From the IMG/VR virus record IMGVR_UViG_2912874417_000004, positions 32,001 to 96,000 of that record: a stretch of DNA of 64,000 nucleotides; one strand, 5' to 3'. The stretch is from a virus. Its lineage: Duplodnaviria; Caudoviricetes. Shown here piece after piece: positions 1 to 64,000 of this stretch. The position numbers were made by a program, and so were the translations under genes. Positions within the stretch are counted from its first letter, which is position 1. Each line of letters begins with the position of its first letter. Below the pieces are notes generated by a model. That model was not told the DNA's origin. It saw only the letters and a program-made list of their open reading frames with translations, and made no database searches.

Positions 1-3000
1 GCTTGTTTTTATCCCTGTCTAATACGGTTCCTGCAATCCGAGTTGTTCCATATTCATAGAGAGTTCTCCCTCTCCATTGATATGGCTTCCCTTTAACCGG
101 CTCTTCTGGTAGCTCATAAAAATCAACAATGTCATATTTAGCAAAGTTAACACCAGAAAGCTCATGATCGGTATAATAATAGCTCAATGAATCCATTTCC
201 CATTTGCCATATGTACCGCTAGCATATTTAATCCACTCATTATTGAGTAGTCTTCGATTTAAAAGTTTTAGAGCCTCATCAGTTCCTAACCATTTTTTTA
301 ATGCAGTCATCTTTTTGTCATATTCTTTTTTAAATGCATTCTCTGAGATTATGAGATGTTCATTGTGAAAATCCACCACACAATTTTCATCAAAGTTTTG
401 GTTAAAGAACTCAGACGCTGCATCATCTAATAAATAAAGCTTATCTTTAGGTGATTCGATTGTCTTAAAGACTTTCTTTGAAATATATTCTTTAAATTTA
501 AAGCACCTAACTTCTAAAGCAAATTGTTCAGGAATCAAATCGTTTTCTAACATCATACCTATATTTGCCATGGTTAATTTCTTTTTAGGTTCGGCAATTA
601 TTGTGATGTACTTTTTCATGATTTCTTTTCGGTCATCAAAGGTATCAAAGCAGCCTCCCTTAATCAATTGTATTACTTGGCCTTTTTTGATTTTTCCTGT
701 ATAGAATAATTTATCAAGGAATTCTTCAAAGGACTCGTATGGCCTATTTGAAATTATTCGGTGAACTATTTCATCTCCAATTCCATTCATGCCTTTCATT
801 CCAAAGATAATTGAATTGTTTTGAATATCTGCCTTAAAACCAAAACCAGCCTTATTAACATCAGGTAAATCAACCTTTATACCTCGATGGCGTATGCTTC
901 CTATAGCCGAAGCAACTTTCCCATAGTCAGTTTTCTGAGTCTTCTTATTTCCGTCTTTGTCTCCTGCTTCTTCTTCATTTTCAACACCACCACTGTTAAC
1001 TGTCAAACAGGCAGTGTTCCAGTATAAAGGGTTATATCGGTAGTTTAAGTTCAACTCCTGTAACGCAATAATGGAATACGCTAAAGTATGAAGTAGACTG
1101 AAACTGTAGCCAAACTGTCTTTTAAATTGAACATTCCACACATAATTCAAAAGAGCGTCTGACGCACCAACCTCCTTCCCTTTCTTGAAGAATAAGTTCT
1201 GAACTTCTTTTAATACATCTTCTTTTTTCTTTGCTATGGATTTCCTTAAATAATTTGACTCCTTAATATCGAAACCGGCTATATCTTTATCCATTACCAT
1301 TTGCATGACAACTTCTTGAGTGTCAGCAACTCCATAAATGTCTTTTAAATATCTTTCAACCACCTTTATCCCGGCATTGCTTAGACCATAATTGCGCATT
1401 TCTTCATACCATAGTGACATATTGTTCTTATACTTTACATATGTGTCAACAGGTTGCTCTTCTCCATCAGACATTAAACGCATTAAAGAGTTTGTGACTG
1501 CCGCCTCAAGCAGGCTTTTGGGTTTAACTTTAATCACAGATTGGTGGCCGACCTCGGTCGAAAACTGGAACAAATCCATTACCTCTCCATTACCAGCCAT
1601 TTCCCACAGCCTTGGATCTTCATATTCAATTACGTCTGGATGAATGTATTTCTTGTATGTTTCCTTTAAGTTTCCTTGCCATTCAATTTCTTTGTTCTCG
1701 ATTAACTGGTCTAAGGTTACTCGAATCTTATCTAAAGCCTCAATGGTCAGAAGATCAAACTTTACCGAGCCCATGGCTTCACTATCACCCATGTTAAACT
1801 GTGTAATAAAAGCTCCTTTAGGAGTTTTCATCATTGCATTCGACTTTGTATATTCATTGTTAAAGATAATAACTCCAGCTGCGTGAGAAGACCGTTTATT
1901 AGTTAATCCTTCAATTTTCAGAGCTGTTTCTTTAAGATTGGGGTATTGCTCAACCTCTCTAATAAACTCTTTCATTGGTTTTCTGTTAGTTTCTATGTCA
2001 CCATAAAAACAATGCGTTAATGGCCAGTTAGACCCTCTTTCATAAGGAATCATCCCACTTAAATATTCAGATATATCGTTATCTATCCCTAAGCCTCTAC
2101 ATGCTGTCTTAAGCGCTGATTTTGAGCCCTCAGTTCCAAAAGTAGCAATTTGAAGAACACGTTTGTCTCCAAATCTTGTTCTAAGTGCCTTAAGAATTTT
2201 TTGTCTTTTTGATCCTTCAGTATCAATATCGATATCTGGAAGATCAGGTCTAGATTTATGTATATGTCTCCAATGTGGTAAATCATATTGCATTGGGTTA
2301 AATTGAGTGTTGTCGAGTAAATAGTTAACGAGATATCCTGCCGCACTTCCCCTGGCTGCCCCAACTAAACTATCTCCACCACACTCATCATCCCAAATAA
2401 TATTAATTATTTCTCTGACTGTTATGTAATAAGAAGGCATGGACTGGTTTAGCTTTTGGCTGATTTCCCAAAGCTCTCCTAGCTCAACATTAATCCTATT
2501 TAATATTTTGTGAAATGCATCCTTTGTTAGTTCATTTGTTTTCAACTTATCATCAAAGCCATCTTCAATTAATTTCAAGAGATATCTGTCCTGCTCATCT
2601 TTCGATTCAGACATCTTCTTTATGTACTCATACTCATTATATGCTGGTTTAAATAAATGCCTCAATTTAAACTGTGGTAGCTCCATTTTTGGAATAATTG
2701 GTTCGTGCTCAATAGTATAGTCTTCAATCATCTCTCCAATTAGTAATGTGTTTTCAATGGCCTCATTGATGATCTCTTTGTCCATGTAGTCCATTCTCTC
2801 ATGAATTTCATCAACATTCTGAACAAAACATGCCTCATAAAAAGAGTCGACTTCTCTCTCTCCATCCTTGGCATTTAAAAAGGCTTGGTGAATTGCCCTG
2901 TCTTCCGGTCTAAGAAAGTGTGCATCAGTTGTGACTATCATTTTTAATCCATAGCCGTTAGCTATATCAACAAGTTTCTTATTACAATAAATCTGCTCTT

Positions 3001-3637
3001 CACTTAAAGCTGGCTGAAGCTCAATAAAGAACTTATCTTTCCCAAAGACTTTTACACACCATGTTATAAACTCGTGAATTTTTAATTTGTGCTGCTTGAT
3101 TGACTGAATGTTTCCACTTTCTTCGCAATCTTTGATTCTGAGTAAATTGATATTCACCTCAGAGCCGAGACAAGCTGTTGTAGCGATAATGTGACCTGGA
3201 TCTTTGCTAAGCAGTTCTTCTACATCCTTTTTAACTGTTGGCACTCTTTCCATTGTTCCTGTGTAAAATGAATTTCCCCAGGCTTGTGAAGACAGTATTC
3301 TTAGCTGCTCATGTCCTATAGGATCAATTGCCAACATCAAGAAGTGTGGAAATTTTGTCTGTCCTGACTTATAGTTATCACGAACTTCTTCCAGTGAATC
3401 GATTAAATATGCTTCATTCCCCAATATGAGTTTAAAATCTGTAGGCATATCCCCTTTCTTCTTCATTTCTCTGACAGTCTTAATCGCTTCTAAGTGCGCT
3501 GAAAGAACCTCATGGTCAGTAATAGCTAATCCTTTATAATTCATCTGAACCGCTGTCTTAAGCAATTCTCCAACTGAGTTTGTTGAATCGAGTAGTCTTA
3601 TGTTACTTTTATCAGTGTGACAGTGACATCCAATCAA
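1..3637 (-). CDS. yorL: DNA polymerase III alpha subunit (DnaE-type), runs off the left edge
   Basis: Read manually: TTG start at 3637 gives MIGCHCHTDKSNIRLLDS (PHP HxH); same frame gives GDSLVGAARGSAAG and PDLPDIDID near 2240-2380 and is still open at position 1. Confidence 0.93.
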   Translation of the reverse strand, partial: MIGCHCHTDKSNIRLLDSTNSVGELLKTAVQMNYKGLAITDHEVLSAHLEAIKTVREMKKKGDMPTDFKLILGNEAYLIDSLEEVRDNYKSGQTKFPHFLMLAIDPIGHEQLRILSSQAWGNSFYTGTMERVPTVKKDVEELLSKDPGHIIATTACLGSEVNINLLRIKDCEESGNIQSIKQHKLKIHEFITWCVKVFGKDKFFIELQPALSEEQIYCNKKLVDIANGYGLKMIVTTDAHFLRPEDRAIHQAFLNAKDGEREVDSFYEACFVQNVDEIHERMDYMDKEIINEAIENTLLIGEMIEDYTIEHEPIIPKMELPQFKLRHLFKPAYNEYEYIKKMSESKDEQDRYLLKLIEDGFDDKLKTNELTKDAFHKILNRINVELGELWEISQKLNQSMPSYYITVREIINIIWDDECGGDSLVGAARGSAAGYLVNYLLDNTQFNPMQYDLPHWRHIHKSRPDLPDIDIDTEGSKRQKILKALRTRFGDKRVLQIATFGTEGSKSALKTACRGLGIDNDISEYLSGMIPYERGSNWPLTHCFYGDIETNRKPMKEFIREVEQYPNLKETALKIEGLTNKRSSHAAGVIIFNNEYTKSNAMMKTPKGAFITQFNMGDSEAMGSVKFDLLTIEALDKIRVTLDQLIENKEIEWQGNLKETYKKYIHPDVIEYEDPRLWEMAGNGEVMDLFQFSTEVGHQSVIKVKPKSLLEAAVTNSLMRLMSDGEEQPVDTYVKYKNNMSLWYEEMRNYGLSNAGIKVVERYLKDIYGVADTQEVVMQMVMDKDIAGFDIKESNYLRKSIAKKKEDVLKEVQNLFFKKGKEVGASDALLNYVWNVQFKRQFGYSFSLLHTLAYSIIALQELNLNYRYNPLYWNTACLTVNSGGVENEEEAGDKDGNKKTQKTDYGKVASAIGSIRHRGIKVDLPDVNKAGFGFKADIQNNSIIFGMKGMNGIGDEIVHRIISNRPYESFEEFLDKLFYTGKIKKGQVIQLIKGGCFDTFDDRKEIMKKYITIIAEPKKKLTMANIGMMLENDLIPEQFALEVRCFKFKEYISKKVFKTIESPKDKLYLLDDAASEFFNQNFDENCVVDFHNEHLIISENAFKKEYDKKMTALKKWLGTDEALKLLNRRLLNNEWIKYASGTYGKWEMDSLSYYYTDHELSGVNFAKYDIVDFYELPEEPVKGKPYQWRGRTLYEYGTTRIAGTVLDRDKNK

Positions 3638-3649
3638 TTTTCATCCCCC

Positions 3650-5377
3650 TTAAAACACAAGTTCTTTTTTCTTTGTACGAACCACCTCCAAGTCATAAAT
3701 TTCAATTTGAGGTGTTTGTCTGCCCTTATATTCATTTACCCTTGCCTTACCAACAACATTAAGTATTAAAGTTCCATTTGATTGAGTAAGTTTCTCAAAG
3801 TATTCTGTATCGCTTTTAAAGCGTATGTATTCAATATCTCCATGTTTAAACTTGACTGTTGTCTTGTTCTTTTTCCCTATGTGTTCAATTTGATCAACAT
3901 CAACTTCTATTTCTGTTATTGCTACTAATGGTTCTTCGACCTTATAGCCCCAATAATCTTTATAGCTATACAGCTTAATTAAAAATTCCTTTCTAAGTTG
4001 ATTAGCCGGTATCTCAAAGTCAACATTTTGAACTTCTTCACCTGTCTCTGCATCTTCAAATTTTTCATTTAGAACTTCATTAACCAAAATCAAGTTTTCA
4101 CGCTTGATTGCAAATCCCGCTGCATTTGAATGGCCTTCAACAAATTCAAACAGCCCTGTATCTGTTAGCTCTTTTTTAAAGTCTTTGATGTAACCAGTCT
4201 CATACCCTCGAATAGACCCGCTCAACACCCCTTCTTCTTCATCGCTTTTTCTAGCCAGCAAAACTGGCTTTTTATATTCACCTGCAAGTACATTTGCTAC
4301 TAGCCCAGTCAAGCTTTTATCCAAAACCCCCTCAGTGTAGACTATAAGCACTTTATTAGCTGCCAAATTCTTTTCTTCAATTCTGTTTTTAATTTCCACA
4401 GTAGCTGCATCAACAATGCGTTTCTGTTTAGCTTTAAGGTTCCCCAAAATTCTGGCTGTGTCCTCGTGAATTGACACCAGATTGCTTTCATCTTGTCCAC
4501 GTTTCTTATATGGAACTTTTTCCTTAGACAACAGAAATGACCTCAACAATTGATCTTTTTCTTCAGTGCTACCGACTCTTATAGCTGCGTTAATTAATGG
4601 ATTAATAAAGAACTGTGTGTTCTGAATGTTTTTGCAACCCTTGGTTGAGAACTCTTGCTTTTTAAAAAGCTTTTTGATTAATGGATGCTTAATGTTCCTC
4701 AAGCCTTCATTCATAAAGTACCTAGTCTCTAAATTTCTTGAATCAGCTGAATCGGCTATGTTACCAATAGAAACAAGATCTAAAAATTGTTCCGCTTTGG
4801 TTTTACCAAGCTTATAATCAATGGCCTGGCAAAGCTTATATGCCATTCCAGCACCCGTTAATGTTTTGTTTGAATACTCAATCGAGAGTTGATTATTGAC
4901 GACTATAGCGTGCTTAGATTCTCTTTCACATTCATGATGGTCAATAACAATTACATCTACGCCCTTCTTTTTTAGCTCCTCATGTTCATCAAATTGACCT
5001 GATCCAGCATCCGGAATTAAAACTAAGTCGACATCATCCGGAATTGTATCAATGAAAATGCCGTGCTCTTTACCCTCATGAATTCGGTATCGTATATCAG
5101 CTTTCGGATAAATTGCTTTTATGTAATTGATAATAATTGAACTGGATGTGTACCCATCTACATCGCTATCCACCTGAACAAATATTTTATTTTTATTCTC
5201 TAAATGCTTTATTAAACAATCAGCTGCTTTATCAATGTTGTTGAGTTTTGAAAAATGAATTACTGCACTTTGATTCACATCAATAAAGCTCTTCGGATTT
5301 TCAATCCCTCTGTTTTTTAAAATTGTCGACAATGGATTGAAATTATAATCATTGTTGCCAATGAGCTTATAAGCCAC
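3650..5377 (-). CDS. yorK: RecJ-like ssDNA exonuclease (DHH family)
   Basis: DSDVDG, IDHH, GSIRG, GHSNAAG motifs; 575 aa. Confidence 0.92.
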   Translation of the reverse strand: MAYKLIGNNDYNFNPLSTILKNRGIENPKSFIDVNQSAVIHFSKLNNIDKAADCLIKHLENKNKIFVQVDSDVDGYTSSSIIINYIKAIYPKADIRYRIHEGKEHGIFIDTIPDDVDLVLIPDAGSGQFDEHEELKKKGVDVIVIDHHECERESKHAIVVNNQLSIEYSNKTLTGAGMAYKLCQAIDYKLGKTKAEQFLDLVSIGNIADSADSRNLETRYFMNEGLRNIKHPLIKKLFKKQEFSTKGCKNIQNTQFFINPLINAAIRVGSTEEKDQLLRSFLLSKEKVPYKKRGQDESNLVSIHEDTARILGNLKAKQKRIVDAATVEIKNRIEEKNLAANKVLIVYTEGVLDKSLTGLVANVLAGEYKKPVLLARKSDEEEGVLSGSIRGYETGYIKDFKKELTDTGLFEFVEGHSNAAGFAIKRENLILVNEVLNEKFEDAETGEEVQNVDFEIPANQLRKEFLIKLYSYKDYWGYKVEEPLVAITEIEVDVDQIEHIGKKNKTTVKFKHGDIEYIRFKSDTEYFEKLTQSNGTLILNVVGKARVNEYKGRQTPQIEIYDLEVVRTKKKELVF

Positions 5378-6513
5378 TAAATCCCTCCTTCATTCGTATT
5401 GATTTCAATTTTTCTTCTCATCAACTCCTCTAAAACGTCTTTTCCCTTATCAGCTGGACTGTCTTTATAATCCAACATGTTTTCAAAATCCCATAAAACA
5501 TACACACGAACATACGGTGTAAATTTTGCTGCAAGCTTCAAGATTTTTTTCTGATACTCTAGCAGTTTACGTTGATACATCTCCTCTGTCTCATGCTCTT
5601 TCGGTGGTCTATATTTATCTAAAGCAATAAACACTTCTTCCACTCCAAGAGAAAGTAAGATATCACGGTGAAAATTTGAAATGTTGTTTGAACAGACTGC
5701 ACATGTGAAATTTGCTTCACCATAAAAGTCCTGGCATTTTAACACAGACTTTTCTGATTCAAAAATTAAAGCTTTTTTAAACCTTTCAATAGAATCTTTT
5801 GTTCTATGTAATCCATATAAATTCATCATGGTCTGATGATTATATAAGGTGTTCCCAACTTTTAAAGGCATATATTTATAACCTGCATCAACTTCCTCTT
5901 TAATAAGAGACCGTCTACGGATACCAATCAATCTGTTATTTAAGTCCCGGTGTGGAATAGTTATCCCTTCTGTGTGAGTTCTAAAATAGTAGCCAATTTC
6001 AAAATCATATAATGTTTGCTGGCTTATCCCCTCTTCCAACCACATTTGATGAGGATAAGGCATAAACACATCTAAAACAGTTTCATTGAAGCTGGGAAGT
6101 TCAATGGCTATCTTTTTCTTCTTATTGAACTTCCCTATCCATTCCCAGTCATCAATTAAATCATTATTCGTGAATGTCTCTCTATTACCGAAACCAAATG
6201 TTCTCCCAGCCAGCCTTGCAACATAATCAATTGCTTGATTGAAAGGTATATTGATCCCTTTTTGACTTTTTGCTCGTATAACAAGCTCAAAGACATCGAA
6301 TGTGTCTCCACATTCTGTATAGCAATGAAATTGCTTTGCTTCGTGGTAATAATACAGCTTGTAGCTTCCACCAGAAGCGTTATGGCAAACGGTTCTGTAT
6401 ATTGGGTTTCCTTGTTGATCCCATTGATTATTTTCGCTACCCAATTCTTTTAATATTTTATGTATATCCTCAAGCGTAAGACTTTCTTTTATTCTGTCCT
6501 TATCATATTTCAA
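5377..6513 (-). CDS. yorJ: DNA primase (Zn finger + TOPRIM)
   Basis: CH...CYTEC zinc finger, FESEKS, ALDK, KDSPAD; lies between RecJ and helicase. Confidence 0.85.
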   Translation of the reverse strand: MKYDKDRIKESLTLEDIHKILKELGSENNQWDQQGNPIYRTVCHNASGGSYKLYYYHEAKQFHCYTECGDTFDVFELVIRAKSQKGINIPFNQAIDYVARLAGRTFGFGNRETFTNNDLIDDWEWIGKFNKKKKIAIELPSFNETVLDVFMPYPHQMWLEEGISQQTLYDFEIGYYFRTHTEGITIPHRDLNNRLIGIRRRSLIKEEVDAGYKYMPLKVGNTLYNHQTMMNLYGLHRTKDSIERFKKALIFESEKSVLKCQDFYGEANFTCAVCSNNISNFHRDILLSLGVEEVFIALDKYRPPKEHETEEMYQRKLLEYQKKILKLAAKFTPYVRVYVLWDFENMLDYKDSPADKGKDVLEELMRRKIEINTNEGGI

Positions 6514-6528
6514 AGGGTGCTACACCCC

Positions 6529-8043
6529 TTATCCTGCTTTAATATTCAATTTTTCAACTGTAATTAATTCATTATCGAGATTTGTTGTGAAACAATCCTT
6601 GATCCGCATATTTCCCATATTTATATGGGAGAAGACTTTTACTTTGTCGTACTCATTTCCCCTGTTTTTAAACACGTGTGTAACAAAATTTGGCTCTGGG
6701 TAAAATCCTGCTTTTAAGATTGGCTCAATTGCATCCTTCTCTTTTTTACTTAAAGGAAGAATAATCATTGCACCATCAGTCTTATCGGCAATAGCTTTAC
6801 TTCCTCTCAGGTAAGATGCGTCTATTACTTGTCCTTTTTGCCATGCCTCTTTCCAATCACCATTTAACTGAGTAGCACTCATCATATAAACATCGTATTT
6901 GTTACATAAGCCCTTTAACTTATCAGACATAAGCAAAAGGATTTGATCCTCTCTTAGGTTGACCCCGCTTTTTTTACTCATCTCCGAAAAAATTGTCACT
7001 GATGAGTGAATATAATCAAAGTAAATGTACTCAACATTATTTTTAATTACATTCTTTTCAATCGTTCTCTCGATCTCTTGGATATTGAAATCAGGAAGAT
7101 GCTCGAACCAAATATTAGACTGCTGAAGTACTTTAGCAGCTTTGCGCACAAGCTGTTTTTCTTGCTCATTGATCGTATTTCTAAGTATTTTTTTCTCTTC
7201 TACGCCACTAATATAGGCAAGTGCCAAGCTTTGCAATTCCTCTGCCATCATTTCCGTTGAGATGACCGTGGAACTTTTATTCCAAGGGTTTTTCACCCAT
7301 TCCTTCTTTTTAAGGTCGTACAACTCAGTTGCACTTAATCGACAAGCATCAGCAACCATATTCCTTGTTTTACCTCCGCCTGTAATACTTGATCGAATGT
7401 AAAACTTTTTCTTACGAGACCCACGGAAAATTGACGTAAGCATTTCGCTATTTAATGGTACTCCAATATCTGGCGACTCCTCAAAAGAATCTAATAACTC
7501 ATCAATGCCTTCTCCACCTTGAATTCCCACACTTTCAGATGAGGTTCGAAACTTCTCTTTTACATCTACAATCTTCATTTCATAAGCTGCTAGAATTTCG
7601 TCAATCGATTTCTTATCAAACTGTTCCTGCATTTTTTCTTGTTCTTTTGGATCAATTATAGTTTCATCATAAATCTCTTTGATATCGAAACCTAAACCAC
7701 TCATCTCTCTGAGCAAACTAAACTTTTTTAGTCTTTTGTAATGGTAATCAAAGTTTTCGACTACAGCCAGCTCTTGAATTCTTTCGATGTATTCAAGGCC
7801 ATTGTTATCATGAAAAATCTTATATTGGATGTCGTAATCTTTTAGATATCCATCTATCTCAACCTCATTCAATACTTCCGTCCCTTGCTGGAATAAGTTA
7901 CTCATAGCAAAAAACAGTATTGAGTGAAATCTTGAAGGGAAATCATCCGAAGTAATCCTATACTTGTTGCTTTCAGACAAGATTGTGGGATCCTTGAGTA
8001 TGCTTCCTAAAACTTGTATAATTGCTTTTTTGTCTTGTAGCAA
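6529..8043 (-). CDS. yorI: Replicative DNA helicase (DnaB-like)
   Basis: Walker A GGGKT, STEM, YFDYIH, ATQLN motifs. Confidence 0.9.
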   Translation of the reverse strand: MLQDKKAIIQVLGSILKDPTILSESNKYRITSDDFPSRFHSILFFAMSNLFQQGTEVLNEVEIDGYLKDYDIQYKIFHDNNGLEYIERIQELAVVENFDYHYKRLKKFSLLREMSGLGFDIKEIYDETIIDPKEQEKMQEQFDKKSIDEILAAYEMKIVDVKEKFRTSSESVGIQGGEGIDELLDSFEESPDIGVPLNSEMLTSIFRGSRKKKFYIRSSITGGGKTRNMVADACRLSATELYDLKKKEWVKNPWNKSSTVISTEMMAEELQSLALAYISGVEEKKILRNTINEQEKQLVRKAAKVLQQSNIWFEHLPDFNIQEIERTIEKNVIKNNVEYIYFDYIHSSVTIFSEMSKKSGVNLREDQILLLMSDKLKGLCNKYDVYMMSATQLNGDWKEAWQKGQVIDASYLRGSKAIADKTDGAMIILPLSKKEKDAIEPILKAGFYPEPNFVTHVFKNRGNEYDKVKVFSHINMGNMRIKDCFTTNLDNELITVEKLNIKAG

Positions 8044-8057
8044 ATGGACTCTCCTTC

Positions 8058-8528
8058 CTATAATGTTGAGATGTCAACAAGTCCCCTTTTCTTTCTCAAT
8101 CCCTTTTTTATAACTAATGTGATTTCTTCTCTTTTGTGATTTTTAGGGTCTTCAGCTGATTTTTGGATTGCCTTTTGTTTAATGTAATGTCGCTTGGCCT
8201 CGTCATATACAAAAGGGACGATTCCAATGCCGTCACCTTCTCTTGGATGATTCTCCAGTGTTTCATAAAAGTACTTAAGCGCAAGCTCGATTCCTTTTAG
8301 CTTATACCCATATTCCTCTTGAAACTCTTTGATCTGTTTTAGCATCATACCTGTCGGAGATGCAAGACCATATAAGTTGCATATGTATTGAAGTAACTCT
8401 TTTCGATGGTCTGCCTCTTGTCTCCACGTGTTGAAGCACTGTTCATGGTAGTATCTTTTTTTATAAGGAATCGCTAAATCTTTATCTAATTTAGTCCCAC
8501 AATATGGACATTTGACTTGTCTTCCCAA
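8058..8528 (-). CDS. yorH: Zn-binding phage replication protein
   Basis: CPYC...HEQC; syntenic position. Confidence 0.7.
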   Translation of the reverse strand: MGRQVKCPYCGTKLDKDLAIPYKKRYYHEQCFNTWRQEADHRKELLQYICNLYGLASPTGMMLKQIKEFQEEYGYKLKGIELALKYFYETLENHPREGDGIGIVPFVYDEAKRHYIKQKAIQKSAEDPKNHKREEITLVIKKGLRKKRGLVDISTL

Positions 8529-8569
8529 ATAATCACCCCTAATAAGGAGGAGGGAATAATCCCCCCAGT

Positions 8570-9541
8570 TTATTTAGATAGAAGATCTTTCAGGTCATCC
8601 AAGATTACAGACATGACGTTTACTTGTTTGCGGCTGCATTCAGTCACTTTAACTCCCTTGCCTAAATGCTTCTCTGTAATCTCATTAACCTCTTCCAATC
8701 GTCCCTCTCCATTGAGCTTAATTCCAACTTCTTTGATTTGCTCCATCAAAGAGTCATAATCAAGCTCCTCTGATGCATTGTTTTGTTTTTGCTCTTCATA
8801 TGTAACAGCAACAATACCTTCTGCTTCTTCCTGTCTTTCAACTGCCTCGATAATGGCCTTCTCCAGGTTCTCTGCAGTGAATTCAGGAAGGTATGTGTCA
8901 ATGTAATCGAATCGGCTCCGTGCAAAGTGCTCATCTGTTTCAGCCAACCAAGCGCTTGATTTGATAACCTTTCTGTCTTCATCAACACCATTGGAACTTA
9001 GATAAAGTACAATATCACTGTTATCAATAACAGGGGCCAATACACGTTTATCACCTTTAGGATAAACTTTTCCTTTTTTGTCCTCAGCAGCATGAGCAAT
9101 AAAGATAACGGTGAATCCTACACCAATCAGTTTATTAATTTCTTCCCATACTTCTGTTTCATACTCTTTCCAAAGACCAAACCCATCATTTCCATCTTTA
9201 ATCCGTTCTACATCATATTGCTCACAAACATATCTGGTTGCATATTTAGCAAATGCATCTACTTCATCAACAATAATTGTCTGATACGTTTCTTTTGCCT
9301 TTTCTGCATTTTTGGTTAACTGTTTATTAACCTTCTTAAAATCCGCCCAGCTATTAATAGCCATAAATTTAACGCCTGCGATGGCATTCAAACCTTTTTC
9401 AAATGGCAAGTATAAAGGCTTCTTCATTCGTGTGCTTTGTTTTGTCTTACCCAAGTTGTTAGAACCATAGATAGTAATAACTTTTCCTTCTAAACCTTTT
9501 GCGACTACTGAAACCTGAGGATTGAAAATATCGATTGCCAT
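8570..9541 (-). CDS. yorG: AAA-type ATPase (Sak4-like)
   Basis: GSNNLGKT Walker A, IIVDE Walker B, FIAH. Confidence 0.8.
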   Translation of the reverse strand: MAIDIFNPQVSVVAKGLEGKVITIYGSNNLGKTKQSTRMKKPLYLPFEKGLNAIAGVKFMAINSWADFKKVNKQLTKNAEKAKETYQTIIVDEVDAFAKYATRYVCEQYDVERIKDGNDGFGLWKEYETEVWEEINKLIGVGFTVIFIAHAAEDKKGKVYPKGDKRVLAPVIDNSDIVLYLSSNGVDEDRKVIKSSAWLAETDEHFARSRFDYIDTYLPEFTAENLEKAIIEAVERQEEAEGIVAVTYEEQKQNNASEELDYDSLMEQIKEVGIKLNGEGRLEEVNEITEKHLGKGVKVTECSRKQVNVMSVILDDLKDLLSK

Positions 9542-9629
9542 TTAAACTCTCCTTTAATTTTGATTTGATGGGTGAGCCAAAGCCCACCCCAGTTATGTAC
9601 CTTTAATTTAATTATTTTATTTTTATCTA

Positions 9630-10544
9630 TTAAAAAGGGAGGTCATCATCTGAAATTTCAACAGGCTTTGAAGGCTTGTTATTAGGAGCGCTTCCGCCAA
9701 ACCCAGACTTTTTATTATTCTCATTGCTGCTTTCATTCTTAAGCCCATCTAGGTAGATCTCTCTTTCAGTCAACGCTTTTTTAATTGCATCTGCATTAAA
9801 AGCATGCTTGCTATCCTCGTCATATGGATCATTGCCACCTGTAACTAGGTACTCTCTTTTCGAATTAGTAGTGATTTCTTTCTTGTCTTCGCCAAATGCT
9901 GCTGTTTTGGTCGTTACTTTTTGCTCTTTAAAGTTAATAATTTTTCCAAAAACGTTAACCGTAGACCCTTTTTCATAATTATTTTCAACGTATTGAGACC
10001 CTTCTTTTGTGACTACAAATTCAAACGGAATTACTTTCCCACCATATAAAGGAATATAACCATTTAAATTAACTCTGCCCGTTTCTTCACCTTTTACTTT
10101 TTCTTCGGTTACATTCTTTACAAACAGCTCAACATCAAATTCTGCTCTTGGATTGAATTCTTCATTGGCGTCCAGTCTATTTACAAAGTTAGTCGTTAAC
10201 TGTGGATACGCCTTTAAAATCCCTTGAGAGTAATATTCATTCAATCCAATCTTTCCTTGGGTAATTCTCACTTTGTCAGCTTCATCTCTCCCATGTTCTG
10301 CAATGGACTTATATTCACTGATAATGGTTTGATAACCTTTTGCAATAGCATTATCTGTGCCATCAGCTTTCTTATACTTTGAAAAGCCCTTTACTGTATG
10401 CACTTCATTTGGTGCAACCTCAATATCTAATTCAATATTTAACCCCTTGCCGCTTTTCCACTCAGTGTGTCTTACCTCAGCAAGTGTCCCCTCAATAGTT
10501 ACAACATTTGATGCTTCACGTAGTACTGTTTTATTTTCTGCCAT
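9630..10544 (-). CDS. yorF: Putative single-stranded DNA-binding protein
   Basis: Beta-rich, acidic SSB-type C-terminal tail DDDLPF. Confidence 0.75.
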
Positions 10545-10566
10545 TTAAATAATCAACCTCTTCCTT

Positions 10567-10947
10567 TTAATTATTAATTTTATTTTTATTCTTAAAATGC
10601 CTATAATGAGACTTGCTACTAAACTTACAATCCTTGATACCAAGTAGCTTGTTTAATTCTATGTATCTCTTTTTTGGAAAGTCCCAAGGTTCAGGATCAC
10701 CTTTTACATTTTCAATCCTTATTACTGTTCCATGTCGAATTGTGATCTTTAAGTTTCCATATGAGTATGTTTTAGAAAAAAGACCTCTTTTAATTCCTCT
10801 TGGTTTAAATTCCTTTACCAACATCACATTCCTGGTTAACTTTCTTCTTGCTTGGTCTTCGTCAATGTCGTAATTCCTTTTGACATCATTTTTGTAGGTA
10901 TGTAAGGCTTCGGCAGATACTTTCAGTATCTTTAATTCCTTTTTCAT
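10567..10947 (-). CDS. yorE: Basic phage protein
   Basis: ORF with RBS; syntenic position. Confidence 0.6.
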   Translation of the reverse strand: MKKELKILKVSAEALHTYKNDVKRNYDIDEDQARRKLTRNVMLVKEFKPRGIKRGLFSKTYSYGNLKITIRHGTVIRIENVKGDPEPWDFPKKRYIELNKLLGIKDCKFSSKSHYRHFKNKNKINN

Positions 10948-10976
10948 CTCTTTCCTCCTTTCTCTCTTTGGGATAA

Positions 10977-11030
10977 CTTAATCTTACATCACCAAAACGG
11001 ATTGGTCAATAACTATTTTATTTTTATTCT
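10977..11030 (-). promoter_or_regulatory. SigA promoter (TTGACC-17-TAAGAT) with upstream SPBRE-like repeat, driving the replication operon
   Basis: Minus strand reads GAATAAAAATAAAATAGTTA-TTGACC-N17-TAAGAT. Confidence 0.7.
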
Positions 11031-11203
11031 AATAAATAATAAACAGTTCTCTCTTGTAAGAGTGTCTTTATCAATTGCGGTACAGGCTGCCTCTGAATAT
11101 TGATCTTCTTATTTTCCGCCCCCAATAACGCGTGTAATTTTATAAAATGATATTGAGAGTTAAGAAGCACCTTTGCTTAGGCGCTTCTGTATAACAAACT
11201 ATC

Positions 11204-11455
11204 CTATACCTGAAATTCAGCTACGTACCTCTTATCTGATCCTTCATTACCGTAATCAGAAACTTTTGCAAAGTCCGTTGTAAAAATTTCATCTGGGTAC
11301 TCACGGATCATTTTTCTACACAGGTTAGACAGAGCTTCTTGCTTCGTTCTGCCATATTCATACAACAACACATTAAACACCTCCTTAACATTATTATGAG
11401 ATATCCTTTGACTGCTAATCCTTAATTGTACCCACTTTACGACATAACAAATCAA
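11204..11455 (-). CDS. Small hypothetical protein (true start probably near 11370)
   Basis: AAGGAGGTG RBS inside the ORF before V/L-LYEYGRTK. Confidence 0.5.
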   Translation of the reverse strand: MICYVVKWVQLRISSQRISHNNVKEVFNVLLYEYGRTKQEALSNLCRKMIREYPDEIFTTDFAKVSDYGNEGSDKRYVAEFQV

Positions 11456-11476
11456 AACAAGTGAAAATTCATAAAA

Positions 11477-11854
11477 TTAAACAACTTCACTCCATGACCA
11501 CATGTTCATTGTTTGTAGCGTAAAACCGTCAGGAAGCTTTTTCATTTTTATATTCACATTATATCTCTTCCCAGTGGTCTTATGAATTACAGCAAGTTCT
11601 TCACCATCATAGAACCGCACAATTGCTTCATTAAATTCAATTGGCTGATCAACCACGTAACCTTCTTTGAGCGCTTTGATATACAGATAAGGATCTGTTT
11701 TATAAAGCTCATATAGTCTATTACCAAAGTCTTCGTGTTTATCTCTAAGCAGATTAAAATTAATCAGGGATATGTACAGTTTTTCAGATATGTTCAGCTT
11801 GTTCTTGAAATACCGGATTGCTTCATCTTGTTCTTTGCTTAAAATGTTGATCAT
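11477..11854 (-). CDS. yorC: Hypothetical phage protein, YorC-like
   Basis: 125 aa; syntenic position; recalled similarity. Confidence 0.6.
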   Translation of the reverse strand: MINILSKEQDEAIRYFKNKLNISEKLYISLINFNLLRDKHEDFGNRLYELYKTDPYLYIKALKEGYVVDQPIEFNEAIVRFYDGEELAVIHKTTGKRYNVNIKMKKLPDGFTLQTMNMWSWSEVV

Positions 11855-11911
11855 TTAATCAAGCTCCTTTAAGTATAATGTTTAAGTGTTTTTATATGGG
11901 GGAATACGTGA

Positions 11912-12163
11912 ATGGAGGTGGTTCATTTGGAAAATAATCAGAAAATAACGCTAAACTCTTCTTTCGCGTTATCCACTCTTATTGTCTTACTTATTGCATT
12001 GTTCCCGGCCTATTCCTTTTGGTTTGTCACGATATTCTTTTTAGGATTTGCACTAATATACACATTTCAAAAAAATAAGAGTAAATCCTCAAAATTAATT
12101 GCCATTATCTCTTATCCATTGTTTGTTGTAGCATTAGTTTACAGCATAATAAACAGCATATAA
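11912..12163 (+). CDS. Small membrane protein (about 3 TM), possible immunity protein
   Basis: Three hydrophobic segments; own TATAAT at 11874; convergent with a secreted-protein gene. Confidence 0.65.
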   Translation: MEVVHLENNQKITLNSSFALSTLIVLLIALFPAYSFWFVTIFFLGFALIYTFQKNKSKSSKLIAIISYPLFVVALVYSIINSI

Positions 12164-12165
12164 GA

Positions 12166-12187
12166 ATCCTCCCTTAGGTGGGAGGAT
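12166..12187. terminator. Likely bidirectional terminator hairpin
   Basis: ATCCTCCC-N6-GGGAGGAT between convergent genes. Confidence 0.7.
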
Positions 12188-12193
12188 CATTTT

Positions 12194-12718
12194 TTACATC
12201 ACAGCAACTTTTGGGCCGCCTTTGTCCGTTATGATAAAGCTGTCACTTCCGATTTTTTTCTTTCGATCCTTATCTTCATAAATCGTTACATGGTGCTTGG
12301 TCATTAGAGTTGCCCCTGCCATCTTAAATTCCTGCTTATCCTTAAAGTAAACAATTTTATATTCGCCTAGAATAATCATGTTAGCTAGTCCAGCTAAATA
12401 AGAAGACCATCCCCCTGTAGGCAAATTTAATGCAAATCCTAATGTTTGAACGACAGCAGCAGTTGAATACTTGTCAAACTTGGTATCGCCGTATGTAGTT
12501 CCGGCATCTTGCCAATCATCCGCAGTTGTCGAAAAACCTGGGCTCTTAATATTTGAGGCGGTCTTAAGTACATTGATTGGTTGGTGGTAATTATTGCTTT
12601 CAGTATCTTTCCTACTTTGATTTAGCTCTTTTGCATTTACTCCTGCCCCAAAATCACAAAGCAAACCACTTACGAGTAAAGTTCCAACAACTCCAATTTT
12701 ACCAATGTTGTTTTTCAC
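12194..12718 (-). CDS. Secreted protein with Sec signal peptide and internal hydrophobic hairpin
   Basis: MKNNIGKIGVVGTLLVSG...VNA signal; AAVVQTLGFALNLPTGGWSSYLAGLANMIIL. Confidence 0.7.
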   Translation of the reverse strand: MKNNIGKIGVVGTLLVSGLLCDFGAGVNAKELNQSRKDTESNNYHQPINVLKTASNIKSPGFSTTADDWQDAGTTYGDTKFDKYSTAAVVQTLGFALNLPTGGWSSYLAGLANMIILGEYKIVYFKDKQEFKMAGATLMTKHHVTIYEDKDRKKKIGSDSFIITDKGGPKVAVM

Positions 12719-12830
12719 ACCTAATTCCTCCTCTGAGTGTTTTAATAATATTACACTCAGACATTACCCCAAAAATATCCATATAAATCACTTTCTATTT
12801 AATTTGTTTTCTTTTAAACTACAGTTTTAT

Positions 12831-14573
12831 TTAGACCACAATATCTCCTTCTGCAGTCTTCAGAGTTCCACTATCATATGTGTTATGAATTAAGGTTGTA
12901 TTCTTTGCTTTATCTGTGCAATACGGGTGAGATAATAACTTACCTCCAATTCCACGCGTATCGTTTCTGACGAGCCGTACCTTGTTTGTATTCTCTAAAT
13001 AAACACCATATCCTTGATCTGTTGAACGATTAAACATGATCTCATTATTGTTTAACATGTGTTCTGAACCACCTGTCAGGTGGATAGCAATCAATGACTT
13101 ACAGAAATAAATCTGATTCTTACTGATCTGACAGCTGTATTTCTCGGATGTACCTTTGATTGCAACATTTCTTGGATTATGAATTTCATTTCCGTTGAAG
13201 TACACTTCAGAATCCTTATCCCAAAAGATGCCGTATCCACTTCCGCTTAAGAATAAGTCATTCAACTTTAAACGAACTGATTGAGACCTCTCACAGTAAA
13301 CTCCCCCGTGCACATTTGCAAATTCATTAATAGCAAAACTTACACGGTTAGAATCCATGATTTTAATGGCATAAGCAGATGTTGTATTTCCCCCTTTATT
13401 ATTTGTAACTCTCACATCTTTTGAGTTTCGCACTTGAACTTGTATACAATCGCTGTTTTCAATATGATTATTCGAAATAAAAACATCTTCTGCTTCATGT
13501 GTTGCAATCGGACAAGCCGTTATGTTTTCAAGTATATTGTCCATTACATCAATCCCTTTACCTCTTACACAAATGCCTATTTCAAACCCTCTTACAGTGT
13601 TACCACTGATTTGTACTCTATTTCCTGACTCCGTGCTTGAAACACCCACCGAGTCAATTCCATATTTCTTGGATTTTCCCTTATTAATAATCTTGTTGTC
13701 CTTAACACTGACATCCGTGCTATATCCATAGGAAATAACATGGTCACTGTAGTTTCCTTCAATAATTACCTTGCCGCTTGTGTGCGCTGTAACGGATCCA
13801 CGTCCATTGTTTTTAAACCTGCAGTTTCGCACAGTTAATTTATACGGGTGATCGTATTTAATTCCGTTTTCTCCAAAACCCTCTAAATCAATTCCTAATT
13901 GTGGCCCAATTGTATCTCCTCCAGCTTCTTCTATATCACAGTCATCGACAAGAAGACCTTCACAACCATTGGTAGCCAGATTATTTCTTCTTCCTCTTAA
14001 AAGCGTACACTTTCGAACGGTTACATTCTTTGAGGGCGTATATGTTCCTGAAGTGTTCATCATTCCATCAGCCGCTATCCAAATGTTGTCTCCAATACAG
14101 TCAGAAACTTGTACATTTTCAATTAGCACATTGCTACCTCCATTAACATGGATACCAAAGCCCCATTCATGCGTCTTCTTAATTGAGGTAATTTTTGAAT
14201 AATCATGCTCATGTCGATCCCCAATAATTTGACCGCCACGAATCGTAACATTACTTGCTTGGCCGATATAAAAACAGGAGTAACCCTGATAATCATTTGG
14301 CTGCACTTTAAATATAGCCTCTGGATGAAGTATTAGCTCAATATTCGAAGGAACATTGATACCTCCACCGAATTCAGGTAACCGCTTTGTTGTATTCACA
14401 GCATCGATCAAATAGATACCTTTTGGAATATGTACTTTATAAAATGATTTTGAGCTTGCGTATTCTAAAGCTCGGTTTAATCCTTCTGTTGTTTCAATTG
14501 CATTTGACCCTTTATCATCAATTCCCCAATCCAGAGCATCAACAAAATAGTATAAGGGCTGTTGCATGTTCAT
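12831..14573 (-). CDS. yorA: Right-handed parallel beta-helix (pectin lyase-like) protein
   Basis: Repeating N/I/V-x-I-x-N beta-helix motifs; N-terminal IPKGIYLI. Confidence 0.85.
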   Translation of the reverse strand: MNMQQPLYYFVDALDWGIDDKGSNAIETTEGLNRALEYASSKSFYKVHIPKGIYLIDAVNTTKRLPEFGGGINVPSNIELILHPEAIFKVQPNDYQGYSCFYIGQASNVTIRGGQIIGDRHEHDYSKITSIKKTHEWGFGIHVNGGSNVLIENVQVSDCIGDNIWIAADGMMNTSGTYTPSKNVTVRKCTLLRGRRNNLATNGCEGLLVDDCDIEEAGGDTIGPQLGIDLEGFGENGIKYDHPYKLTVRNCRFKNNGRGSVTAHTSGKVIIEGNYSDHVISYGYSTDVSVKDNKIINKGKSKKYGIDSVGVSSTESGNRVQISGNTVRGFEIGICVRGKGIDVMDNILENITACPIATHEAEDVFISNNHIENSDCIQVQVRNSKDVRVTNNKGGNTTSAYAIKIMDSNRVSFAINEFANVHGGVYCERSQSVRLKLNDLFLSGSGYGIFWDKDSEVYFNGNEIHNPRNVAIKGTSEKYSCQISKNQIYFCKSLIAIHLTGGSEHMLNNNEIMFNRSTDQGYGVYLENTNKVRLVRNDTRGIGGKLLSHPYCTDKAKNTTLIHNTYDSGTLKTAEGDIVV

Positions 14574-15394
14574 GTTGTCAAACCCTTCCCTTCTACATTT
14601 TCATTGAGAAACCCTGATAGAGTGTCAATGAAGTTATAAAAGGTCTCATTTCTTGTACCAGAGCGTCCTTTCAGAGAAAAGGTGTTGAACATTGATTTGC
14701 GTAGTCCAGTGCTCAATTCCAGTTGAATGCTCTTTCCTGTTTTATTTTTATTGGCAACATTATTTGGACTGCTACCGGATAGCCTCGTACCCTCATCAAG
14801 AAGCTCTGCAGAATAGCCGGCATTATTTAATGTGCTTGTTATCGCTTCAGCTTTGTCCCGGTCTGTGCCGCCAACTAAAACATGTTGATCATTACTTGCA
14901 TAACCGTGAAGTGACAATGTGAACTCATGCCCCTTCAACATTTCAAGCGCTTGTGGTTCATCAAAATTCGTACTGGTTAAATGCAAATCAAAGGCTCCTG
15001 GTGTCTTTAAAGCTTCAAAAAGATATGTAGAGTATGTTTCGCTTAATTCCTTTGTAAGCTCGCTTGTTCCCCCTTCTATACCACCTCCATGGGGAGCAAG
15101 AATTAATACATCAGTGTCCTGCTCTTTTGAAAATATGCTAAAATTGAACGGTGATTCATTCGCTTTAAGCTCTTCAAAGTTCCGATACTTGTCCGCTGCT
15201 AAAATACTCACTGGATTCAAGGATGAAACCAAAGCTGTCACCAAAATTGGAAAAGTCTTCTTAACTGTGCTATACTTTAATAGCTTCGTAGTGATACGAT
15301 GCCTGCAGAGGAGGTGTGACCCGCCAAAGTTGCCCTTCTCTGCTCCTTTAATCTTTTTTAACAAATCCTCTATTCTGTTTTTAATCCTTAACAA
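14570..15394 (-). CDS. yoqZ: Poly-gamma-glutamate hydrolase (PghP/DUF867 family)
   Basis: APHGGGIEGGTSE, HLTSTNFDEP, LSLHG, IQLELS. Confidence 0.88.
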   Translation of the reverse strand: MLRIKNRIEDLLKKIKGAEKGNFGGSHLLCRHRITTKLLKYSTVKKTFPILVTALVSSLNPVSILAADKYRNFEELKANESPFNFSIFSKEQDTDVLILAPHGGGIEGGTSELTKELSETYSTYLFEALKTPGAFDLHLTSTNFDEPQALEMLKGHEFTLSLHGYASNDQHVLVGGTDRDKAEAITSTLNNAGYSAELLDEGTRLSGSSPNNVANKNKTGKSIQLELSTGLRKSMFNTFSLKGRSGTRNETFYNFIDTLSGFLNENVEGKGLTT

Positions 15395-15567
15395 TTAATA
15401 ACCACTCCTTTTTATTTTTGTTTTATTCTTAAAACTCAAATCACATAGGTAACTCACATTGTTATCACCCCCTTATAATCAACTTCATCTTTTTCAATTA
15501 CTTTTTCACATTCGCTGCAAAAGCAAGTAAACATTTTCACTCATCCTCTTTCTGTAAAATATCGTTT

Positions 15568-16008
15568 TTATTTAGACTCTATAAGCTCAGGATCTTCATA
15601 AATGTTGCCGATGACTTCTAAATCGACATTTGCTACAAATACAGTCATCATACCTTTATTGATTCGCTTGAATCTAAAACCTGGTACCTCTTTTGTCCAA
15701 TAAACTCCATCTGATGAATAATCAGCTACCTCTTCCTGCCAAAAAACTTCTAATAACTCATTTGAATATCTACGATGATTCCTTACAACGTCCCCCTCGT
15801 AAATCTCACGACCGTTTTTGTCCTTCAATCCGGTGTATTGCCCAACTGTTTCCGGCCTGACACTGTAAGCAAATGGAATACCAGCTTTATTAGAGATATA
15901 AGAACCAGATTCAATACCCATGCTCTTGATTCTTTGCTTAATGATTGATAAATTGCCGTAATACCATTCTCCGTTGATGCCCATTCCTCGAAACTTAATT
16001 TCCCTCAT
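15568..16008 (-). CDS. YopX-family protein
   Basis: MREIKFRG...GQYTGLKDKNGREIYEGD...EVIGNIYEDPELI. Confidence 0.9.
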   Translation of the reverse strand: MREIKFRGMGINGEWYYGNLSIIKQRIKSMGIESGSYISNKAGIPFAYSVRPETVGQYTGLKDKNGREIYEGDVVRNHRRYSNELLEVFWQEEVADYSSDGVYWTKEVPGFRFKRINKGMMTVFVANVDLEVIGNIYEDPELIESK

Positions 16009-16013
16009 TCTCC

Positions 16014-16220
16014 TTACCTCCCGTCCATTGGTCTAACATTTTCAAAATCCTCTATTTCATCAACATATTCAACGTATTCTATTTCGATATTTCCCGCGGC
16101 ATCTTCATGCACCCATACTTCCATTTCGGCTACCGCTTTCACTTTCGCTTTGTATCTCATTATCATTACCTCCATATTCAATTTACTTTTATCCTTATAA
16201 AATCTCTGTTTTATCTTCAT
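16014..16220 (-). CDS. Small hypothetical protein
   Basis: ORF with GGAGG RBS before internal Met (MIMRYKAK). Confidence 0.5.
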
Positions 16221-16503
16221 CGAAGTTATCTCCCCTCACTAACCACCATACACTTATTTTATTTTTATCAAATAAATCAATTATGTAAGACTCGTACATG
16301 TCATCCCAATAAGGATCAGTTCTCGCTATGTATTTCTTTACTCTTCCGTTCTCCTCAATCTTGAAGGTTTGCCCCTTTTGAATATCAGTAAACTTTTTCT
16401 TTCTCCAGATTCCTCTAATCAACACATCTACTTCTTTTACCTCAACTTTTTGCCGCTGCATAACATTCCTCCTTTTTGATTTTCGTGTATCAAGCCTGTA
16501 CAA
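16195..16503 (-). CDS. YoqX-like hypothetical protein (probable start 16461)
   Basis: AGGAGG RBS before [10 protein letters not shown]; adjacent to the SRAP gene. Confidence 0.55.
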
Positions 16504-16533
16504 TATTCAAAAAACCCTAAAGGATGATGAAAC

Positions 16534-17208
16534 ATGTGTGGCAGGTTCACTTTATTTTCTGAGTTTGACGACATCATCGAACAGTTCAATATAGATCAAT
16601 TTTTGTCTGAAGATGAATACTATCCAAGTTATAACGTTGCTCCTTCACAAAACATCCTTACAATCATCAACGACGGATCAAACAACCGTATGGGTAAGCT
16701 AAGATGGGGTCTTATTCCTCCCTGGTCTAAGGATGAAAAGATCGGCTATAAAATGATCAATGCTCGAGCTGAAACATTGGCCGAGAAACCTAGCTTCAGA
16801 AAACCGCTTGTAAGCAAACGCTGCATTATCCCAGCGGACAGTTTTTATGAATGGAAACGTCTCGATCCGAAGACTAAGATTCCTATGCGGATTAAGCTCA
16901 AATCCTCCAATCTCTTTGCATTTGCCGGCTTATATGAAAAGTGGAATACACCTAAAGGTAATCCGTTGTACACCTGTACAATCATCACGACAAAACCCAA
17001 TGAGCTTATGGAAGACATTCATGATCGGATGCCAGTGATCCTTACTGATGAGAACAAAAAGGAATGGCTTAACCCCAAAAACACCGACCCTGATTATCTT
17101 CAAAGCTTACTGCTACCGTATGACTCTGATGACATGGAAGCATATCAGGTTTCATCTTTAGTTAACTCACCTAAAAACAACTCACCGGAGCTCATTGAAT
17201 CCCATTAA
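16534..17208 (+). CDS. yoqW: SOS response-associated peptidase (SRAP/HMCES, abasic-site protection)
   Basis: N-terminal MCGRF, INARAET, FYEW, IHDRMPVIL. Confidence 0.95.
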   Translation: MCGRFTLFSEFDDIIEQFNIDQFLSEDEYYPSYNVAPSQNILTIINDGSNNRMGKLRWGLIPPWSKDEKIGYKMINARAETLAEKPSFRKPLVSKRCIIPADSFYEWKRLDPKTKIPMRIKLKSSNLFAFAGLYEKWNTPKGNPLYTCTIITTKPNELMEDIHDRMPVILTDENKKEWLNPKNTDPDYLQSLLLPYDSDDMEAYQVSSLVNSPKNNSPELIESH

Positions 17209-17277
17209 GTACCACAGTCATTTTGCTTTATATATCACCTTCGCTTAGCTATTATGTTCTAAGTAGGAGGTGATATT

Positions 17278-18090
17278 TTGTTTGTATCGCCAATGTTATT
17301 ACATTCAATCAAAGAACCATTTGATGATGATAGTTATATTACTGAGCTGAAATTTGATGGAATTAGACTGATCCTCTCCAAGTTTAATGATCAGATAAAG
17401 CTTTATACTCGTCACAATAATGAGGTAACAAGCAAGTTCCCAGAACTGTTGGATCTTGATATACCCAATGGAACTGTTTTAGACGGTGAAATCATTGCAG
17501 CTGCCCCAGGTGGTGCTCCTGATTTTGAAGCTGTAATGGAACGCTTTATGTCTAAGAAATCAGCTCATAAGGTGGTTTATTGTGTATTCGATGTAATCTA
17601 TATTGACGGGTATTCAATCGCTAATAAGCCGCTCACTGAACGTAAGAGTATGCTTTCAGACCTAAACCTTGACCACGATAATGTCTTTGTGATCGAAGGC
17701 CTGCAAGGAAACGGATTAGCTTATTTTAATCTGGCCAAAGAAAAGAATCTTGAAGGAATCGTACTAAAGAAAGCTAACTCCCCTTATGAAATCAATAAAC
17801 GTTCCCATAGCTGGCTGAAAGTGATTAATTATGATTACACAGATGTGCTTATCACTGGCTACACCAAAGAGGATATAAAGTTTCTTCTGTCTTATCCTGA
17901 TGGCACTGCAGCTGGATTTATGGAATTCATGCCGAATGCGGAACGAAGCGAGTTCCACTCTATAAAACAAGTAAAGTCTGAATCTGATGAATATGTATTT
18001 GTAGAACCGATCTTATGTAAGGTTAAGCACAGATTTAAGACTAAGCATGGTAAACTCCGCATACCTTCCTTTGAATCCTGGAGAGTCTAA
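17278..18090 (+). CDS. ligB: ATP-dependent DNA ligase
   Basis: ELKFDGIR, LDGE, EGIVLK, WLKV. Confidence 0.93.
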   Translation: MFVSPMLLHSIKEPFDDDSYITELKFDGIRLILSKFNDQIKLYTRHNNEVTSKFPELLDLDIPNGTVLDGEIIAAAPGGAPDFEAVMERFMSKKSAHKVVYCVFDVIYIDGYSIANKPLTERKSMLSDLNLDHDNVFVIEGLQGNGLAYFNLAKEKNLEGIVLKKANSPYEINKRSHSWLKVINYDYTDVLITGYTKEDIKFLLSYPDGTAAGFMEFMPNAERSEFHSIKQVKSESDEYVFVEPILCKVKHRFKTKHGKLRIPSFESWRV

Positions 18091-18465
18091 TCTCTCCGTT
18101 ACATAATTCCTTAGTGACTCGCCATTACACACCAAATGAAAATTTAGTACATGGATCAATTAGATAATTTATCGTTAAAATAACTATTTTATTTTTATTC
18201 ATAAATAATCACCAAATGTCATAGCCTACAAAATCATTCAAAAAAATTCGTCATTCCCTCATCCTCTTCTACTGTCAATCCATATTCATCAAGCCTGCTT
18301 AAATAATCTTCTCGTTCTTGTTTGATCATTTTTTCACCTCTTTTTTATTTTTTTCAATTCTTTTTTGATTTTCATATTGCTTTTCACTCTTTTATTAATA
18401 GATGCGTGTCATACACATGCCATCTAAGAGAGATAGGACATTTTTGTCTCGGGAGGTGAAATGCA

Positions 18466-18618
18466 ATGAAAATTCTTATGGATCTCTTCACAACTTGGAT
18501 TTTTGATAAAGTCATGGATTATTCACTAGGTGCTATAATTTGGTTTGTATTCAAGTCCAAGTCAAAGCAGAATGAGTATCCCGAAGACTTTGAGGAAAAG
18601 CGTCGATTCAGACTTTAA
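18466..18618 (+). CDS. 50-aa small protein, YoqT-like
   Basis: Read manually: GGAGGTG RBS then MKILMDLFTTWIFDKVMDYSLGAIIWFVFKSKSKQNEYPEDFEEKRRFRL. Confidence 0.6.
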   Translation: MKILMDLFTTWIFDKVMDYSLGAIIWFVFKSKSKQNEYPEDFEEKRRFRL

Positions 18619-19118
18619 ATTAACTGACTCGTATTCTGATCGCTATCGCCGAGTGTAATGACTTCCGTAAATGCCACCTGCTCGACCGGCTTGATAACGG
18701 CTTGCGCGATGCGATCGCCTTTTCGGATGATGTACGAACCTTTCGCAAAATGATCCCAAGCTCCGAGGTAATCGAGAGCACTGACGATTTTATCTCTGAT
18801 ATCGAAAAGAAAGTCCTTTTCAATATCTGTATAACGATTTATATTGTCGACGATTACTCCGACCTCTCCTCGATAGCCCGAATCAACTGTTCCGAGTTGC
18901 ACACGCAGTCTAGTATTCAGCGTAATGCCTGATCGCGGACGGATTTGCATTTCGTATCCCTCCGGAATCTCGAACGCCAAACCCGTCGGCACAAGCTCTG
19001 CCCAGCCCGGTTCGATAATAACGTCCTCTGACGCCACTAAATCGAAGCCGGCGTCCGTTGCGTGCGCATAAGCCGGAATCTGTGCGTCCGGTGATAACCG
19101 TTTAATATTTACGTTCAT
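18615..19118 (-). CDS. dut: Trimeric-type dUTPase lacking C-terminal motif V
   Basis: AGFDL, RPRSG, GTVDSGYRGE, DRIAQ present; ends GDSDQNTSQLI instead of RGxxGFGSTG. Confidence 0.85.
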   Translation of the reverse strand: MNVNIKRLSPDAQIPAYAHATDAGFDLVASEDVIIEPGWAELVPTGLAFEIPEGYEMQIRPRSGITLNTRLRVQLGTVDSGYRGEVGVIVDNINRYTDIEKDFLFDIRDKIVSALDYLGAWDHFAKGSYIIRKGDRIAQAVIKPVEQVAFTEVITLGDSDQNTSQLI

Positions 19119-19158
19119 TTCGTTTCCTCCTAATAACTGATTAAAAATTATCTTTTAT

Positions 19159-19467
19159 CTAGACTTGTTCAGCTCTCTCTATCATCTCTACAAGCTCTTG
19201 TGCCTTGTTTAATTTTCTGCTGTAGTCTTCAACTTCTTTCTTCGCGATTGCCATTTTATCAAATAAAACGCGCCAGTTTCCATTAGGATTTCTGCTGAAT
19301 GATTTAACAATTAGGCCATTAAACCAGACGTCTAAAATTAGTCTGCTCTCACTTGTTTCAGGTTTATGACCAAAGGCAGCATCTTTATTATTACCGGCAT
19401 AAACAATTTGTTTATTTATTTCATATAGATAATTTTCAGTTTCTTTTGTAACTACATATGTATTCAT
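19159..19467 (-). CDS. Hypothetical protein
   Basis: ORF track, RBS. Confidence 0.65.
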   Translation of the reverse strand: MNTYVVTKETENYLYEINKQIVYAGNNKDAAFGHKPETSESRLILDVWFNGLIVKSFSRNPNGNWRVLFDKMAIAKKEVEDYSRKLNKAQELVEMIERAEQV

Positions 19468-19478
19468 TTTCCCACCCC

Positions 19479-20003
19479 TTATAGATTGTATTGACTGTCT
19501 TTAATTGAATTCCAATCAAACGTTTCAAGTATGTTAAGCAACTGCTCTACTTTTGGTGCCCTCCAAGCTGTCATTGCATAAGTATGAGCTTCTGAAGTGT
19601 AGTGATGCTTGTTCAAATTGATGTGGCTTTTCGCTTCTTCTTTGGTCAAAAACATTGTATCCGGCCGTACAATATGAACCTTTCTTTCTGGAATTAATTC
19701 TGCTTCTTCATCAATGTATTTTTGAATCCACTCAATAGGATCATCAAAGTCGTCATTTTTCAACTCTGTTAATGCTTCCTTAGATAGCTCACTATCTTCT
19801 TTTAAATCTTCTAAATAATCATCTAAAACATATGCTTCTGCAATATATGGCAGGTATACAGAATACCGTTCTGCATTTTCCTCTCGAGCTTCGACCCATT
19901 CATAATCACCAACTGTCCAGAAACGTGGTGCAGCTTGTCCGTCGTTGTCTTGATTTTTCAACTCTTGCTGAAGTTCTTTTAAAAACTGAATATCTTGATT
20001 CAT
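19479..20003 (-). CDS. Hypothetical acidic phage protein
   Basis: ORF track, AGGAGG RBS. Confidence 0.7.
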   Translation of the reverse strand: MNQDIQFLKELQQELKNQDNDGQAAPRFWTVGDYEWVEAREENAERYSVYLPYIAEAYVLDDYLEDLKEDSELSKEALTELKNDDFDDPIEWIQKYIDEEAELIPERKVHIVRPDTMFLTKEEAKSHINLNKHHYTSEAHTYAMTAWRAPKVEQLLNILETFDWNSIKDSQYNL

Positions 20004-20329
20004 TCGTTTCCTCCTATTCTGTTTAAAATCACGATTTTATGTAGACTAAACCTTTTTCTTGCTGTCATGCGTTCACACTTTTGGGTAAAATACTAATCTG
20101 TTAACATTAATAACTCATCAACTTTATAATTGTATTCACCGTATTCACCCGATCTCCATTTAACACCTACAGTGCCTTGATTTGTCACCCACAATATAAT
20201 TCCCATTTCCCCATTTTCATGCCATCTTACTTGCTGCCCTTTCTGATAACCAAGCATGTTTCCACCCCTTTCTTAAAAAGCATTTTAATTTAACTTTAAT
20301 GTGTATTGCCTTGAGAAAATCCCCTTTAA

Positions 20330-20746
20330 TTGGTAAACTCATACCTAACTTACATACGAGTGGGTGATTCCTTGAATAAAACAATCGGTATTACTGGATT
20401 AATCATCAGCATAGTAGTGCAATCATTTTCGGTAGATGATTCGCTAACCCAAAAGATTGCTACGGGTTTGTTATTTGTATCAATAATTATCTATAATTTT
20501 GAACATGCTAAAGATTATTCTATAAAGTCACTTGTAATTTTAGGTGTTTCCTTTATTGTTTTTATGTTAGGGATTTATAAAATCCTCTCTATTACCAGCG
20601 ATTACTTTGAAAAGCTTAATGTGAATTATGGATACATCCTCTTATTTGAAATAGCATTGATTATTGCATTAGTGTCGATTGCAGTAAACGTAATGAAGTA
20701 CATTGCGAATCGGTTAAAGAAATCACCTGATGGTAAAGAGCTTTGA
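20330..20746 (+). CDS. yoqO: YoqO-like membrane protein (probable start 20372)
   Basis: Four hydrophobic segments; syntenic, opposite strand. Confidence 0.6.
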   Translation: MVNSYLTYIRVGDSLNKTIGITGLIISIVVQSFSVDDSLTQKIATGLLFVSIIIYNFEHAKDYSIKSLVILGVSFIVFMLGIYKILSITSDYFEKLNVNYGYILLFEIALIIALVSIAVNVMKYIANRLKKSPDGKEL

Positions 20747-20759
20747 CTCTTTGCCGTTT

Positions 20760-20990
20760 TTAAGCTAAATACTTCTTCTTATGTGGTCTTCTATGTACAA
20801 AATCAAACGCAATATCGACTTGTGCCGGTTCCTTCTCCTCTGCTACTCGCTCTGTAACAACAATCAGTTGTCCATTTTCCTGGCGGTCAATGCTATGGAC
20901 TGAATATCCTTTAGCAGCGTAATATTCACCAATAATCTCATCAACGTGGTTGCTAAGCAGATTCCTCTTTATCATCTTTATAACCTCCAT
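20760..20990 (-). CDS. YoqN-like hypothetical protein
   Basis: ORF track; position next to the yoqO-like gene. Confidence 0.55.
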   Translation of the reverse strand: MEVIKMIKRNLLSNHVDEIIGEYYAAKGYSVHSIDRQENGQLIVVTERVAEEKEPAQVDIAFDFVHRRPHKKKYLA

Positions 20991-21177
20991 TTATTTTATT
21001 TTTATCCTTTAAATATTTATATGTATTCCATCCGCAGCCATCAAATATGCTTATATCCGCTCCAAGATGCCATCTAAACCAAACTAAGTTAAACCAAGCT
21101 GTATCAATTATGTGCTTTAAATAACCTATATGCCTTCCTCCTTACAATGAAATAATCCTTTTATTTTGTTTTTTTTA

Positions 21178-21795
21178 TTAAAATAGCTTACTGTATCTAT
21201 TCGTTTTCTCAAGTCCGCAAATCTCACAGACGCATTCCTGCTCATAGCTGTTGTTTCCAACCTGTTCCTCGTCATTCTTATACCATTCATGCTTACATTG
21301 TTTTTGCAGTTCACTTTTTTGTTTAACTAATGGTTCGATTTTTTCCTTTTTAAATTCTCTAATTTCTTTTTCAAACTGCTCGATTTTCTCGTTAACTTTA
21401 TCTAATTCTTCAATTAACATTTCTTCGTCTTTAAACGGATTTTCAGATAGCAGTTCCCAGTCTTGCTCTAACTCTCCTAACGTTTCATTGTCATACCCAT
21501 TAAATACATTGTCATATAGTTTGAGCTTATAATACATTTCCCCAAGCATATGAGTATAACTAATAAGCTCAGCAAAGCTTCCAGTTCTTTTATTTTTAAA
21601 ATATAGCTCTAATGGTAAGACGGGTACAACAGGACGTTTGTCTGTGTAAATAATCTCTACCTCATCTTGCGTTTGTTTTTCTAATACATGTCTACCGTCT
21701 CCGGCAACCCCTCTATACGTATACTTTTCCTGATTTAAATAGCATTTTTCACCTGGATTTAATTTGTTGTCTAACAATACTTCATGAAGTTTCAT
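21178..21795 (-). CDS. Hypothetical protein with coiled coil and C-terminal Zn ribbon
   Basis: CKHEW...CVCEIC. Confidence 0.7.
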   Translation of the reverse strand: MKLHEVLLDNKLNPGEKCYLNQEKYTYRGVAGDGRHVLEKQTQDEVEIIYTDKRPVVPVLPLELYFKNKRTGSFAELISYTHMLGEMYYKLKLYDNVFNGYDNETLGELEQDWELLSENPFKDEEMLIEELDKVNEKIEQFEKEIREFKKEKIEPLVKQKSELQKQCKHEWYKNDEEQVGNNSYEQECVCEICGLEKTNRYSKLF

Positions 21796-21813
21796 TTGAT
21801 AATGTCTCCTTTT

Positions 21814-22065
21814 TTAATTGAAATAAGTAATATCTAGTTCAAAATTAAAATTGGGATGAAGTCTCCATAGTTGATGTCCTAAGGAAGTTTTCTTGGCGTA
21901 ATTTAAGCAGTTTCTTGTGCCACTTTTACTCCCGTCATAAACAGCTACTATTGCTTCACTGTGATCAATCATGTATTCATTTCGTTTCTGCATCTTTGAT
22001 GGTGAAAACTCACCTGGTACAGCTTCACTAACTTTATATTTCTCCAATTCTATATTCAGGATCAC
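21814..22065 (-). pseudogene. 5'-truncated YoqJ/DUF1273 (SLOG family) remnant
   Basis: Only the C-terminal KMQKRNEYMIDHSEAIVAVYDGSKSGTRNCLNYA part; N-terminal TGHR/GGALG region absent. Confidence 0.65.
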
Positions 22066-22121
22066 TGAGTTTTTTGAAATTGACTATCGGTTCTCACCCT
22101 TTCTTTAAAACAGTCTTTTTA

Positions 22122-22397
22122 TCATTCTTTATCACTTAAATATTCTAAATACCTAAGATGTTCAAAGAGTTCTTCATCTCTATATGCTTGAATTGCATCT
22201 TCAAGTTTAAACGAGTGTTTTATTTTTCTGCTCGTGGCTTCTGTAAATAACCTAGTGATTTTACCTTCATCTAGATAACTATGATAGCCACCACCATTAC
22301 AAAGAAATCGAAGTATATTCTTTAAATACCGATCAGATATCTGATCAACTGTGTAGGTATTATAATTTTTATCTATCCAGTCGTATTCATTTCTCAT
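22122..22397 (-). CDS. Hypothetical protein
   Basis: ORF track. Confidence 0.6.
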   Translation of the reverse strand: MRNEYDWIDKNYNTYTVDQISDRYLKNILRFLCNGGGYHSYLDEGKITRLFTEATSRKIKHSFKLEDAIQAYRDEELFEHLRYLEYLSDKE

Positions 22398-22440
22398 ATT
22401 TTTGGTTATCCCAGTCCTCCTTTTGATTAAAACTTCAATT

Positions 22441-22764
22441 TTACCTATCTCCTAAAATGGTTTTACACCACTCGTTTATATCTGTTGAAATCTGATCAAT
22501 TTCAAACAACTTATCCTTTAGCATTTCTTCACCGTCTGCTCCATTAAAGCTTGCCAATCGTTCAAGTTGCTTTGAATAGTGCTTAATCTTTTCAATGCTT
22601 AATTCTAAATCCAAGGAACCGTTTTTAAGTTCAACCTCACCCATGTACTCCATTGTTGAACGAGTCCCGCATATTCCACAAAACGCTCTCTGTCTCTTAT
22701 AAAATTTATCAATAATAGTGGTATGGCCGCAGCCAGTTCTGCAAATGTGCTTGTAATGTGTCAA
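22441..22764 (-). CDS. Zn-ribbon hypothetical protein
   Basis: CRTGC...CGIC. Confidence 0.6.
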   Translation of the reverse strand: MTHYKHICRTGCGHTTIIDKFYKRQRAFCGICGTRSTMEYMGEVELKNGSLDLELSIEKIKHYSKQLERLASFNGADGEEMLKDKLFEIDQISTDINEWCKTILGDR

Positions 22765-22811
22765 AAAATCTCTTCCTTTCTATTCCAATGAAATTTTACT
22801 TTTAATCTAAT

Positions 22812-25010
22812 TCATCTTGTTTCCTGGGCCACAGTTTCTTTTTCAAAATCGTTTCTCAATTTGATAATGGAGGTTGATTTTAAATACCCTCTGTCCTTTG
22901 TCTTAGCCCATGCGAAAAATCTATTGTGTAAAGGAGTATAAAGGCTTCCTGTGTTAACCATATGCTCATGTTTGTTGCTGATCTTATGCTTTAATCCCCT
23001 CATTTGTTTCCAAAAGTTATAGTAAGGGAGCTTAAGTTTTGTCATGAAGCCGGCAGCATCTTCAATTACATAACCCTCTTCCTCAATTGAAAAATCTTGT
23101 GACACGTCCAGATACCATCTATAGAAATCTGTCCATTTACTAAACTCTGCAACTTGTTTTTTACACTCAATGTTTAGATGCTCGGCTACAGCTTTCAATT
23201 CCCAATAAGGAAGTTTTGTATACGCAACCTGCCTTTTAACAATATCTAAAAGCACCAGTTTATCTTTGTCGTATTCAATGATATGCGGGTCTTTTTCTGG
23301 AAATATTACTTCAAAAACGAATGAAACATTGTTAAGCTTCAGGTAAGTTTTGATAAAAGACACTTGATTTTCATTAAAAGATTTAAAAAACAGTTCTTCG
23401 ACCCATTTCGCATGTTCATTTGATATTTGTGACGTAAAGGATTTAGAAGTGAATACCAACTGATCTGACAAAGAGTCATACCCTACAGTTCCTAAATATC
23501 CATTTGCCTTATCGAAGACTGTTACTGGAAATTTCATCGTATCTACGAGATGATGCATTCTTGTTTCAGATCGTTCTCCAATGTTGAAAAATTTATCATA
23601 GCTTCTGCTTACAATTTCATTGCTCTCAGTGTTAATAAACAAACCTCTTGCCTTAATATTTGTTTCATCCCACTTTTTCTTTCTAAATGCTTGCTTTGTA
23701 AAATTAAATGATGAGATATTGTTTGGCATTTTATTCTCTTGCACATATTCATGACCACGTAAGTGGGAAATCAATTCATCAATTGTTCCAACAGTTGCGC
23801 TGTTACTCGGTACTTCACTTGAAATTTGTTTAAAGACTTTATTCTTCACTTCATGCGTTTCAATTCCGTTCTCAGACAGTGTAACGACTCTAAGATGCCC
23901 TCCTCTTTCCACTTGCCCTTCCAGGTTATATGATCTATCTGCTGCTACCACAGGTAGACGGTACATGTTTCTATGTCCATGAATCTGTACAACATTTTGA
24001 CCTGCAGTATTATTTGCAAATTCATAATCAATATCGTCTGAATAATCTCCAACTCCATTGATGAATTGTGTTGTTGCAGTCATCAAAAGATTTTCTGGTA
24101 CGGTTGAAACTCCGCCATGGGTTACAATGTATGTAGTGTTTTTATATGTAAAGTAAGCTAACTGATGAAACTTCCTGGCCAACTGTCTAATGTCTTTTTT
24201 ATCAATGTTGGATTGTTCGATTTCTGGCTTAGTTTTGTTGTTAAATGTGTTGCTAGGTGTTTCTTCATCATTCCCATACATATTGATATATCTATCATGA
24301 TTTCCTTCGAGAATAATCACATTTTTATAATCTTTAATTTTGATCATGAATTCTAACAGCTGTGCATTTTCAATACCTCTGTCGATAAGATCTCCTACAA
24401 AAATGTATAGTTCATTTTCATTCAAATCACCGTTTAAGTACTCTTGAAGCACAGTATTACACCCATGAACATCTCCGAAAATATGGATCTTTTTATAATC
24501 GTCAAAACATCTCGGCTTATAAGTCATCGTGGTTTCAAACTCATCTGGTTTTAGAACAGTTACCCAAGATGGCACTTTTTCTGTTGTCATTCTTTCATAA
24601 ATATTTAGAATACTGCTTTCAGGAACATGTTTATGTTCAGCCCTCATTTTATTTCTTTTTAAGATTCTCCGAACATCCACATCAGAAAAATCAACTACAT
24701 ATACACGGTATCTATATTTTTGAGCTAGTGGCTTATATCTTGAAATCATGCTTTGCTTTGAATGAGTTGCATCGATAATTGTGAATTCACCGCGATCCAT
24801 CCTATCTTCAAGCAACTTTAGTAATAAATCCCACACCTTGTTGTCGTGTTTTGGAGAGATTTCATATTTTCCACTTTTGTTTAATACAGGTGACTGAAAC
24901 AGCAGTCTAATGTTGTCTGCAGAAAGAGTGTACTGCTCAAGTCCATTTTCCTTAATCCAAGTTGATTTCCCCACTCCTGGACAGCCTCTTAATAACACTA
25001 ATGTTCTCAA
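22812..25010 (-). CDS. Polynucleotide kinase / metallophosphoesterase / RNA ligase fusion (RNA repair)
   Basis: GCPGVGKS P-loop and IIDATH; GDVHG, GDLIDRG, GNHD, THGG, HGH; ligase KANG, EGYVI, KLK. Confidence 0.88.
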   Translation of the reverse strand: MRTLVLLRGCPGVGKSTWIKENGLEQYTLSADNIRLLFQSPVLNKSGKYEISPKHDNKVWDLLLKLLEDRMDRGEFTIIDATHSKQSMISRYKPLAQKYRYRVYVVDFSDVDVRRILKRNKMRAEHKHVPESSILNIYERMTTEKVPSWVTVLKPDEFETTMTYKPRCFDDYKKIHIFGDVHGCNTVLQEYLNGDLNENELYIFVGDLIDRGIENAQLLEFMIKIKDYKNVIILEGNHDRYINMYGNDEETPSNTFNNKTKPEIEQSNIDKKDIRQLARKFHQLAYFTYKNTTYIVTHGGVSTVPENLLMTATTQFINGVGDYSDDIDYEFANNTAGQNVVQIHGHRNMYRLPVVAADRSYNLEGQVERGGHLRVVTLSENGIETHEVKNKVFKQISSEVPSNSATVGTIDELISHLRGHEYVQENKMPNNISSFNFTKQAFRKKKWDETNIKARGLFINTESNEIVSRSYDKFFNIGERSETRMHHLVDTMKFPVTVFDKANGYLGTVGYDSLSDQLVFTSKSFTSQISNEHAKWVEELFFKSFNENQVSFIKTYLKLNNVSFVFEVIFPEKDPHIIEYDKDKLVLLDIVKRQVAYTKLPYWELKAVAEHLNIECKKQVAEFSKWTDFYRWYLDVSQDFSIEEEGYVIEDAAGFMTKLKLPYYNFWKQMRGLKHKISNKHEHMVNTGSLYTPLHNRFFAWAKTKDRGYLKSTSIIKLRNDFEKETVAQETR

Positions 25011-25058
25011 ATTCTATCAACCTTTCTGATTTTTATTTGTTTAAAATGCATCTTTTAA

Positions 25059-25487
25059 TCACTTCATTGCGGCATAGTTCTCAAAGAATTCTTCAACTGA
25101 TCTCAGGTATCGGTATTTATCTGCATCTTCCGGATCTCTAAATCTTTTCGATAGTACCAATGACCAATTAAACATCAATGGAGAAAACCTCGCCCATTTA
25201 CTAAAGCTTAACTGAAGACCTTTCCATTCTCTCCCCGCTAATTCCGCTAACTCTAGAATTTGATCTTCTTTTAAATTTACTTCTTCTTCAAACATTACTT
25301 GAATTTCCTCGTATGGTTTATGTCCAAAACAACAGTGGCGTGTTTTCAATCCAATCTTGAAATTCAAAATATCAATTAAATTGATCATTTGTGTATCAAG
25401 CTCATCATAGGGTATACCATTTGCAATGAATTTTTCTCTTTGATTTGATTTCACATTATCCTCCAGCAGATTTAAATTCTCACTCAC
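25059..25487 (-). CDS. YoqC-like hypothetical protein
   Basis: ORF track; recalled similarity. Confidence 0.6.
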
Positions 25488-25642
25488 TTCACCCCCTCCT
25501 TAAAAAATGTCTTCTCACACTCTTCACATAAAGGCGGGTGAATAGGAAGCCCCTTACAGCCGCACATATAGCCATCACAACACATAGTCATATCTACATC
25601 CGTCATCTTTCCGCATTTGATACAAGGAACTATCTCACTCAT
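25484..25642 (-). CDS. 52-aa Cys-rich protein
   Basis: Read manually: [52 protein letters not shown]; overlaps both neighbours by 4 nt. Confidence 0.65.
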
Positions 25643-25842
25643 TCCGCACCCGCCTCAGTCCAAAACAATGTCTCATTCGTTATTTTTTCCACTTTATAAT
25701 TTTTGAGGCAGTTATTATTTACGTATTCCTCTGCGTATTTCAATGCGGTTTTATCATCATTGGCGCCGAAACTGAAATGCTTCCAACCGAACTTAACTTC
25801 GTACCAAAGCTTATATTCAATACGTTTTACATCAGCATTCAT
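25639..25842 (-). CDS. Hypothetical protein
   Basis: ORF track, 4-nt overlaps with neighbours. Confidence 0.6.
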   Translation of the reverse strand: MNADVKRIEYKLWYEVKFGWKHFSFGANDDKTALKYAEEYVNNNCLKNYKVEKITNETLFWTEAGAE

Positions 25843-26261
25843 TCCACGCCCTCCAACAACTCAGGATTATGGTAAACGTCGCCGATGACTTCGTATTTTT
25901 TTACGCTAGGATCTGATTCACTTTTTAACCAGCTTATAGCATTCATATCTAAATCAATCCAAGGTCTTAAATCAAATGCTGGGTAATCTTCTTTTTCTAA
26001 ATATTCCACTACCCCGACATAGAATGGCTCTTTGGAAAAAGCAGAGTCGTATGTAATTTTTATATAATCTCCGGCATATATGTCTTTGCCATTGCTGTCT
26101 TTAAGACAAGTCCATAGACCCCGACTTATCAACTCGTAATCTTCTTTATCTGTGTAGATCGTCTCCCCGAAATATTCAATTTCACTCAAGGTGTAACAAT
26201 GCAAGACAATTTCATTAGTCTTCTTATGCCGGAAAACGTATCTGATTTTGATTTCATTCAT
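25839..26261 (-). CDS. YopX-family protein (second copy)
   Basis: TCLKDSNGKDIYAGD...EVIGDVYHNPELLE. Confidence 0.85.
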   Translation of the reverse strand: MNEIKIRYVFRHKKTNEIVLHCYTLSEIEYFGETIYTDKEDYELISRGLWTCLKDSNGKDIYAGDYIKITYDSAFSKEPFYVGVVEYLEKEDYPAFDLRPWIDLDMNAISWLKSESDPSVKKYEVIGDVYHNPELLEGVE

Positions 26262-26294
26262 TACTTTTCCTCCTTATTTAAATTCGAATAAAAC

Positions 26295-26519
26295 TTACAT
26301 TTTATTTTTATCCTTAATATATTCATGCTGATTCACAACATCACGAAGTATGTATTGTATTTCCTCTAAATTGTCTTTAACAAAGTCCAGGTCTCCTATT
26401 GCCATTCTGATTTCATTATTCTCTATGCTGCGCAAAGATCTTTCGCATGATGCTAAGAGCTTTTCATATTTCCTTAAAACCATAGTTCTTATTTGATCGT
26501 TAATTGGTTCATTAATCAA
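26295..26519 (-). CDS. Hypothetical protein
   Basis: ORF track; first gene after an SPBRE-associated promoter. Confidence 0.6.
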   Translation of the reverse strand: MINEPINDQIRTMVLRKYEKLLASCERSLRSIENNEIRMAIGDLDFVKDNLEEIQYILRDVVNQHEYIKDKNKM

Positions 26520-26554
26520 TAATTAAAGCTATCTCCTTTCCTTATTCTAATCCG

Positions 26555-26605
26555 ATTATATAACCTCAACCAAATGTTGTAAACAATTATTTTATTTTTA
26601 CTCTA
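26555..26605 (-). promoter_or_regulatory. SigA promoter (TTTACA-17-TATAAT) with upstream SPBRE-like repeat
   Basis: Minus strand GAGTAAAAATAAAATAATTG-TTTACA-N17-TATAAT. Confidence 0.75.
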
Positions 26606-26626
26606 AATAATTTCAAAAAATCAGCT

Positions 26627-26872
26627 TTACTCATACTGTAAAGCTGCTGTCTTCATAAACGTCTTCATGCCGTCCAGTTTCCAAAGAGTTTCATTTATTT
26701 TGTCTCTAAATTCTAAAACTGAAGCATGATCCATTCTAATCCTCAAACAATCCCCATTGTTTTTAAAAATAATGTCTATGTAGTACTCTCCACTTTGGAT
26801 GTTCTTAGAACCAACACTCATGGAAACTGATCTCATAATGTCTTTCAAGTCAATTTCAAGATTAAAATCCAT
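26627..26872 (-). CDS. Hypothetical protein
   Basis: ORF track. Confidence 0.55.
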   Translation of the reverse strand: MDFNLEIDLKDIMRSVSMSVGSKNIQSGEYYIDIIFKNNGDCLRIRMDHASVLEFRDKINETLWKLDGMKTFMKTAALQYE

Positions 26873-26946
26873 TGTATGCTCCAGTCTGACTAAAAAGTCA
26901 CCAATTTTTTATGTCTCATGATGACTGACAAGATGTGTATGTATTT

Positions 26947-27246
26947 TTACTTCGATGATAACAATTGTGAAGATTTATAATCCTCATTTTCAAACGAATC
27001 GTCTATTTCTTCGGCATAAGAGGTTGTTAATTCAGCATCCTCTGTACACATGATATCTACATCAAATAGTGCCTCATATTTTTCATGATCTTTTTGAAGA
27101 AACCCCATTTTTCCTGTTTTATTTCTCAATTTCTTTTTAATTGATTGATATGCGAACAAAAGTGCTTCCTCTTCATTCTTGGCTTTTATTCTGCCGAAAA
27201 AAGGTATGCACAGCTCCCCTTGAATGAAATAATCCTTTTCTGACAT
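26947..27246 (-). CDS. Acidic hypothetical protein behind a putative LexA-controlled promoter
   Basis: ORF track; promoter and SOS box upstream. Confidence 0.65.
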   Translation of the reverse strand: MSEKDYFIQGELCIPFFGRIKAKNEEEALLFAYQSIKKKLRNKTGKMGFLQKDHEKYEALFDVDIMCTEDAELTTSYAEEIDDSFENEDYKSSQLLSSK

Positions 27247-27275
27247 AAGTTTCCCTCTCTCTGGTAGTAATTAAC

Positions 27276-27334
27276 CGAACCTACGTTCCCTTTTTTGTTG
27301 ACTTAATTATAACCTTTTACCTAGTTAGTGGCAA
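27276..27334 (-). promoter_or_regulatory. SigA promoter (TTGCCA-17-TATAAT) followed by a LexA/DinR box CGAACCTACGTTCC (27276-27289)
   Basis: GAAC-N4-GTTC match directly downstream of the -10 element. Confidence 0.7.
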
Positions 27335-27378
27335 ATCTTTTTTCTTTCATTTAAAAACTTGGAAAGAATTGATATAGT

Positions 27379-27633
27379 ATGATAAGCAATACTATATCAG
27401 GAGGTTGTCCGATGCTTGAGGTTGAAATCGGACAATGTTTGATATCCATTCTCCTTGAACGTAGAGGAATGTCCCTAGGGCAACTTTCGAACCTAACAGG
27501 CATCAGTAAGCAAAGGTTAAGTGATTACGCTAATGGCGTTAGACCTTCTATGAATATAAAAACAGCGAGAATCATTGCTATTGCCCTAAACTGTTCGATT
27601 GAAGACCTCTATGAATGGAAAATCAAACATTGA
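27379..27633 (+). CDS. yopS: Xre-family HTH regulator
   Basis: LGQLSNLTGISKQRLSDYANG HTH; convergent with yopR. Confidence 0.8.
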   Translation: MISNTISGGCPMLEVEIGQCLISILLERRGMSLGQLSNLTGISKQRLSDYANGVRPSMNIKTARIIAIALNCSIEDLYEWKIKH

Positions 27634-27853
27634 CTTAATCGCTAGGGAGTTTGACCTAGCGAACCTCCTTGTACCCTTTTTAGTGTATAGAACTATTTTA
27701 CTGCATATGTACAAATTTGTCTCTGTCTAACTTTGTCGAATTCTGAAAAATATGAACAAAATCCTGATATTTTTTTAAAAATACCACGAGTTAACTCACA
27801 TTTGTTTTATTTTTACTCTGAAAGTTATGTAAAGTTAATCCCTGTAACAGGGA

Positions 27854-28837
27854 TTAAGAATTAGTCTCAATTACTTCAGACTTGATACAATATTTTTCTA
27901 AGTTCTCCATATTCACTACTTTCCTCAGTGTTTGTGAATTAAACTCCGCGTCTTCATTCAAGAACCCATATTGTCGAGTTATTTGCTTATAATCAGGTAC
28001 TTTTAATTCACCCTTCTCTTTATATATCGCATACGCCATGTTGAGCTTTCCTGAATTGATAAGATTTTTAGGTGTAAAGAAGGGTTCTTCTAAAAATTTT
28101 TGAAACTGACTAAAAGAACGATGAACTAAAAATTTGTCAGCTTTCATACTCTGATTAGAGCTCTTATATTTTAGCCTAAAAATATTTTCGCTTTTAACTA
28201 ATGTGGCAAATTTGTTTTTAAGGCTACTATCTGGCGAACCATTGCTAAGATGATATGTTCTTTGGTCATTAGCACGCTTAAGTAACTCATAACATTTATC
28301 GCTTACAGTAATTATTCTTACACCATGTTTATCATCTACTAGCTTTACCTTGTTATCATCGAGTAAATCGTCACCTGTTAAATTCAGTAACTCTGAATGC
28401 TGATAACCATCTATACCTTCATAAATAGCCTGTATCATGGCCTTATCCTGATAATTAATCATAAAATCAACATACTCTTCTACTTCTTTATTGGTGAATA
28501 GTGTTTTTTTGTTTTTATCTATAAACTGCTTTAAGTCACCATCCTGTATCTGATACACTTTGTTGATGTTACTGTTTGCCAAGCCATTTTCCATTGCCCA
28601 GGTTGTGTATTGTCCAATTACAGCTCGTGCTCCTCTTAATGAGTCTATAGATTTGCTATCCAAATCGAAAAATAACGTACGCAGCTCTTCCAAAGAAAAA
28701 TTAAATATGTCTTTTTGAAGTATTTTTTCTGTAGCTGAGAAATCCCTTAGCCTTAGCCAATAATGGTTTCTTGTTGCTTCACTTTCGTATTTCTCTAAAA
28801 ACTTTTCCTTCAATTCAGCATTATATATTTCACTCAT
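27854..28837 (-). CDS. yopR: Master repressor MrpR/SroF (degenerate tyrosine-recombinase fold)
   Basis: 327 aa, last gene of the sro operon; lacks the canonical R...HxxR...H catalytic set. Confidence 0.85.
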
Positions 28838-28857
28838 ATTAAATTCTCCTTTAGGCT

Positions 28858-30207
28858 TTAAACAACAGCAATTTCATCATAAAACATTCGCTTAAGTTTC
28901 TTCTTCATAATATTCTTTAGTTGATTCTCATTATTTTGTCTTCCTAATTCTTCAAACACTCTTCCGCTTTTACTAAAGTCAATCGTATTAAGGATATTTT
29001 CAAGCTTGTTTAGTTCTACATTGTTTTCCTTCATCTTCTTGGCCAAATAAACATAACCGTAAAACATTACGTTATGATTAATGTATGATTGCTTTCTAAT
29101 GGACGATAAATCATCTTCAAGAAATTCGTCTGGGAAGGCATAAAAAAGGTTATCAAAAAAGTCTACCAAGTATTTCGCAATTTTCAACGCATCTTTTCGA
29201 GATTTCAGCTCAAATGCATCGTCTACAGCTTCTGATAAAGTATAATATGTTACAAGGAAATTGCTATCGATACCAATTTCACTTTGTGGGCTTATTTTAT
29301 TTTTAAGTTCACTTTTAAATTTCAGCTGCTCGACAACGGTTGAAGAATACCGTTTTTGTCCCAATTCTTCAATTCTGGATTTTTCAACTGGGTTTATGGT
29401 ATTCATTTGAGCAAAGTGAACCTTAGCCTTTTCTTCATCGTAATTGAGCACATTTAAAATGAATGGTTGATCTAATTCAGGGACTTCAGCAATGGCCTTA
29501 ACAATACCTGAAATTCGATGATATCCATCAAGAGCATCTAATAAGGTTCCTCGTGTTACAGTGAGGGTTTGGTCGCTTGGATCATATTCAACTTCTTCAT
29601 CACCATCAGATGTTCCAAGACGAGCGTTAAAAGTTAACATTGATACAATTAAATCGCCTTTAATAAACAATTCTTTGATCTCGTCAACTGATTTAGGGTT
29701 TGTTTTAGGTACAGGGATAAGGCTGCCCTTAATGTATTTTCCTTCACGCTGAGTATTGTAATTGTACTGCAGGATGGAGCTATTATATAACTCACTAAGT
29801 TCCTTGGCAGTAATGGAAGTGACATAGTTATCCTCTTTAATTTTAATCACATTTTTGAACTTGTATGGTAGCTTAACTACTTCTTCACCGGCGAATACTC
29901 TCCCACCTTCAAGCTCTTTTGCCAATCTGGTTGGAAAATAATTTGAGGGATCTAAAGCTGGAGCCCCAAGAATTGAATACATCTCTTTTGAAACAATGTA
30001 CACTTCTTTTTCGTTTAAACGCTGTACGTTGTTATCATTATTATTTAAAATTTCTTGGATATAACCAGGGAGTGCCTTGTATTTGTCCGCCATTGTGGCT
30101 TTTAATTCCTTCACCATATTGGAATCACTTTTAATATCAATAAGATTTTTCTCTATTTCAGTTTTTAACTTATAAAGTTTATCCGTTGTTAACAAAACTT
30201 CAGACAC
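28858..30207 (-). CDS. yopQ: SroE/YopQ, DGQHR/DndB-like domain protein
   Basis: DALDGYHR motif; position in the sro operon. Confidence 0.8.
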
Positions 30208-30283
30208 ATTATCACCTCACATAATCATATTAAATTTATCATTATTTTCATAAGCAAGTAAAGCTTTTATATGACTATTTGTA

Positions 30284-31342
30284 TCATTTGTTCAAAAACA
30301 TTTTAAGTTTATTCTGTATATACATGTCTGATTTTAAAAAGAATTCTTTATATTGCTCTAAGGCAACATCGTCTAAAAAGGACATGTCTTCTTTTTGATC
30401 AACCAAAACCCCTGGATCTTGAGAATAATCCCTTTCATTGACTAAATAATGATCATTTAAAGTATTGATATTGCTGTGGCCAGAGAACGCTGCCACTTTT
30501 TTAATATCACCATTAACGCTGTAAGAAAAGTTTGTTGCAGTATTGCGTAAACTATGCGGAGTTATCTTTCTTTCTTTGGGAATACCCATAACTCTACATA
30601 CGCGATTCCACATATCCTGTATTGAATCAACTGTTAACTTATGAAATAACAGTTCATGCTCCCCATACTCTTGCTTTAACAGCAACAACTCTTCATAAAA
30701 AGCAGTGGAAATCCCAACTGGCCTAGCCTTTTTTTGCTTAGTTTTTTTAAAGTTGACGAGATAGCATTGGTGCTTTTCTGAATAAGTAATATCATCCCAC
30801 CCAACTCTAAGCACCTCTGATTTACGCCCACCAGTACGTGCACTAAACAAAATAAACATCTTTTTCATTAATCTGTTCTGACGCTCAGTAACATAAGCTG
30901 CCTCAGCAAACTCATCAGCTTCCGATATTCCTTCAAAAGACCCTGCTGGGTTCTTTTCTGTCGGAAGAGGTCTAAAATTAAATACAGATGAATCACACTC
31001 ATGTTCAGATTCAAGATACTTAATCATGCTTTTCAGTGCGGCAATCTTATTGTTAATTGTTGAATTGGAGTTGCTTTTATTTTTAGCCAAATGGGTTCGA
31101 TAATCATACAGGTCGCTCTTCTTGATCGCCAGGTCACTCTCAGTTAAATATTCAATATCCTTGGCAGCATAGTGGTTGAAAAACTCTCTTATATGCCTTT
31201 CATACGTGGCTCTAGTATTAGACTTTTCAATTTCTCCAGTTTCTCGATCCCTGTTTCTTAAATCTAATTCATCAAACCACCTATTTATGTTATTGTATAT
31301 TGAATAATCCCTTAGTGTTGACGCTTTCTTTTGAGCTTCCAT
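30284..31342 (-). CDS. yopP: SroD/YopP tyrosine recombinase-like protein
   Basis: TGGRKSE, HSLR, SGHSN...HY catalytic-type motifs. Confidence 0.85.
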   Translation of the reverse strand: MEAQKKASTLRDYSIYNNINRWFDELDLRNRDRETGEIEKSNTRATYERHIREFFNHYAAKDIEYLTESDLAIKKSDLYDYRTHLAKNKSNSNSTINNKIAALKSMIKYLESEHECDSSVFNFRPLPTEKNPAGSFEGISEADEFAEAAYVTERQNRLMKKMFILFSARTGGRKSEVLRVGWDDITYSEKHQCYLVNFKKTKQKKARPVGISTAFYEELLLLKQEYGEHELLFHKLTVDSIQDMWNRVCRVMGIPKERKITPHSLRNTATNFSYSVNGDIKKVAAFSGHSNINTLNDHYLVNERDYSQDPGVLVDQKEDMSFLDDVALEQYKEFFLKSDMYIQNKLKMFLNK

Positions 31343-31351
31343 AATGACACC

Positions 31352-31516
31352 TCATATCATTTTTTTCATTAAGTATTGATCAAATTCTTTCCATGCAACA
31401 ATCCATTCATTTTCCCCTTCAATATTACTCAGCAGCATTAAATTGGCGTTACAGATTTCAATTTGCTTTAGCATGTCGTATTCTTTAAGAGCGTTAATTA
31501 AAATGTCTGTATTCAT
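31352..31516 (-). CDS. 54-aa protein at the sroC position
   Basis: Read manually: MNTDILINALKEYDMLKQIEICNANLMLLSNIEGENEWIVAWKEFDQYLMKKMI; AGGTG RBS. Confidence 0.6.
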   Translation of the reverse strand: MNTDILINALKEYDMLKQIEICNANLMLLSNIEGENEWIVAWKEFDQYLMKKMI

Positions 31517-31554
31517 TTTATCACACCTAATTTATTTTTATCCTATAATAAAAT

Positions 31555-31809
31555 TCAGTTTAGGACATTTACCCTTTCGTCCTTACAGACGTTTATAATT
31601 GGCATCCCCGTCAATTCCTCATAAAGCTCCTCTTCGAACCCAACCCATTCATCACTTGTCGCTTCTCTTCGTAAGAACTCATTATAAGCAACTGCTATCT
31701 CAGGCTGCTCTAGAAACTTCAAAACGATCATATGCTTTTTCCAAACTTTAGCCTTGTTTTCTTCTGTATAATATTTATTATTCATTTTATTTTTACTCCT
31801 TAAATACAT
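31555..31809 (-). CDS. SroB, phi3T_93-like (MazE-binding lysogeny factor); probable start MNNKYY
   Basis: MNNKYYTEENKAKVWKKHMIVLKFLEQP resembles recalled phi3T_93; second gene of the operon after aimX. Confidence 0.7.
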   Translation of the reverse strand: MYLRSKNKMNNKYYTEENKAKVWKKHMIVLKFLEQPEIAVAYNEFLRREATSDEWVGFEEELYEELTGMPIINVCKDERVNVLN

Positions 31810-32030
31810 TTTATTGAATTCTTTTGTTCTTTAATAAGGTTATATTCTTTATGATTTTTTCTCATTGTAGTTACATTATTAGGTGTAAACACATCTGGAT
31901 CCTCTAGGTGGAGATTGACTCGTGTGAAGTTCTTTAGTTGTTTTATGTATTGATATTGTCTTAATGATGTAATCTTCAACTCTTCCTTTTGAGTGGCACT
32001 GGTTGTTTCCATTGTTTCATCTCCCAACAA
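31800..32030 (-). CDS. SroA/YopM-like small protein
   Basis: First gene after a TTGCAT-17-TATAAT promoter with SPBRE. Confidence 0.55.
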   Translation of the reverse strand: MLGDETMETTSATQKEELKITSLRQYQYIKQLKNFTRVNLHLEDPDVFTPNNVTTMRKNHKEYNLIKEQKNSIKCI

Positions 32031-32161
32031 CGTTCATCTTGTAACTTCATTATATATGTTGTTACAATAATATGCAATAATTTATTTTATTTTTATTCAC
32101 GACAAATAACACATCCCCTATGTATGTGTTAAAATGTCTACTGATTTGTATTTAATCCTCA

Positions 32162-32317
32162 TTAGGATACCTTTGCTTTATATTTTGATCTAATCATTTC
32201 TGCTTCATTTTCAAGATGATTATCTTCCTGAGAAATTTCTAAATTAATATCTCCCATTTCCATGTAACCTTTGGCCATTTCCTCATAAGAAAGTGCTTGT
32301 GCAAAATTCTTTTTCAT
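32162..32317 (-). CDS. aimX: AimX, 51-aa MazE-mimic
   Basis: Read manually: MKKNFAQALSYEEMAKGYMEMGDINLEISQEDNHLENEAEMIRSKYKAKVS; GYxEMxxINL MazE-like segment; directly after the AimR operator. Confidence 0.85.
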   Translation of the reverse strand: MKKNFAQALSYEEMAKGYMEMGDINLEISQEDNHLENEAEMIRSKYKAKVS

Positions 32318-32329
32318 TTTAATTCCCCC

Positions 32330-32366
32330 ATGTTCTTGGTTTTTATTTTATGAATTTCTGGAACAT
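32330..32366. promoter_or_regulatory. AimR operator
   Basis: Perfect ATGTTC-N25-GAACAT inverted repeat between aimP terminator and aimX. Confidence 0.88.
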
Positions 32367-32383
32367 TCTCTTAAAATTAGAAA

Positions 32384-32412
32384 AGACGCCTGATCCAGTG
32401 GATCAAACGTCT
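32384..32412 (-). terminator. aimP terminator
   Basis: Minus strand AGACGTTTGATCCA-C-TGGATCAGGCGTCT followed by a T run. Confidence 0.8.
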
Positions 32413-32446
32413 AACCATCGATTATGTAGTTAGTTGATGTTATTTT

Positions 32447-32578
32447 TTATGCCCCACGAATAATGCTTGCTACACTAATTTCATCGTTTGGAGCTGCAGT
32501 ACTTACTGACTTTTGTCCTGCAACAAAAGATAATGCCAGAGCTGCAATAATGACTACACCTAATAGCGTTTTTTTCAA
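32447..32578 (-). CDS. aimP: Arbitrium pre-propeptide, mature peptide SIIRGA
   Basis: Read manually: MKKTLLGVVIIAALALSFVAGQKSVSTAAPNDEISVASIIRGA; signal peptide plus C-terminal xxxRGA. Confidence 0.93.
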   Translation of the reverse strand: MKKTLLGVVIIAALALSFVAGQKSVSTAAPNDEISVASIIRGA

Positions 32579-32606
32579 TAACCTCACCCCCTTTCAGTTA
32601 CATCAA

Positions 32607-33752
32607 TCAAATTGAAATAAGACTTAACAGTTCTGTATCTGCACCCATTTTTTCAAGCTCAATCAATGGTAATTGAATTGAATATTTGTCATCTGATTTT
32701 TTGAAACTGTGTATAGATTTATAAAAATCAGATTTATCTACAGATATTAAACCTCTATAATAAAAATAAAATCCCTTCTCATTCTCATCTTGTTCTCTTA
32801 TTGATAACTCATTTAAAATCTCATTAGCCTTATCAACTTCACCTTTTCGTATATAATGGTATGCTCTCAATTGCAAGTATTTAGTATTCTGTGATTCATA
32901 ATTCACCCAAAAGTTCTCTTTATTCCAAAAGCTCGCAAGAAAGCATAATGCTCCGTCTAGCATCTCCTTGTGAATTGTATTACTTGCATACTTAGCACCG
33001 TTAACATATGATTGCTTAGCCTCTTCAAAATTTTCAAATATAAAAGAGTTCCCGATTGTTAAATATGCAAAAAAACAAATCCTGTCTATGTTTGTAGTTT
33101 CAGTTGCATTTAAACAATATTTTCTTGCTTCAATTAAATTGTTTTCATTGAAACTTATATTTGCTTTCAACAAGCTTACTCTTGAGGTGTATAAATCTTT
33201 TATGTAACCGTCTGATAATTCTTGAAAATCCAGCAATTTTGCTGTACTTTTCATTAATCCAAATTCACCAATTTTCAGGTATTCATACATTAGCATCGCA
33301 TTTGAGAAAAATATCATTTCTGTTGTTTTGCATTTACCAGTTTCCCTGATTGCTTCAGTTAAGGATATCTTGTTTTCGGTTAACTTTCTATGTATATTAT
33401 AGGTCTTACCCCATTCTTTGCTTGTCGCATTTTTCGAATTGCATAAATTTAAAATTATTTTATCAGTTAATGCATTCCACTGATTTATATCTGCATATTC
33501 AACAGATTGTCTAGCACATTTTTTATTGGGATCCAATGATAAGAAATAATCACTTAGAAGTTGCTCTTCATCATCAGGAAACAAGCTTTTAACAATATTA
33601 ATTAAACCGCCTAAGTTGTCCATTTCTTTCTCTGGGGTGTTGATGAATTTGTAAAAGCCATTAACCTTTTCGTACCCTGCTATTTTTGAGAGTTTCGCTG
33701 CGAGCTGGTTGTCTTTTTCACATTCATTCTTAATCATCTGCTTAAGATTCAT
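32607..33752 (-). CDS. aimR: Arbitrium receptor (RRNPP/TPR)
   Basis: 381-aa helical-repeat protein directly upstream of aimP. Confidence 0.93.
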   Translation of the reverse strand: MNLKQMIKNECEKDNQLAAKLSKIAGYEKVNGFYKFINTPEKEMDNLGGLINIVKSLFPDDEEQLLSDYFLSLDPNKKCARQSVEYADINQWNALTDKIILNLCNSKNATSKEWGKTYNIHRKLTENKISLTEAIRETGKCKTTEMIFFSNAMLMYEYLKIGEFGLMKSTAKLLDFQELSDGYIKDLYTSRVSLLKANISFNENNLIEARKYCLNATETTNIDRICFFAYLTIGNSFIFENFEEAKQSYVNGAKYASNTIHKEMLDGALCFLASFWNKENFWVNYESQNTKYLQLRAYHYIRKGEVDKANEILNELSIREQDENEKGFYFYYRGLISVDKSDFYKSIHSFKKSDDKYSIQLPLIELEKMGADTELLSLISI

Positions 33753-33907
33753 TGGTTACTCCACCCCTTCCCAACTAATGTTCCCTTGTTTATAATATAC
33801 ATTAGAGTTGTCAGAATTACAAGTATTTATTTTATTTTTATTCTAATTATTTTTTTGGTATCCTTCTCTGTTTAAAATTCGTATTTTATTTAGACCGCAG
33901 TGAGGGG

Positions 33908-34999
33908 TTAAGCCTCACTGTGCATAATTGGCCATAAATAATGTTCAACCTTTTTCTTTAATTCTTCTTGTAACGAGGCATCTAACATTTTATACTGTTC
34001 CCTCATAAGTAAACGTTGCTCAATAATACAAGCAGTTAATTCTTTTTTTGTTTTTTTATTTAGGCTTGATACAGTGGGTAACCACTCATCTTCATACCCA
34101 ACAAATTCAAGGAAAAGGGCTTTCAACTTTTCATTTTCTTTTTCTTTTTCTTTTAATTGTTGTTTTAAGTTGTGGTTTGCATTCAGTGTAGCCTTTTTTT
34201 TATCTCTGTCTTTTTCATATTCTAATCCTACAAGTATTTTTGCTTTTTCAATTTCTTCATCATACATTTCATATAAAAACGTAACAATCTGGTTAAAAAG
34301 AAGAAGCAGTTTTAAAGAATTTTGTTCGGTTCCAAAATTTTTTAAATAACCGTGAGCGAAAGCATGCCGGCTAATTTCCGAAGCAACTTCTTTCCCGTAA
34401 AAACCAACGAGTATATATTTTTTATAGTATTGCATAACTTTATCATTAAATGAATCACCCTCAGCTTTATATGAAGTTAATAATAATTGCTCTAAATAAA
34501 TTCTCAAATAGTTTTCTTTATATTTATAATTATGATTAAAAAATTCAAATATAATCCCTTCAAATTGAGGTAAAAGTGTTGAAACGGAGGAGTAATATAA
34601 CCCAAATTTATGGCATTCAACGACTGACTCTAAAATAGACATCCTTTCTCTTAAAAAGGGAACTCTTGACCATTCATCTAAGAAATTGCCTATTTCCCCA
34701 CTCTTAAAATAGTTAACAATAATACTGCTTACATCAAAATTATCGAAGTCCTTCTCTTCTTCCATCTTCTTTTGAATTTCTAAAATTATGTCTATATCCC
34801 ATATAGGAGGATATCCACTTTCAATAATCATTGCATTGACACTATCTCTTGTATCAAATTCTTCCCGTAATAACAAAAGGCTCTCATATATAGGCTTCAT
34901 TTCTTTTCTGAAAGTCTCACCTATTTCTTCAATCGTTTGTTTTAGTGACTTTACATTTTCAATTAATATGTTTCTTATTGATGTGGTAATAAAATCCAT
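33908..34999 (-). CDS. Putative HEPN-like protein with C-terminal coiled coil
   Basis: LLPQFEGII...SRHAFAHG (Rx4H). Confidence 0.55.
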   Translation of the reverse strand: MDFITTSIRNILIENVKSLKQTIEEIGETFRKEMKPIYESLLLLREEFDTRDSVNAMIIESGYPPIWDIDIILEIQKKMEEEKDFDNFDVSSIIVNYFKSGEIGNFLDEWSRVPFLRERMSILESVVECHKFGLYYSSVSTLLPQFEGIIFEFFNHNYKYKENYLRIYLEQLLLTSYKAEGDSFNDKVMQYYKKYILVGFYGKEVASEISRHAFAHGYLKNFGTEQNSLKLLLLFNQIVTFLYEMYDEEIEKAKILVGLEYEKDRDKKKATLNANHNLKQQLKEKEKENEKLKALFLEFVGYEDEWLPTVSSLNKKTKKELTACIIEQRLLMREQYKMLDASLQEELKKKVEHYLWPIMHSEA

Positions 35000-35422
35000 T
35001 GTTTTGTAAAACCTCCCGATCTCTCAATAAATTGCGGATATTCATCATCTGGCTTATCAAGCTGTATATGAGCTATGTAGTATTTTCTTAGTCTGTGCCA
35101 AAAGGTTATACAGCCACCAAAGTGATCTCGATAGTGATTAACAATAAGTTTTGGTTTATAGCCCTTTGATTTTAAGTATTCGGCAATTTCTTCATTCCAA
35201 ATTCTTGTCCTATACCTTACTCTGTATACAATTATTATCCTTTAATGCTCTGCTTAATTTTTCACTTTTGTTATTAAGATAAGAGAACCACAATAAACTT
35301 ATGAACCCAGCTGCTCCTATAATTTTAGATATAATGTAAGTCCAATTAAGTACATCCATAAACTTTCTCCCCTAAGGAATAATGTCTAAATAAAATGATT
35401 ATTTCTCGGCCTCACTCATTAG

Positions 35423-35554
35423 TTAAAGACGCTTCCATTCGACATACTCAAATCGCTGCTGATAAAGGTCTTCCAGGATTGCGGCCCATTCAACCCAGCC
35501 ATCCGCAACAATACTTTTCTTCTCCCCATCCTCAATCCATTCAATCCAGTACAC
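35423..35554 (-). CDS. YopG-like 43-aa protein
   Basis: Read manually: MYWIEWIEDGEKKSIVADGWVEWAAILEDLYQQRFEYVEWKRL with GAGGAG RBS. Confidence 0.55.
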   Translation of the reverse strand: MYWIEWIEDGEKKSIVADGWVEWAAILEDLYQQRFEYVEWKRL

Positions 35555-35565
35555 CTGAACACTCC

Positions 35566-35781
35566 TCACCTAGTAATAACTTCAATTTGTCTTATAGCAG
35601 AAGTGGCTTTAAACTCTGCATGTAGCTCGTTTGCAATCACTAAAGCTTCTGACATTGTAGTGAACTTAGAAGCGCCATGAAGCCCCTTAGATGTCTTATA
35701 ACCACTTCCATCTAATTTAAATGACTTGAAGTAATCATCATTTTCAAATTGAATAACAAAAAAGGTATCGATAACCGGCAT
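35566..35781 (-). CDS. YopF-like hypothetical protein
   Basis: 71 aa; syntenic. Confidence 0.55.
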   Translation of the reverse strand: MPVIDTFFVIQFENDDYFKSFKLDGSGYKTSKGLHGASKFTTMSEALVIANELHAEFKATSAIRQIEVITR

Positions 35782-35783
35782 AG

Positions 35784-36035
35784 CTAACTCCTCTTTAGCA
35801 AACCAGCAATTTTTATAGCCAGTGGCAGCAATCCAATTAATATGTAAAACACCATGATATTTATTTTATTCTTAAAGAACAGTTCAATCATATTCTGCTC
35901 CATACCTGGTGAAAATGAATCAATCAGTTCCTGCTTAAACTCTTCATCATAAACCTGATCAACAAATAAGGCCTTAAATCCTGTCAGAAAGCCTACACCA
36001 AGCCAGACTATTAAGAAATATGCTATTCCAATCAA
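35784..36035 (-). CDS. YopE-like membrane protein
   Basis: 83 aa, two TM segments. Confidence 0.6.
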   Translation of the reverse strand: MIGIAYFLIVWLGVGFLTGFKALFVDQVYDEEFKQELIDSFSPGMEQNMIELFFKNKINIMVFYILIGLLPLAIKIAGLLKRS

Positions 36036-36105
36036 ATTAAAGCCCTCCTTATATACATCGTCTGGTATTATAGTAGTGTTAAATACTTTGTGTAGGTGAA
36101 ATTTA

Positions 36106-36288
36106 ATGGAAGAGAAAGATTTTGAGACTAATGGCTACGATGTAACAATTGTATATGATTATAAGGAGTATCCCGATGTTAAATATGGACGCTGCGACAA
36201 CTGTGATTATGCTTTATTCAAGAGTTCAGTGAAAAGTGGTGTGTTTTTACGTGAGTGTCGTAGGTGTGGTATGAAGAAGAGCATTTAG
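36106..36288 (+). CDS. Small Zn-ribbon protein
   Basis: CDNC...CRRC. Confidence 0.6.
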   Translation: MEEKDFETNGYDVTIVYDYKEYPDVKYGRCDNCDYALFKSSVKSGVFLRECRRCGMKKSI

Positions 36289-36302
36289 TTTAATGCTCTT
36301 TT

Positions 36303-36527
36303 TTATTTCACTGGAATCATGTAGCTTACATATACTTCAATTCCATCTTCAGTTTTATATTCCGCAATTTTGTCTGTATCCGATTCAATCTTTTCAATAA
36401 GCCGCTTTGCACTTTTATTGCCCTTCTCACTATTAGCAGCAACAATCCAAGACCAATAATTCCATTCAGAGATGCAGGACTTAACCTTTTCTGGTATCGC
36501 ATGACCTATTGTGTAAACCTTGATCAT
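36303..36527 (-). CDS. Hypothetical protein
   Basis: ORF track, RBS. Confidence 0.55.
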   Translation of the reverse strand: MIKVYTIGHAIPEKVKSCISEWNYWSWIVAANSEKGNKSAKRLIEKIESDTDKIAEYKTEDGIEVYVSYMIPVK

Positions 36528-36557
36528 TTACGTACTCCCCTCCCAAGTTTAAGCTCA

Positions 36558-36785
36558 TTATTTAATCCAATTTGCTGGCGGGACGCTCAACACTCTGTAT
36601 TGTTCATCTAGGTAAGCATGTTTCCTTTCCCAATCACTTTTCTTCCATGCTTCTTGATTTGTGAATGACGGATATATTGGCTTTGGATACTCTTCATTCA
36701 CCCATCCATCTTCAATATGATTTAGTTTGGCTTCGGTACCTTTATCATCGTATTTGTACCAGACAGTTATCATTTTGGCTGTCAT
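36558..36785 (-). CDS. Hypothetical protein
   Basis: ORF track, RBS. Confidence 0.6.
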   Translation of the reverse strand: MTAKMITVWYKYDDKGTEAKLNHIEDGWVNEEYPKPIYPSFTNQEAWKKSDWERKHAYLDEQYRVLSVPPANWIK

Positions 36786-36827
36786 AAGTCATCCTCTCCC
36801 TCATTGTGCATTTATGATTTTTCACAA

Positions 36828-37379
36828 TTATTTCTTATTGCCAAGCATGAATAATAAGGTACCCTCTGTGCCAATCAATTCATACTTTATTCCATTTTTA
36901 GAGGCGGAATGTTTTGTTCCTGTCTCAATTACATTATTAAAATTTAATTCATTTAAAATTAATCGTTCCTTATCTTCATCAGAAAGTTTTGAATCTGCTA
37001 CACTACTTAATGCTTTCATTATTTCTTGGTATTGCCCCAAGGAAATTTCATCCATCTGATTTGAAGGAAGGCCAATAACACCATAGGGAAAAATGATACG
37101 GTCTTTACTATCTACAGATGCCGTAATTGTGAAACCGTTCCATTTGGCCATATAGACAGATGACCCATCATTAACCTTCTCAATTTTCGAATCATTAATA
37201 TCAATAACTCCGTTTGAAACTTTGTATATTTTATCTTGAAACTTCTCCTGTGTTAATCCTGAGCTTCTGCCAAACACGAGGTACCCAACAGTAGCGATTA
37301 CAACAATAGCGATTATCAATCTCTTATGTCTATTGATTACCCTCCAAATATTATTAGTTGTATCTGTAAGCTGGTTCAT
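36828..37379 (-). CDS. Membrane-anchored extracellular protein
   Basis: N-terminal TM IIAIVVIATVGYLVFG. Confidence 0.7.
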   Translation of the reverse strand: MNQLTDTTNNIWRVINRHKRLIIAIVVIATVGYLVFGRSSGLTQEKFQDKIYKVSNGVIDINDSKIEKVNDGSSVYMAKWNGFTITASVDSKDRIIFPYGVIGLPSNQMDEISLGQYQEIMKALSSVADSKLSDEDKERLILNELNFNNVIETGTKHSASKNGIKYELIGTEGTLLFMLGNKK

Positions 37380-37481
37380 TAATTCACTCCTTCATATCTA
37401 CGTTCTAAACACGTTTTCATGTTCTGATGATTGTTTTTCGTTCCACAGTTGTCTTAGTTCCACATAAAAGAATGATTTTAT

Positions 37482-37961
37482 TTAAACATTGCATTTATTG
37501 TATTCGTCAAAATCCGGAAAGATAAGCCAGTCATTTGTCATCAACTCGTCCACTTTTTGCAAAAATTCTTTTGATCTGGCTTTCAATTTAAAATTACCGT
37601 CTCCACCATAAAATTCGCTCAAACCTTCATAACCGCCTGATTTGTAGCCTGATCTAAAACATCTCCCATCAAAATTCTTATTGTTACCTGCCTTTTCTGC
37701 ATCTATAATTCCACGAGTTTTTTCCTCTATTGCTTCAAAATTGTAACTCTTCGCAATCCGGTTTACCTCTGTCAACCTGGAGATGATTTCATCTGACCAG
37801 TTGCCCCTTACATCTCTTAGAAGTGCTTCCATTAAGATGATTTCTTCTTGTTTTATCATGGTCTTTCCTCCTCTAATTAAGTTTGCGTTCTTACTCCATA
37901 ACCTTCCCTTCAAGTACAACCTCACTTGCTGTCCAAGTGATCTCATTAACTCCATTCTCAT
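37482..37961 (-). CDS. Hypothetical protein (probable start 37859, MIKQEE)
   Basis: GGAGG RBS before internal Met. Confidence 0.6.
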   Translation of the reverse strand: MRMELMRSLGQQVRLYLKGRLWSKNANLIRGGKTMIKQEEIILMEALLRDVRGNWSDEIISRLTEVNRIAKSYNFEAIEEKTRGIIDAEKAGNNKNFDGRCFRSGYKSGGYEGLSEFYGGDGNFKLKARSKEFLQKVDELMTNDWLIFPDFDEYNKCNV

Positions 37962-38082
37962 CCATCAAGGTTTTCGCTTTACTATCCGCGCTCATTTTTA
38001 GGTCTTCCAAACTTTCGGCTTTAATTATATCGGATAATAGCATATAGTCCTGATCGTAAAATTTTACTGAATAATCCTTCAT
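37891..38082 (-). CDS. Hypothetical protein
   Basis: ORF track, RBS. Confidence 0.55.
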   Translation of the reverse strand: MKDYSVKFYDQDYMLLSDIIKAESLEDLKMSADSKAKTLMDENGVNEITWTASEVVLEGKVME

Positions 38083-38193
38083 GTTTTCTCTCTCCTATTC
38101 CATGTGAAAGTACGATTTTATAAAAATAGCCTGCAATTCTCTTTCATGTCTACTGCAGGCTTCTGTAAAATTCTCACTTAGTTCTGCCCTAGT

Positions 38194-38430
38194 TTACTTT
38201 ACTTTTTCAACGAATCTTGATGCTAACTCCCTGTAAATTACTTCACTAATCATATGTAGTTGAGTGATATTCGTGTTAAAAGTATCATGTAAATTTCTAA
38301 CCTTGCCCTGCTCTAGGACACCAGATTCCCGCCACTGTTTTAATTCATTAAAGCAATCTGCTAAAAAGGCATCCGTTTGCTCTTTTAAATGTTGTTCTAA
38401 ATTATTCATTCTCTCCACTCTCTTTTCCAT
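38194..38430 (-). CDS. Hypothetical protein
   Basis: ORF track. Confidence 0.55.
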   Translation of the reverse strand: MEKRVERMNNLEQHLKEQTDAFLADCFNELKQWRESGVLEQGKVRNLHDTFNTNITQLHMISEVIYRELASRFVEKVK

Positions 38431-38487
38431 TGTTTTTTAATGTTTCCTTAACTTGTAACTTTAGTATATCATGATCCCTAAAACGGA

Positions 38488-38751
38488 TCAATGATTTTTT
38501 CTATTATTTTCATCTTTTTTAAATTCCATCAGTTCATTAATTGTGACGTCAAAATAAGAGCATATTTTTTCAATAAGGTCTGTTGGAACTCGCTTTATTT
38601 CACCCAGCCACATCAACCGTACGCTTTTATAATCGTGTTCCAGAATCCTCGATAGTTCCCTTATTCCGCTTATTCCTTTTTCTTCAGCTAGTTGCTTTAA
38701 TTTGAATTCAATCATTTTAGAATCTCCCTTTATTTTTAGTAAGGAATCCAC
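38488..38751 (-). CDS. Xre-family HTH regulator
   Basis: GIRELSRILEHDYKSVRLMW. Confidence 0.75.
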   Translation of the reverse strand: MDSLLKIKGDSKMIEFKLKQLAEEKGISGIRELSRILEHDYKSVRLMWLGEIKRVPTDLIEKICSYFDVTINELMEFKKDENNRKNH

Positions 38752-38762
38752 ATCGGAAACAT

Positions 38763-39008
38763 TTAATCATTTTGATCTCTTTTGTATGTTAGTAGCTCAT
38801 GCAACTCAATGTCTAAATATGTACAGACTTTATCCAACAGATCCCTTGGATACCGCTCCATTTCGTCATGATACAGCTTCCTAACTGTGTTAAAACCATG
38901 ATCAATATCATTGGACAGCTTTCGAATACTGATATTCTTTTCGTCTAATATCGGCTTTAAATTTGATTTAATCAATTTAACTACCCCACATTCATTATGT
39001 ATGATCAC
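38763..39008 (-). CDS. yopB: Xre-family HTH regulator, YopB-like
   Basis: [36 protein letters not shown]. Confidence 0.7.
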
Positions 39009-39068
39009 TTTAAATTATCACCATATGCATAAAAAAGGTCAAGGATATACCTTGACTATGTATTAAGC

Positions 39069-39506
39069 TTACCAATCAAATGAATCTTCATGTTCAAATC
39101 CATAAATACCTTTAATCCACACGTCTCCGCAGCCTGGATTCTTTGTAATCTCTAGCACATGATTACGATTTGCATCTCCCTCTACTCGATCTGCAGCAGT
39201 ATAGTCGGCATAGTTCCCTACAAACTGCTTCTCACTACGTGGGAATACCCAGCCAGCAAGAGTTATCCTACTGATTTTCATATTTAGAGTACACCCTTCA
39301 GCATTGCTAATTGTGAATTTGTAGAAGAGCCAAGTGCGATCATAATTCCGATCAAAATAATCTGCCATGGAAAAGCTCTCTGAATCCTCAGCCATGTGAA
39401 AATTCACATTTTTGTAGTCTAATGTAAGCTTCGCCTCAGCGCTTGGTGTCGTGAAACACGATATGAACCCAACGCAAATTAAAGTAAGTACAATTAACTT
39501 CTTCAT
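39069..39506 (-). CDS. Secreted protein
   Basis: Sec signal ending AEA; two Cys in the mature region. Confidence 0.7.
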   Translation of the reverse strand: MKKLIVLTLICVGFISCFTTPSAEAKLTLDYKNVNFHMAEDSESFSMADYFDRNYDRTWLFYKFTISNAEGCTLNMKISRITLAGWVFPRSEKQFVGNYADYTAADRVEGDANRNHVLEITKNPGCGDVWIKGIYGFEHEDSFDW

Positions 39507-39585
39507 TTCCCCTACCCCCTTCTTCCAAATTATACTACATCCAAAAAGGGGGCGGTCTATATCATGATGTCATCATTGAGATTTT

Positions 39586-39918
39586 TTATTCTACTTCCTC
39601 TGCGCCATATTCAATAAAAGACTCAACATCTTCTTCGTACTCTGCAATGGCTACTTCTTCCGTTAAACCTTCTTGCTGCATTCTTTCTTCAACACTTAAT
39701 ACTCTGCAAATCACTTCGTAATCTTCAAACGTTTCAAAGGCTTGCTGCCTGGCAATATTAATAGCCTCGTCATAACTGTCAAAATCAAAAGCTTCTTCAT
39801 CTCTTGTGATATCGTTAATTGAACCGCCCACACCATAGAAAAGTTTATATTTTGTCATGTTAACCGCTCCATTCGATAATTTTATTTTTATCTTGTAAAT
39901 TAAGTATACACCGAACAC
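39586..39918 (-). CDS. Acidic hypothetical protein (probable start MTKYKL)
   Basis: ORF after a TTGACT-17-TATACT promoter. Confidence 0.6.
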   Translation of the reverse strand: MFGVYLIYKIKIKLSNGAVNMTKYKLFYGVGGSINDITRDEEAFDFDSYDEAINIARQQAFETFEDYEVICRVLSVEERMQQEGLTEEVAIAEYEEDVESFIEYGAEEVE

Positions 39919-40335
39919 TTTAAATAGTCAACCTATTATTTTATATTTATTCCTTTTTTTAAAACTCCTAATTTTTAACGCCTTCTGGCTGCAATTAAAA
40001 TAATTGCATCTTAAAAACCATCCCATTATATTTTTATACATTTGTCCTTAATGCTTCTTTTCCATGGTTAATATCGACACTTAGCCTAGAAAATGAAACT
40101 TCTTCTTTGTCTTTATTCTTCATGATATAGCTAGATATATATGTATCTATGAATATCTACGTGTATTTATAAGTATCTACATTTCCATATATCACACAAT
40201 TATACCTTATTGAGAACAAAAATATTTATTTTAGTTCATTTTTAAGAACAAATCTTCCATTTTTATGATATAATCATCACTGCTTATAGGCAACCTTACT
40301 GCTTATTCGCCATATGGTATAGGAAAGAGGTTCTT

Positions 40336-41430
40336 TTGATGAACGTAAAACATTCTAACTGTTTCTTTGTTATCAGGCTGGTTGCTGCTCTTTGTGTGCT
40401 TATTGGTCATGCTACAAGAGATTTAAACATTTCTGTCTTTGGTTATTCCCCAGAGAGTAAAGCAATATTTCACACCGGCATATCAATTTTCTTTTTTCTA
40501 AGCGCATTTTTTCTTTTCACTTCCTATGAAAGATACAAGACCAAAGGAAACAACGTAATCGATTTTTATTGGAGCAGAATTATAAGGATCGCACCCGCAA
40601 TATACACCTATGCTATTGCCTCCACTGTGCTGCTAATTGTTCTGGGAGCTCTTTCATTAACGGTATTCACTGCTAAAGAGTACTGGATATGGCTTCTGAG
40701 CAATCTTGTGCTATACCCTCAATACTTCCCTGACATATTCCATCATATTGGCACAGGTCGCCTTAACGATTCACTTTGGACAATTCCTGTTCAGATTAGC
40801 TTTTATCTTGTGTTACCCGCAATTTATTGGTTTTATAAACGTTTCGGATTTAAAAAAATGATTCTTTGCTCTTTTGCTGTTTCCGCTTTCGGTGTGTTGG
40901 GTTCTTTCATATTATTAAAATTCGCACCGGGAAGTGTGTTCGGTAACCTGTACTTACATTCATTCCTGCCGCAGATGTTTTATTTCACTTTGGGAATCTT
41001 CTGGGCTAAGGTATGGAGCAAGTTACCGCAGCATATCGTTTTATTTTTATGTTCTATTATTTTATTTTTATTCTTTAAATTTGACCTTCTATATCTCAGC
41101 TCAATAAACAGCACATTATGGAGCTTTTTATGGTTCATTCCCTTGAGCTATGCAATCATTTGGTTCGGGTACAATGGGCCGAAGATATTTTGGCAGCTGA
41201 ACCGGTTAGATGATATCAGTATGGGGATTTTCATATGGCACATGGTGATCATCAACATCTTCTTATACACTGGAATTAATGAAACATTGTCTGATTACCC
41301 GCTGATTATAGTTCTAATTGCTGTTACTGCTGCATCCGCATTTCTTTCTTACAGAATAGTGGAAAAACCCGCTCTTAAATTACGTAATATCAAGAAAAAC
41401 AAACCGGTCAAAACAAGGATTGCAAGCTAA
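40336..41430 (+). CDS. Acyltransferase family 3 (OafA/YrhL-like) membrane O-acyltransferase
   Basis: IRLVAALCVLIGH, FFFLSAF, RIIRIAP, SLWTIPVQISFY, SMGIFIWH, SYRIVEKP; about 10 TM. Confidence 0.88.
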   Translation: MMNVKHSNCFFVIRLVAALCVLIGHATRDLNISVFGYSPESKAIFHTGISIFFFLSAFFLFTSYERYKTKGNNVIDFYWSRIIRIAPAIYTYAIASTVLLIVLGALSLTVFTAKEYWIWLLSNLVLYPQYFPDIFHHIGTGRLNDSLWTIPVQISFYLVLPAIYWFYKRFGFKKMILCSFAVSAFGVLGSFILLKFAPGSVFGNLYLHSFLPQMFYFTLGIFWAKVWSKLPQHIVLFLCSIILFLFFKFDLLYLSSINSTLWSFLWFIPLSYAIIWFGYNGPKIFWQLNRLDDISMGIFIWHMVIINIFLYTGINETLSDYPLIIVLIAVTAASAFLSYRIVEKPALKLRNIKKNKPVKTRIAS

Positions 41431-41436
41431 CCGCAA

Positions 41437-41460
41437 GGGCTGTTCTTATGTAGGCAGCCC
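41437..41460 (+). terminator. Hairpin after the acyltransferase gene
   Basis: GGGCTGTTC...GGCAGCCC. Confidence 0.5.
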
Positions 41461-41519
41461 GAATCCTGTTTAGCATGAAATGGTGTTTTTATTCAGAGTC
41501 TTGGGAACAAGAACTATTT

Positions 41520-41635
41520 CCCGCTCAATTTCATCTTTGTATAGCTTTTTGACTCTCGGATAATCACGATCAATATATCGGACGCTGGTCTTCATTTGTC
41601 TAATAGCGGGCTTAAAATTTGTATAGTAATTTCAC
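41520..41635 (-). pseudogene. Degenerate YopB-like HTH gene relic
   Basis: Frameshifted VKLL/TNFKP...SVRYIDRDYPRVKKLYKDEIER aligns by eye to the 38763 protein. Confidence 0.5.
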
Positions 41636-41797
41636 GCCTTAGTTATTTCCGATCACTTTTAACGGTCATTAAGTTTACAATAATGACAAAGGCTTTTTAA
41701 TTTCATGACCCTGTTAAAACATTAGATAGAATAATTATCTGAGTCTCAAACCCAATAGTTCATTAGGTTCTCTTATGAACTCCATGGTTGACTCATC

Positions 41798-42715
41798 CTA
41801 TTCTTTATACTCTTTTTTAATTACTTCACCTTCAGTACTGAAAGTCCACTTATCTATGTCTTCTTTGAAAATAAGTTTGTCAATAGTGCCATCAAGCACT
41901 TTAAATACCATTAAAGCTATCTTCTCGCCTACACCAATGATATTTTCCTCAACAACTAAACTAAAGGATTGTTCATAATTGAACCCCTTAATCCCAATGA
42001 GATTACCGTCTTGAAGAATATATTTTAAATCATCGAAAGGATGAAAACCCTTAATTTTGCAATTAGAATTTTTGTTTATATTTAAATTTCGAAAAACAGG
42101 CTCTAACACCGTTTTATAATTATCTTTGCGGTTTCCTTCTTTATCATAAAAATATGAATCTTTCGCACTTACACTTTTTGGTTCAGAACAGCTTTTTGGA
42201 GTATGAGCTTTAATCTTGTTACCAGTTGGTACAAATTCTATAAGCGGTGTATTTGGTACTACTATATTCATTTTTAAATGAATATTTTTTATCCTGCCTC
42301 CCCAATCAACTTCGCTAAACTCTCCAAGTAAGGCTAACTTTATTCCTTCATCTTCAGCAAAGTTTCTAGCCTCTCTTGTATACCCAACCGTGGTAACGAT
42401 AAACGATTCGTCTGGTTTAATTTGCGAAACCGCTCCAAAGAAATCTCTTACAATACTTATACCCACTTTTTTATTAATATCCTTACATTCAATCAGGATT
42501 CTTTTAGATTTCTCTGATCCTTTAGATTGGACGGTAACATCTATTTGATGTGTTGTCTTTTTCTCACCCCCTCTTAATTTCAAATCATGGATTACTACAT
42601 CTTTTTGATGCAATATCTTAAATACCATCGCAGCAAGTTTTTCATATTTAGTACCTAGCTTTAGTTTTTCATCTGCTATATGTTCATTATAAATAAGTTC
42701 CATTCCTTCATCCAT
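41798..42715 (-). CDS. Mrr-like restriction endonuclease (PD-(D/E)xK)
   Basis: YE...QIDV...ILIECKD...IVTTVGYTREA. Confidence 0.8.
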   Translation of the reverse strand: MDEGMELIYNEHIADEKLKLGTKYEKLAAMVFKILHQKDVVIHDLKLRGGEKKTTHQIDVTVQSKGSEKSKRILIECKDINKKVGISIVRDFFGAVSQIKPDESFIVTTVGYTREARNFAEDEGIKLALLGEFSEVDWGGRIKNIHLKMNIVVPNTPLIEFVPTGNKIKAHTPKSCSEPKSVSAKDSYFYDKEGNRKDNYKTVLEPVFRNLNINKNSNCKIKGFHPFDDLKYILQDGNLIGIKGFNYEQSFSLVVEENIIGVGEKIALMVFKVLDGTIDKLIFKEDIDKWTFSTEGEVIKKEYKE

Positions 42716-43050
42716 CTTGATTCATCCCACCCCATGAGTAATTATGTTACATTATATACCAATATCAAACAACTTCAAACACTAATTCCTTGAGCTTCTA
42801 AGCCACCTCTATTATGTTTAAAATTCTTTTCTTTTAAACTGCTGTTTTATTAAAGGTGTTCATCAAAGTTTTCTACTATAAATGCGCTTTCACCCTTTTC
42901 CTAAACTCAATAACTTATTTAGATAAAAACAACATACTGAACAAGCATTTTATATTAAGATATGTATACCTGTCTTTCGTTATTATATGTAAAGTTTTAG
43001 CTTAAATTAATATTTCCGAATTATAGTTAAAAATAATTTTATAGTATTAA

Positions 43051-43078
43051 AAGGGAACAGTTGTAGCTGTATCCCTTC
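43051..43078 (-). terminator. Terminator of the 307-aa gene
   Basis: AAGGGA-ACAG-loop-CTGT-ATCCCTT hairpin with a T run on the minus strand. Confidence 0.6.
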
Positions 43079-43091
43079 GGTCAATAAATCT

Positions 43092-44015
43092 TTATGATGG
43101 ATAAGAAATGAAAGTCCAGAAATTACCTAATATTAACGGGTCATTGCGATCATCGCTCCAATAAATCCAAGCAGCTAGGGTACTATCTTCTCTTTGCTTC
43201 GTATAGGTTAGGTCAAATTTTGTATTTGTATTCCCTACACTAATTGTTTGATTGTTAGACCCAATAATCTGACCTGAAAGATCTTCCTGCAAAGCAATAA
43301 TAACTGTTCGAGAGGCACCTTCAGTCCTTATAGTAGGTAAGAATCTATAATTCCCAGTTTTCCCTCCCATCGAGTAGTAAACATAATGATAATCTTGTTC
43401 TGGTTTTGTACTAATCATGTAAAGATCATAGTCCCATGATTGATTACTTGTTCCTTGTCTATATTCTAATTTTACATCTGCATCTCGATTTTTCCAGTTT
43501 CTGTCGAACACTCGAATATCTGGGACACTTACTCCAGCTAGTATTTTATCGATATATTGTTTTACATCACTAGGTGTTCCAACATATTCTATCACTGCCT
43601 CCACCGTAATCCGGATGTGTGCACCTGCACCAAATTGTTCTCCTCTAGCTGTTGCATTTCCTACAATTCTTCTTCTCAAGACTTGGTATTCCTCAACTTG
43701 GCGTCTAATATTATTCCATCTAGAATCTAAATCTACTGTTCCCCATATTTTAGCATATCTCCATTCAACATGTGCTTCTAGATTCCCCCTTATATCTTCC
43801 GTATTAATTATTCTATAACCTGCAGGTGCTGTCCCAGTGCTCGCTGTTGCGATTCCTCTGTTAACCTCCGTTATTTCTTTATGATTTATTAAAATGTATC
43901 CTTCTGGCGGTTCATATTCTTTAGAATCCCTATCTGTTGTCGGCTGTGCCCCTCCTCTCGCTTCAGCATCTAAAGTAAAAGCAGTTACAGTTTCTCGATG
44001 TCCAATTTCAGGCAT
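43092..44015 (-). CDS. Uncharacterised beta-rich protein
   Basis: 307-aa ORF, AAGGTGA RBS, own terminator. Confidence 0.7.
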   Translation of the reverse strand: MPEIGHRETVTAFTLDAEARGGAQPTTDRDSKEYEPPEGYILINHKEITEVNRGIATASTGTAPAGYRIINTEDIRGNLEAHVEWRYAKIWGTVDLDSRWNNIRRQVEEYQVLRRRIVGNATARGEQFGAGAHIRITVEAVIEYVGTPSDVKQYIDKILAGVSVPDIRVFDRNWKNRDADVKLEYRQGTSNQSWDYDLYMISTKPEQDYHYVYYSMGGKTGNYRFLPTIRTEGASRTVIIALQEDLSGQIIGSNNQTISVGNTNTKFDLTYTKQREDSTLAAWIYWSDDRNDPLILGNFWTFISYPS

Positions 44016-44380
44016 ACCTAATCACCTTTCTAAATGTTCTTAGGTATTTTATTCAAATTGAATTCGACTGTTACATTTTTATGTGAATTCCTTCTCCGTA
44101 TAATACTTTCTCCAAACCCTTTTCAAATTTATCCTGTATTTTCAGTCTCCACCCACTTATGCTAATTTAAAAATGATTTCATAGCTAAGTCCCTTTTTAC
44201 AAAATAAATTCAATTGCTTATTCTGAGTTCATTACCTATCTTGATAAAATATGCATTTTATTTTATTTTTGCTCTTAAAATATGTATACTTCTCTGTTGT
44301 TTTAACTTGATTTAAGTATAGCATGACTATTTTAAATAATCAATAACTATTTTATTTTTATTCTCAAAGTGCGTATTTTG

Positions 44381-45985
44381 TTATGATGTAAGCATGAGAA
44401 GCTTCGATGTATCCAGGATATAATAAGAAGCGTTATTTACCGTTTCATTGTAAGATTGCGCACCCTCAAAATTATTGATTACGTCTTTTTCTTCTGCTGT
44501 CATATCCTGATATTTTACCTTGCCGTATGAAGGAGGAAGCCAATTTTTCTTTTGGCTGCCAAAGATATTAAATTTCTTTAGAATTTCCATATCTTTAAAC
44601 TCGATGTGACATGTTCCTTTTTTATAGAAAGTTACATAAAAGTACTTTAATTCTATTTTTTTCGTTTCGCCGTAATGCTCAGCTAGCTTTAAAGTTTCAT
44701 CTATGTTTATGTCTTCTGTTAACCCATTGTCAAGGTAATTGAAAACTTTTTCGATATCCTTCAACTTTTCTAAGACCTTGTAGTCTGTTGGATTATACCG
44801 ATCATCTAGCCAACTGCAATACCCGTTTAGTGGAATAATTATTTTTTTATTAATTTTATATGATTTATTTGTTTTCCACCCATTATATAAGTGCACATTT
44901 TTTGATGATTCATCATAGTAATGCTTGTGGCTAAATTCTTCAAAAAGGTTAAGTATTGTATCTTCTACGCCCTGTGTCATCTCTTTGCTCATCTGAATTC
45001 TTAATGTATAGATATTGAACAAAGAAAAGTCATAATCTTTTAATTCCTCAACGTGCTGCAAGTACTTTTGTTTCAGGTTGCTTGTAAAGAGCCCCATAAA
45101 CTGATCATTGTTAAATAACGTATTCCAATACTTCGCCCTAATTTGTTTTATATATGCATTCTCTATGTCATTTTCTTCGGCATTCTTATCAATCTGCAGC
45201 TTCAATATTGGAGCACTGTCTTCATTGAATCTATGCAGCATTAAGGGTTTCAAACTGTTGTATTCATTGATTAATTTTAAACCCGCTTTGATTTCATAGT
45301 TGAACTGTTCTACAATCCCTTTTATAAAGTCTGCATTCACTAACTGTGTTGCTTTATAATCCTCATTAATTCTATGTGACTCATCTTTTTTCAATTCTTC
45401 TATTAGAACGCTGCTATATTCTTGTTTTTCAATGCTTATGTAAATTAGTGCTGTTTCAACTTCTGTGTTTCGTTCGGAGTTATGGAAAGCATTTTGAACA
45501 TATTCAACTTCTGCATTTATTTCCTCTAGCTTACGAATGAGAAATTTCCTGTCATTTGAATACGGATTTTTTAATGTTTCGGCGTTTAACAAGCAAACAA
45601 TTTGGCCAGATCTTTGTTGCTTCTCAATTAACTCAATGGCCTTTAATAAGTGTTTAGCACCGTTGCTAAAAGGTGGATTCATAAAAATCAAATCGTACCT
45701 CTTGTAAGTGTTAAACGTCAGAAAATCATCTGCAATCACTCTGTAATCTTTGCCTTTAAGTATGTGTCGTAAGTTTTCATCTTGTTCAATTGTATCAATG
45801 TCATATTTCGAATTCATTCTATAGTTGCTGGTGTTTTTAAATTGATTGTGAATAGCTTCTACTAAATTCCCTTTGCCTGCTGAGGGCTCCAGAACGGAGT
45901 TAATGTACTTCCATTCTACTTTAGATGTCATTTTTCGGATTAACTGTGGTGGTGTCGGATAAAAATCCGGATTATCTTTAAACAT
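44381..45985 (-). CDS. DUF4942 protein with N-terminal amino-methyltransferase domain
   Basis: FYPTP, LEPSAGKG, MNPPF; C-terminal FYKKGTCHIEF. Confidence 0.85.
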   Translation of the reverse strand: MFKDNPDFYPTPPQLIRKMTSKVEWKYINSVLEPSAGKGNLVEAIHNQFKNTSNYRMNSKYDIDTIEQDENLRHILKGKDYRVIADDFLTFNTYKRYDLIFMNPPFSNGAKHLLKAIELIEKQQRSGQIVCLLNAETLKNPYSNDRKFLIRKLEEINAEVEYVQNAFHNSERNTEVETALIYISIEKQEYSSVLIEELKKDESHRINEDYKATQLVNADFIKGIVEQFNYEIKAGLKLINEYNSLKPLMLHRFNEDSAPILKLQIDKNAEENDIENAYIKQIRAKYWNTLFNNDQFMGLFTSNLKQKYLQHVEELKDYDFSLFNIYTLRIQMSKEMTQGVEDTILNLFEEFSHKHYYDESSKNVHLYNGWKTNKSYKINKKIIIPLNGYCSWLDDRYNPTDYKVLEKLKDIEKVFNYLDNGLTEDINIDETLKLAEHYGETKKIELKYFYVTFYKKGTCHIEFKDMEILKKFNIFGSQKKNWLPPSYGKVKYQDMTAEEKDVINNFEGAQSYNETVNNASYYILDTSKLLMLTS

Positions 45986-46031
45986 TTTGTGCTCCCCTTT
46001 TTAGGGAATGAGATGTTTTCCCATCCCCTCA

Positions 46032-47918
46032 TTAGTTTATAGACTTATATGTGTTGATTATTGCTTTGAAGCTTTTTTTATTTAAATAACCTAAAACCTC
46101 ATCGAATTGTCTTTTGTCGCAAGAGTGGTACTTACTATGAATTATTTTCATTCCATCTGGTTTAACCTCTACATTATTCAATACTGTTTCGGGAAGTGAG
46201 TGCCACCCTTTGAACATCAATAATTCTGAATAGAAGTGACGATAATATAATTTTCTTTTACTTTCAGGACGGTATGTCAACTTGACTGCATTATCATATT
46301 GGGCATATTTAGTTGGCCGGTAACTGTCATATGTTATTCTTTCAGTAATTAAAGAGCCAAGATCAGATATGTAAAACAGAGTATATTTTTCACCTTTTTC
46401 AAGATCAACATTTTTAAATTGTTCTTGAATGCTGTCAACTTCATGGAGAATTCTGTATAACGAAATTTTCAATTCTTCTATATCTACTTGTTGGATAATT
46501 TTTTTCTTCAACTTCAAACTTCTAAACTTCAACTTTTCTTTAAATAAAGATTTATATTTGCTCCAGTCTTCCTTTTTCCAGGTCTTATGTATATTTAATT
46601 CCTCAATTACCGAAGTTGAAATATCTTCCAACACATCTGCTTGATATTTTAACTCCTCTAATTCTCCTTCTTTTAACGCTTGCTTATGAGAAATTGACTT
46701 TTCAGTTTTTGCATTGTCCACTAAACCAACATACCTTGCATAAGAATGGCCTTGAGCGTCTACAATAAATTGCAATTTCCCGCCGTAGTACACTCCTACG
46801 CCATATAAATTCCATTTAACTGTGTTCTTTTCTAAATCGTCCATATTGTAATAATCAATCATTGAGTTGATTCTGTTGTCTTCCGTAAAACTTCCACCGG
46901 TTTCCGCAAGAAAATCAAAATCATTTAAAAGCAAGTTAGAAAAGTTGGTTAAAGCTTCTTCAGTATTGAAATGCACTTCTTTTGTAATTTTCACATTTTC
47001 AAGTCTGTAGTCACCTTTAACAACCTCGTCTTTATATTGATTAAGTGTTTGATTTTTGTTTAAGTTGGCAAACTGTGCATCAATAACAAAATACTCTTGA
47101 TCTTCATTCAATTGTTTTACTACAACGCTGCTATAGATATTTTCGGCTTGTTTCTTCTCTTCTCCTTGCCGTCTCTTATATTCAGCATTTTTAAGCTCTT
47201 GCTCTTTTAAATATTCCTGAAGTTCTTTTTCTTTTCTCGCTTTCTCGGCTTCTTCGAATTCTTCTGTCTTTGAATCAAACAGTGTCATATCTTCTTTAAT
47301 TTCTTCTGTTTGTTCTGTCACTATATATTCCCAATCTAATGAAACACGACCATAGAAATTGTAACTACCTGCGTAATCAGTGTAAGGATCTGCTGGGCTG
47401 TAGCAATGGCGATAATTGTTTAAAAGGCTGTTGCAATAATCATAAATCGCAGTCAAATAAGCTGAGCCTTTTTCATAAGGACTTGATTTGATTGTGATGT
47501 TAATAGTGCTATGTGAATTGCTTCCCCCAGTAGTAACAGAGAATTTGCATTGTGGGAAACGTTGTCTTATATGCTTTCTTATTTCCTTTGCCATTTCTTT
47601 TACTTCTTGTTCCTTATTTACTTCTACTTCACTCCATTGTGTTGCATCCCACAGACTCATTTTTACGCCCTTAGCTTTCTTTTTGGTTTTAGTGATTGTT
47701 TTAGAAGATGAGATTTCTTGTTTATTGACACCATTAGCGACCTGCATTGATTTTTCTGTCCGCTTGCTCCACCAACATTTTTTGAATCCAGAGTATCGAA
47801 AACCGTTTGATTTAAGATGAGTTAAAACCTCTTGTTCTGGTTTACTATCAAAATAAAGTTCAATTCCGTTTAACTCTTCGTTAATTCTTAAAACAGCTGT
47901 CATTTTCAATCTCCCCAT
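46032..47918 (-). CDS. Polyvalent protein with LPD29-like domain
   Basis: AKEIRKHIRQRFPQCKFSVT...DPYTDY; N-terminal LKSNGFRYSGFKKCWW. Confidence 0.7.
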   Translation of the reverse strand: MGRLKMTAVLRINEELNGIELYFDSKPEQEVLTHLKSNGFRYSGFKKCWWSKRTEKSMQVANGVNKQEISSSKTITKTKKKAKGVKMSLWDATQWSEVEVNKEQEVKEMAKEIRKHIRQRFPQCKFSVTTGGSNSHSTINITIKSSPYEKGSAYLTAIYDYCNSLLNNYRHCYSPADPYTDYAGSYNFYGRVSLDWEYIVTEQTEEIKEDMTLFDSKTEEFEEAEKARKEKELQEYLKEQELKNAEYKRRQGEEKKQAENIYSSVVVKQLNEDQEYFVIDAQFANLNKNQTLNQYKDEVVKGDYRLENVKITKEVHFNTEEALTNFSNLLLNDFDFLAETGGSFTEDNRINSMIDYYNMDDLEKNTVKWNLYGVGVYYGGKLQFIVDAQGHSYARYVGLVDNAKTEKSISHKQALKEGELEELKYQADVLEDISTSVIEELNIHKTWKKEDWSKYKSLFKEKLKFRSLKLKKKIIQQVDIEELKISLYRILHEVDSIQEQFKNVDLEKGEKYTLFYISDLGSLITERITYDSYRPTKYAQYDNAVKLTYRPESKRKLYYRHFYSELLMFKGWHSLPETVLNNVEVKPDGMKIIHSKYHSCDKRQFDEVLGYLNKKSFKAIINTYKSIN

Positions 47919-48210
47919 TCTTTATAATGATTTTATTTTTACTCTAAATGTATGTAATCCTTTGACTTGATTTAATTTTAACATGATCACTATAAATATT
48001 CAATAGTTATTTTATTTTTATTCTAAAAAAGAAAATTATATTATCGAGGTTCAGCTTGCTGAAACGAGACGGCCGTAAAGGCACTTTACGGACGAATTTA
48101 TTATTTTTTTATTTAATTATTACCCCTCTTCCCCTTTAAGGGACACACCCTTCAAACCCTTGGGACAGTTGACTTTTTTTTATGATTTATTGCTTTATTT
48201 GCAATAAGGG

Positions 48211-49443
48211 TTACAAATCATTATTTAACCAATCAATAAACATTAACCTCATTCTTCTTGATGGAATGTAAATTGAAATCGAATCATTATTTCTTATGCT
48301 ACTTCTCCATATCCATTGAATCATTTCTGAAAGGGCAAAATAAGTCTCATCAACTTTAACACCCTTAGAGCTAAAATATTCAACTAATAATGGATTACAA
48401 TAACGGTTAATAGCATAAACCAGTGTATTTTTATGACTATGTTCATTTGTAGACCGGATATTACATGGTATGAATCCCTTAGTATATCCCTTGCCTGAAA
48501 GCCTTGGTTTATAATCAATAAACGTTGTCCACATATTAAAGTTTGATTTAGACTTACATATGTTCTGAAAGTAATTCAGGATATTATTCTGCAGTCGTTT
48601 ATGTAAAACCCTTTTGTTTCTGTACCATCCTTTTGATAAAGAGTACTTTTCTTCACCGATTTTATTAAGATCACCATCATATACATTTATCTTGTTTTTA
48701 ATTTTATTCTTAATATGCTTGTCTGCTGCTGAATCATACGGCACGCACTTATATTTTCCCTTATCTTTTTTAATCATATATTTCTCATAAGGAATGTTAT
48801 TTAAATCATAATAATACTTCTGTAACTGCCCATCGAACAGATATGTTAAGTTGTATACTTCTTTAAACAATTTGAATATGTCAGCAGGAAAGTTCCATAG
48901 TATGACTGAATCATTATGTAATATTAAATTGTTATTCAATGCAAGTTGTTTCAAGTGTTTAAACTCTCCATCATATTCCCTTTGCATATTCTTTTCTTGT
49001 TCCATATTCCAGATTATTCGATCGTCTTTATTTATTATCCAGTTATTTTTAAATAACATATCCAGGTCATCTGCAGATATGTTTAACTGTTTTACAACCT
49101 CTATTGCCTCGTCCAGTATCAAAGTATAATTACCTGAATAGATGAGTTCTTTTGTTGTCTCATTTGCCATCTTAAAGAGTGCGTGTGTAGTTGCTATATT
49201 CTTATTATCTGAAAGGTGTTTATGTAATGAATCCAGTTTATAAAATGTTTCTCCGTTAACGCTGTGTATCTTAGGTTCAATAAACTTCTTATCAGGACAT
49301 GCTTCCTTGATCCTCTTCACCTCATCAAGATAAGGTGTAATAAAAATAAACTTATCATCTGTAGGTGCTTCATTCATCTTTTGAATCATGTAACTTGTCT
49401 TACCCGATCCCATTATAGAATCAATTATTTTAATTTTATCCAT
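48211..49443 (-). CDS. yonV: SF2-like helicase/ATPase
   Basis: MGSGKT, LILDEA, QWIWRS. Confidence 0.8.
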   Translation of the reverse strand: MDKIKIIDSIMGSGKTSYMIQKMNEAPTDDKFIFITPYLDEVKRIKEACPDKKFIEPKIHSVNGETFYKLDSLHKHLSDNKNIATTHALFKMANETTKELIYSGNYTLILDEAIEVVKQLNISADDLDMLFKNNWIINKDDRIIWNMEQEKNMQREYDGEFKHLKQLALNNNLILHNDSVILWNFPADIFKLFKEVYNLTYLFDGQLQKYYYDLNNIPYEKYMIKKDKGKYKCVPYDSAADKHIKNKIKNKINVYDGDLNKIGEEKYSLSKGWYRNKRVLHKRLQNNILNYFQNICKSKSNFNMWTTFIDYKPRLSGKGYTKGFIPCNIRSTNEHSHKNTLVYAINRYCNPLLVEYFSSKGVKVDETYFALSEMIQWIWRSSIRNNDSISIYIPSRRMRLMFIDWLNNDL

Positions 49444-49523
49444 GATATATACAGACTTCCCCCTTTAATATTAAAAATAAAGGAACGGATAAATGTTTTA
49501 CCGCTCCTTCTCATGTATGAAAT

Positions 49524-49772
49524 TCAATTGTTGATTCTTTCTTCAAGATCATGAATACGTCTTTCAAGTCCAGAGAATTTCTTATCATTGTATCGGTGGT
49601 CACTTTCAATATTCTTGTTAATAATCTTAAGCATGGATACAACCTCTTCAGGTTCATTTTCTTCGATTCGTTTAACCGTTTCTTTAATATCCTTAACGTC
49701 CTGCTTAATTGTGTTAATATCCTTAGAAAGTTGCTGTATCGCTTCAAAGATTTGATTTTCCATTCCGCTCAC
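49524..49772 (-). CDS. yonU: YonU-like coiled-coil protein
   Basis: IFEAIQQLSKDI; third gene of the yonT-yoyJ-yonU unit. Confidence 0.6.
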   Translation of the reverse strand: MSGMENQIFEAIQQLSKDINTIKQDVKDIKETVKRIEENEPEEVVSMLKIINKNIESDHRYNDKKFSGLERRIHDLEERINN

Positions 49773-49813
49773 CTCTAATAAGCTTAGTATAGCATGATGT
49801 CAGTTAGATTTGT

Positions 49814-50017
49814 TTACCTTCTTTTGGCGTATACAAAGTAAGCGATCCATGACAAAATGACAATGATACACGTTACTATGAAGATAGCCGTAATAAGCGA
49901 CTGTATTCCGCTGCTAAAATAATCTTTGATGAAAAGGAATAATAAGAATAAAACAACAAATGTAATGTTCGTAAACCATAATGAGAATCGTTTCATGTTT
50001 ACAATGTGCTTGTCCAT
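49814..50017 (-). CDS. yoyJ: YoyJ-like small membrane toxin
   Basis: Two TM segments, directly downstream of yonT. Confidence 0.6.
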   Translation of the reverse strand: MDKHIVNMKRFSLWFTNITFVVLFLLFLFIKDYFSSGIQSLITAIFIVTCIIVILSWIAYFVYAKRR

Positions 50018-50030
50018 GTTATAATATGGG

Positions 50031-50130
50031 TAGTGACTAAAGGGGAATTAATCCCCTTTAGCGTGTTATCTGCGTATACGTTTGCGTTGTCTCTTGCTAC
50101 GGAGGCGCTTGCGTGTACGCTTTTTATTTT
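50031..50130 (+). ncRNA. SR6-like antisense antitoxin RNA (ends approximate)
   Basis: Plus-strand TTTACA-16-TATAAT promoter with extended TG at 49998-50025 reading into the 3' end of yonT; hairpin 50037-50061. Confidence 0.55.
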
Positions 50131-50245
50131 TGCTTTTCTTATTCTTCATCAGGTTTTGAATCTTCTCAGCTATCGTTAAACAGTTGATGATTAAAACCGT
50201 GATAGGAATAAGGAAAGCAATTGTTATACCCACTTTCTCAAGCAC
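50066..50245 (-). CDS. yonT: Type I toxin YonT
   Basis: GTG start after AGGAGGTG; single TM followed by a very basic tail KKRTRKRLRSKRQRKRIRR. Confidence 0.85.
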   Translation of the reverse strand: MLEKVGITIAFLIPITVLIINCLTIAEKIQNLMKNKKSKNKKRTRKRLRSKRQRKRIRR

Positions 50246-51232
50246 TATGTACACCTCCTTTCCTATAACTCTATTATAGCACACTTCCCCTAAAAAGTCA
50301 TTTTATTTTTACTCTCAAAATGGATTTTATTAAATTATTTTGGACTATTATTCATGGGTGTTTGTAGGCTGTATAAGGCATGTATGTGGATTGGATACCA
50401 ATGATACTATGATTAATTTAAAATTGATTCTAGGTGTATTAGAATGCTTCTGATGATGTTATGGTCAGTGTGATATGGGATGGATATATGATGATGTGTG
50501 GTGAATGGAAACGGATAGAGATGATTAGGTAAGATTCAGGGTGGATGTAATGAGATGAAGGGTGAGAAGAAATATTATTAGAGTGAATATAAAATAGGTG
50601 TGTGAATTGATGAGTAAATTGTATAGATAACACTTCGATTTGCTCCCTCTCGTTATACACACGATTATTTTTAATGAATGAGTATTCATATTTTAATTGA
50701 CCGCTTAATTATTTTTTCAAAAATAAATATTGTTTTTCATTTGAAATTGTGTTAGATTTGCAAATTTATCAGCCAAATCATAAAAACCCTACATAACGTA
50801 TCTTATATAGGGAATTAAATACCAATATATAGGGGGTATATTAACATCTAAAGGCCAAAAAATAGGAACAAATGTACCCCTAGCACTTCCATTTCCACAC
50901 CCTACTTATTTTTTCACTTTCCCGTTTTTAGCCTTTTTTCGCATCGTAATCGCTATCGTAAAAGCCTATAATATCAATGTTTTTCCACCCCTTATTCTCT
51001 CCTTTTTCATCAGATTCTTAAATAAACAACCACTTTTCCTCTCTCCTGTCTACGTTTTACGATCACAAAACACCTATTATCCCCTTTGACATCTCTAAAA
51101 CATTGCTATATCAACTAAATAACCCTTTCCAATCTTCATTTACGATAAGCACTTTTTTAGGTCACGATCACCCGGGGGTCATTAAAAATCAAAATAAAAA
51201 AAGCCACCATAATAGGTAGCTTCCCTTTAAAA

Positions 51233-52345
51233 TTAACGTTTTAGTCTCTTCAGTGCCTCCATATACGAGGTCTTTTTCGATTCCTTGTTCTCCAGTTTCT
51301 TCGGTTTAAATAAATCCTCTCTACGGCGATTCTTCGCTTTATAAACAGTTGTTTCTTTAACTTCAGTGTTCCCATTTTCAATTAAATCATCTAACTGCTT
51401 CATTCGCTCATTGATCCAGGTTAATCCACTAAGAATCGTTATCGCCCTATTACCTTTATCATAATGCCCTTTAAATAAGTCTAGGGGCATCTTGTTATCA
51501 AAGACATTAAACAGCTCATTATACGATATATGCTCCGTTAAGAACTCATGAACATCCAGAATAACTCCAGCTCTCATCACATTTGTAAACTCAACAGGAG
51601 TAAATATCGAATTGTTCCACGACTTCTGTATATCTTCATGTAGCTTATCAAAATACTTGCCCTCATTTGTAAATTCATTGAGGTTTGCTTGGGCAATAGT
51701 CATGATTCCTGGTGTATCAAACAGCTGATTTAAATCCTTCCTGTCTAAGGTGCTGATCTTTGATCCTCTGTCCGTGTAATTAAGTAAGACTTCAATTAAA
51801 TCCAGGAACATTTTGTTTGTTTCCTTGTAGAGTCTGCTCTCTGAAATCTTTCCTTCGTATTTGCGAAAAACCATTTGATTATCCAAAGGTAAAACACAGG
51901 TCTCTGGCAGAGATAATTCATCTAGTAGCTCCAGCGAATTAATCTGATTAACCAATACCTCATTGTTATCAGGAAGGATTGGAACAGCAACTATGGTTTT
52001 ATGAGCAAGGTATTCGTTTAACAATTCTAATAATATAGGAGCTACCCCTGAACCGGTTCCACCAGCTGCAGAGAAAGCAACAAATATGACTTGTACTGAA
52101 GGCTTTTCCATTGTGTTCTTTATAAACTCAATTGAAGATTCCCAGTTGTTTTTCATATGTTTCGCTGCTATGCTTCTGTCTTTACCTACTCCTTCTGTCC
52201 CTACCAGATGAAGCTTATCTTGAATATTGATTAATGAATTAAGGTCTGAAAGTGAATAATTTATTGCAACAGAATGAAATCCTCTCTTCATTGCTTCATC
52301 TGCTACACTTCCACCGGCCTGTCCAACTCCAATAAATCCAAACAT
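51233..52345 (-). CDS. Tubulin/FtsZ-family GTPase (TubZ-like)
   Basis: GVGQAGGS, EGVGKD, SAAGGTGSG tubulin signature, LDN, LDRKD; basic C-terminal tail. Confidence 0.88.
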   Translation of the reverse strand: MFGFIGVGQAGGSVADEAMKRGFHSVAINYSLSDLNSLINIQDKLHLVGTEGVGKDRSIAAKHMKNNWESSIEFIKNTMEKPSVQVIFVAFSAAGGTGSGVAPILLELLNEYLAHKTIVAVPILPDNNEVLVNQINSLELLDELSLPETCVLPLDNQMVFRKYEGKISESRLYKETNKMFLDLIEVLLNYTDRGSKISTLDRKDLNQLFDTPGIMTIAQANLNEFTNEGKYFDKLHEDIQKSWNNSIFTPVEFTNVMRAGVILDVHEFLTEHISYNELFNVFDNKMPLDLFKGHYDKGNRAITILSGLTWINERMKQLDDLIENGNTEVKETTVYKAKNRRREDLFKPKKLENKESKKTSYMEALKRLKR

Positions 52346-52629
52346 TAAACCCTCTCCCCTTCTAATTGATATCGTAAAGCTTCTTGTCCATATTGAGTAA
52401 TAAAAACTGTATGCTCTTTGCTATTTTTCACTATATTAATAAACTGCAAGGCCTCAAGACGATCGATGCTCTTTCTAAAGGTGGCTTCAGTTAACTGAGT
52501 TTTTGCTTGAATGGTTTTCTTCCTAATTGATTTAAACATTAAATCTGCCCCTTCATCGCTCAATAAGCCTAGAATATACAAATCATTTCGAGTTAAATTA
52601 TCAATGACTGAATCAAAATAAGTATCCAT
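52345..52629 (-). CDS. Winged-helix DNA-binding protein (TubR-like); start set at MDTYFDS
   Basis: AAGGAGGGG RBS; IQAKTQLTEATFRKSIDRLEALQFI wHTH; TAATG overlap with the tubulin gene. Confidence 0.7.
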   Translation of the reverse strand: MDTYFDSVIDNLTRNDLYILGLLSDEGADLMFKSIRKKTIQAKTQLTEATFRKSIDRLEALQFINIVKNSKEHTVFITQYGQEALRYQLEGERV

Positions 52630-52683
52630 GTAACCCCTCCTTAATATCTGATGATTTTGAAGTATCTTGGTTGATATACGATT

Positions 52684-52738
52684 ATTATATTGTTCATTTG
52701 CATTTAAATGCAAATACTTTTGTATCTTAATGCAAATA
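52684..52738 (-). promoter_or_regulatory. tubRZ promoter (TTGCAT-18-TATAAT) overlapped by a 20-bp palindrome
   Basis: ATTTGCATTTAAATGCAAAT at 52696-52715; AATGCAAATA repeated at 52707 and 52729. Confidence 0.65.
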
Positions 52739-52807
52739 ATTACACTCTGCTTGTATGTAAACCAGTCATTTTATAAAATTTATTCAAACAGCAAAAGGAT
52801 GATTTAA

Positions 52808-53044
52808 ATGGAATATAGGGTTAAAAGTAAGTTGGATTCATTTCTAAGTAGCAAAGGTATTGAAAAAGGCTGGTTAGCAGAGCAAATAAAAGCTGAAAGA
52901 GCAAGTATATCTAGATGGTGTAAAAATGACAGCGAGGGATTTGCTACCGTCCTCCCTAGTACATATAATCTTTTATTAATGGCACATATTCTAAATTGTA
53001 AAGTTGACGATCTTTTTGAATTAATCGAAATTAAATCCAATTAA
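52808..53044 (+). CDS. Xre-family HTH regulator
   Basis: KGWLAEQIKAERASISRWC...LNCKVDDLF. Confidence 0.75.
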   Translation: MEYRVKSKLDSFLSSKGIEKGWLAEQIKAERASISRWCKNDSEGFATVLPSTYNLLLMAHILNCKVDDLFELIEIKSN

Positions 53045-53059
53045 CTTTGGATTTTTATG

Positions 53060-53088
53060 TTTACAAGAGTAAAAATAAAATATATAAT
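53060..53088 (+). promoter_or_regulatory. yonP-yonO promoter with SPBRE-like repeat in the spacer
   Basis: TTTACA-AGAGTAAAAATAAAATA-TATAAT; two more repeats near 53132 and 53352. Confidence 0.75.
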
Positions 53089-53163
53089 AAAGATACAACC
53101 ACATGAAGTGGTCTTTATTTTAATCATTTTAAGAGTAAAAATAAAATAGTATGGAGGTGTAAG

Positions 53164-53343
53164 ATGAAAAAGCAGTATTTATTTAGTCATTTAATGGGGT
53201 TTATTGAGGGAAAAGTAGTCGATGGGACAGCAACACCCGAAGAAGAATACCTTTATCAGGATTACAAATGGTACGGAAAGATTAATAAGCAAAGCTTTAC
53301 ATATCGAAGTTTAGTAAATCAATATCTTAATAGCGAATATTAA
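53164..53343 (+). CDS. yonP: YonP-like 59-aa protein
   Basis: Read manually: MKKQYLFSHLMGFIEGK...; GGAGGTG RBS; precedes yonO. Confidence 0.6.
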   Translation: MKKQYLFSHLMGFIEGKVVDGTATPEEEYLYQDYKWYGKINKQSFTYRSLVNQYLNSEY

Positions 53344-53383
53344 GCACTTTTAGAGTAAAAATAAAATATAAGGAGGGGATTGA

Positions 53384-55909
53384 TTGAAAAGAAAAAAAGA
53401 CGGATTGTCTAAGCAAGTTCATATCTACAGTGTGGATACATCCGCATTTTACAATGACAAAGAAAATTCATTACATAATAAGATTTTGAAGTCTTATAGA
53501 TACAGAGATTATCTTAAGACATTAGACAATGTAAATAATAAACATAAGAAATACATATCACAAAGAATTACATACCTTAAAGAATGCCTCTATTCCGCAT
53601 TCGAAGAACATAACGACATAAGAGCACTTCGAACTGACAGCTTAAGGGACAATAAAGTGATTTCTTTATTTGATTCAGTGTTGACCCGTACATTAGGGAT
53701 TAAAGAAAACACCCTTTCAGAGGAAATCATGGTTGTCCAGACTTATCATTTTGAAGTATTGAAGGACATTATTGATCAAGGATTTTTACATAACAATGAA
53801 AAATACGTTTATTTCACAAGCAGCGCCGGTCAAATTCGTACAAAGAAGTCATGTTTCATTAAAAAAAGCACCTACGATAAGTATCAGGATGCTTTGACAT
53901 GCGGCTTAAGTATTGAAAAGATCAACTCCCTTGGTGGTAGTAGCATTAATAAATGGAATAGTTATATGGCCTTATCTAACAGCGCCAGTAGCCCTTGGGA
54001 GATTGATATTGATAAAGCTATTGTAGTCAACGACTTAGAAACTGATGTGTCGAGTCTCGTTGACTACATTGATCGAGACACCTACAAGATCACACGAAAA
54101 ACAATGAACATTCCCATTGAGCATACAGATGGCTGCGGAATGATACTCCCCACTCTAAGTCGTAAAAGCTTCATGGTAAGGCTCCCGTGGGTAAAGGGTC
54201 TATTAGTCCCTTTTGATTTTCGTAAATTTACTGAGGAAAACAAAGCTTTTAAAGTAACTGATATATACGGCAAGGAATGGGACGTAGTGAGAGATGATAT
54301 TCAAATTATCTTCACCAAAAGCCAGTTTAAAATGTGGAAGTATTATTCATCGTGGGAAGAATATCAAGTCAATTATAAAAAATATGGATGCTTAGGGGCA
54401 AAACTCAACGAAGAAGATCCTTCTGTTGAAGGTAAGCTCACTTATCAAATGCTCCAGACGCTTACAGATATCTCGGATAAAGAATTAATTCAAATGAGCT
54501 CTAAGACTGTAAAAGAGATAAGCACATTGGGCACTGATAAAGAAACCATGTTAAGAGTTCTTGGAGCTACGGAGAAAAAGAAGCATCGAACAGCTCTTCA
54601 GGATGCTTTACTTCTATATCCAGAACTTCTTAACGATGATCACACGAAAGAAATTATTAAAAATAAAAAGAAAAGCATGATTAAAGATGCCAAATCAGGA
54701 AAATTGCTTGTTGACGGTGCTCGTTATACATACTTATGCCCTGATCTGTATGCTTTCTGCGAAAAATTATTTCTGAACATCCAGAATCCAAAAGGACTGC
54801 TTTTAGGAAGTGATGTCCATTGTTCTTTATATGATGAAGGGTATATTGATATCCTCCGCTCCCCTCACCTATTCAGAGAGCACGGTGTTAGGTGGAACAA
54901 AAAAGATGAAAAATATGAAAAGTGGTTCATTACCCCAGGTGTTTACACAAGCATTCATGATCCGATATCTAAACTGCTACAGTTTGACAATGACGGGGAT
55001 AAGGCCTTAATTATTTCTGATGAGTTAATCGTTAATATTGCAAAGCGTAATATGGAAAACATCGTTCCGTTGTATTATGAAATGTCTGTAGCCCAGAAAC
55101 AAGAGATTAATAGCAAGAACATCTATGAAGCACTGACTCTTGCTTATGGAATCAATATCGGGGAGTACAGCAACAACATCACTAAGATATGGAACAGTGA
55201 CAATATAAATCTTGACGTGATCAAATGGTTATGCATGGAAAATAACTTTACTATTGATTTTGCAAAAACCTTATTCATGCCCACCCGTCCTGATCATGTT
55301 GATGAAAAAATTAAAGATTACATAAAAAATAAAGTACCCCACTTCTTCATCAATGCAAAGGATAAAGAAGAACATAGCGTTGAGTTAATTAATGAAAGCA
55401 CAGTAAATAAGTTAGACTCCATTATCCCTTCTGACCGAATTAATTTCGCATCAGTAGCAGGAAAATTTGATTATCGTTTCCTGCTCAAGAACAAGGAGAT
55501 TAAGTTGGACGAGGCAATTATTAGTGAGTACAAACGATTAGACCAAAACAAGAAATGGCTCATGAATGATGAAGACATTAAGCCTGGACAAAAACTTTAT
55601 GTTTATAAGGTCATTAAAGACAGATTGTTAAAAATCCACAATGACGAGCAATATGTTACTGATGTTTTAGTAAAGTACCTATATAAAAAGAAAAGCAAAT
55701 TTAAATCAACATTATGGGAGTGCTTTGGAGAGACTTTATTAGAGAATCTAAGACATAACTTAAAGACTTATAGAGGATGCTGTAGTTGCGGAAAAATGTT
55801 TAAGTCGACTTCGCACAAGGCGAAATATTGTCCAACCTGTGCAAAGAAAATAGCACAAAAGCAAAAAAACAAGTGGAAAAGGGATAAGTGGAGGAAGGAA
55901 GAAAAATAG
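53384..55909 (+). CDS. yonO: Phage single-subunit RNA polymerase YonO
   Basis: 841 aa; TDGCG, LRSPH, catalytic FDNDGD. Confidence 0.92.
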
Positions 55910-56162
55910 AAAGTGCCCTGAGCCTTACTCCCCCAAGGGGTACAGCGATTTTACCGGAAAAAGTTTAACAAAAAAAGTGCCTTGAACCCTTGATATGACT
56001 GGTCTGAAAGCCCCTTTTGAGATAATCGCCATAAGGGAGAAAGAAAGCTAATTTCCACATATAAGGGTGAGTACGTCTCCCATTTTTTCAAAAGAAGCAC
56101 AAACGGTACCGTAATTATATTTTAACACAAAAATAAACAATATCACTAGGAGGAATTAAAAC

Positions 56163-56438
56163 ATGAACAAAACAGAATTTGTTGGAGAAGTTGCAGAGAA
56201 ATTAGGAGTTACTAAGAAAGAAGCTACGCCTAAAGTAGAAGCAGTATTTAATGTGATCGTTGAAACACTTACAAAAGGTGAATCAATCAAGATTCCTGGA
56301 GTTGGAACGTTTGAAGTTCGTGAACGTGCAGCTCGTAAAGGGAGAAATCCAAAATCGGGCGAAGAAATTGATATTCCAGCTACAAAGGCACCTGCCTTCA
56401 AGGCTGCTAAAGCTCTAAAAGACGCAGTGAAAGCTTAA
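56163..56438 (+). CDS. yonN: HU-like DNA-binding protein
   Basis: MNKTE...GTFEVRERAARKGRNP. Confidence 0.95.
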   Translation: MNKTEFVGEVAEKLGVTKKEATPKVEAVFNVIVETLTKGESIKIPGVGTFEVRERAARKGRNPKSGEEIDIPATKAPAFKAAKALKDAVKA

Positions 56439-56454
56439 TAAAAGTTAATGAGGA

Positions 56455-57010
56455 CGACAGGAAAGGCTTCCTGCACGCTTTGTCACATAGAGCTTATGCT
56501 CCTAAAAGTGGCAGAGTTAGATGTTATGGAGGAAATTGTCGCCCTCCCCTCTTTTCGCATGTGTTCATCTCCAGGTTAATCAATTAGAGTTCTTTTATTG
56601 GCGACATGGGGGTGTTGTCAATAATAAGCTGTTTACTGATATGTGGGATATCAGTTCTCCGCTAATATTCATTTGTTTGAGGACTTGGAATGCCAGGGTT
56701 TCGGATAAGTGGATATTAGCGGGGTATTGCCCCATCGTGGATTAAGCTTTTTCTAAACATTGCTATTCTCACTTTCATACGAACAAAAGCATTAAATTCG
56801 ACTTTACAGCTACAACTGGTCATTGTAGTTAGTCGGATAATGGTCACTTATGAGGGTTCGAGGTTAACTCGGATGTCTGTATCTAAAAAGAGACAGGTAA
56901 ATGGCTATTATCGGGCTAAAAATGTCGGTAAGACTTAACGCATTAATGCAAATTGCGACTTTATCCCATCAGGGTTTTATTATGGCAGATTTTTCGTGCT
57001 TGCTTAAACA
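56455..57010 (+). ncRNA. Putative large structured non-coding RNA
   Basis: Consecutive long helices with many G-U pairs that work only on the + strand; no credible ORF. Confidence 0.6.
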
Positions 57011-57032
57011 AAACGAAAGGGAGAGTTAAAGG

Positions 57033-57323
57033 ATGGCGAAGAATCGTAGAAAGCCGGCTGTGATTAAAGCAGTAAAATTTGAAAACACGGCGCACTCAAT
57101 CGCTGATATTTCGAACTTGGTCGGCCAAAGGACGATTGTCATCAGTTGTCAGATAGGCTGTCCGACAGTAACAATCCCAACATTACATGGCAACAGTATC
57201 GCACAAGTAGGTGATTATATAATCCGTGAAGAAGACAAGTTATATTTGTGCAAACAGGATACTTTCGAAAAGACTTACAACAGCCAAGAAGACTCTGTAA
57301 ATTTTAATTGGATGGAATGTTAG
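57033..57323 (+). CDS. Phage hypothetical protein (GDYII-type)
   Basis: AQVGDYIIRE...CKQDTFEKTY. Confidence 0.6.
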   Translation: MAKNRRKPAVIKAVKFENTAHSIADISNLVGQRTIVISCQIGCPTVTIPTLHGNSIAQVGDYIIREEDKLYLCKQDTFEKTYNSQEDSVNFNWMEC

Positions 57324-57376
57324 AAAAATTACACTTAATACCCTTTTTATCCTATAATGGAATAAGGAGGGGTTAG

Positions 57377-58039
57377 ATGGAGATCAAAAAAGAAGAACTG
57401 ATTATTTCGGATTTTGAACATCTGTATATAATAGAGTTGTACTCTTTAGCAGATGCTATCAAAAGAGATTGCGAGGAAGTTTTCAATGAAGTTAAGATAC
57501 CTTCAGAGAAAGGATATTATGCAATTGAGTCTTCAGCAAAAATCCATTCGAAGATCAATTCAATAGTTATTAATGCAGCTAATATTAAGAAGTTAATATA
57601 TCCCCAAGAATTCAGAAAGAAAAAGGAGTCAGCAAAGGTATATAATGCTCGCATAGCCAGAGCGCAGATTTTCAAAACAATTCTAGGTGATTTAGATCTA
57701 GAGGAAATTAAAAAGACGAATGTCAGAAATCGGCTTGAGCACTTTGATGAGTACTTAGATAAAGCAATTTCAACGTTTCAAGATGAAAATTCAACAATAA
57801 AACATAAACACGCACTTGTATCGTATAATACTATTCTTTCTCATATGAAAGCTATTGATCCTCCGGTATATCCACTAAGACTTTATGTATCAACAGAGAA
57901 AGTATTTTATCATCTCGAATCTTCAATAAATATCGGAAAACTATATGAAGAGGCTAAGGGATTACTAGGCATTTTATTAGAATTAGAGGATATAAGAGAA
58001 GAGATGGGTGGAGTACTTTTGAAATTGTATGACTTTTAA
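57377..58039 (+). CDS. Putative HEPN-like protein
   Basis: VRNRLEHFDE (Rx4H); own TATAAT and AAGGAGG RBS. Confidence 0.55.
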   Translation: MEIKKEELIISDFEHLYIIELYSLADAIKRDCEEVFNEVKIPSEKGYYAIESSAKIHSKINSIVINAANIKKLIYPQEFRKKKESAKVYNARIARAQIFKTILGDLDLEEIKKTNVRNRLEHFDEYLDKAISTFQDENSTIKHKHALVSYNTILSHMKAIDPPVYPLRLYVSTEKVFYHLESSINIGKLYEEAKGLLGILLELEDIREEMGGVLLKLYDF

Positions 58040-58163
58040 TTCTCTTTACATAACGCAGTCAGAACAAGGCTTCCGCACCCTACGGTGGAGGTCTTTTTGT
58101 GCTTGCGTTTTACTTTACCGATCAGCCGGAATGCGCTTCCGAGCCTTCTGGTACGCAAGTAAT

Positions 58164-58283
58164 CAATAATCTCCTTCGGGCGTTTCCCCAACGCCTATCC
58201 GACTTATCTTTTCATCTCCTTTATATCCCCTTTTCGGTCGTTACCGATGCTTCGGATCATCGGGCTTCCGAAGGAGCTTATTG
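58164..58283 (+). ncRNA. Putative multi-branch RNA element upstream of yonK
   Basis: Outer helix CAATAA-CTCCTTCGG/CCGAAGGAG-TTATTG enclosing three hairpins. Confidence 0.5.
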
Positions 58284-58316
58284 TACGTAAATAAAACACA
58301 TATTGGAGGAATTTAA

Positions 58317-58508
58317 ATGGCAAGCAAAAAAGTACATCAAATTAATGTAAAAGGCTATTTTGATATGGACGTAATGGAAGTTACTGAACAAACTAAAGAA
58401 GCTGAATACACATATGACTTCAAAGAAATTCTTTCAGAGTTTAATGGAAAGAATGTTTCAATTACTGTAAAAGAAGAAAATGAACTTCCTGTTAAAGACG
58501 TTGAGTAA
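58317..58508 (+). CDS. yonK: YonK protein
   Basis: 63 aa MASKKVHQINVKG; syntenic. Confidence 0.8.
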   Translation: MASKKVHQINVKGYFDMDVMEVTEQTKEAEYTYDFKEILSEFNGKNVSITVKEENELPVKDVE

Positions 58509-58520
58509 GGCGGTGACTGA

Positions 58521-59738
58521 ATGATCGATCCTGTTCAAACTAAGCGTCACTCAGATGAAAACCTTAAAGAATGGAAAATAAGAATCTGCTCTAATAAAGA
58601 CATTTATAATCTAAACTGGGAAGAAATCAAAGAGTTAATCAACAAGGAAACCGGCGAATCTAAAGGTGAATCAGCTTATAGAAAATGGTTCAACAACTTC
58701 ATTGAAGGAGTTGAATACCAAAAAGAAAAGTCAGCTGAATCAAATAATTCTCTCCTTGAATTGGAACTGAAAAAGGTTGAAATCATGGAAGAGAGAAAAA
58801 AGCTTCAAGCTGTAAAGCATGAAATACATAAAAACACACGTGTCAAAGGTCGAACAGAGCTTCTATATGAAAATGTAACTGAAGCAATTGAGAAAGTAGG
58901 CACTCTCCCTCCCCCTTCCTTCTATCCATTAAATAAGAGCGAAAGAAAAAGAGCTGCTGTTCTAGGGTTTGGAGATGAACACTTCGGGAAGCAATTTAAA
59001 AGCAACAACAATGAATACAACGAACAGATTTATTTGCAGCGTATGAATCAGATTCTTTCTGAAACTGTTGAGTACATTCAAAAAGAAAATTTAGATGAGC
59101 TGGTCGTGTTAAATGGCGCTGACAGTGTTGAAGGTATGGCATTGCGCGTATCGCAATTAACTGCCCTTCAGTACGGGTTTATTGACCAAGTGATTAAATA
59201 CTCTAGGTACAAAGCTGAATGGCTTTTAGAGCTTTCTAAGCACGTCAAAATTAAGTACATGCATATCCCTTCTGCAAATCATACTGAACTTAGATTACAT
59301 AATACAAATCGCTCGGAAATGCCTAAAGAAGATGTAGAGCGTATTATCGCTACTTATATCCATGACGTACTCAAAGACAATGAGCGAATTGAAGTTCCTT
59401 TATACGACGAAGGAATCGTAGATTTTAAATTACTTGAATTTGAAATTGTTGCTTGTCACGGACACCAGATTAAAAACAAAAAGAACGCTATTCGTGACAT
59501 CTCACAGATGAAACGAAAATTCTACGATTACATGTACATCTCTCACTTCCACCACGGGAATATGCTTACTGTAGGTGAAGCAGCCACTCATAATATCCAG
59601 GTAATACAACTTCCTTCTGTTATGGGTTCCGATGAATACAGTGACAGCTTAATGACAGGTGCAAAAGCTGGAGCAAACCTATCAATTTATGAGTCTGGCA
59701 AAGGTCGGACTATTCAGTACGATTACATATTGAATTAA
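58521..59738 (+). CDS. yonJ: Calcineurin-like metallophosphoesterase
   Basis: GDEHFG, ANH, HGH, HFHH. Confidence 0.8.
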   Translation: MIDPVQTKRHSDENLKEWKIRICSNKDIYNLNWEEIKELINKETGESKGESAYRKWFNNFIEGVEYQKEKSAESNNSLLELELKKVEIMEERKKLQAVKHEIHKNTRVKGRTELLYENVTEAIEKVGTLPPPSFYPLNKSERKRAAVLGFGDEHFGKQFKSNNNEYNEQIYLQRMNQILSETVEYIQKENLDELVVLNGADSVEGMALRVSQLTALQYGFIDQVIKYSRYKAEWLLELSKHVKIKYMHIPSANHTELRLHNTNRSEMPKEDVERIIATYIHDVLKDNERIEVPLYDEGIVDFKLLEFEIVACHGHQIKNKKNAIRDISQMKRKFYDYMYISHFHHGNMLTVGEAATHNIQVIQLPSVMGSDEYSDSLMTGAKAGANLSIYESGKGRTIQYDYILN

Positions 59739-60362
59739 TAGGAGCTGTGAATATGAGCAATGAAAAAGAGTTAGCTTTTGGCAATTTAGTAACCATGATT
59801 TGCAAAGAATGTGTAAAACACGGTTTTACATTAGATGAACTTGAAAATGTTCGTCCTCTTGTGAAAAAGTTCTATCACGACAATGCTGTTCCTTTTAAAC
59901 ATTAGAATGACAAAACCTTCTCAAAAATTTATGGTTTTTGATGATGCAGGTATTGAGGATACATACATAATTCGCTTTAAAAATAAAAAGTTAAAGGAAT
60001 GATCCTATGTCTGCCAATGAATTTATTGAAATATTAGTAGAACAGTGGGACAATCTGTCCCCTGAAAGCAAGAACGCTCTAGTAAATTTGATTGTTAATT
60101 AATATAAAACTTTAATTTTTAAACAGATCAAAGGGAGATTTTTATGAGCATGATCATGTCTGCAGTTGCACGTTCGAAAAAATCAAATACAAAGAAATTG
60201 ACTTTGACAAAGTTAAAACAGTCGAGGATGTAAAGCTTTTGCTCAGTAAATTCAACTTTAATGTCCATGAAAAAGATTGGGACAAATTTAGTCATTTAAC
60301 TAAAGATGAAGTTAAAGAGACTGTTTGGACAAATTATTAAAATTTAAACATTACGATGAGGA

Positions 60363-60902
60363 ATGATGAAGATGAATAAAACAGATTTTGAGTATTTAAA
60401 TAACCATCTAAAAACACTAACGAGACTTAGAGAAGCTGGTCACAAGTGTGATCAGGAAATCAGTCAGGTATTACGCTGTTTACATAAAACTATGTTTGGA
60501 AGAGAGCTATACTTCCCTTCAGACCGAACATGGTCAATAATAGAGAACGTTGACAAAGATTTACAAAGCAGATTTCACAAAAAAGCTCCTAAGCTTGTTT
60601 TAGTAGGCAATATTGACAGAGCCAAAGGAAAAACAACTCTTCTGATGAAATTATCGCAACAAAATAGCATACCAGTAATTGTAGGTACGAGTACAGATGA
60701 TAAGGTCTATAAACACCTTGCAAAAGAAAAGGGAATTAGCTGTGTTATCGTTCCGGCCGATTGTTTATCAGGCAGACGTTTACCGAATGGTGTATATATT
60801 GATAGCACTGTTACTAAAGAGCAACTCAAAATGATTAAAGAGCTAGGTATTGAAATTAAGGGAGGATTTCATCAAGATGAGGCTCTCTCTTCTTTAATTT
60901 AA
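60363..60902 (+). CDS. yonH: YonH-like protein with P-loop-like motif
   Basis: RAKGKTT; syntenic. Confidence 0.6.
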   Translation: MMKMNKTDFEYLNNHLKTLTRLREAGHKCDQEISQVLRCLHKTMFGRELYFPSDRTWSIIENVDKDLQSRFHKKAPKLVLVGNIDRAKGKTTLLMKLSQQNSIPVIVGTSTDDKVYKHLAKEKGISCVIVPADCLSGRRLPNGVYIDSTVTKEQLKMIKELGIEIKGGFHQDEALSSLI

Positions 60903-61005
60903 ACACCTTTTTAGAACGTCCAGTGATAATTGAGGTACACCACTTCCTCTCTATTGCTGGGCGTTTTATAAAACGTGTTTTTAATAATAATGTGGGGGTG
61001 AATGA

Positions 61006-62013
61006 ATGCCGAGAAAAGCCAAAGAAAAGGAAAAATTGATCTGTGCTGCTTGTCAGAAAGAAAAGGACAAAGAGTCAGGGTTCTATAATTCACGAAGTAG
61101 TCTGTATGAGAAGACCGGAAAAGTCCCTATTTGTAAGACTTGCTTGAAGAAAAACATTGATTACAACAATATTGAATCAATATATACAGTCTTACAACAG
61201 ATTGATGTTAAATTTGATCCGTTGTACTGGGAACAAGCTGAAAAGAGAAAAACAGATACATTTAGCGCTTATATGACAATGGCTAATTCATTGAAGCAAT
61301 TTAACGGTACTGGTTACAAAGATAGTGTTTTTGACAAACACCCAGAGAAGCCACTTATAGAGGAATCTACACCTACAAACAATGCTGGTGTTAGCCAACC
61401 TGAAGTCTCAGATGACCTGATTGATAAATGGGGAATTGGTTACACCCCTGATGAGTACAGTCAATTTGAAAGAAAATACAATAAACTTATTCGAAATTAC
61501 GGCGAAAAAACCACACTTCATACTGAAGGATTGCTTTCATATATTCGTTTTCGCGTAAAAGAGGAGTTAGCAACTGCCAAAGGTGATGTAAAAGAAGCTA
61601 AAGAATGGGGTTCATTAGCTTCAAAGGCAGCTACAGATGCAAAAATTAATGTATCTCAGTTAAGTAAGAGCGATATCAGTGGTGGAGTCGATGTACTTTC
61701 TCAATTATTTGAAGCCGTTGAAACAGAATTGGGCATTATACCCCTTCTCCCTCGTTTAGCAGCTCAACCATATGATGACGCCGATCTAATCATTTGGGCG
61801 ATTATAAATTATTACAGAAGGCTTGAAGATAAGGAAAAAGTCGATTACAAGGACATTTACCACTTTTATGATGAAATGCTCGAAGAGGACTTCAAATCAA
61901 AAGGATTGTCGCCTGAAGAAATTGATAAACTGAAGAGTGCTCGTAACAATGTGTTCAGAGATTTAGAGAATGTGTACAAAGAACCCCTTTATGACACAGG
62001 AGATGAAGAGTAA
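61006..62013 (+). CDS. yonG: YonG-like protein, candidate terminase small subunit
   Basis: CAAC...CKTC zinc finger; coupled to the terminase gene. Confidence 0.7.
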   Translation: MPRKAKEKEKLICAACQKEKDKESGFYNSRSSLYEKTGKVPICKTCLKKNIDYNNIESIYTVLQQIDVKFDPLYWEQAEKRKTDTFSAYMTMANSLKQFNGTGYKDSVFDKHPEKPLIEESTPTNNAGVSQPEVSDDLIDKWGIGYTPDEYSQFERKYNKLIRNYGEKTTLHTEGLLSYIRFRVKEELATAKGDVKEAKEWGSLASKAATDAKINVSQLSKSDISGGVDVLSQLFEAVETELGIIPLLPRLAAQPYDDADLIIWAIINYYRRLEDKEKVDYKDIYHFYDEMLEEDFKSKGLSPEEIDKLKSARNNVFRDLENVYKEPLYDTGDEE

Positions 62014-63761
62014 TGGCTAGTTATAAAAACTTCACCTCAAAAAACAAGAAGCATACAAAAAACAGAACAGATATTTACGACGCAGCTTTTGAAACTCCTC
62101 TGAATCCAGATGACAATTCAAACCTCATTAGCAAGAATATCTCCAAGTGGGCTGAGTTCACCTCATTTATTCGTTTTTATCCAGACATTTTTTACGATAT
62201 GTTGAAACCCGAAGTCGGCGGAATTGAGCTAGATTTATACCAAAGAGTTATGATGAGAACACTCAGTCGCTTCCCTCAGAACTACTTCTGTATTCCACGT
62301 GGTGGATCAAAAACGCTTACCCAGATCATGGTTGCATACCATACAGCTATTTGCTTTCCTAATGTAACGTTAGCCATTACCGCTTCTACAAAGGAATCAG
62401 CGGTGAAAATTTGGAAAGAAAAACACGAGGAAATTTTAAGGTTTTATCCTTCCATTAAAGATGAAATCAAGAGTGAAAACTTTTCAAAAGACAGCGGTCG
62501 GGTCGAATTTCAAAACGGGGCCATCATCGATAACCTGGCAAATGCCCAATCCTCTAAGGGTTTACGTAGAAGACGTGGCTCCTTAGAAGAATCTGCCTTG
62601 ATTGATAAAGATTTATACGATGATGCTATCGAGCCGATCTTTAATATCCCTCGCACAACCATGACTGGCGAAATAGATCCTGCTGAATTAAATGGCCAGA
62701 TTAACCGGTTCTCTACATCAGGATATAAAAACTCAGATGAGTACGAAAAAATCCTTACGATGGTTAAGGAAACTGGTGATCTTAAAGGATCCTTTGTATT
62801 TGGATCAGATTGGCGCATTCCTATTCACTTTGGTCGTCAAAAAATGTCTGTTATTAATAAAGCGCGACAAGGAAATGTAACTCGCTTCCGTCAGAATTAC
62901 CTTTGTGACTGGATTGGTGCAAGTGACGGCGCATTAATTAATATCAGTAAATTAATCAAAGCCCGGACTATTACCCATCCCGAACTTTCTTGCCCAAGAG
63001 ATAAAAATAAGAACTTTTTGCTGCACGAATATGTAATCGGGGTAGACGTTGCCCGCTCAGCAGCTGAATCAAACAATAAAACAGCTATCGTTGTTTTGAA
63101 GATAATCAGAAACAGCAACAACCTCATTAGGCAAGTTCAAGTGGTTAATATTATAGAGCCACCAAACGGATTGAGTTTTAAAGAACAATCAATCATGGTA
63201 AAAAGAGTTTTCAAAAACTATGGTGGCAATCAAGATACTTCCCTCTCAAGAGTTAAAGCTGTTATTGTCGATGGAAACGGAGTCGGTGGCGGTTTAATCG
63301 ACCGGTTATTAGAGGATGTTACGGATCCGGAGACCAATGAAGAACTTGGGTGCTGGGCCACAATAAACACTGATCAAAAGCCAGATGTCCCAAATTCGCC
63401 GGAAATCGTTTATAACCTAAAATCCCAAGGCATTAACCAAGACATTATCACTCAATTCCTGGATTATGTTGAGTCCGGAAAATTGAAGTTACTAAAGTCC
63501 TATGATGACATCAAGAACCAAAAAAGCATATCTGATGATGTAATGATTGAAGCAGCATGTATTCAAACTCAATTGTTCATTGACGAAGTTGCAAACCTCA
63601 GAATTAAAAAGACACAGAATTCTTTCACTGTTGAGCAAGTTGTAAAAAGAATCGATAAGGATAGGTACAGTGCAATTGCTTATGCGCTGTATTACATAGC
63701 TTTATTTTTAGAAAAGGAAGAATCCGATGATGAATATTCATTTGGATTCTTTTTTAATTAG
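62013..63761 (+). CDS. yonF: Terminase large subunit
   Basis: PRGGSKT, LEE, IGVDVA, DGNGVG, KDRYSA. Confidence 0.88.
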   Translation: MASYKNFTSKNKKHTKNRTDIYDAAFETPLNPDDNSNLISKNISKWAEFTSFIRFYPDIFYDMLKPEVGGIELDLYQRVMMRTLSRFPQNYFCIPRGGSKTLTQIMVAYHTAICFPNVTLAITASTKESAVKIWKEKHEEILRFYPSIKDEIKSENFSKDSGRVEFQNGAIIDNLANAQSSKGLRRRRGSLEESALIDKDLYDDAIEPIFNIPRTTMTGEIDPAELNGQINRFSTSGYKNSDEYEKILTMVKETGDLKGSFVFGSDWRIPIHFGRQKMSVINKARQGNVTRFRQNYLCDWIGASDGALINISKLIKARTITHPELSCPRDKNKNFLLHEYVIGVDVARSAAESNNKTAIVVLKIIRNSNNLIRQVQVVNIIEPPNGLSFKEQSIMVKRVFKNYGGNQDTSLSRVKAVIVDGNGVGGGLIDRLLEDVTDPETNEELGCWATINTDQKPDVPNSPEIVYNLKSQGINQDIITQFLDYVESGKLKLLKSYDDIKNQKSISDDVMIEAACIQTQLFIDEVANLRIKKTQNSFTVEQVVKRIDKDRYSAIAYALYYIALFLEKEESDDEYSFGFFFN

Positions 63762-63779
63762 AAATTGAGGAGGTGAATA

Positions 63780-64000
63780 ATGACTACATCTGAACCACAG
63801 TCATCATATGAATTTAATACAAATTTAGTGCCGCTTGATTCGTTGTTCTTTAATGATTTATTTAACGGCATTTCTTACGACAAAGTTAAATCATGGCTGA
63901 AAGACCATAATGTTTACAATAAGCAGATTAGGGATGCCTCTAAATTGCTTTATAACGCAAATGGTGTGTATAGAAACGTTATTGACTACATGGTAGCCCT
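63780..64000 (+). CDS. yonE: Portal protein (partial, 5' end)
   Basis: GAGGAGGTG RBS, ORF open to the window end, follows terminase. Confidence 0.65.
   Translation, partial: MTTSEPQSSYEFNTNLVPLDSLFFNDLFNGISYDKVKSWLKDHNVYNKQIRDASKLLYNANGVYRNVIDYMVA

Follow-up and report, generated by a model that had tools for sequence, protein, structure and literature searches.

A strict palindrome at accessory-gene junctions of SPbeta-like phages and its possible role as a fixed joint for module exchange

The DNA analysed here, a 64-kb stretch of an SPbeta-like Bacillus provirus to which we refer as the window, carries the conserved replication operon with its replicative helicase gene and, among other genes, aimR, an Mrr-like gene, a 580-aa beta-helix gene and a gene for a Xer-type tyrosine recombinase, and many of its gene junctions are marked by one short palindrome, TAAAA-N6-TTTTA. 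Exact copies number 14, while 0.96 are expected and the maximum in 100 dinucleotide shuffles is 4. What is more, only the 6-base spacing is enriched, the other spacings between N2 and N11 giving 0-4 matches, and inverted, direct and shifted combinations of the arms show no enrichment in the window. Junction DNA (9.4 kb, or 15% of the window) holds 12 of the exact palindromes, where 0.18 are expected, and coding DNA holds 2, where 0.59 are expected; a regular-expression scan for the looser T[AGT]AAA-N6-TTTTA and its mirror image returns 19 against 0.73 in junction DNA and 3 against 2.5 in coding DNA. The full provirus has 26 exact palindromes, and SPbeta, phi3T, SPR, SPbetaL2 and SPbetaL3 have 30-36 per genome; when the six genomes are pooled, 160 of 196 exact copies (82%) lie in the 13% of the sequence that is junction DNA. 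One-mismatch forms, counted over all arm positions in these six genomes, are not enriched (224, compared with 235-332 at other spacings), tolerance to change being confined to the second arm base. Most copies lie in the accessory early region and few in the late operon, and, in agreement with an earlier reading of this DNA from its sequence only, the conserved replication operon has none at its junctions. The exact match at 6701..6716 lies within the helicase gene, with both flanks homologous in all relatives, and is probably not a working site. In the 4.5-Mb chromosome of a B. rugosus lysogen, prophage included, the 72 copies found, against 40 for the control, represent background density only. 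We found no paper describing this junction palindrome of SPbeta-like phages.

The eleven exact copies listed in the sequence-only reading were all recovered, together with three more (those at 6701, 16198 and 51228), and its five one-mismatch copies exist as written. Two of the latter, at 12814..12829 (where the beta-helix gene stops, with a right arm that reads TTTAA in gene orientation) and at 41476..41491 (adjoining the Mrr-like gene), have no counterpart in the five relatives. The other three, at 22789..22804 (centre GTAAAA), 38105..38120 (TCGTAC) and 42834..42849 (CAGCAG), match exact copies in SPbetaL3 (at 104878, 90183 and 88949, respectively) in both centre and order, with further exact counterparts of the first in SPbeta (86886) and of the second in phi3T (65259). 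A sixth one-mismatch junction copy, with TTTCA, had not been listed (21148..21163), nor had the exact sites at 16198..16213, which touches the stop of the ORF 16195-16503 and lies inside the range then covered, and at 51228..51243, a junction beyond that range. The exact site at 15555..15570 has the centre ACGATA (minus strand, i.e. gene orientation), which is also present in SPbeta at 95129, and gene 15568-16008 ends on its TAA. Next come the centres TAGTTA (18176..18191), where phi3T homology begins 1 bp before the site, GATAAT (19142..19157), where SPbetaL2 homology stops 8 bp past it, and TCGTGA (20024..20039), common to SPbetaL2. The sites AGACTG (22106..22121) and TTGAAG (22428..22443) flank a 91-aa gene, and SPbeta has unrelated DNA between these same two centres; AGACTG recurs in each of the five relatives, and four different neighbours occur on its left and four on its right. 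The site GATGCA (25042..25057) is likewise in all five, and homology to SPbeta, phi3T and SPbetaL2 begins 1-2 bp ahead of it. The remaining exact sites are TGTAAG (26289..26304), TACGAA (33873..33888), which lies upstream of aimR here as well as in the distant prophages L040 and L041, TCATTC (37465..37480), common to SPbetaL3 and SPR, and TGCATA (44245..44260), common to SPbeta, SPbetaL3, phi3T and SPR. Consecutive copies bracket single genes, correctly given before as 22122-22397, 22441-22764, 22812-25010, 41798-42715 and 43092-44015. Stop codons do lie beside the copies, as had been noted; since the genes are on the minus strand, however, the stops that were listed belong to the upstream genes.

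The palindrome forms the strict core of a longer, two-fold symmetric site of 28 bp, arranged 11-6-11, whose consensus is roughly TYTARA-TAAAA-K-N4-M-TTTTA-WNNARA; outside the strict arms, the dyad pairs T/A at -6/+21, Y/R at -5/+20, T/A at -4/+19 and K/M at 5/10. Among 107 sites, there are 28 in which the TAA of the left arm doubles as a stop codon; downstream of the site, 15-35 nt separate it from the start codon of the following gene. The palindrome also occurs in 5' leaders behind promoters (yosX) and behind terminators (aimR). The layout, with inverted arms of about 11 bp, a 6-bp centre, a strict inner 5 bp and conserved positions at -6..-4 and +19..+21, is that of a tyrosine-recombinase core site of the Xer/dif kind, just as had been pointed out for two arms around 6 bp. 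It is also true that all the centres differ, although this is expected by chance (0.5-1 identical pair per genome), and similar centres are not depleted within one genome. When the sites of this genome are compared with those of its relatives, identity is 94-98% in the arms, 84% in the centre and 81-83% in the flanks. In other words, the arms are under selection, and the centre drifts at the rate of the flanks, no slower. The centres are collinear between the provirus and SPbeta. Where one neighbour of a site has been replaced, the same centre is kept in about 75% of cases and the site has disappeared in about 22%; replacement by a site with a different centre accounts for just 2 of 343 one-sided comparisons. 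One of the few different-centre cases is SPbeta 87599 versus phi3T 80190, which have the left flank in common. A centre belongs to a position in the genome and not to a gene.

The sites had further been suspected to coincide with changes in gene content, and this is borne out. A homology breakpoint was found at 96 of 124 motif junctions (77%) and at 99 of 352 neighbouring junctions (28%), and with intergenic length matched the figures are 60 of 81 (74%) and 38 of 104 (37%); tight gene packing by itself pushes many breakpoints near the sites and, as the genome pairs are related, the counts of breakpoints and replacements given here are not counts of independent events. On the far side of a site, homology either continues for more than 200 bp or ends 0-8 bp from it, and unrelated upstream genes all terminate a few bases from one shared 16-mer. 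The intervals delimited by the same two centres contain unrelated DNA in 52 of 197 cases, the one from GATGCA to GTAAAA having four unrelated fillings of 262-3597 bp. Among 32 shared centres, 19 adjoin two or more unrelated neighbours both on the left and on the right, 10 display three gametes, and one, GATAGT, all four. In the near-identical prophages L040 and L041, the edges of the differing blocks lie 0, -5 and -1 bp from sites, and one indel deletes a gene along with a single site whose centre differs. Of 128 far ends of replaced segments, only 18 coincide with a motif, and several of the others fall at conserved RBS-start sequences. In laboratory hybrids of phi3Ts and SPbeta, crossovers lie within kilobase-long homology and not at the sites (bioRxiv 10.1101/2020.05.06.055103).

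We favour, with moderate confidence, the view that the sites are fixed joints for the exchange of modules between SPbeta-like genomes, the arms being read by a protein and crossovers taking place inside copies with the same centre. At about 26-36 junctions per genome, a site is retained between a stop codon and the RBS that follows, and its arms, given their symmetry, strictness and conservation, would most likely be read by a phage-encoded protein that binds in pairs. Each copy has a centre of its own, the order of the centres is inherited unchanged, and two SPbeta-like genomes present in one cell would cross over within same-centre copies, so that the gene blocks between two such addresses would be swapped and gene order left undisturbed. 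Strand exchange would then occur inside the site, and we would divide our expectation about equally between a Xer-like phage tyrosine recombinase, of the YopP/SroD or YomM type, and annealing at short homology, which might employ the phage's own recombination genes, i.e. the Sak4-like YorG, the RecJ-like YorK and the YotM resolvase.

Could the site be a regulatory or architectural protein-binding site and nothing else, be it a stoperator-like block to elongation, an insulator separating independent genes or a nucleoid organiser, with no recombination within it? We consider this a real, albeit unlikely, alternative. Breakpoints would then coincide with the site just because it occupies the narrow gaps left between genes that were acquired independently and is preserved there by selection, and tight packing does account for part of their sharpness. 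The strict sequence, the conserved arms and the neutral centre are as one would expect, and so are the approximately 30 copies per genome in short gaps at a fixed distance ahead of the start, as well as the positions in leaders and after terminators. The stoperators of cluster A mycobacteriophages lack symmetry, follow the direction of transcription and are targets of the immunity repressor (gp71 in L5). The sites studied here resemble them as some 30 short, strict copies in brief intergenic gaps within operons, often touching stop or start codons; the asymmetry and orientation were not found, the site being two-fold symmetric, and the SPbeta repressor binds another element (PMC10516654). That element, SPBRE, is likewise a repeated intergenic element of SPbeta-like phages, with a sequence of about AAATACAAAWAATATGTATA that is present at about 10 promoters and varies with sro type, and it is read by the recombinase-fold protein MrpR/SroF (PMC10516654). 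This provirus, phi3T and SPbetaL3 lack it and have AGARTAAAAATAAAAT instead. An identity of the palindrome with the MrpR operator was rejected, as the MrpR ChAP-seq targets, upstream of yorE, aimR, yonT, yonP, yonX, yorZ, yosX, yopV and yopM, share a different motif, and the ChAP-seq peaks of MrpR, which occur solely at SPBRE promoters, also speak against a purely regulatory site (PMC10516654). On the other side, no target is known for SroE, a second repressor (bioRxiv 10.1101/2025.11.27.690993). What a purely regulatory role fits poorly is the lack of sites at replication operon junctions and their scarcity in the late operon, the breakpoint rate that is still twofold under the length-matched control, the shared 16-mer at the ends of unrelated upstream genes, the new neighbours that almost never bring a different centre, and the four gametes at one centre. 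Binding as such is compatible with fixed joints, and the sequence-only reading, in offering a repeated protein-binding site as its alternative, was probably right on this count too.

The main proposal of that reading, namely single-gene cassettes in the manner of integrons or Tn916, each with its own site and moved by a tyrosine recombinase that tolerates differing 6-bp cores, fared worse, and we now give it very little credence. Single genes flanked by consecutive sites, the indel between L040 and L041 and the pair SPbeta 87599/phi3T 80190 can be cited in its favour, and integron attC/attI arrays similarly combine gene-sized units, a repeated recombination-type site, one direction of transcription and an adjoining tyrosine recombinase gene. 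However, the attC site is 57-141 bp long, imperfect, built of paired R/L boxes, used as a folded single strand and mobile with its cassette, whereas the SPbeta-like site is 16-28 bp long, strict and remains in its slot. An integron cassette array was rejected on both counts, site structure and travel with the cassette, different-centre replacement being as rare as stated above, and the ends of replacements often lie off-site. Because the centre stays put whichever neighbour is replaced, and unrelated DNA is found between the same centres, we speak of fixed joints for module exchange and not of an integron-type system. Finally, an mRNA element between cistrons (a hairpin, a processing site or a translational signal) is highly improbable: the site is in transcribed DNA between stop codon and RBS and its downstream flank is the better conserved (A at +21 in 95%), but this asymmetry follows from an upstream flank that is weaker where it is coding, the arms would pair by A-U only with a mean folding energy of -0.06 kcal/mol for the 16-mer and -1.7 kcal/mol for the 28-mer, compensated arm variants are not in excess (94 against 68-93), arm mismatches lack wobble pairing, the outer triplets are conserved in sequence on both sides, and neither an Rfam family matching the palindrome nor a promoter- or terminator-like excess at the sites was found, so that a structured RNA or an intrinsic terminator was rejected.

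Returning to fixed joints, a candidate reader or enzyme is the YopP/SroD-like tyrosine recombinase encoded at 30284..31342 on the minus strand (Pfam Phage_integrase), whose R173, K202, H263, H289 and Y299 are invariant in 30 homologues and whose best solved relatives are XerA, a XerC-like protein and XerD; a second integrase gene, outside the window, is also a candidate. In SPbeta, both YopP and YomM have HxxK in place of the expected HxxR. No co-change of site and recombinase was found between lineages, YopP being 30-32% identical and YomM unalignable where the site is invariant; the operator of the repressor, in contrast, does vary with repressor type. As Xer/dif itself shows, such a lack of co-change need not exclude membership in the Xer/dif class.

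In engineered cassette exchange with heterospecific lox or FRT sites, where the enzyme is known, the arms are identical, the spacers differ and only same-spacer pairs recombine. The likeness is that order is kept and the DNA between two same-centre sites is swapped; the difference is that, for the SPbeta-like sites, binding, catalysis and a requirement for spacer identity are hypothetical. Tentatively, and with less conviction than for fixed joints as such, one may envisage a natural counterpart in which some 30 sites with shared arms and differing centres are the substrates of a phage tyrosine recombinase, only sites of the same address in two co-resident genomes recombine, and accessory genes, anti-defence genes included, would be reshuffled at a high rate with their order kept. 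Short conserved intergenic sequences where recombination shuffles accessory genes are also familiar from the PeSL cassettes of T4-type phages, which are promoter-plus-hairpin units, and from lambdoid boundary sequences, which are loose homologies; neither has a per-site address and, unlike PeSL, the SPbeta-like sites have no promoter and no stable hairpin. Similar in layout are the pdif sites of dif modules on Acinetobacter plasmids, many 28-bp sites with 11-bp arms and 6 bp between them in accessory regions, which flank adaptive modules that vary among relatives and which are served by the host XerC/XerD (Mindlin et al. 2019, PMC6449649). While pdif resembles the chromosomal dif, has unlike XerC and XerD arms and relies on host enzymes, the SPbeta-like sites have identical, AT-only arms unlike dif, a centre for each site in fixed order, a phage as carrier, a host chromosome without enrichment, and enzymes known only as candidates.

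How the boundaries of phage genome mosaics are set is an old question, and here a strict, countable signal lies exactly at the boundaries, in a model family (SPbeta and phi3T of Bacillus subtilis) with good genetics, whose members retain the address of each copy. If the sites are active crossover points, this would explain the free trade of early genes, counter-defence genes of the Gad1/Gad2 type included, would assign a role to the family's orphan recombinase genes, and would provide ready-made landing sites for engineering; if they are regulatory instead, they would still make up a regulon of about 30 sites, as yet undescribed, in a model phage. The Gad1 and Gad2 counter-defence genes are located in the corresponding region of relatives.

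The window, bases 32001-96000 of the 130-kb provirus record, comes from a member of the SPbeta family of Bacillus phages; in its conserved parts, identity to SPbeta, phi3T, SPR and the other SPbetaL phages compared is 82-85%. The palindrome TAAAA-N6-TTTTA, i.e. two five-base arms around a six-base centre, occurs in it 14 times against 0.96 expected. In particular, the enrichment is limited to the six-base spacing (14 copies versus 0-4 at other spacings in the window, and 34 versus 0-3 in SPbeta), and none of the other arm arrangements tested was enriched. The sequence-only reading had placed the palindrome at gene junctions, and this is borne out: exact copies number 12 in the 9.4 kb of junction DNA in the window (0.18 expected) and 2 in its coding DNA (0.59 expected), while the relaxed pattern proposed in that reading, together with its mirror, is found 19 times in junction DNA versus 0.73. 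One-mismatch copies, taken as a whole class, are not enriched, and among junction copies the second arm base is the sole variable arm position. What is more, there are 26 copies in the whole provirus and 30-36 in each of the five sequenced relatives (SPbeta, phi3T, SPR, SPbetaL2 and SPbetaL3), with 0-2 for a back-to-front control; junction DNA makes up 13% of these six genomes and contains 160 of their 196 exact copies. The palindrome is, in other words, a genuine DNA site, strict in sequence and spread across the family, that lies at gene junctions; a literature search found no published description of it. That all its centres differ, as had also been remarked, has no evidential value, being what chance alone would produce; unique centres were consequently rejected as a sign of selection. 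It is unlikely that a host factor acts on such sites chromosome-wide, as the 4.5-Mb lysogen chromosome (B. rugosus) holds 72 copies versus 40 for the control, an excess accounted for by prophage.

The sites keep their order between genomes. Namely, identical centres are collinear in the window and SPbeta (44245/69424, 25042/86074, 22428/87599, 22106/88400, 19142/92394, 18176/92753, 15555/95129, and onwards). When a centre shared by two genomes is compared, homology on its second side either runs for more than 200 bp or ends 0-8 bp from the site, with few intermediate cases, a sharpness that is forced in part by tight gene packing. Eight window sites (18176, 19142, 20024, 22106, 22428, 22789, 25042 and 26289) have a relative's homology ending at most 8 bp away. 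As had been proposed, breakpoints in gene content coincide with the motif: a homology breakpoint is present at 96 of 124 co-directional junctions with a site versus 99 of 352 neighbouring site-free ones, and, when intergenic length is matched (25-100 bp), at 60 of 81 versus 38 of 104, although the genome pairs are related and these counts, like those below, are therefore not independent events. L040 and L041 are two distant prophages, near-identical to each other, to which a distant YopP homologue led; the blocks in which they differ have edges 0, -5 and -1 bp away from a site. Upstream of aimR (L040 2039-4320 and L041 2877-4296), one of these prophages has a SEFIR/TIR gene pair and the other a SMODS/SLATT pair, so that defence-type genes alternate in a palindrome-punctuated region.

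What, then, is exchanged at the sites, and what stays? Retention of centres was counted by anchoring a gapped alignment on one homologous flank, which kept the position of the site from biasing the count. If the opposite flank was unrelated, the same or a near-identical centre was kept in the partner genome in approximately 75% of cases and the site was absent in approximately 22%; a site with a different centre was found in 2 of 343. Of 197 intervals flanked in two genomes by one and the same pair of consecutive centres, 52 contain unrelated DNA and a further 90 can be aligned only in part. In particular, the slot GATGCA-GTAAAA has four mutually unrelated fillings, ranging from 262 to 3597 bp, and the slots of the RNA-repair gene of the window and its neighbours are occupied by yoqD-yoqI in SPbeta. 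The product of that gene, a 732-aa protein (window 22812-25010, minus strand) whose slot holds unrelated genes in SPbeta, combines kinase-like AAA_33, metallophosphatase and T4-type RNA ligase domains, the layout of an RNA-repair enzyme. Thirty-two centres occur in three genomes or more; 19 of them have at least two unrelated neighbours on each side, 10 show three of the four neighbour combinations and GATAGT alone shows all four. At shared centres, nothing is common beyond the 16-mer and one to six bases next to it. On these comparisons, the sites mark fixed, addressed joints of gene exchange in SPbeta-like phages, with a putative mechanism, and are best filed among recombination-site-bounded gene modules.

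The sequence-only reading had instead taken the palindromes for crossover scars of an integron-like system, in which every single-gene cassette would bring its own site and unlike cores would recombine. This picture does not fit, since centres belong to positions and not to genes, as the rarity of different-centre partners and the slot comparisons indicate, and since a site is found at the far end of a replaced segment in only 18 of 128 cases; several far ends fall at conserved RBS-start sequences. That said, in one indel a gene was lost along with a site of another centre, so cassette-type events do exist, though they are rare.

Which enzyme might act at such joints? The window contains an arbitrium and repressor cluster made up of aimR (32607-33752), a YopP/SroD-like tyrosine recombinase (30284-31342), a YopQ/SroE-like DndB-domain protein (28858-30207) and an MrpR/SroF-like repressor (27854-28837). 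The YopP-like protein shares 98% identity with a Bacillus velezensis protein and belongs to a large family with 270 representatives (E < 1e-10), of which 30 diverse members all retain Arg, Lys, His, His and the nucleophile Tyr. Among solved structures, those of XerA, an XerC-like protein, XerD, IntI4 and XerH are closest to it. A protein 99% identical to that of the window is encoded on NZ_JBHVTC010000023.1, a 133-kb contig titled Streptomyces sp., for which contamination by a Bacillus phage or prophage is the likeliest explanation. Beyond the window, the late region has a second integrase-family gene (G000 108340-109356, plus strand; Pfam Phage_integrase, 82.8 bits). Its product keeps R, HxxR, H and Y and can hardly be aligned with YomM, which sits at the corresponding place in SPbeta and is 98-100% conserved among the B. 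subtilis phages.

By their type, YopP and YomM may be candidate enzymes for the sites. However, both recombinases are highly divergent between phages with identical sites, which counts against both; the operator of the repressor, by contrast, changes with its protein. The gene order aimR, yopP, yopQ, mrpR and an unchanged palindrome recur even where YopP is only 30-40% identical, and the idea that site and YopP covary across distant loci was thus rejected. Moreover, SPbeta YopP and YomM (NC_001884 78691-79767 and 40301-41302) read HxxK, with Lys for the second catalytic Arg, where the family consensus and the window YopP read HxxR, and this bears on whether both still catalyse. The general recombination proteins, the Sak4-like YorG (95-100% identity) and the likewise phage-encoded YotM resolvase, are well conserved. 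Laboratory phi3Ts x SPbeta hybrids were dropped as a crossover map, since their crossovers lie within kilobase-long homology (bioRxiv 10.1101/2020.05.06.055103) and carry no information on the sites. Taken together, these points lead us to keep both routes: a candidate tyrosine recombinase may exchange strands at the sites in a site-specific manner or, alternatively, general recombination proteins may anneal the short homology there.

Our first guess was that the palindrome is SPBRE, the published repeated element of SPbeta at which MrpR/SroF, a repressor with a recombinase fold, has its operator (PMC10516654). This was rejected after the regions upstream of ten ChAP-seq targets had been extracted: they share approximately AAATACAAAWAATATGTATA, unlike the palindrome. 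That element has 9-11 copies in SPbeta, SPbetaL2 and SPR and 0-1 in phi3T, SPbetaL3 and the provirus; in the latter three, the repressor is of the other type (31% identity) and a different repeat, AGARTAAAAATAAAAT, is found next to promoters. The junction palindrome is identical in both groups and is distinct from SPBRE. The second repeat probably serves as operator for the phi3T-type SroF/MrpR repressor, i.e. the SPBRE of that immunity type. It is abundant in phi3T too and has approximately 20 copies in the provirus, often just upstream of sigma-A-like -35/-10 pairs; by first base in gene orientation, those in the window start at 50315, 48024, 47945, 44364, 41074, 33844, 27819, 26604, 11030, 10592 and 5199 on the minus strand and at 53066, 53132 and 53352 on the plus strand.

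With orientation taken from the flanking genes, the two-fold symmetry of the site reaches 28 bp, with T at -6 (74-82%) opposite A at +21 (95-97%), C/T at -5 opposite G/A at +20, T at -4 opposite A at +19 and, within the centre, T/G at the first base opposite A/C at the last. Between the provirus and its relatives, identity is 94-98% in the arms, 84% in the centre and 81-83% in the flanks, so that centres show no conservation beyond that of their surroundings. As judged from these patterns, the site is best read as a DNA element recognized by a paired protein, its arms being under selection and its centre free. An RNA hairpin was rejected, given unstable folding (-0.06 kcal/mol for the 16-mer, -1.7 for the 28-mer) and pairing-preserving arm variants no commoner than at other spacings, and no Rfam family matches the element; sigma-A promoters and intrinsic terminators are at chance level and do not track the sites. 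A YonO promoter was rejected as well, given that YonO has a single start site, upstream of yonK, and transcribes late genes only.

Window genes between 11 and 52 kb lie on the minus strand. The TAA of the left arm is the stop codon of the upstream gene in 28 of 107 non-redundant sites; otherwise the stop may sit four bases earlier, and in most cases the gene that follows starts 15-35 nt past the site. Elsewhere in the window, a 534-aa protein (44381-45985, minus strand) joins a Dam-like N6-adenine methyltransferase region to DUF4942, and positions 50034-50131 (plus strand) match the Rfam family of SR6 antitoxin RNA (RF02892, 86.9 bits), which suggests a type I toxin-antitoxin pair akin to SPbeta yonT/SR6.

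Follow-up and report, generated by a model that had tools for sequence, protein, structure and literature searches.

On balance, we read the gene pair tubR-tubZ as a complete type III (TubZRC) segregation operon of the pBM400 subtype, carried by an SPbeta-like phage and probably serving its episomal form. The operon was analysed in a 64,000-nt stretch of DNA (the window) drawn from a 130-kb IMG/VR record. SPbeta and phi3T serve as model temperate phages in work on arbitrium signalling, on switching by serine integrases and on excision linked to sporulation; both are regarded as strictly integrating. The literature that was searched contains no paper linking a tubRZ module to SPbeta-like phages. 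The features of the region are as follows.

51196-51227, minus strand: intrinsic-terminator-like hairpin and T-run, beginning 6 nt past the tubZ stop codon
51233-52345, minus strand: tubZ, 370 aa, tubulin/FtsZ-fold GTPase
52345-52629, minus strand: tubR, 94 aa, winged-helix centromere-binding protein homologue
52684-52713, minus strand: predicted sigma-A promoter of tubR-tubZ, TTGCAT (52713-52708), 18-nt spacer, TATAAT (52689-52684)
52696-52738: candidate tubC/operator, perfect 20-bp palindrome and degenerate second copy, offset by 22 bp, with four 11-bp half-sites
52808-53044, plus strand: XRE gene, 78-aa Cro/C1-type HTH protein (Pfam HTH_26), divergent from tubR

The tubR-tubZ gene pair

The first-pass annotation described a coupled operon encoding a TubR-like winged-helix protein of 94 aa and a TubZ-like GTPase of 370 aa, and both genes are found as proposed. 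Base 52345 is common to the tubR stop and tubZ start codons (TAATG, 1-nt overlap), which indicates translational coupling; the ribosome-binding site of tubR is AAGGAGGGG. The smaller product is a genuine homologue of TubR: a phmmer search pairs it with TubR of plasmid pBM400 from Priestia (Bacillus) megaterium (PDB 4ASN) at E = 6.5e-18, the match covering residues 1-89 in each protein, and the full-length alignment gives 39% identity. Nearly all of the roughly 50 related loci have a homologous small gene directly ahead of tubZ. The two genes are almost certainly a genuine TubR-TubZ pair.

TubZ contains a T1 motif, GVGQAGG (residues 5-11), as well as the AGGTGSG tubulin loop (T4, residues 94-100) and the basic tail noted earlier. 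Pfam Tubulin (PF00091) scores 72 bits against a cut-off of 33, and the phmmer matches in the PDB are CetZ (3ZID), c-st TubZ (4XCQ/3V3T) and RepX of a pXO1-like B. cereus plasmid (4EI7, E = 6.7e-6). Identity to TubZ of pBM400-type Priestia plasmids is 41%. Residues G95, G96, G98, G100, D201, and D204 are invariant in an alignment of 27 sequences, the last two being the acidic residues at the T7/H8 junction. The AlphaFold (AF2) model has a pLDDT of 86.9 and a folded core; in the basic C-terminal tail, residues 328-359 are disordered and are followed by a short terminal helix (361-369), which is conserved in the same alignment. Foldseek returns c-st TubZ (4XCQ/3V3T) as the top match of the model, with TMt of 0.82-0.85 and E of ~1e-23, then CetZ, and then TubZ from B. 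thuringiensis and B. cereus (2XKA, 3M89, 4EI7). The Pfam, PDB sequence and Foldseek results all agree on a TubZ-type tubulin/FtsZ fold.

Two other identities were considered and rejected. NCBI annotations name the protein FtsZ. It reaches 26.5 bits with TIGR00065, whose cut-off is 295.2, and the label "cell division protein FtsZ" used in databases is hereby corrected for a protein family of more than 180 sequences. As for PhuZ, the PhuZ family phrog_4733 is matched with E = 1e-8 as compared to 7.7e-14 for an unnamed family, and PhuZ models in BFVD reach E ~1e-13 as compared to ~1e-23 for TubZ in the PDB. Furthermore, the TubZ tail is basic and a TubR adaptor is encoded alongside. The comparison with TubZ, PhuZ and FtsZ that the first-pass annotation suggested thus places TubZ first and PhuZ behind it, with FtsZ below threshold.

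Candidate tubC, promoter and the neighboring XRE gene

A perfect 20-bp palindrome over the promoter -35 had been claimed, and it is present as ATTTGCATTTAAATGCAAAT at 52696-52715. The -35 element TTGCAT of the predicted tubR promoter, read directly from the sequence, falls within it. The repeat said to recur 22 bp apart is likewise there, AATGCAAATA being present at 52707-52716 and at 52729-52738. A consensus promoter scan picked a different, overlapping site (TTTAAA-16-AATAAT); TTGCAT-18-TATAAT recurs ahead of tubR in locus L043 of Metabacillus fastidiosus. No other copy of the 22-bp palindrome is detected in the 130-kb record, even with 4 mismatches allowed, and extra palindrome or half-site copies elsewhere in the record do not rise above chance. 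With four half-sites, the candidate centromere is small beside the split iteron arrays of pBtoxis and c-st, which are larger; tubC of pBtoxis reportedly comprises seven 12-bp direct repeats. The position of the candidate can be compared with published systems, in which tubC is located upstream of tubR and represses the operon promoter (PMC6009700).

Sister prophages encode a 99-aa TubR variant and carry a different but equivalent palindrome (TTGTAATCATT/AATGATTACAA) in the same layout. This covariation between TubR type and palindrome was considered as proof of TubR binding and rejected. The cassette exchanged between sister phages, corresponding to 52399-53250 of the window, contains tubR, the operator and the XRE gene, with the XRE proteins of type A and type B being 42% identical. 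Since the XRE gene swaps together with tubR and the operator, covariation cannot tell which protein binds the palindrome, and from sequence the palindrome is not confidently assignable to TubR. The palindrome might be bound by the XRE protein as a regulator, or this protein might supply the module with its third component. Loci L027, L041, L042, and L043 also have a small divergent HTH gene.

A k-mer search of 22 diverse upstream regions produced a possible shared TubR box (GATAY/ATATC) with 3.5-4.4-fold enrichment. It was rejected as tubC because generic AT-rich hexamers, set against coding sequence as background, are enriched at least as much, and because part of it resembles a conserved -10/start region. 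Near the operon, the Rfam search for structured RNA gave only the SR6 antitoxin of the adjoining yonT module. Putative master-repressor boxes (AGAGTAAAAATAAAAT) flank the exchanged cassette and are absent within it, which fits regulation of tubRZ independently of the lytic genes.

Genomic context and conservation

The first-pass annotation placed yonS/yonR at this site of reference SPbeta, correctly so: in SPBc2, yonR-yonS are located between yonP and yonT, and tubR-tubZ fill that place in the window. The same slot in phi3T holds three small ORFs. Among the ~50 loci, tubR and tubZ stay together, in most cases with the 1-nt overlap, over a range of TubZ identity that extends from 98% to about 34%. 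In prophages of the B. velezensis/amyloliquefaciens, B. licheniformis, and B. pumilus/altitudinis groups, the pair is found at a syntenic position adjoining yonO/yonP and yonV. Across 222 pairs, tubZ has a median dN/dS of 0.057 and a maximum of 0.13, ratios that indicate strong purifying selection. A 1-nt frameshift interrupts tubZ in two of 24 close copies, so in some lineages the module is dispensable. The genus-wide search identifies two carriers among 49 Bacillus species representatives, as expected for an accessory prophage gene.

The variable accessory slot and the two frameshifted copies would suit a decaying or selfish passenger cassette, acquired from a plasmid and without any role for the phage. 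We consider this highly improbable given the dN/dS values above, the intactness of every GTP-binding and T7 residue, and synteny that is kept across at least three Bacillus species groups with TubZ identity down to 53%. TubR and operator are, moreover, swapped as a matched pair.

The module lies in the early region, beside the operon of the phage RNA polymerase yonO, and purifying selection persists in prophages that are overwhelmingly integrated. Both observations would agree with a lytic role, in which TubZ filaments, acting via TubR, position or separate replicating phage DNA or replication/packaging centers in a PhuZ-like manner, and the plasmid records described below are incidental. Tubulin homologues do occur in large phages, for example in Bacillus phage G (30% identity), and the weak match to PhuZ family phrog_4733 (E = 1e-8) points the same way. 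We nevertheless regard this role as unlikely. The protein is nearer to TubZ (PDB, E ~1e-23) than to PhuZ (BFVD, ~1e-13), and its tail is basic, unlike the acidic tail of PhuZ. A dedicated TubR adaptor and promoter-overlapping repeats are retained, and we know of no PhuZ system that has either. The master-repressor boxes of the neighboring early promoters are absent from the tubRZ promoter. Finally, tubRZ is missing from all 25 SPbeta-like isolates in the phage collection that match this region, so this phage type can grow lytically without it.

Integrated and episomal forms

The source copy is integrated, its left junction at record positions 1441/1442 interrupting a xanthine/uracil permease gene of the host, and most related IMG/VR records (29 of 35) are proviruses. 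Inspection of the full genome for an integrase and att sites, as the first-pass annotation had advised, finds the left junction; the 130-kb record contains no large serine recombinase. The record ends about 10 kb before the end where the B. velezensis plasmid plaBV1 has its integrase. In related IMG/VR records, the large serine recombinase, where seen, is at the record edge, like sprA in SPbeta.

At least two "plasmids" in PLSDB are shown here to be whole SPbeta-like phage genomes. The first, plaBV1, is circular (122,487 bp) and collinear with the source prophage; its TubZ is 96.5% identical to that of the window, and the palindrome is identical. The second, the circular plasmid of B. pumilus FUA2116 (124,561 bp), carries a version of the module with 53% TubZ identity at the corresponding site. 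PLSDB contains three SPbeta-like plasmid records, of which two are TubZ-positive. For B. velezensis HMB26553 (CP097467-9), the genome paper lists no other SPbeta-sized region of 35% GC in the chromosome. No ParA (AAA_31) is detected in the source record, plaBV1 or the FUA2116 plasmid. The proposal that this phage type segregates an extrachromosomal genome is plausible. It is supported by two circular plasmids that have the module and no ParA, but the source copy and most of its relatives are integrated, and both plasmids retain a large serine integrase. A circular contig could also be an excised phage that was assembled separately.

Directly downstream of tubZ are about 900 bp of non-coding DNA with repeats (50318-51223), and the FUA2116 plasmid has a similar gap of about 1.4 kb. 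If tubRZ and this adjacent DNA belonged to a plasmid-type replication module for a low-copy episome, the system would not be purely one of partition. The detectable homology to RepX (PDB 4EI7, E = 6.7e-6) is compatible with such a replicon; repX of pXO1 and the tubRZ homologues of pBtoxis (ORF156/157) are said to have been first reported as replication functions. We judge this quite improbable. Segment 50700-51064 of the non-coding DNA is also conserved, at about 82%, in phages of the phi3T type without tubRZ, which makes it part of the phage backbone and not of the cassette, and no Rep gene or iteron array is located next to the module. Later work recasts TubZ and TubR as partition proteins (PMC6009700, PMC7762940).

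Proposed function

Stable inheritance of a non-integrated circular form is the most likely use of the segregation operon, since an integrated prophage needs no partition system. TubR dimers would bind the paired palindromes over their own promoter, thereby controlling their own operon and tagging the phage DNA. TubZ with GTP would form dynamic filaments, and its basic tail and terminal helix would engage the TubR-DNA complex, such that circular phage genomes are moved apart or poleward. The non-integrated form may be an episomal or plasmid lysogen, a genome awaiting integration or released by excision, or a phage in a host that has no free attB. We infer the binding of TubR to the palindrome, the polymerization of TubZ and the contact between TubZ and TubR, as well as the timing and purpose of the system.

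A broader and more tentative possibility is a dual lifestyle. SPbeta-like phages with TubRZ might integrate by means of the large serine recombinase if attB is free and otherwise persist as stable low-copy plasmids of about 125 kb (phage-plasmids), with the tubulin system distributing the episome when cells divide and perhaps also delivering it to the forespore. The two TubR/operator/XRE specificity types would then represent incompatibility or immunity groups. Conservation of tubRZ in relatives from the B. velezensis, B. licheniformis, and B. pumilus groups, along with the two plasmid-form genomes, suggests that an episomal phase matters in this lineage. If this is true, these phages would offer tractable, non-pathogenic models of type III partition as well as of the switch between integrated and plasmid lysogeny.

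Comparison with known systems

The closest characterized relative is the TubR-tubZ-tubC system of pBM400 from P. megaterium, which has the same operon order and a tubR that overlaps tubZ. In the pBM400 sequence we find three copies of AGTATCT and a partial palindrome, in both orientations, within about 90 nt upstream of tubR. The repeats differ in sequence, as the half-sites of the window read TTTGCAT. The upstream neighbors differ as well: the operator of the window has the small divergent XRE gene at its side, whereas pBM400 has a 326-aa HTH gene in the same orientation as tubR. Moreover, pBM400 is a 54-kb plasmid, while the window copy belongs to a 130-kb integrating SPbeta-like phage.

TubZ-TubR-tubC-TubY of c-st, a Clostridium botulinum plasmid-prophage, is the one phage-borne type III system that has been studied well. 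Its TubZ is the best structural match to the window protein, though sequence identity is 26%, and it depends on a flexible C-terminal tail (PMC5322520). The TubR of c-st is monomeric and is devoid of the N-terminal helix (PMC6009700); window TubR, in contrast, has the full pBM400-like length. The phages themselves also differ: c-st never integrates and has TubY, whereas the window phage integrates and has no detected TubY. A divergent MerR-like TubY is found in B. cereus-group, pBsph and clostridial systems and is required for stability in those of the B. cereus group (PMC7762940). A search of the 130-kb record with PF13411 for TubY (MerR-like HTH, coiled coil, lysine tail) gave no match.

In fold (tubulin/FtsZ) and operon logic, the window system resembles both TubZRC of B. 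thuringiensis pBtoxis and the RepX/TubZ systems on pXO1-like plasmids. At the sequence level they are very distant: tblastn of TubZ against B. cereus-group plasmids yields no match at 1e-5, and among these systems phmmer against the PDB yields only RepX (E = 6.7e-6). PhuZ of the nucleus-forming jumbo phages is likewise a phage-encoded tubulin homologue, and it positions phage DNA. The window system differs from it in having TubR and a basic TubZ tail, and its sequence and structure matches to PhuZ are much weaker than those to TubZ.

TubR and TubZ proteins

The two genes lie on the minus strand and share base 52345 (TAATG):

52345-52629, minus strand: tubR, encoding TubR
51233-52345, minus strand: tubZ, encoding TubZ

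TubR aligns from end to end with the TubR of B. megaterium plasmid pBM400, whose crystal structure is known (PDB 4ASN, E = 6.5e-18), and Pfam gives it only sub-threshold hits to winged-helix families. TubZ contains the motifs GVGQAGG and AGGTGSG, and its tail is rich in lysine and arginine. Its closest characterised relatives, from pBM400-type Priestia plasmids, are 41% identical, and the best solved relatives by sequence are a CetZ, TubZ of the Clostridium botulinum plasmid-prophage c-st and, weakly, RepX. Homologues down to 30% identity all keep the nucleotide-binding glycines and, at the T7/H8 junction, residues D201 and D204. An assignment as FtsZ is rejected (26.5 bits against the 295 needed for the FtsZ equivalog).

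In a TubZ model built from 27 homologues (pLDDT 86.9, pTM 0.85), residues 1-327 form the folded core and residues 328-359 are basic and disordered; a short helix ends the chain. The top Foldseek hits are c-st TubZ (TMt 0.82-0.85), followed by CetZ and then the B. thuringiensis/B. cereus TubZ proteins; E-values for viral PhuZ models are about ten orders of magnitude weaker. The comparison with TubZ, PhuZ and FtsZ proposed in the first-pass annotation returns a TubZ-type protein, with c-st TubZ as the first structural match and a score of 72 bits, above the Pfam Tubulin threshold. The pair is a true TubR-TubZ module of the pBM400 type, in a genomic setting that is new for it.

Candidate cis site

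A perfect palindrome, ATTTGCATTTAAATGCAAAT, occupies 52696-52715, and a degenerate second copy lies 22 bp away. The tubR promoter is predicted as TTGCAT-18-TATAAT, which would place its -35 element within the palindrome; a consensus promoter scan picks an overlapping site, and a clear terminator-like hairpin is present 3' of tubZ. All of the features first read from the sequence (coupled pair, AGGTGSG loop, basic tail, palindrome and 22-bp-spaced repeat) are found in the window. No other copy of the palindrome occurs in the 130-kb record with up to four mismatches, and its 8-bp half-site is found elsewhere in the record at chance frequency.

Two types occur among the sister prophages. Type A encodes a 94-aa TubR with the palindrome TATTTGCATTT|AAATGCAAATA; type B encodes a 99-aa TubR (52% identical to that of type A) with TTGTAATCATT|AATGATTACAA and a partial second copy 22 bp off that overlaps the promoter. 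The TubZ proteins of the two types are 93% identical. Each of the versions from the B. pumilus group and from Metabacillus fastidiosus comes with a palindrome of its own. From sequence, this pairing of TubR type and palindrome looks like matched protein-site specificity. The segment exchanged between the types (52399-53250) also holds the divergent XRE gene (42% identical between A and B), and the palindrome could therefore be bound by either TubR or the XRE protein. TubR is probably the binder, since tubC lies 5' of tubR and overlaps the promoter in all type III systems studied (PMC6009700).

Phage setting

The 130,193-bp IMG/VR record, of which the window is bases 32001-96000, is classed as a provirus and is SPbeta-like. 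The region is matched by about 25 SPbeta, phi3T and SPR phages at 82-86% DNA identity, and a flanking permease fragment, 98-99% identical to those of the B. velezensis/siamensis group, places the host in that group. The surrounding features are:

48211-49443: YonV-like protein
49814-50017, minus strand: yonT-like hydrophobic ORF of 67 aa, antisense and adjacent to SR6
50034-50131, plus strand: SR6 antitoxin RNA of the yonT toxin module (Rfam RF02892, 86.9 bits; gathering score 55)
50300-50315, minus strand: box AGAGTAAAAATAAAAT
53066-53081, 53131-53146 and 53352-53367, plus strand: box AGAGTAAAAATAAAAT
53164-53343: yonP-like ORF
53384-55909: YonO-like RNA polymerase (phrog_8308, score 1146)

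SR6 and the 67-aa ORF are the SPbeta yonT/SR6 type I toxin-antitoxin module. The gene order of SPBc2 is yonO-yonP / yonR-yonS / yonT-yonU-yonV, which bears out the first-pass statement that SPbeta carries yonS/yonR at this site; three small ORFs replace yonR-yonS in phi3T, and the XRE gene and divergent tubR-tubZ fill the slot here. The repeated box marks the yonP-yonO and yonT-side promoters and may belong to a master-repressor (SPBRE-like) operator set. It flanks the tubRZ-XRE cassette and is absent inside it, which suggests that the cassette is regulated separately.

About 900 bp 3' of tubZ (50318-51223) contain no credible ORF and give no Rfam match. Within this stretch, 50700-51064 shares about 90% identity with type B sister prophages and about 82% with a gap that carries no annotation in phi3T-type phages. 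As phi3T lacks tubRZ, the stretch is assigned to the phage backbone, either as a cis element or as an RNA.

Integrated and plasmid forms

In this record the phage is integrated: the stretch homologous to the B. velezensis chromosome stops at record position 1441, and the left junction (1441/1442) interrupts a host xanthine/uracil permease gene that lacks its 5' end, about the first 125 codons. No large serine recombinase is present in the 130,193 bp. Aligned with the B. velezensis HMB26553 plasmid plaBV1, the record ends about 10 kb before the other prophage end; the plaBV1 serine recombinase (start 63673) is directly beside the point matching the prophage left end. The absent ~10 kb is expected to include the large serine integrase. 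Ten related IMG/VR records carry such a gene 1-6 kb from an end or, in one linear record, internally, and 29 of 35 related records are classed as proviruses. Two tyrosine recombinase genes (Phage_integrase) are internal to the prophage, neither at its ends, as they also are in phi3T and three plasmid records:

Record 62443-62883 (window 30443-30883), minus strand: tyrosine recombinase
Record 108769-109287, plus strand: tyrosine recombinase

Circular plasmid records also exist. Circular plaBV1 (122,487 bp) is collinear with the prophage along its length, with a 96.5% identical TubZ and the same palindrome, and a circular B. pumilus FUA2116 plasmid (124,561 bp) carries a version of the module with a 53% identical TubZ in the same genomic position. 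PLSDB holds only three SPbeta-like records of plasmid size; two are TubZ-positive, and none of the three encodes an AAA_31 ParA. The third, the circular B. subtilis SH1 plasmid NZ_CP064819.1 (118,493 bp), has YonO and lacks TubZ, a large serine recombinase and an AAA_31 ParA.

In the HMB26553 paper, plaBV1 is described as a plasmid with 35% GC (PMC10177454). A single SPBc2-like region (83 kb, 35.5% GC, 'Chromosome 5772-88890') appears in the paper's prophage table, and no other of this kind (PMC10177454, Table S1). GC and coordinates fit plaBV1 (35.05% GC) better than origin-proximal chromosome, and the 'Chromosome' label may therefore be wrong; the table leans slightly towards a purely extrachromosomal plaBV1. 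Partition of an episome is the best-supported role for the module, and the main rival is that TubRZ positions phage DNA during lytic growth.

Distribution and selection

Among 50,697 phage records, no SPbeta-like phage has a TubZ homologue; the only matches are Bacillus phage G (30%) and c-st/D-1873 (26%). Outside B. subtilis the module is frequent. TubZ clusters at 93-94% identity contain 151 and 30 sequences, with further clusters at 66% in B. licheniformis, 53% in B. pumilus/altitudinis and about 40-49% in Metabacillus, Cytobacillus and Priestia species. Megabase contigs and one complete 3.9-Mb chromosome show the same neighbours: HU, YonK, YonJ, a YonO-like polymerase or a CoiA-plus-920-aa alternative, a divergent small HTH gene and YonV. 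We note that a 923-929-aa protein without a Pfam match replaces YonO in plaBV1 (664-4961), a B. licheniformis locus (L041) and a Metabacillus locus (L043), adjoined by a CoiA-family protein in plaBV1 and the Metabacillus locus.

At least 80 tubZ loci occur in IMG/VR (about 24 with >92% identity, six with 53%) on contigs of 120-140 kb, nearly all with a TubR homologue directly 5' of tubZ. Among 22 close tubZ copies, the median pairwise dN/dS is 0.057 and the highest value is 0.13. Two further close copies (2 of 24; IMG/VR loci L146 and L148, tubZ at 4001-5109) have a single-base frameshift; one base short and with stops in the fixed frame, they are either pseudogenes or sequencing errors.

Comparison with known systems

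No paper in the literature searched connects SPbeta in this way with TubZ, TubR or a tubulin-like protein. In contrast to known type III systems with the MerR-like third protein TubY, the record has no TubY. The module also differs from known systems in its compact, palindromic candidate centromere, in the non-coding ~900 bp after tubZ, which are part of the phage backbone, and in its carrier, an integrating phage.
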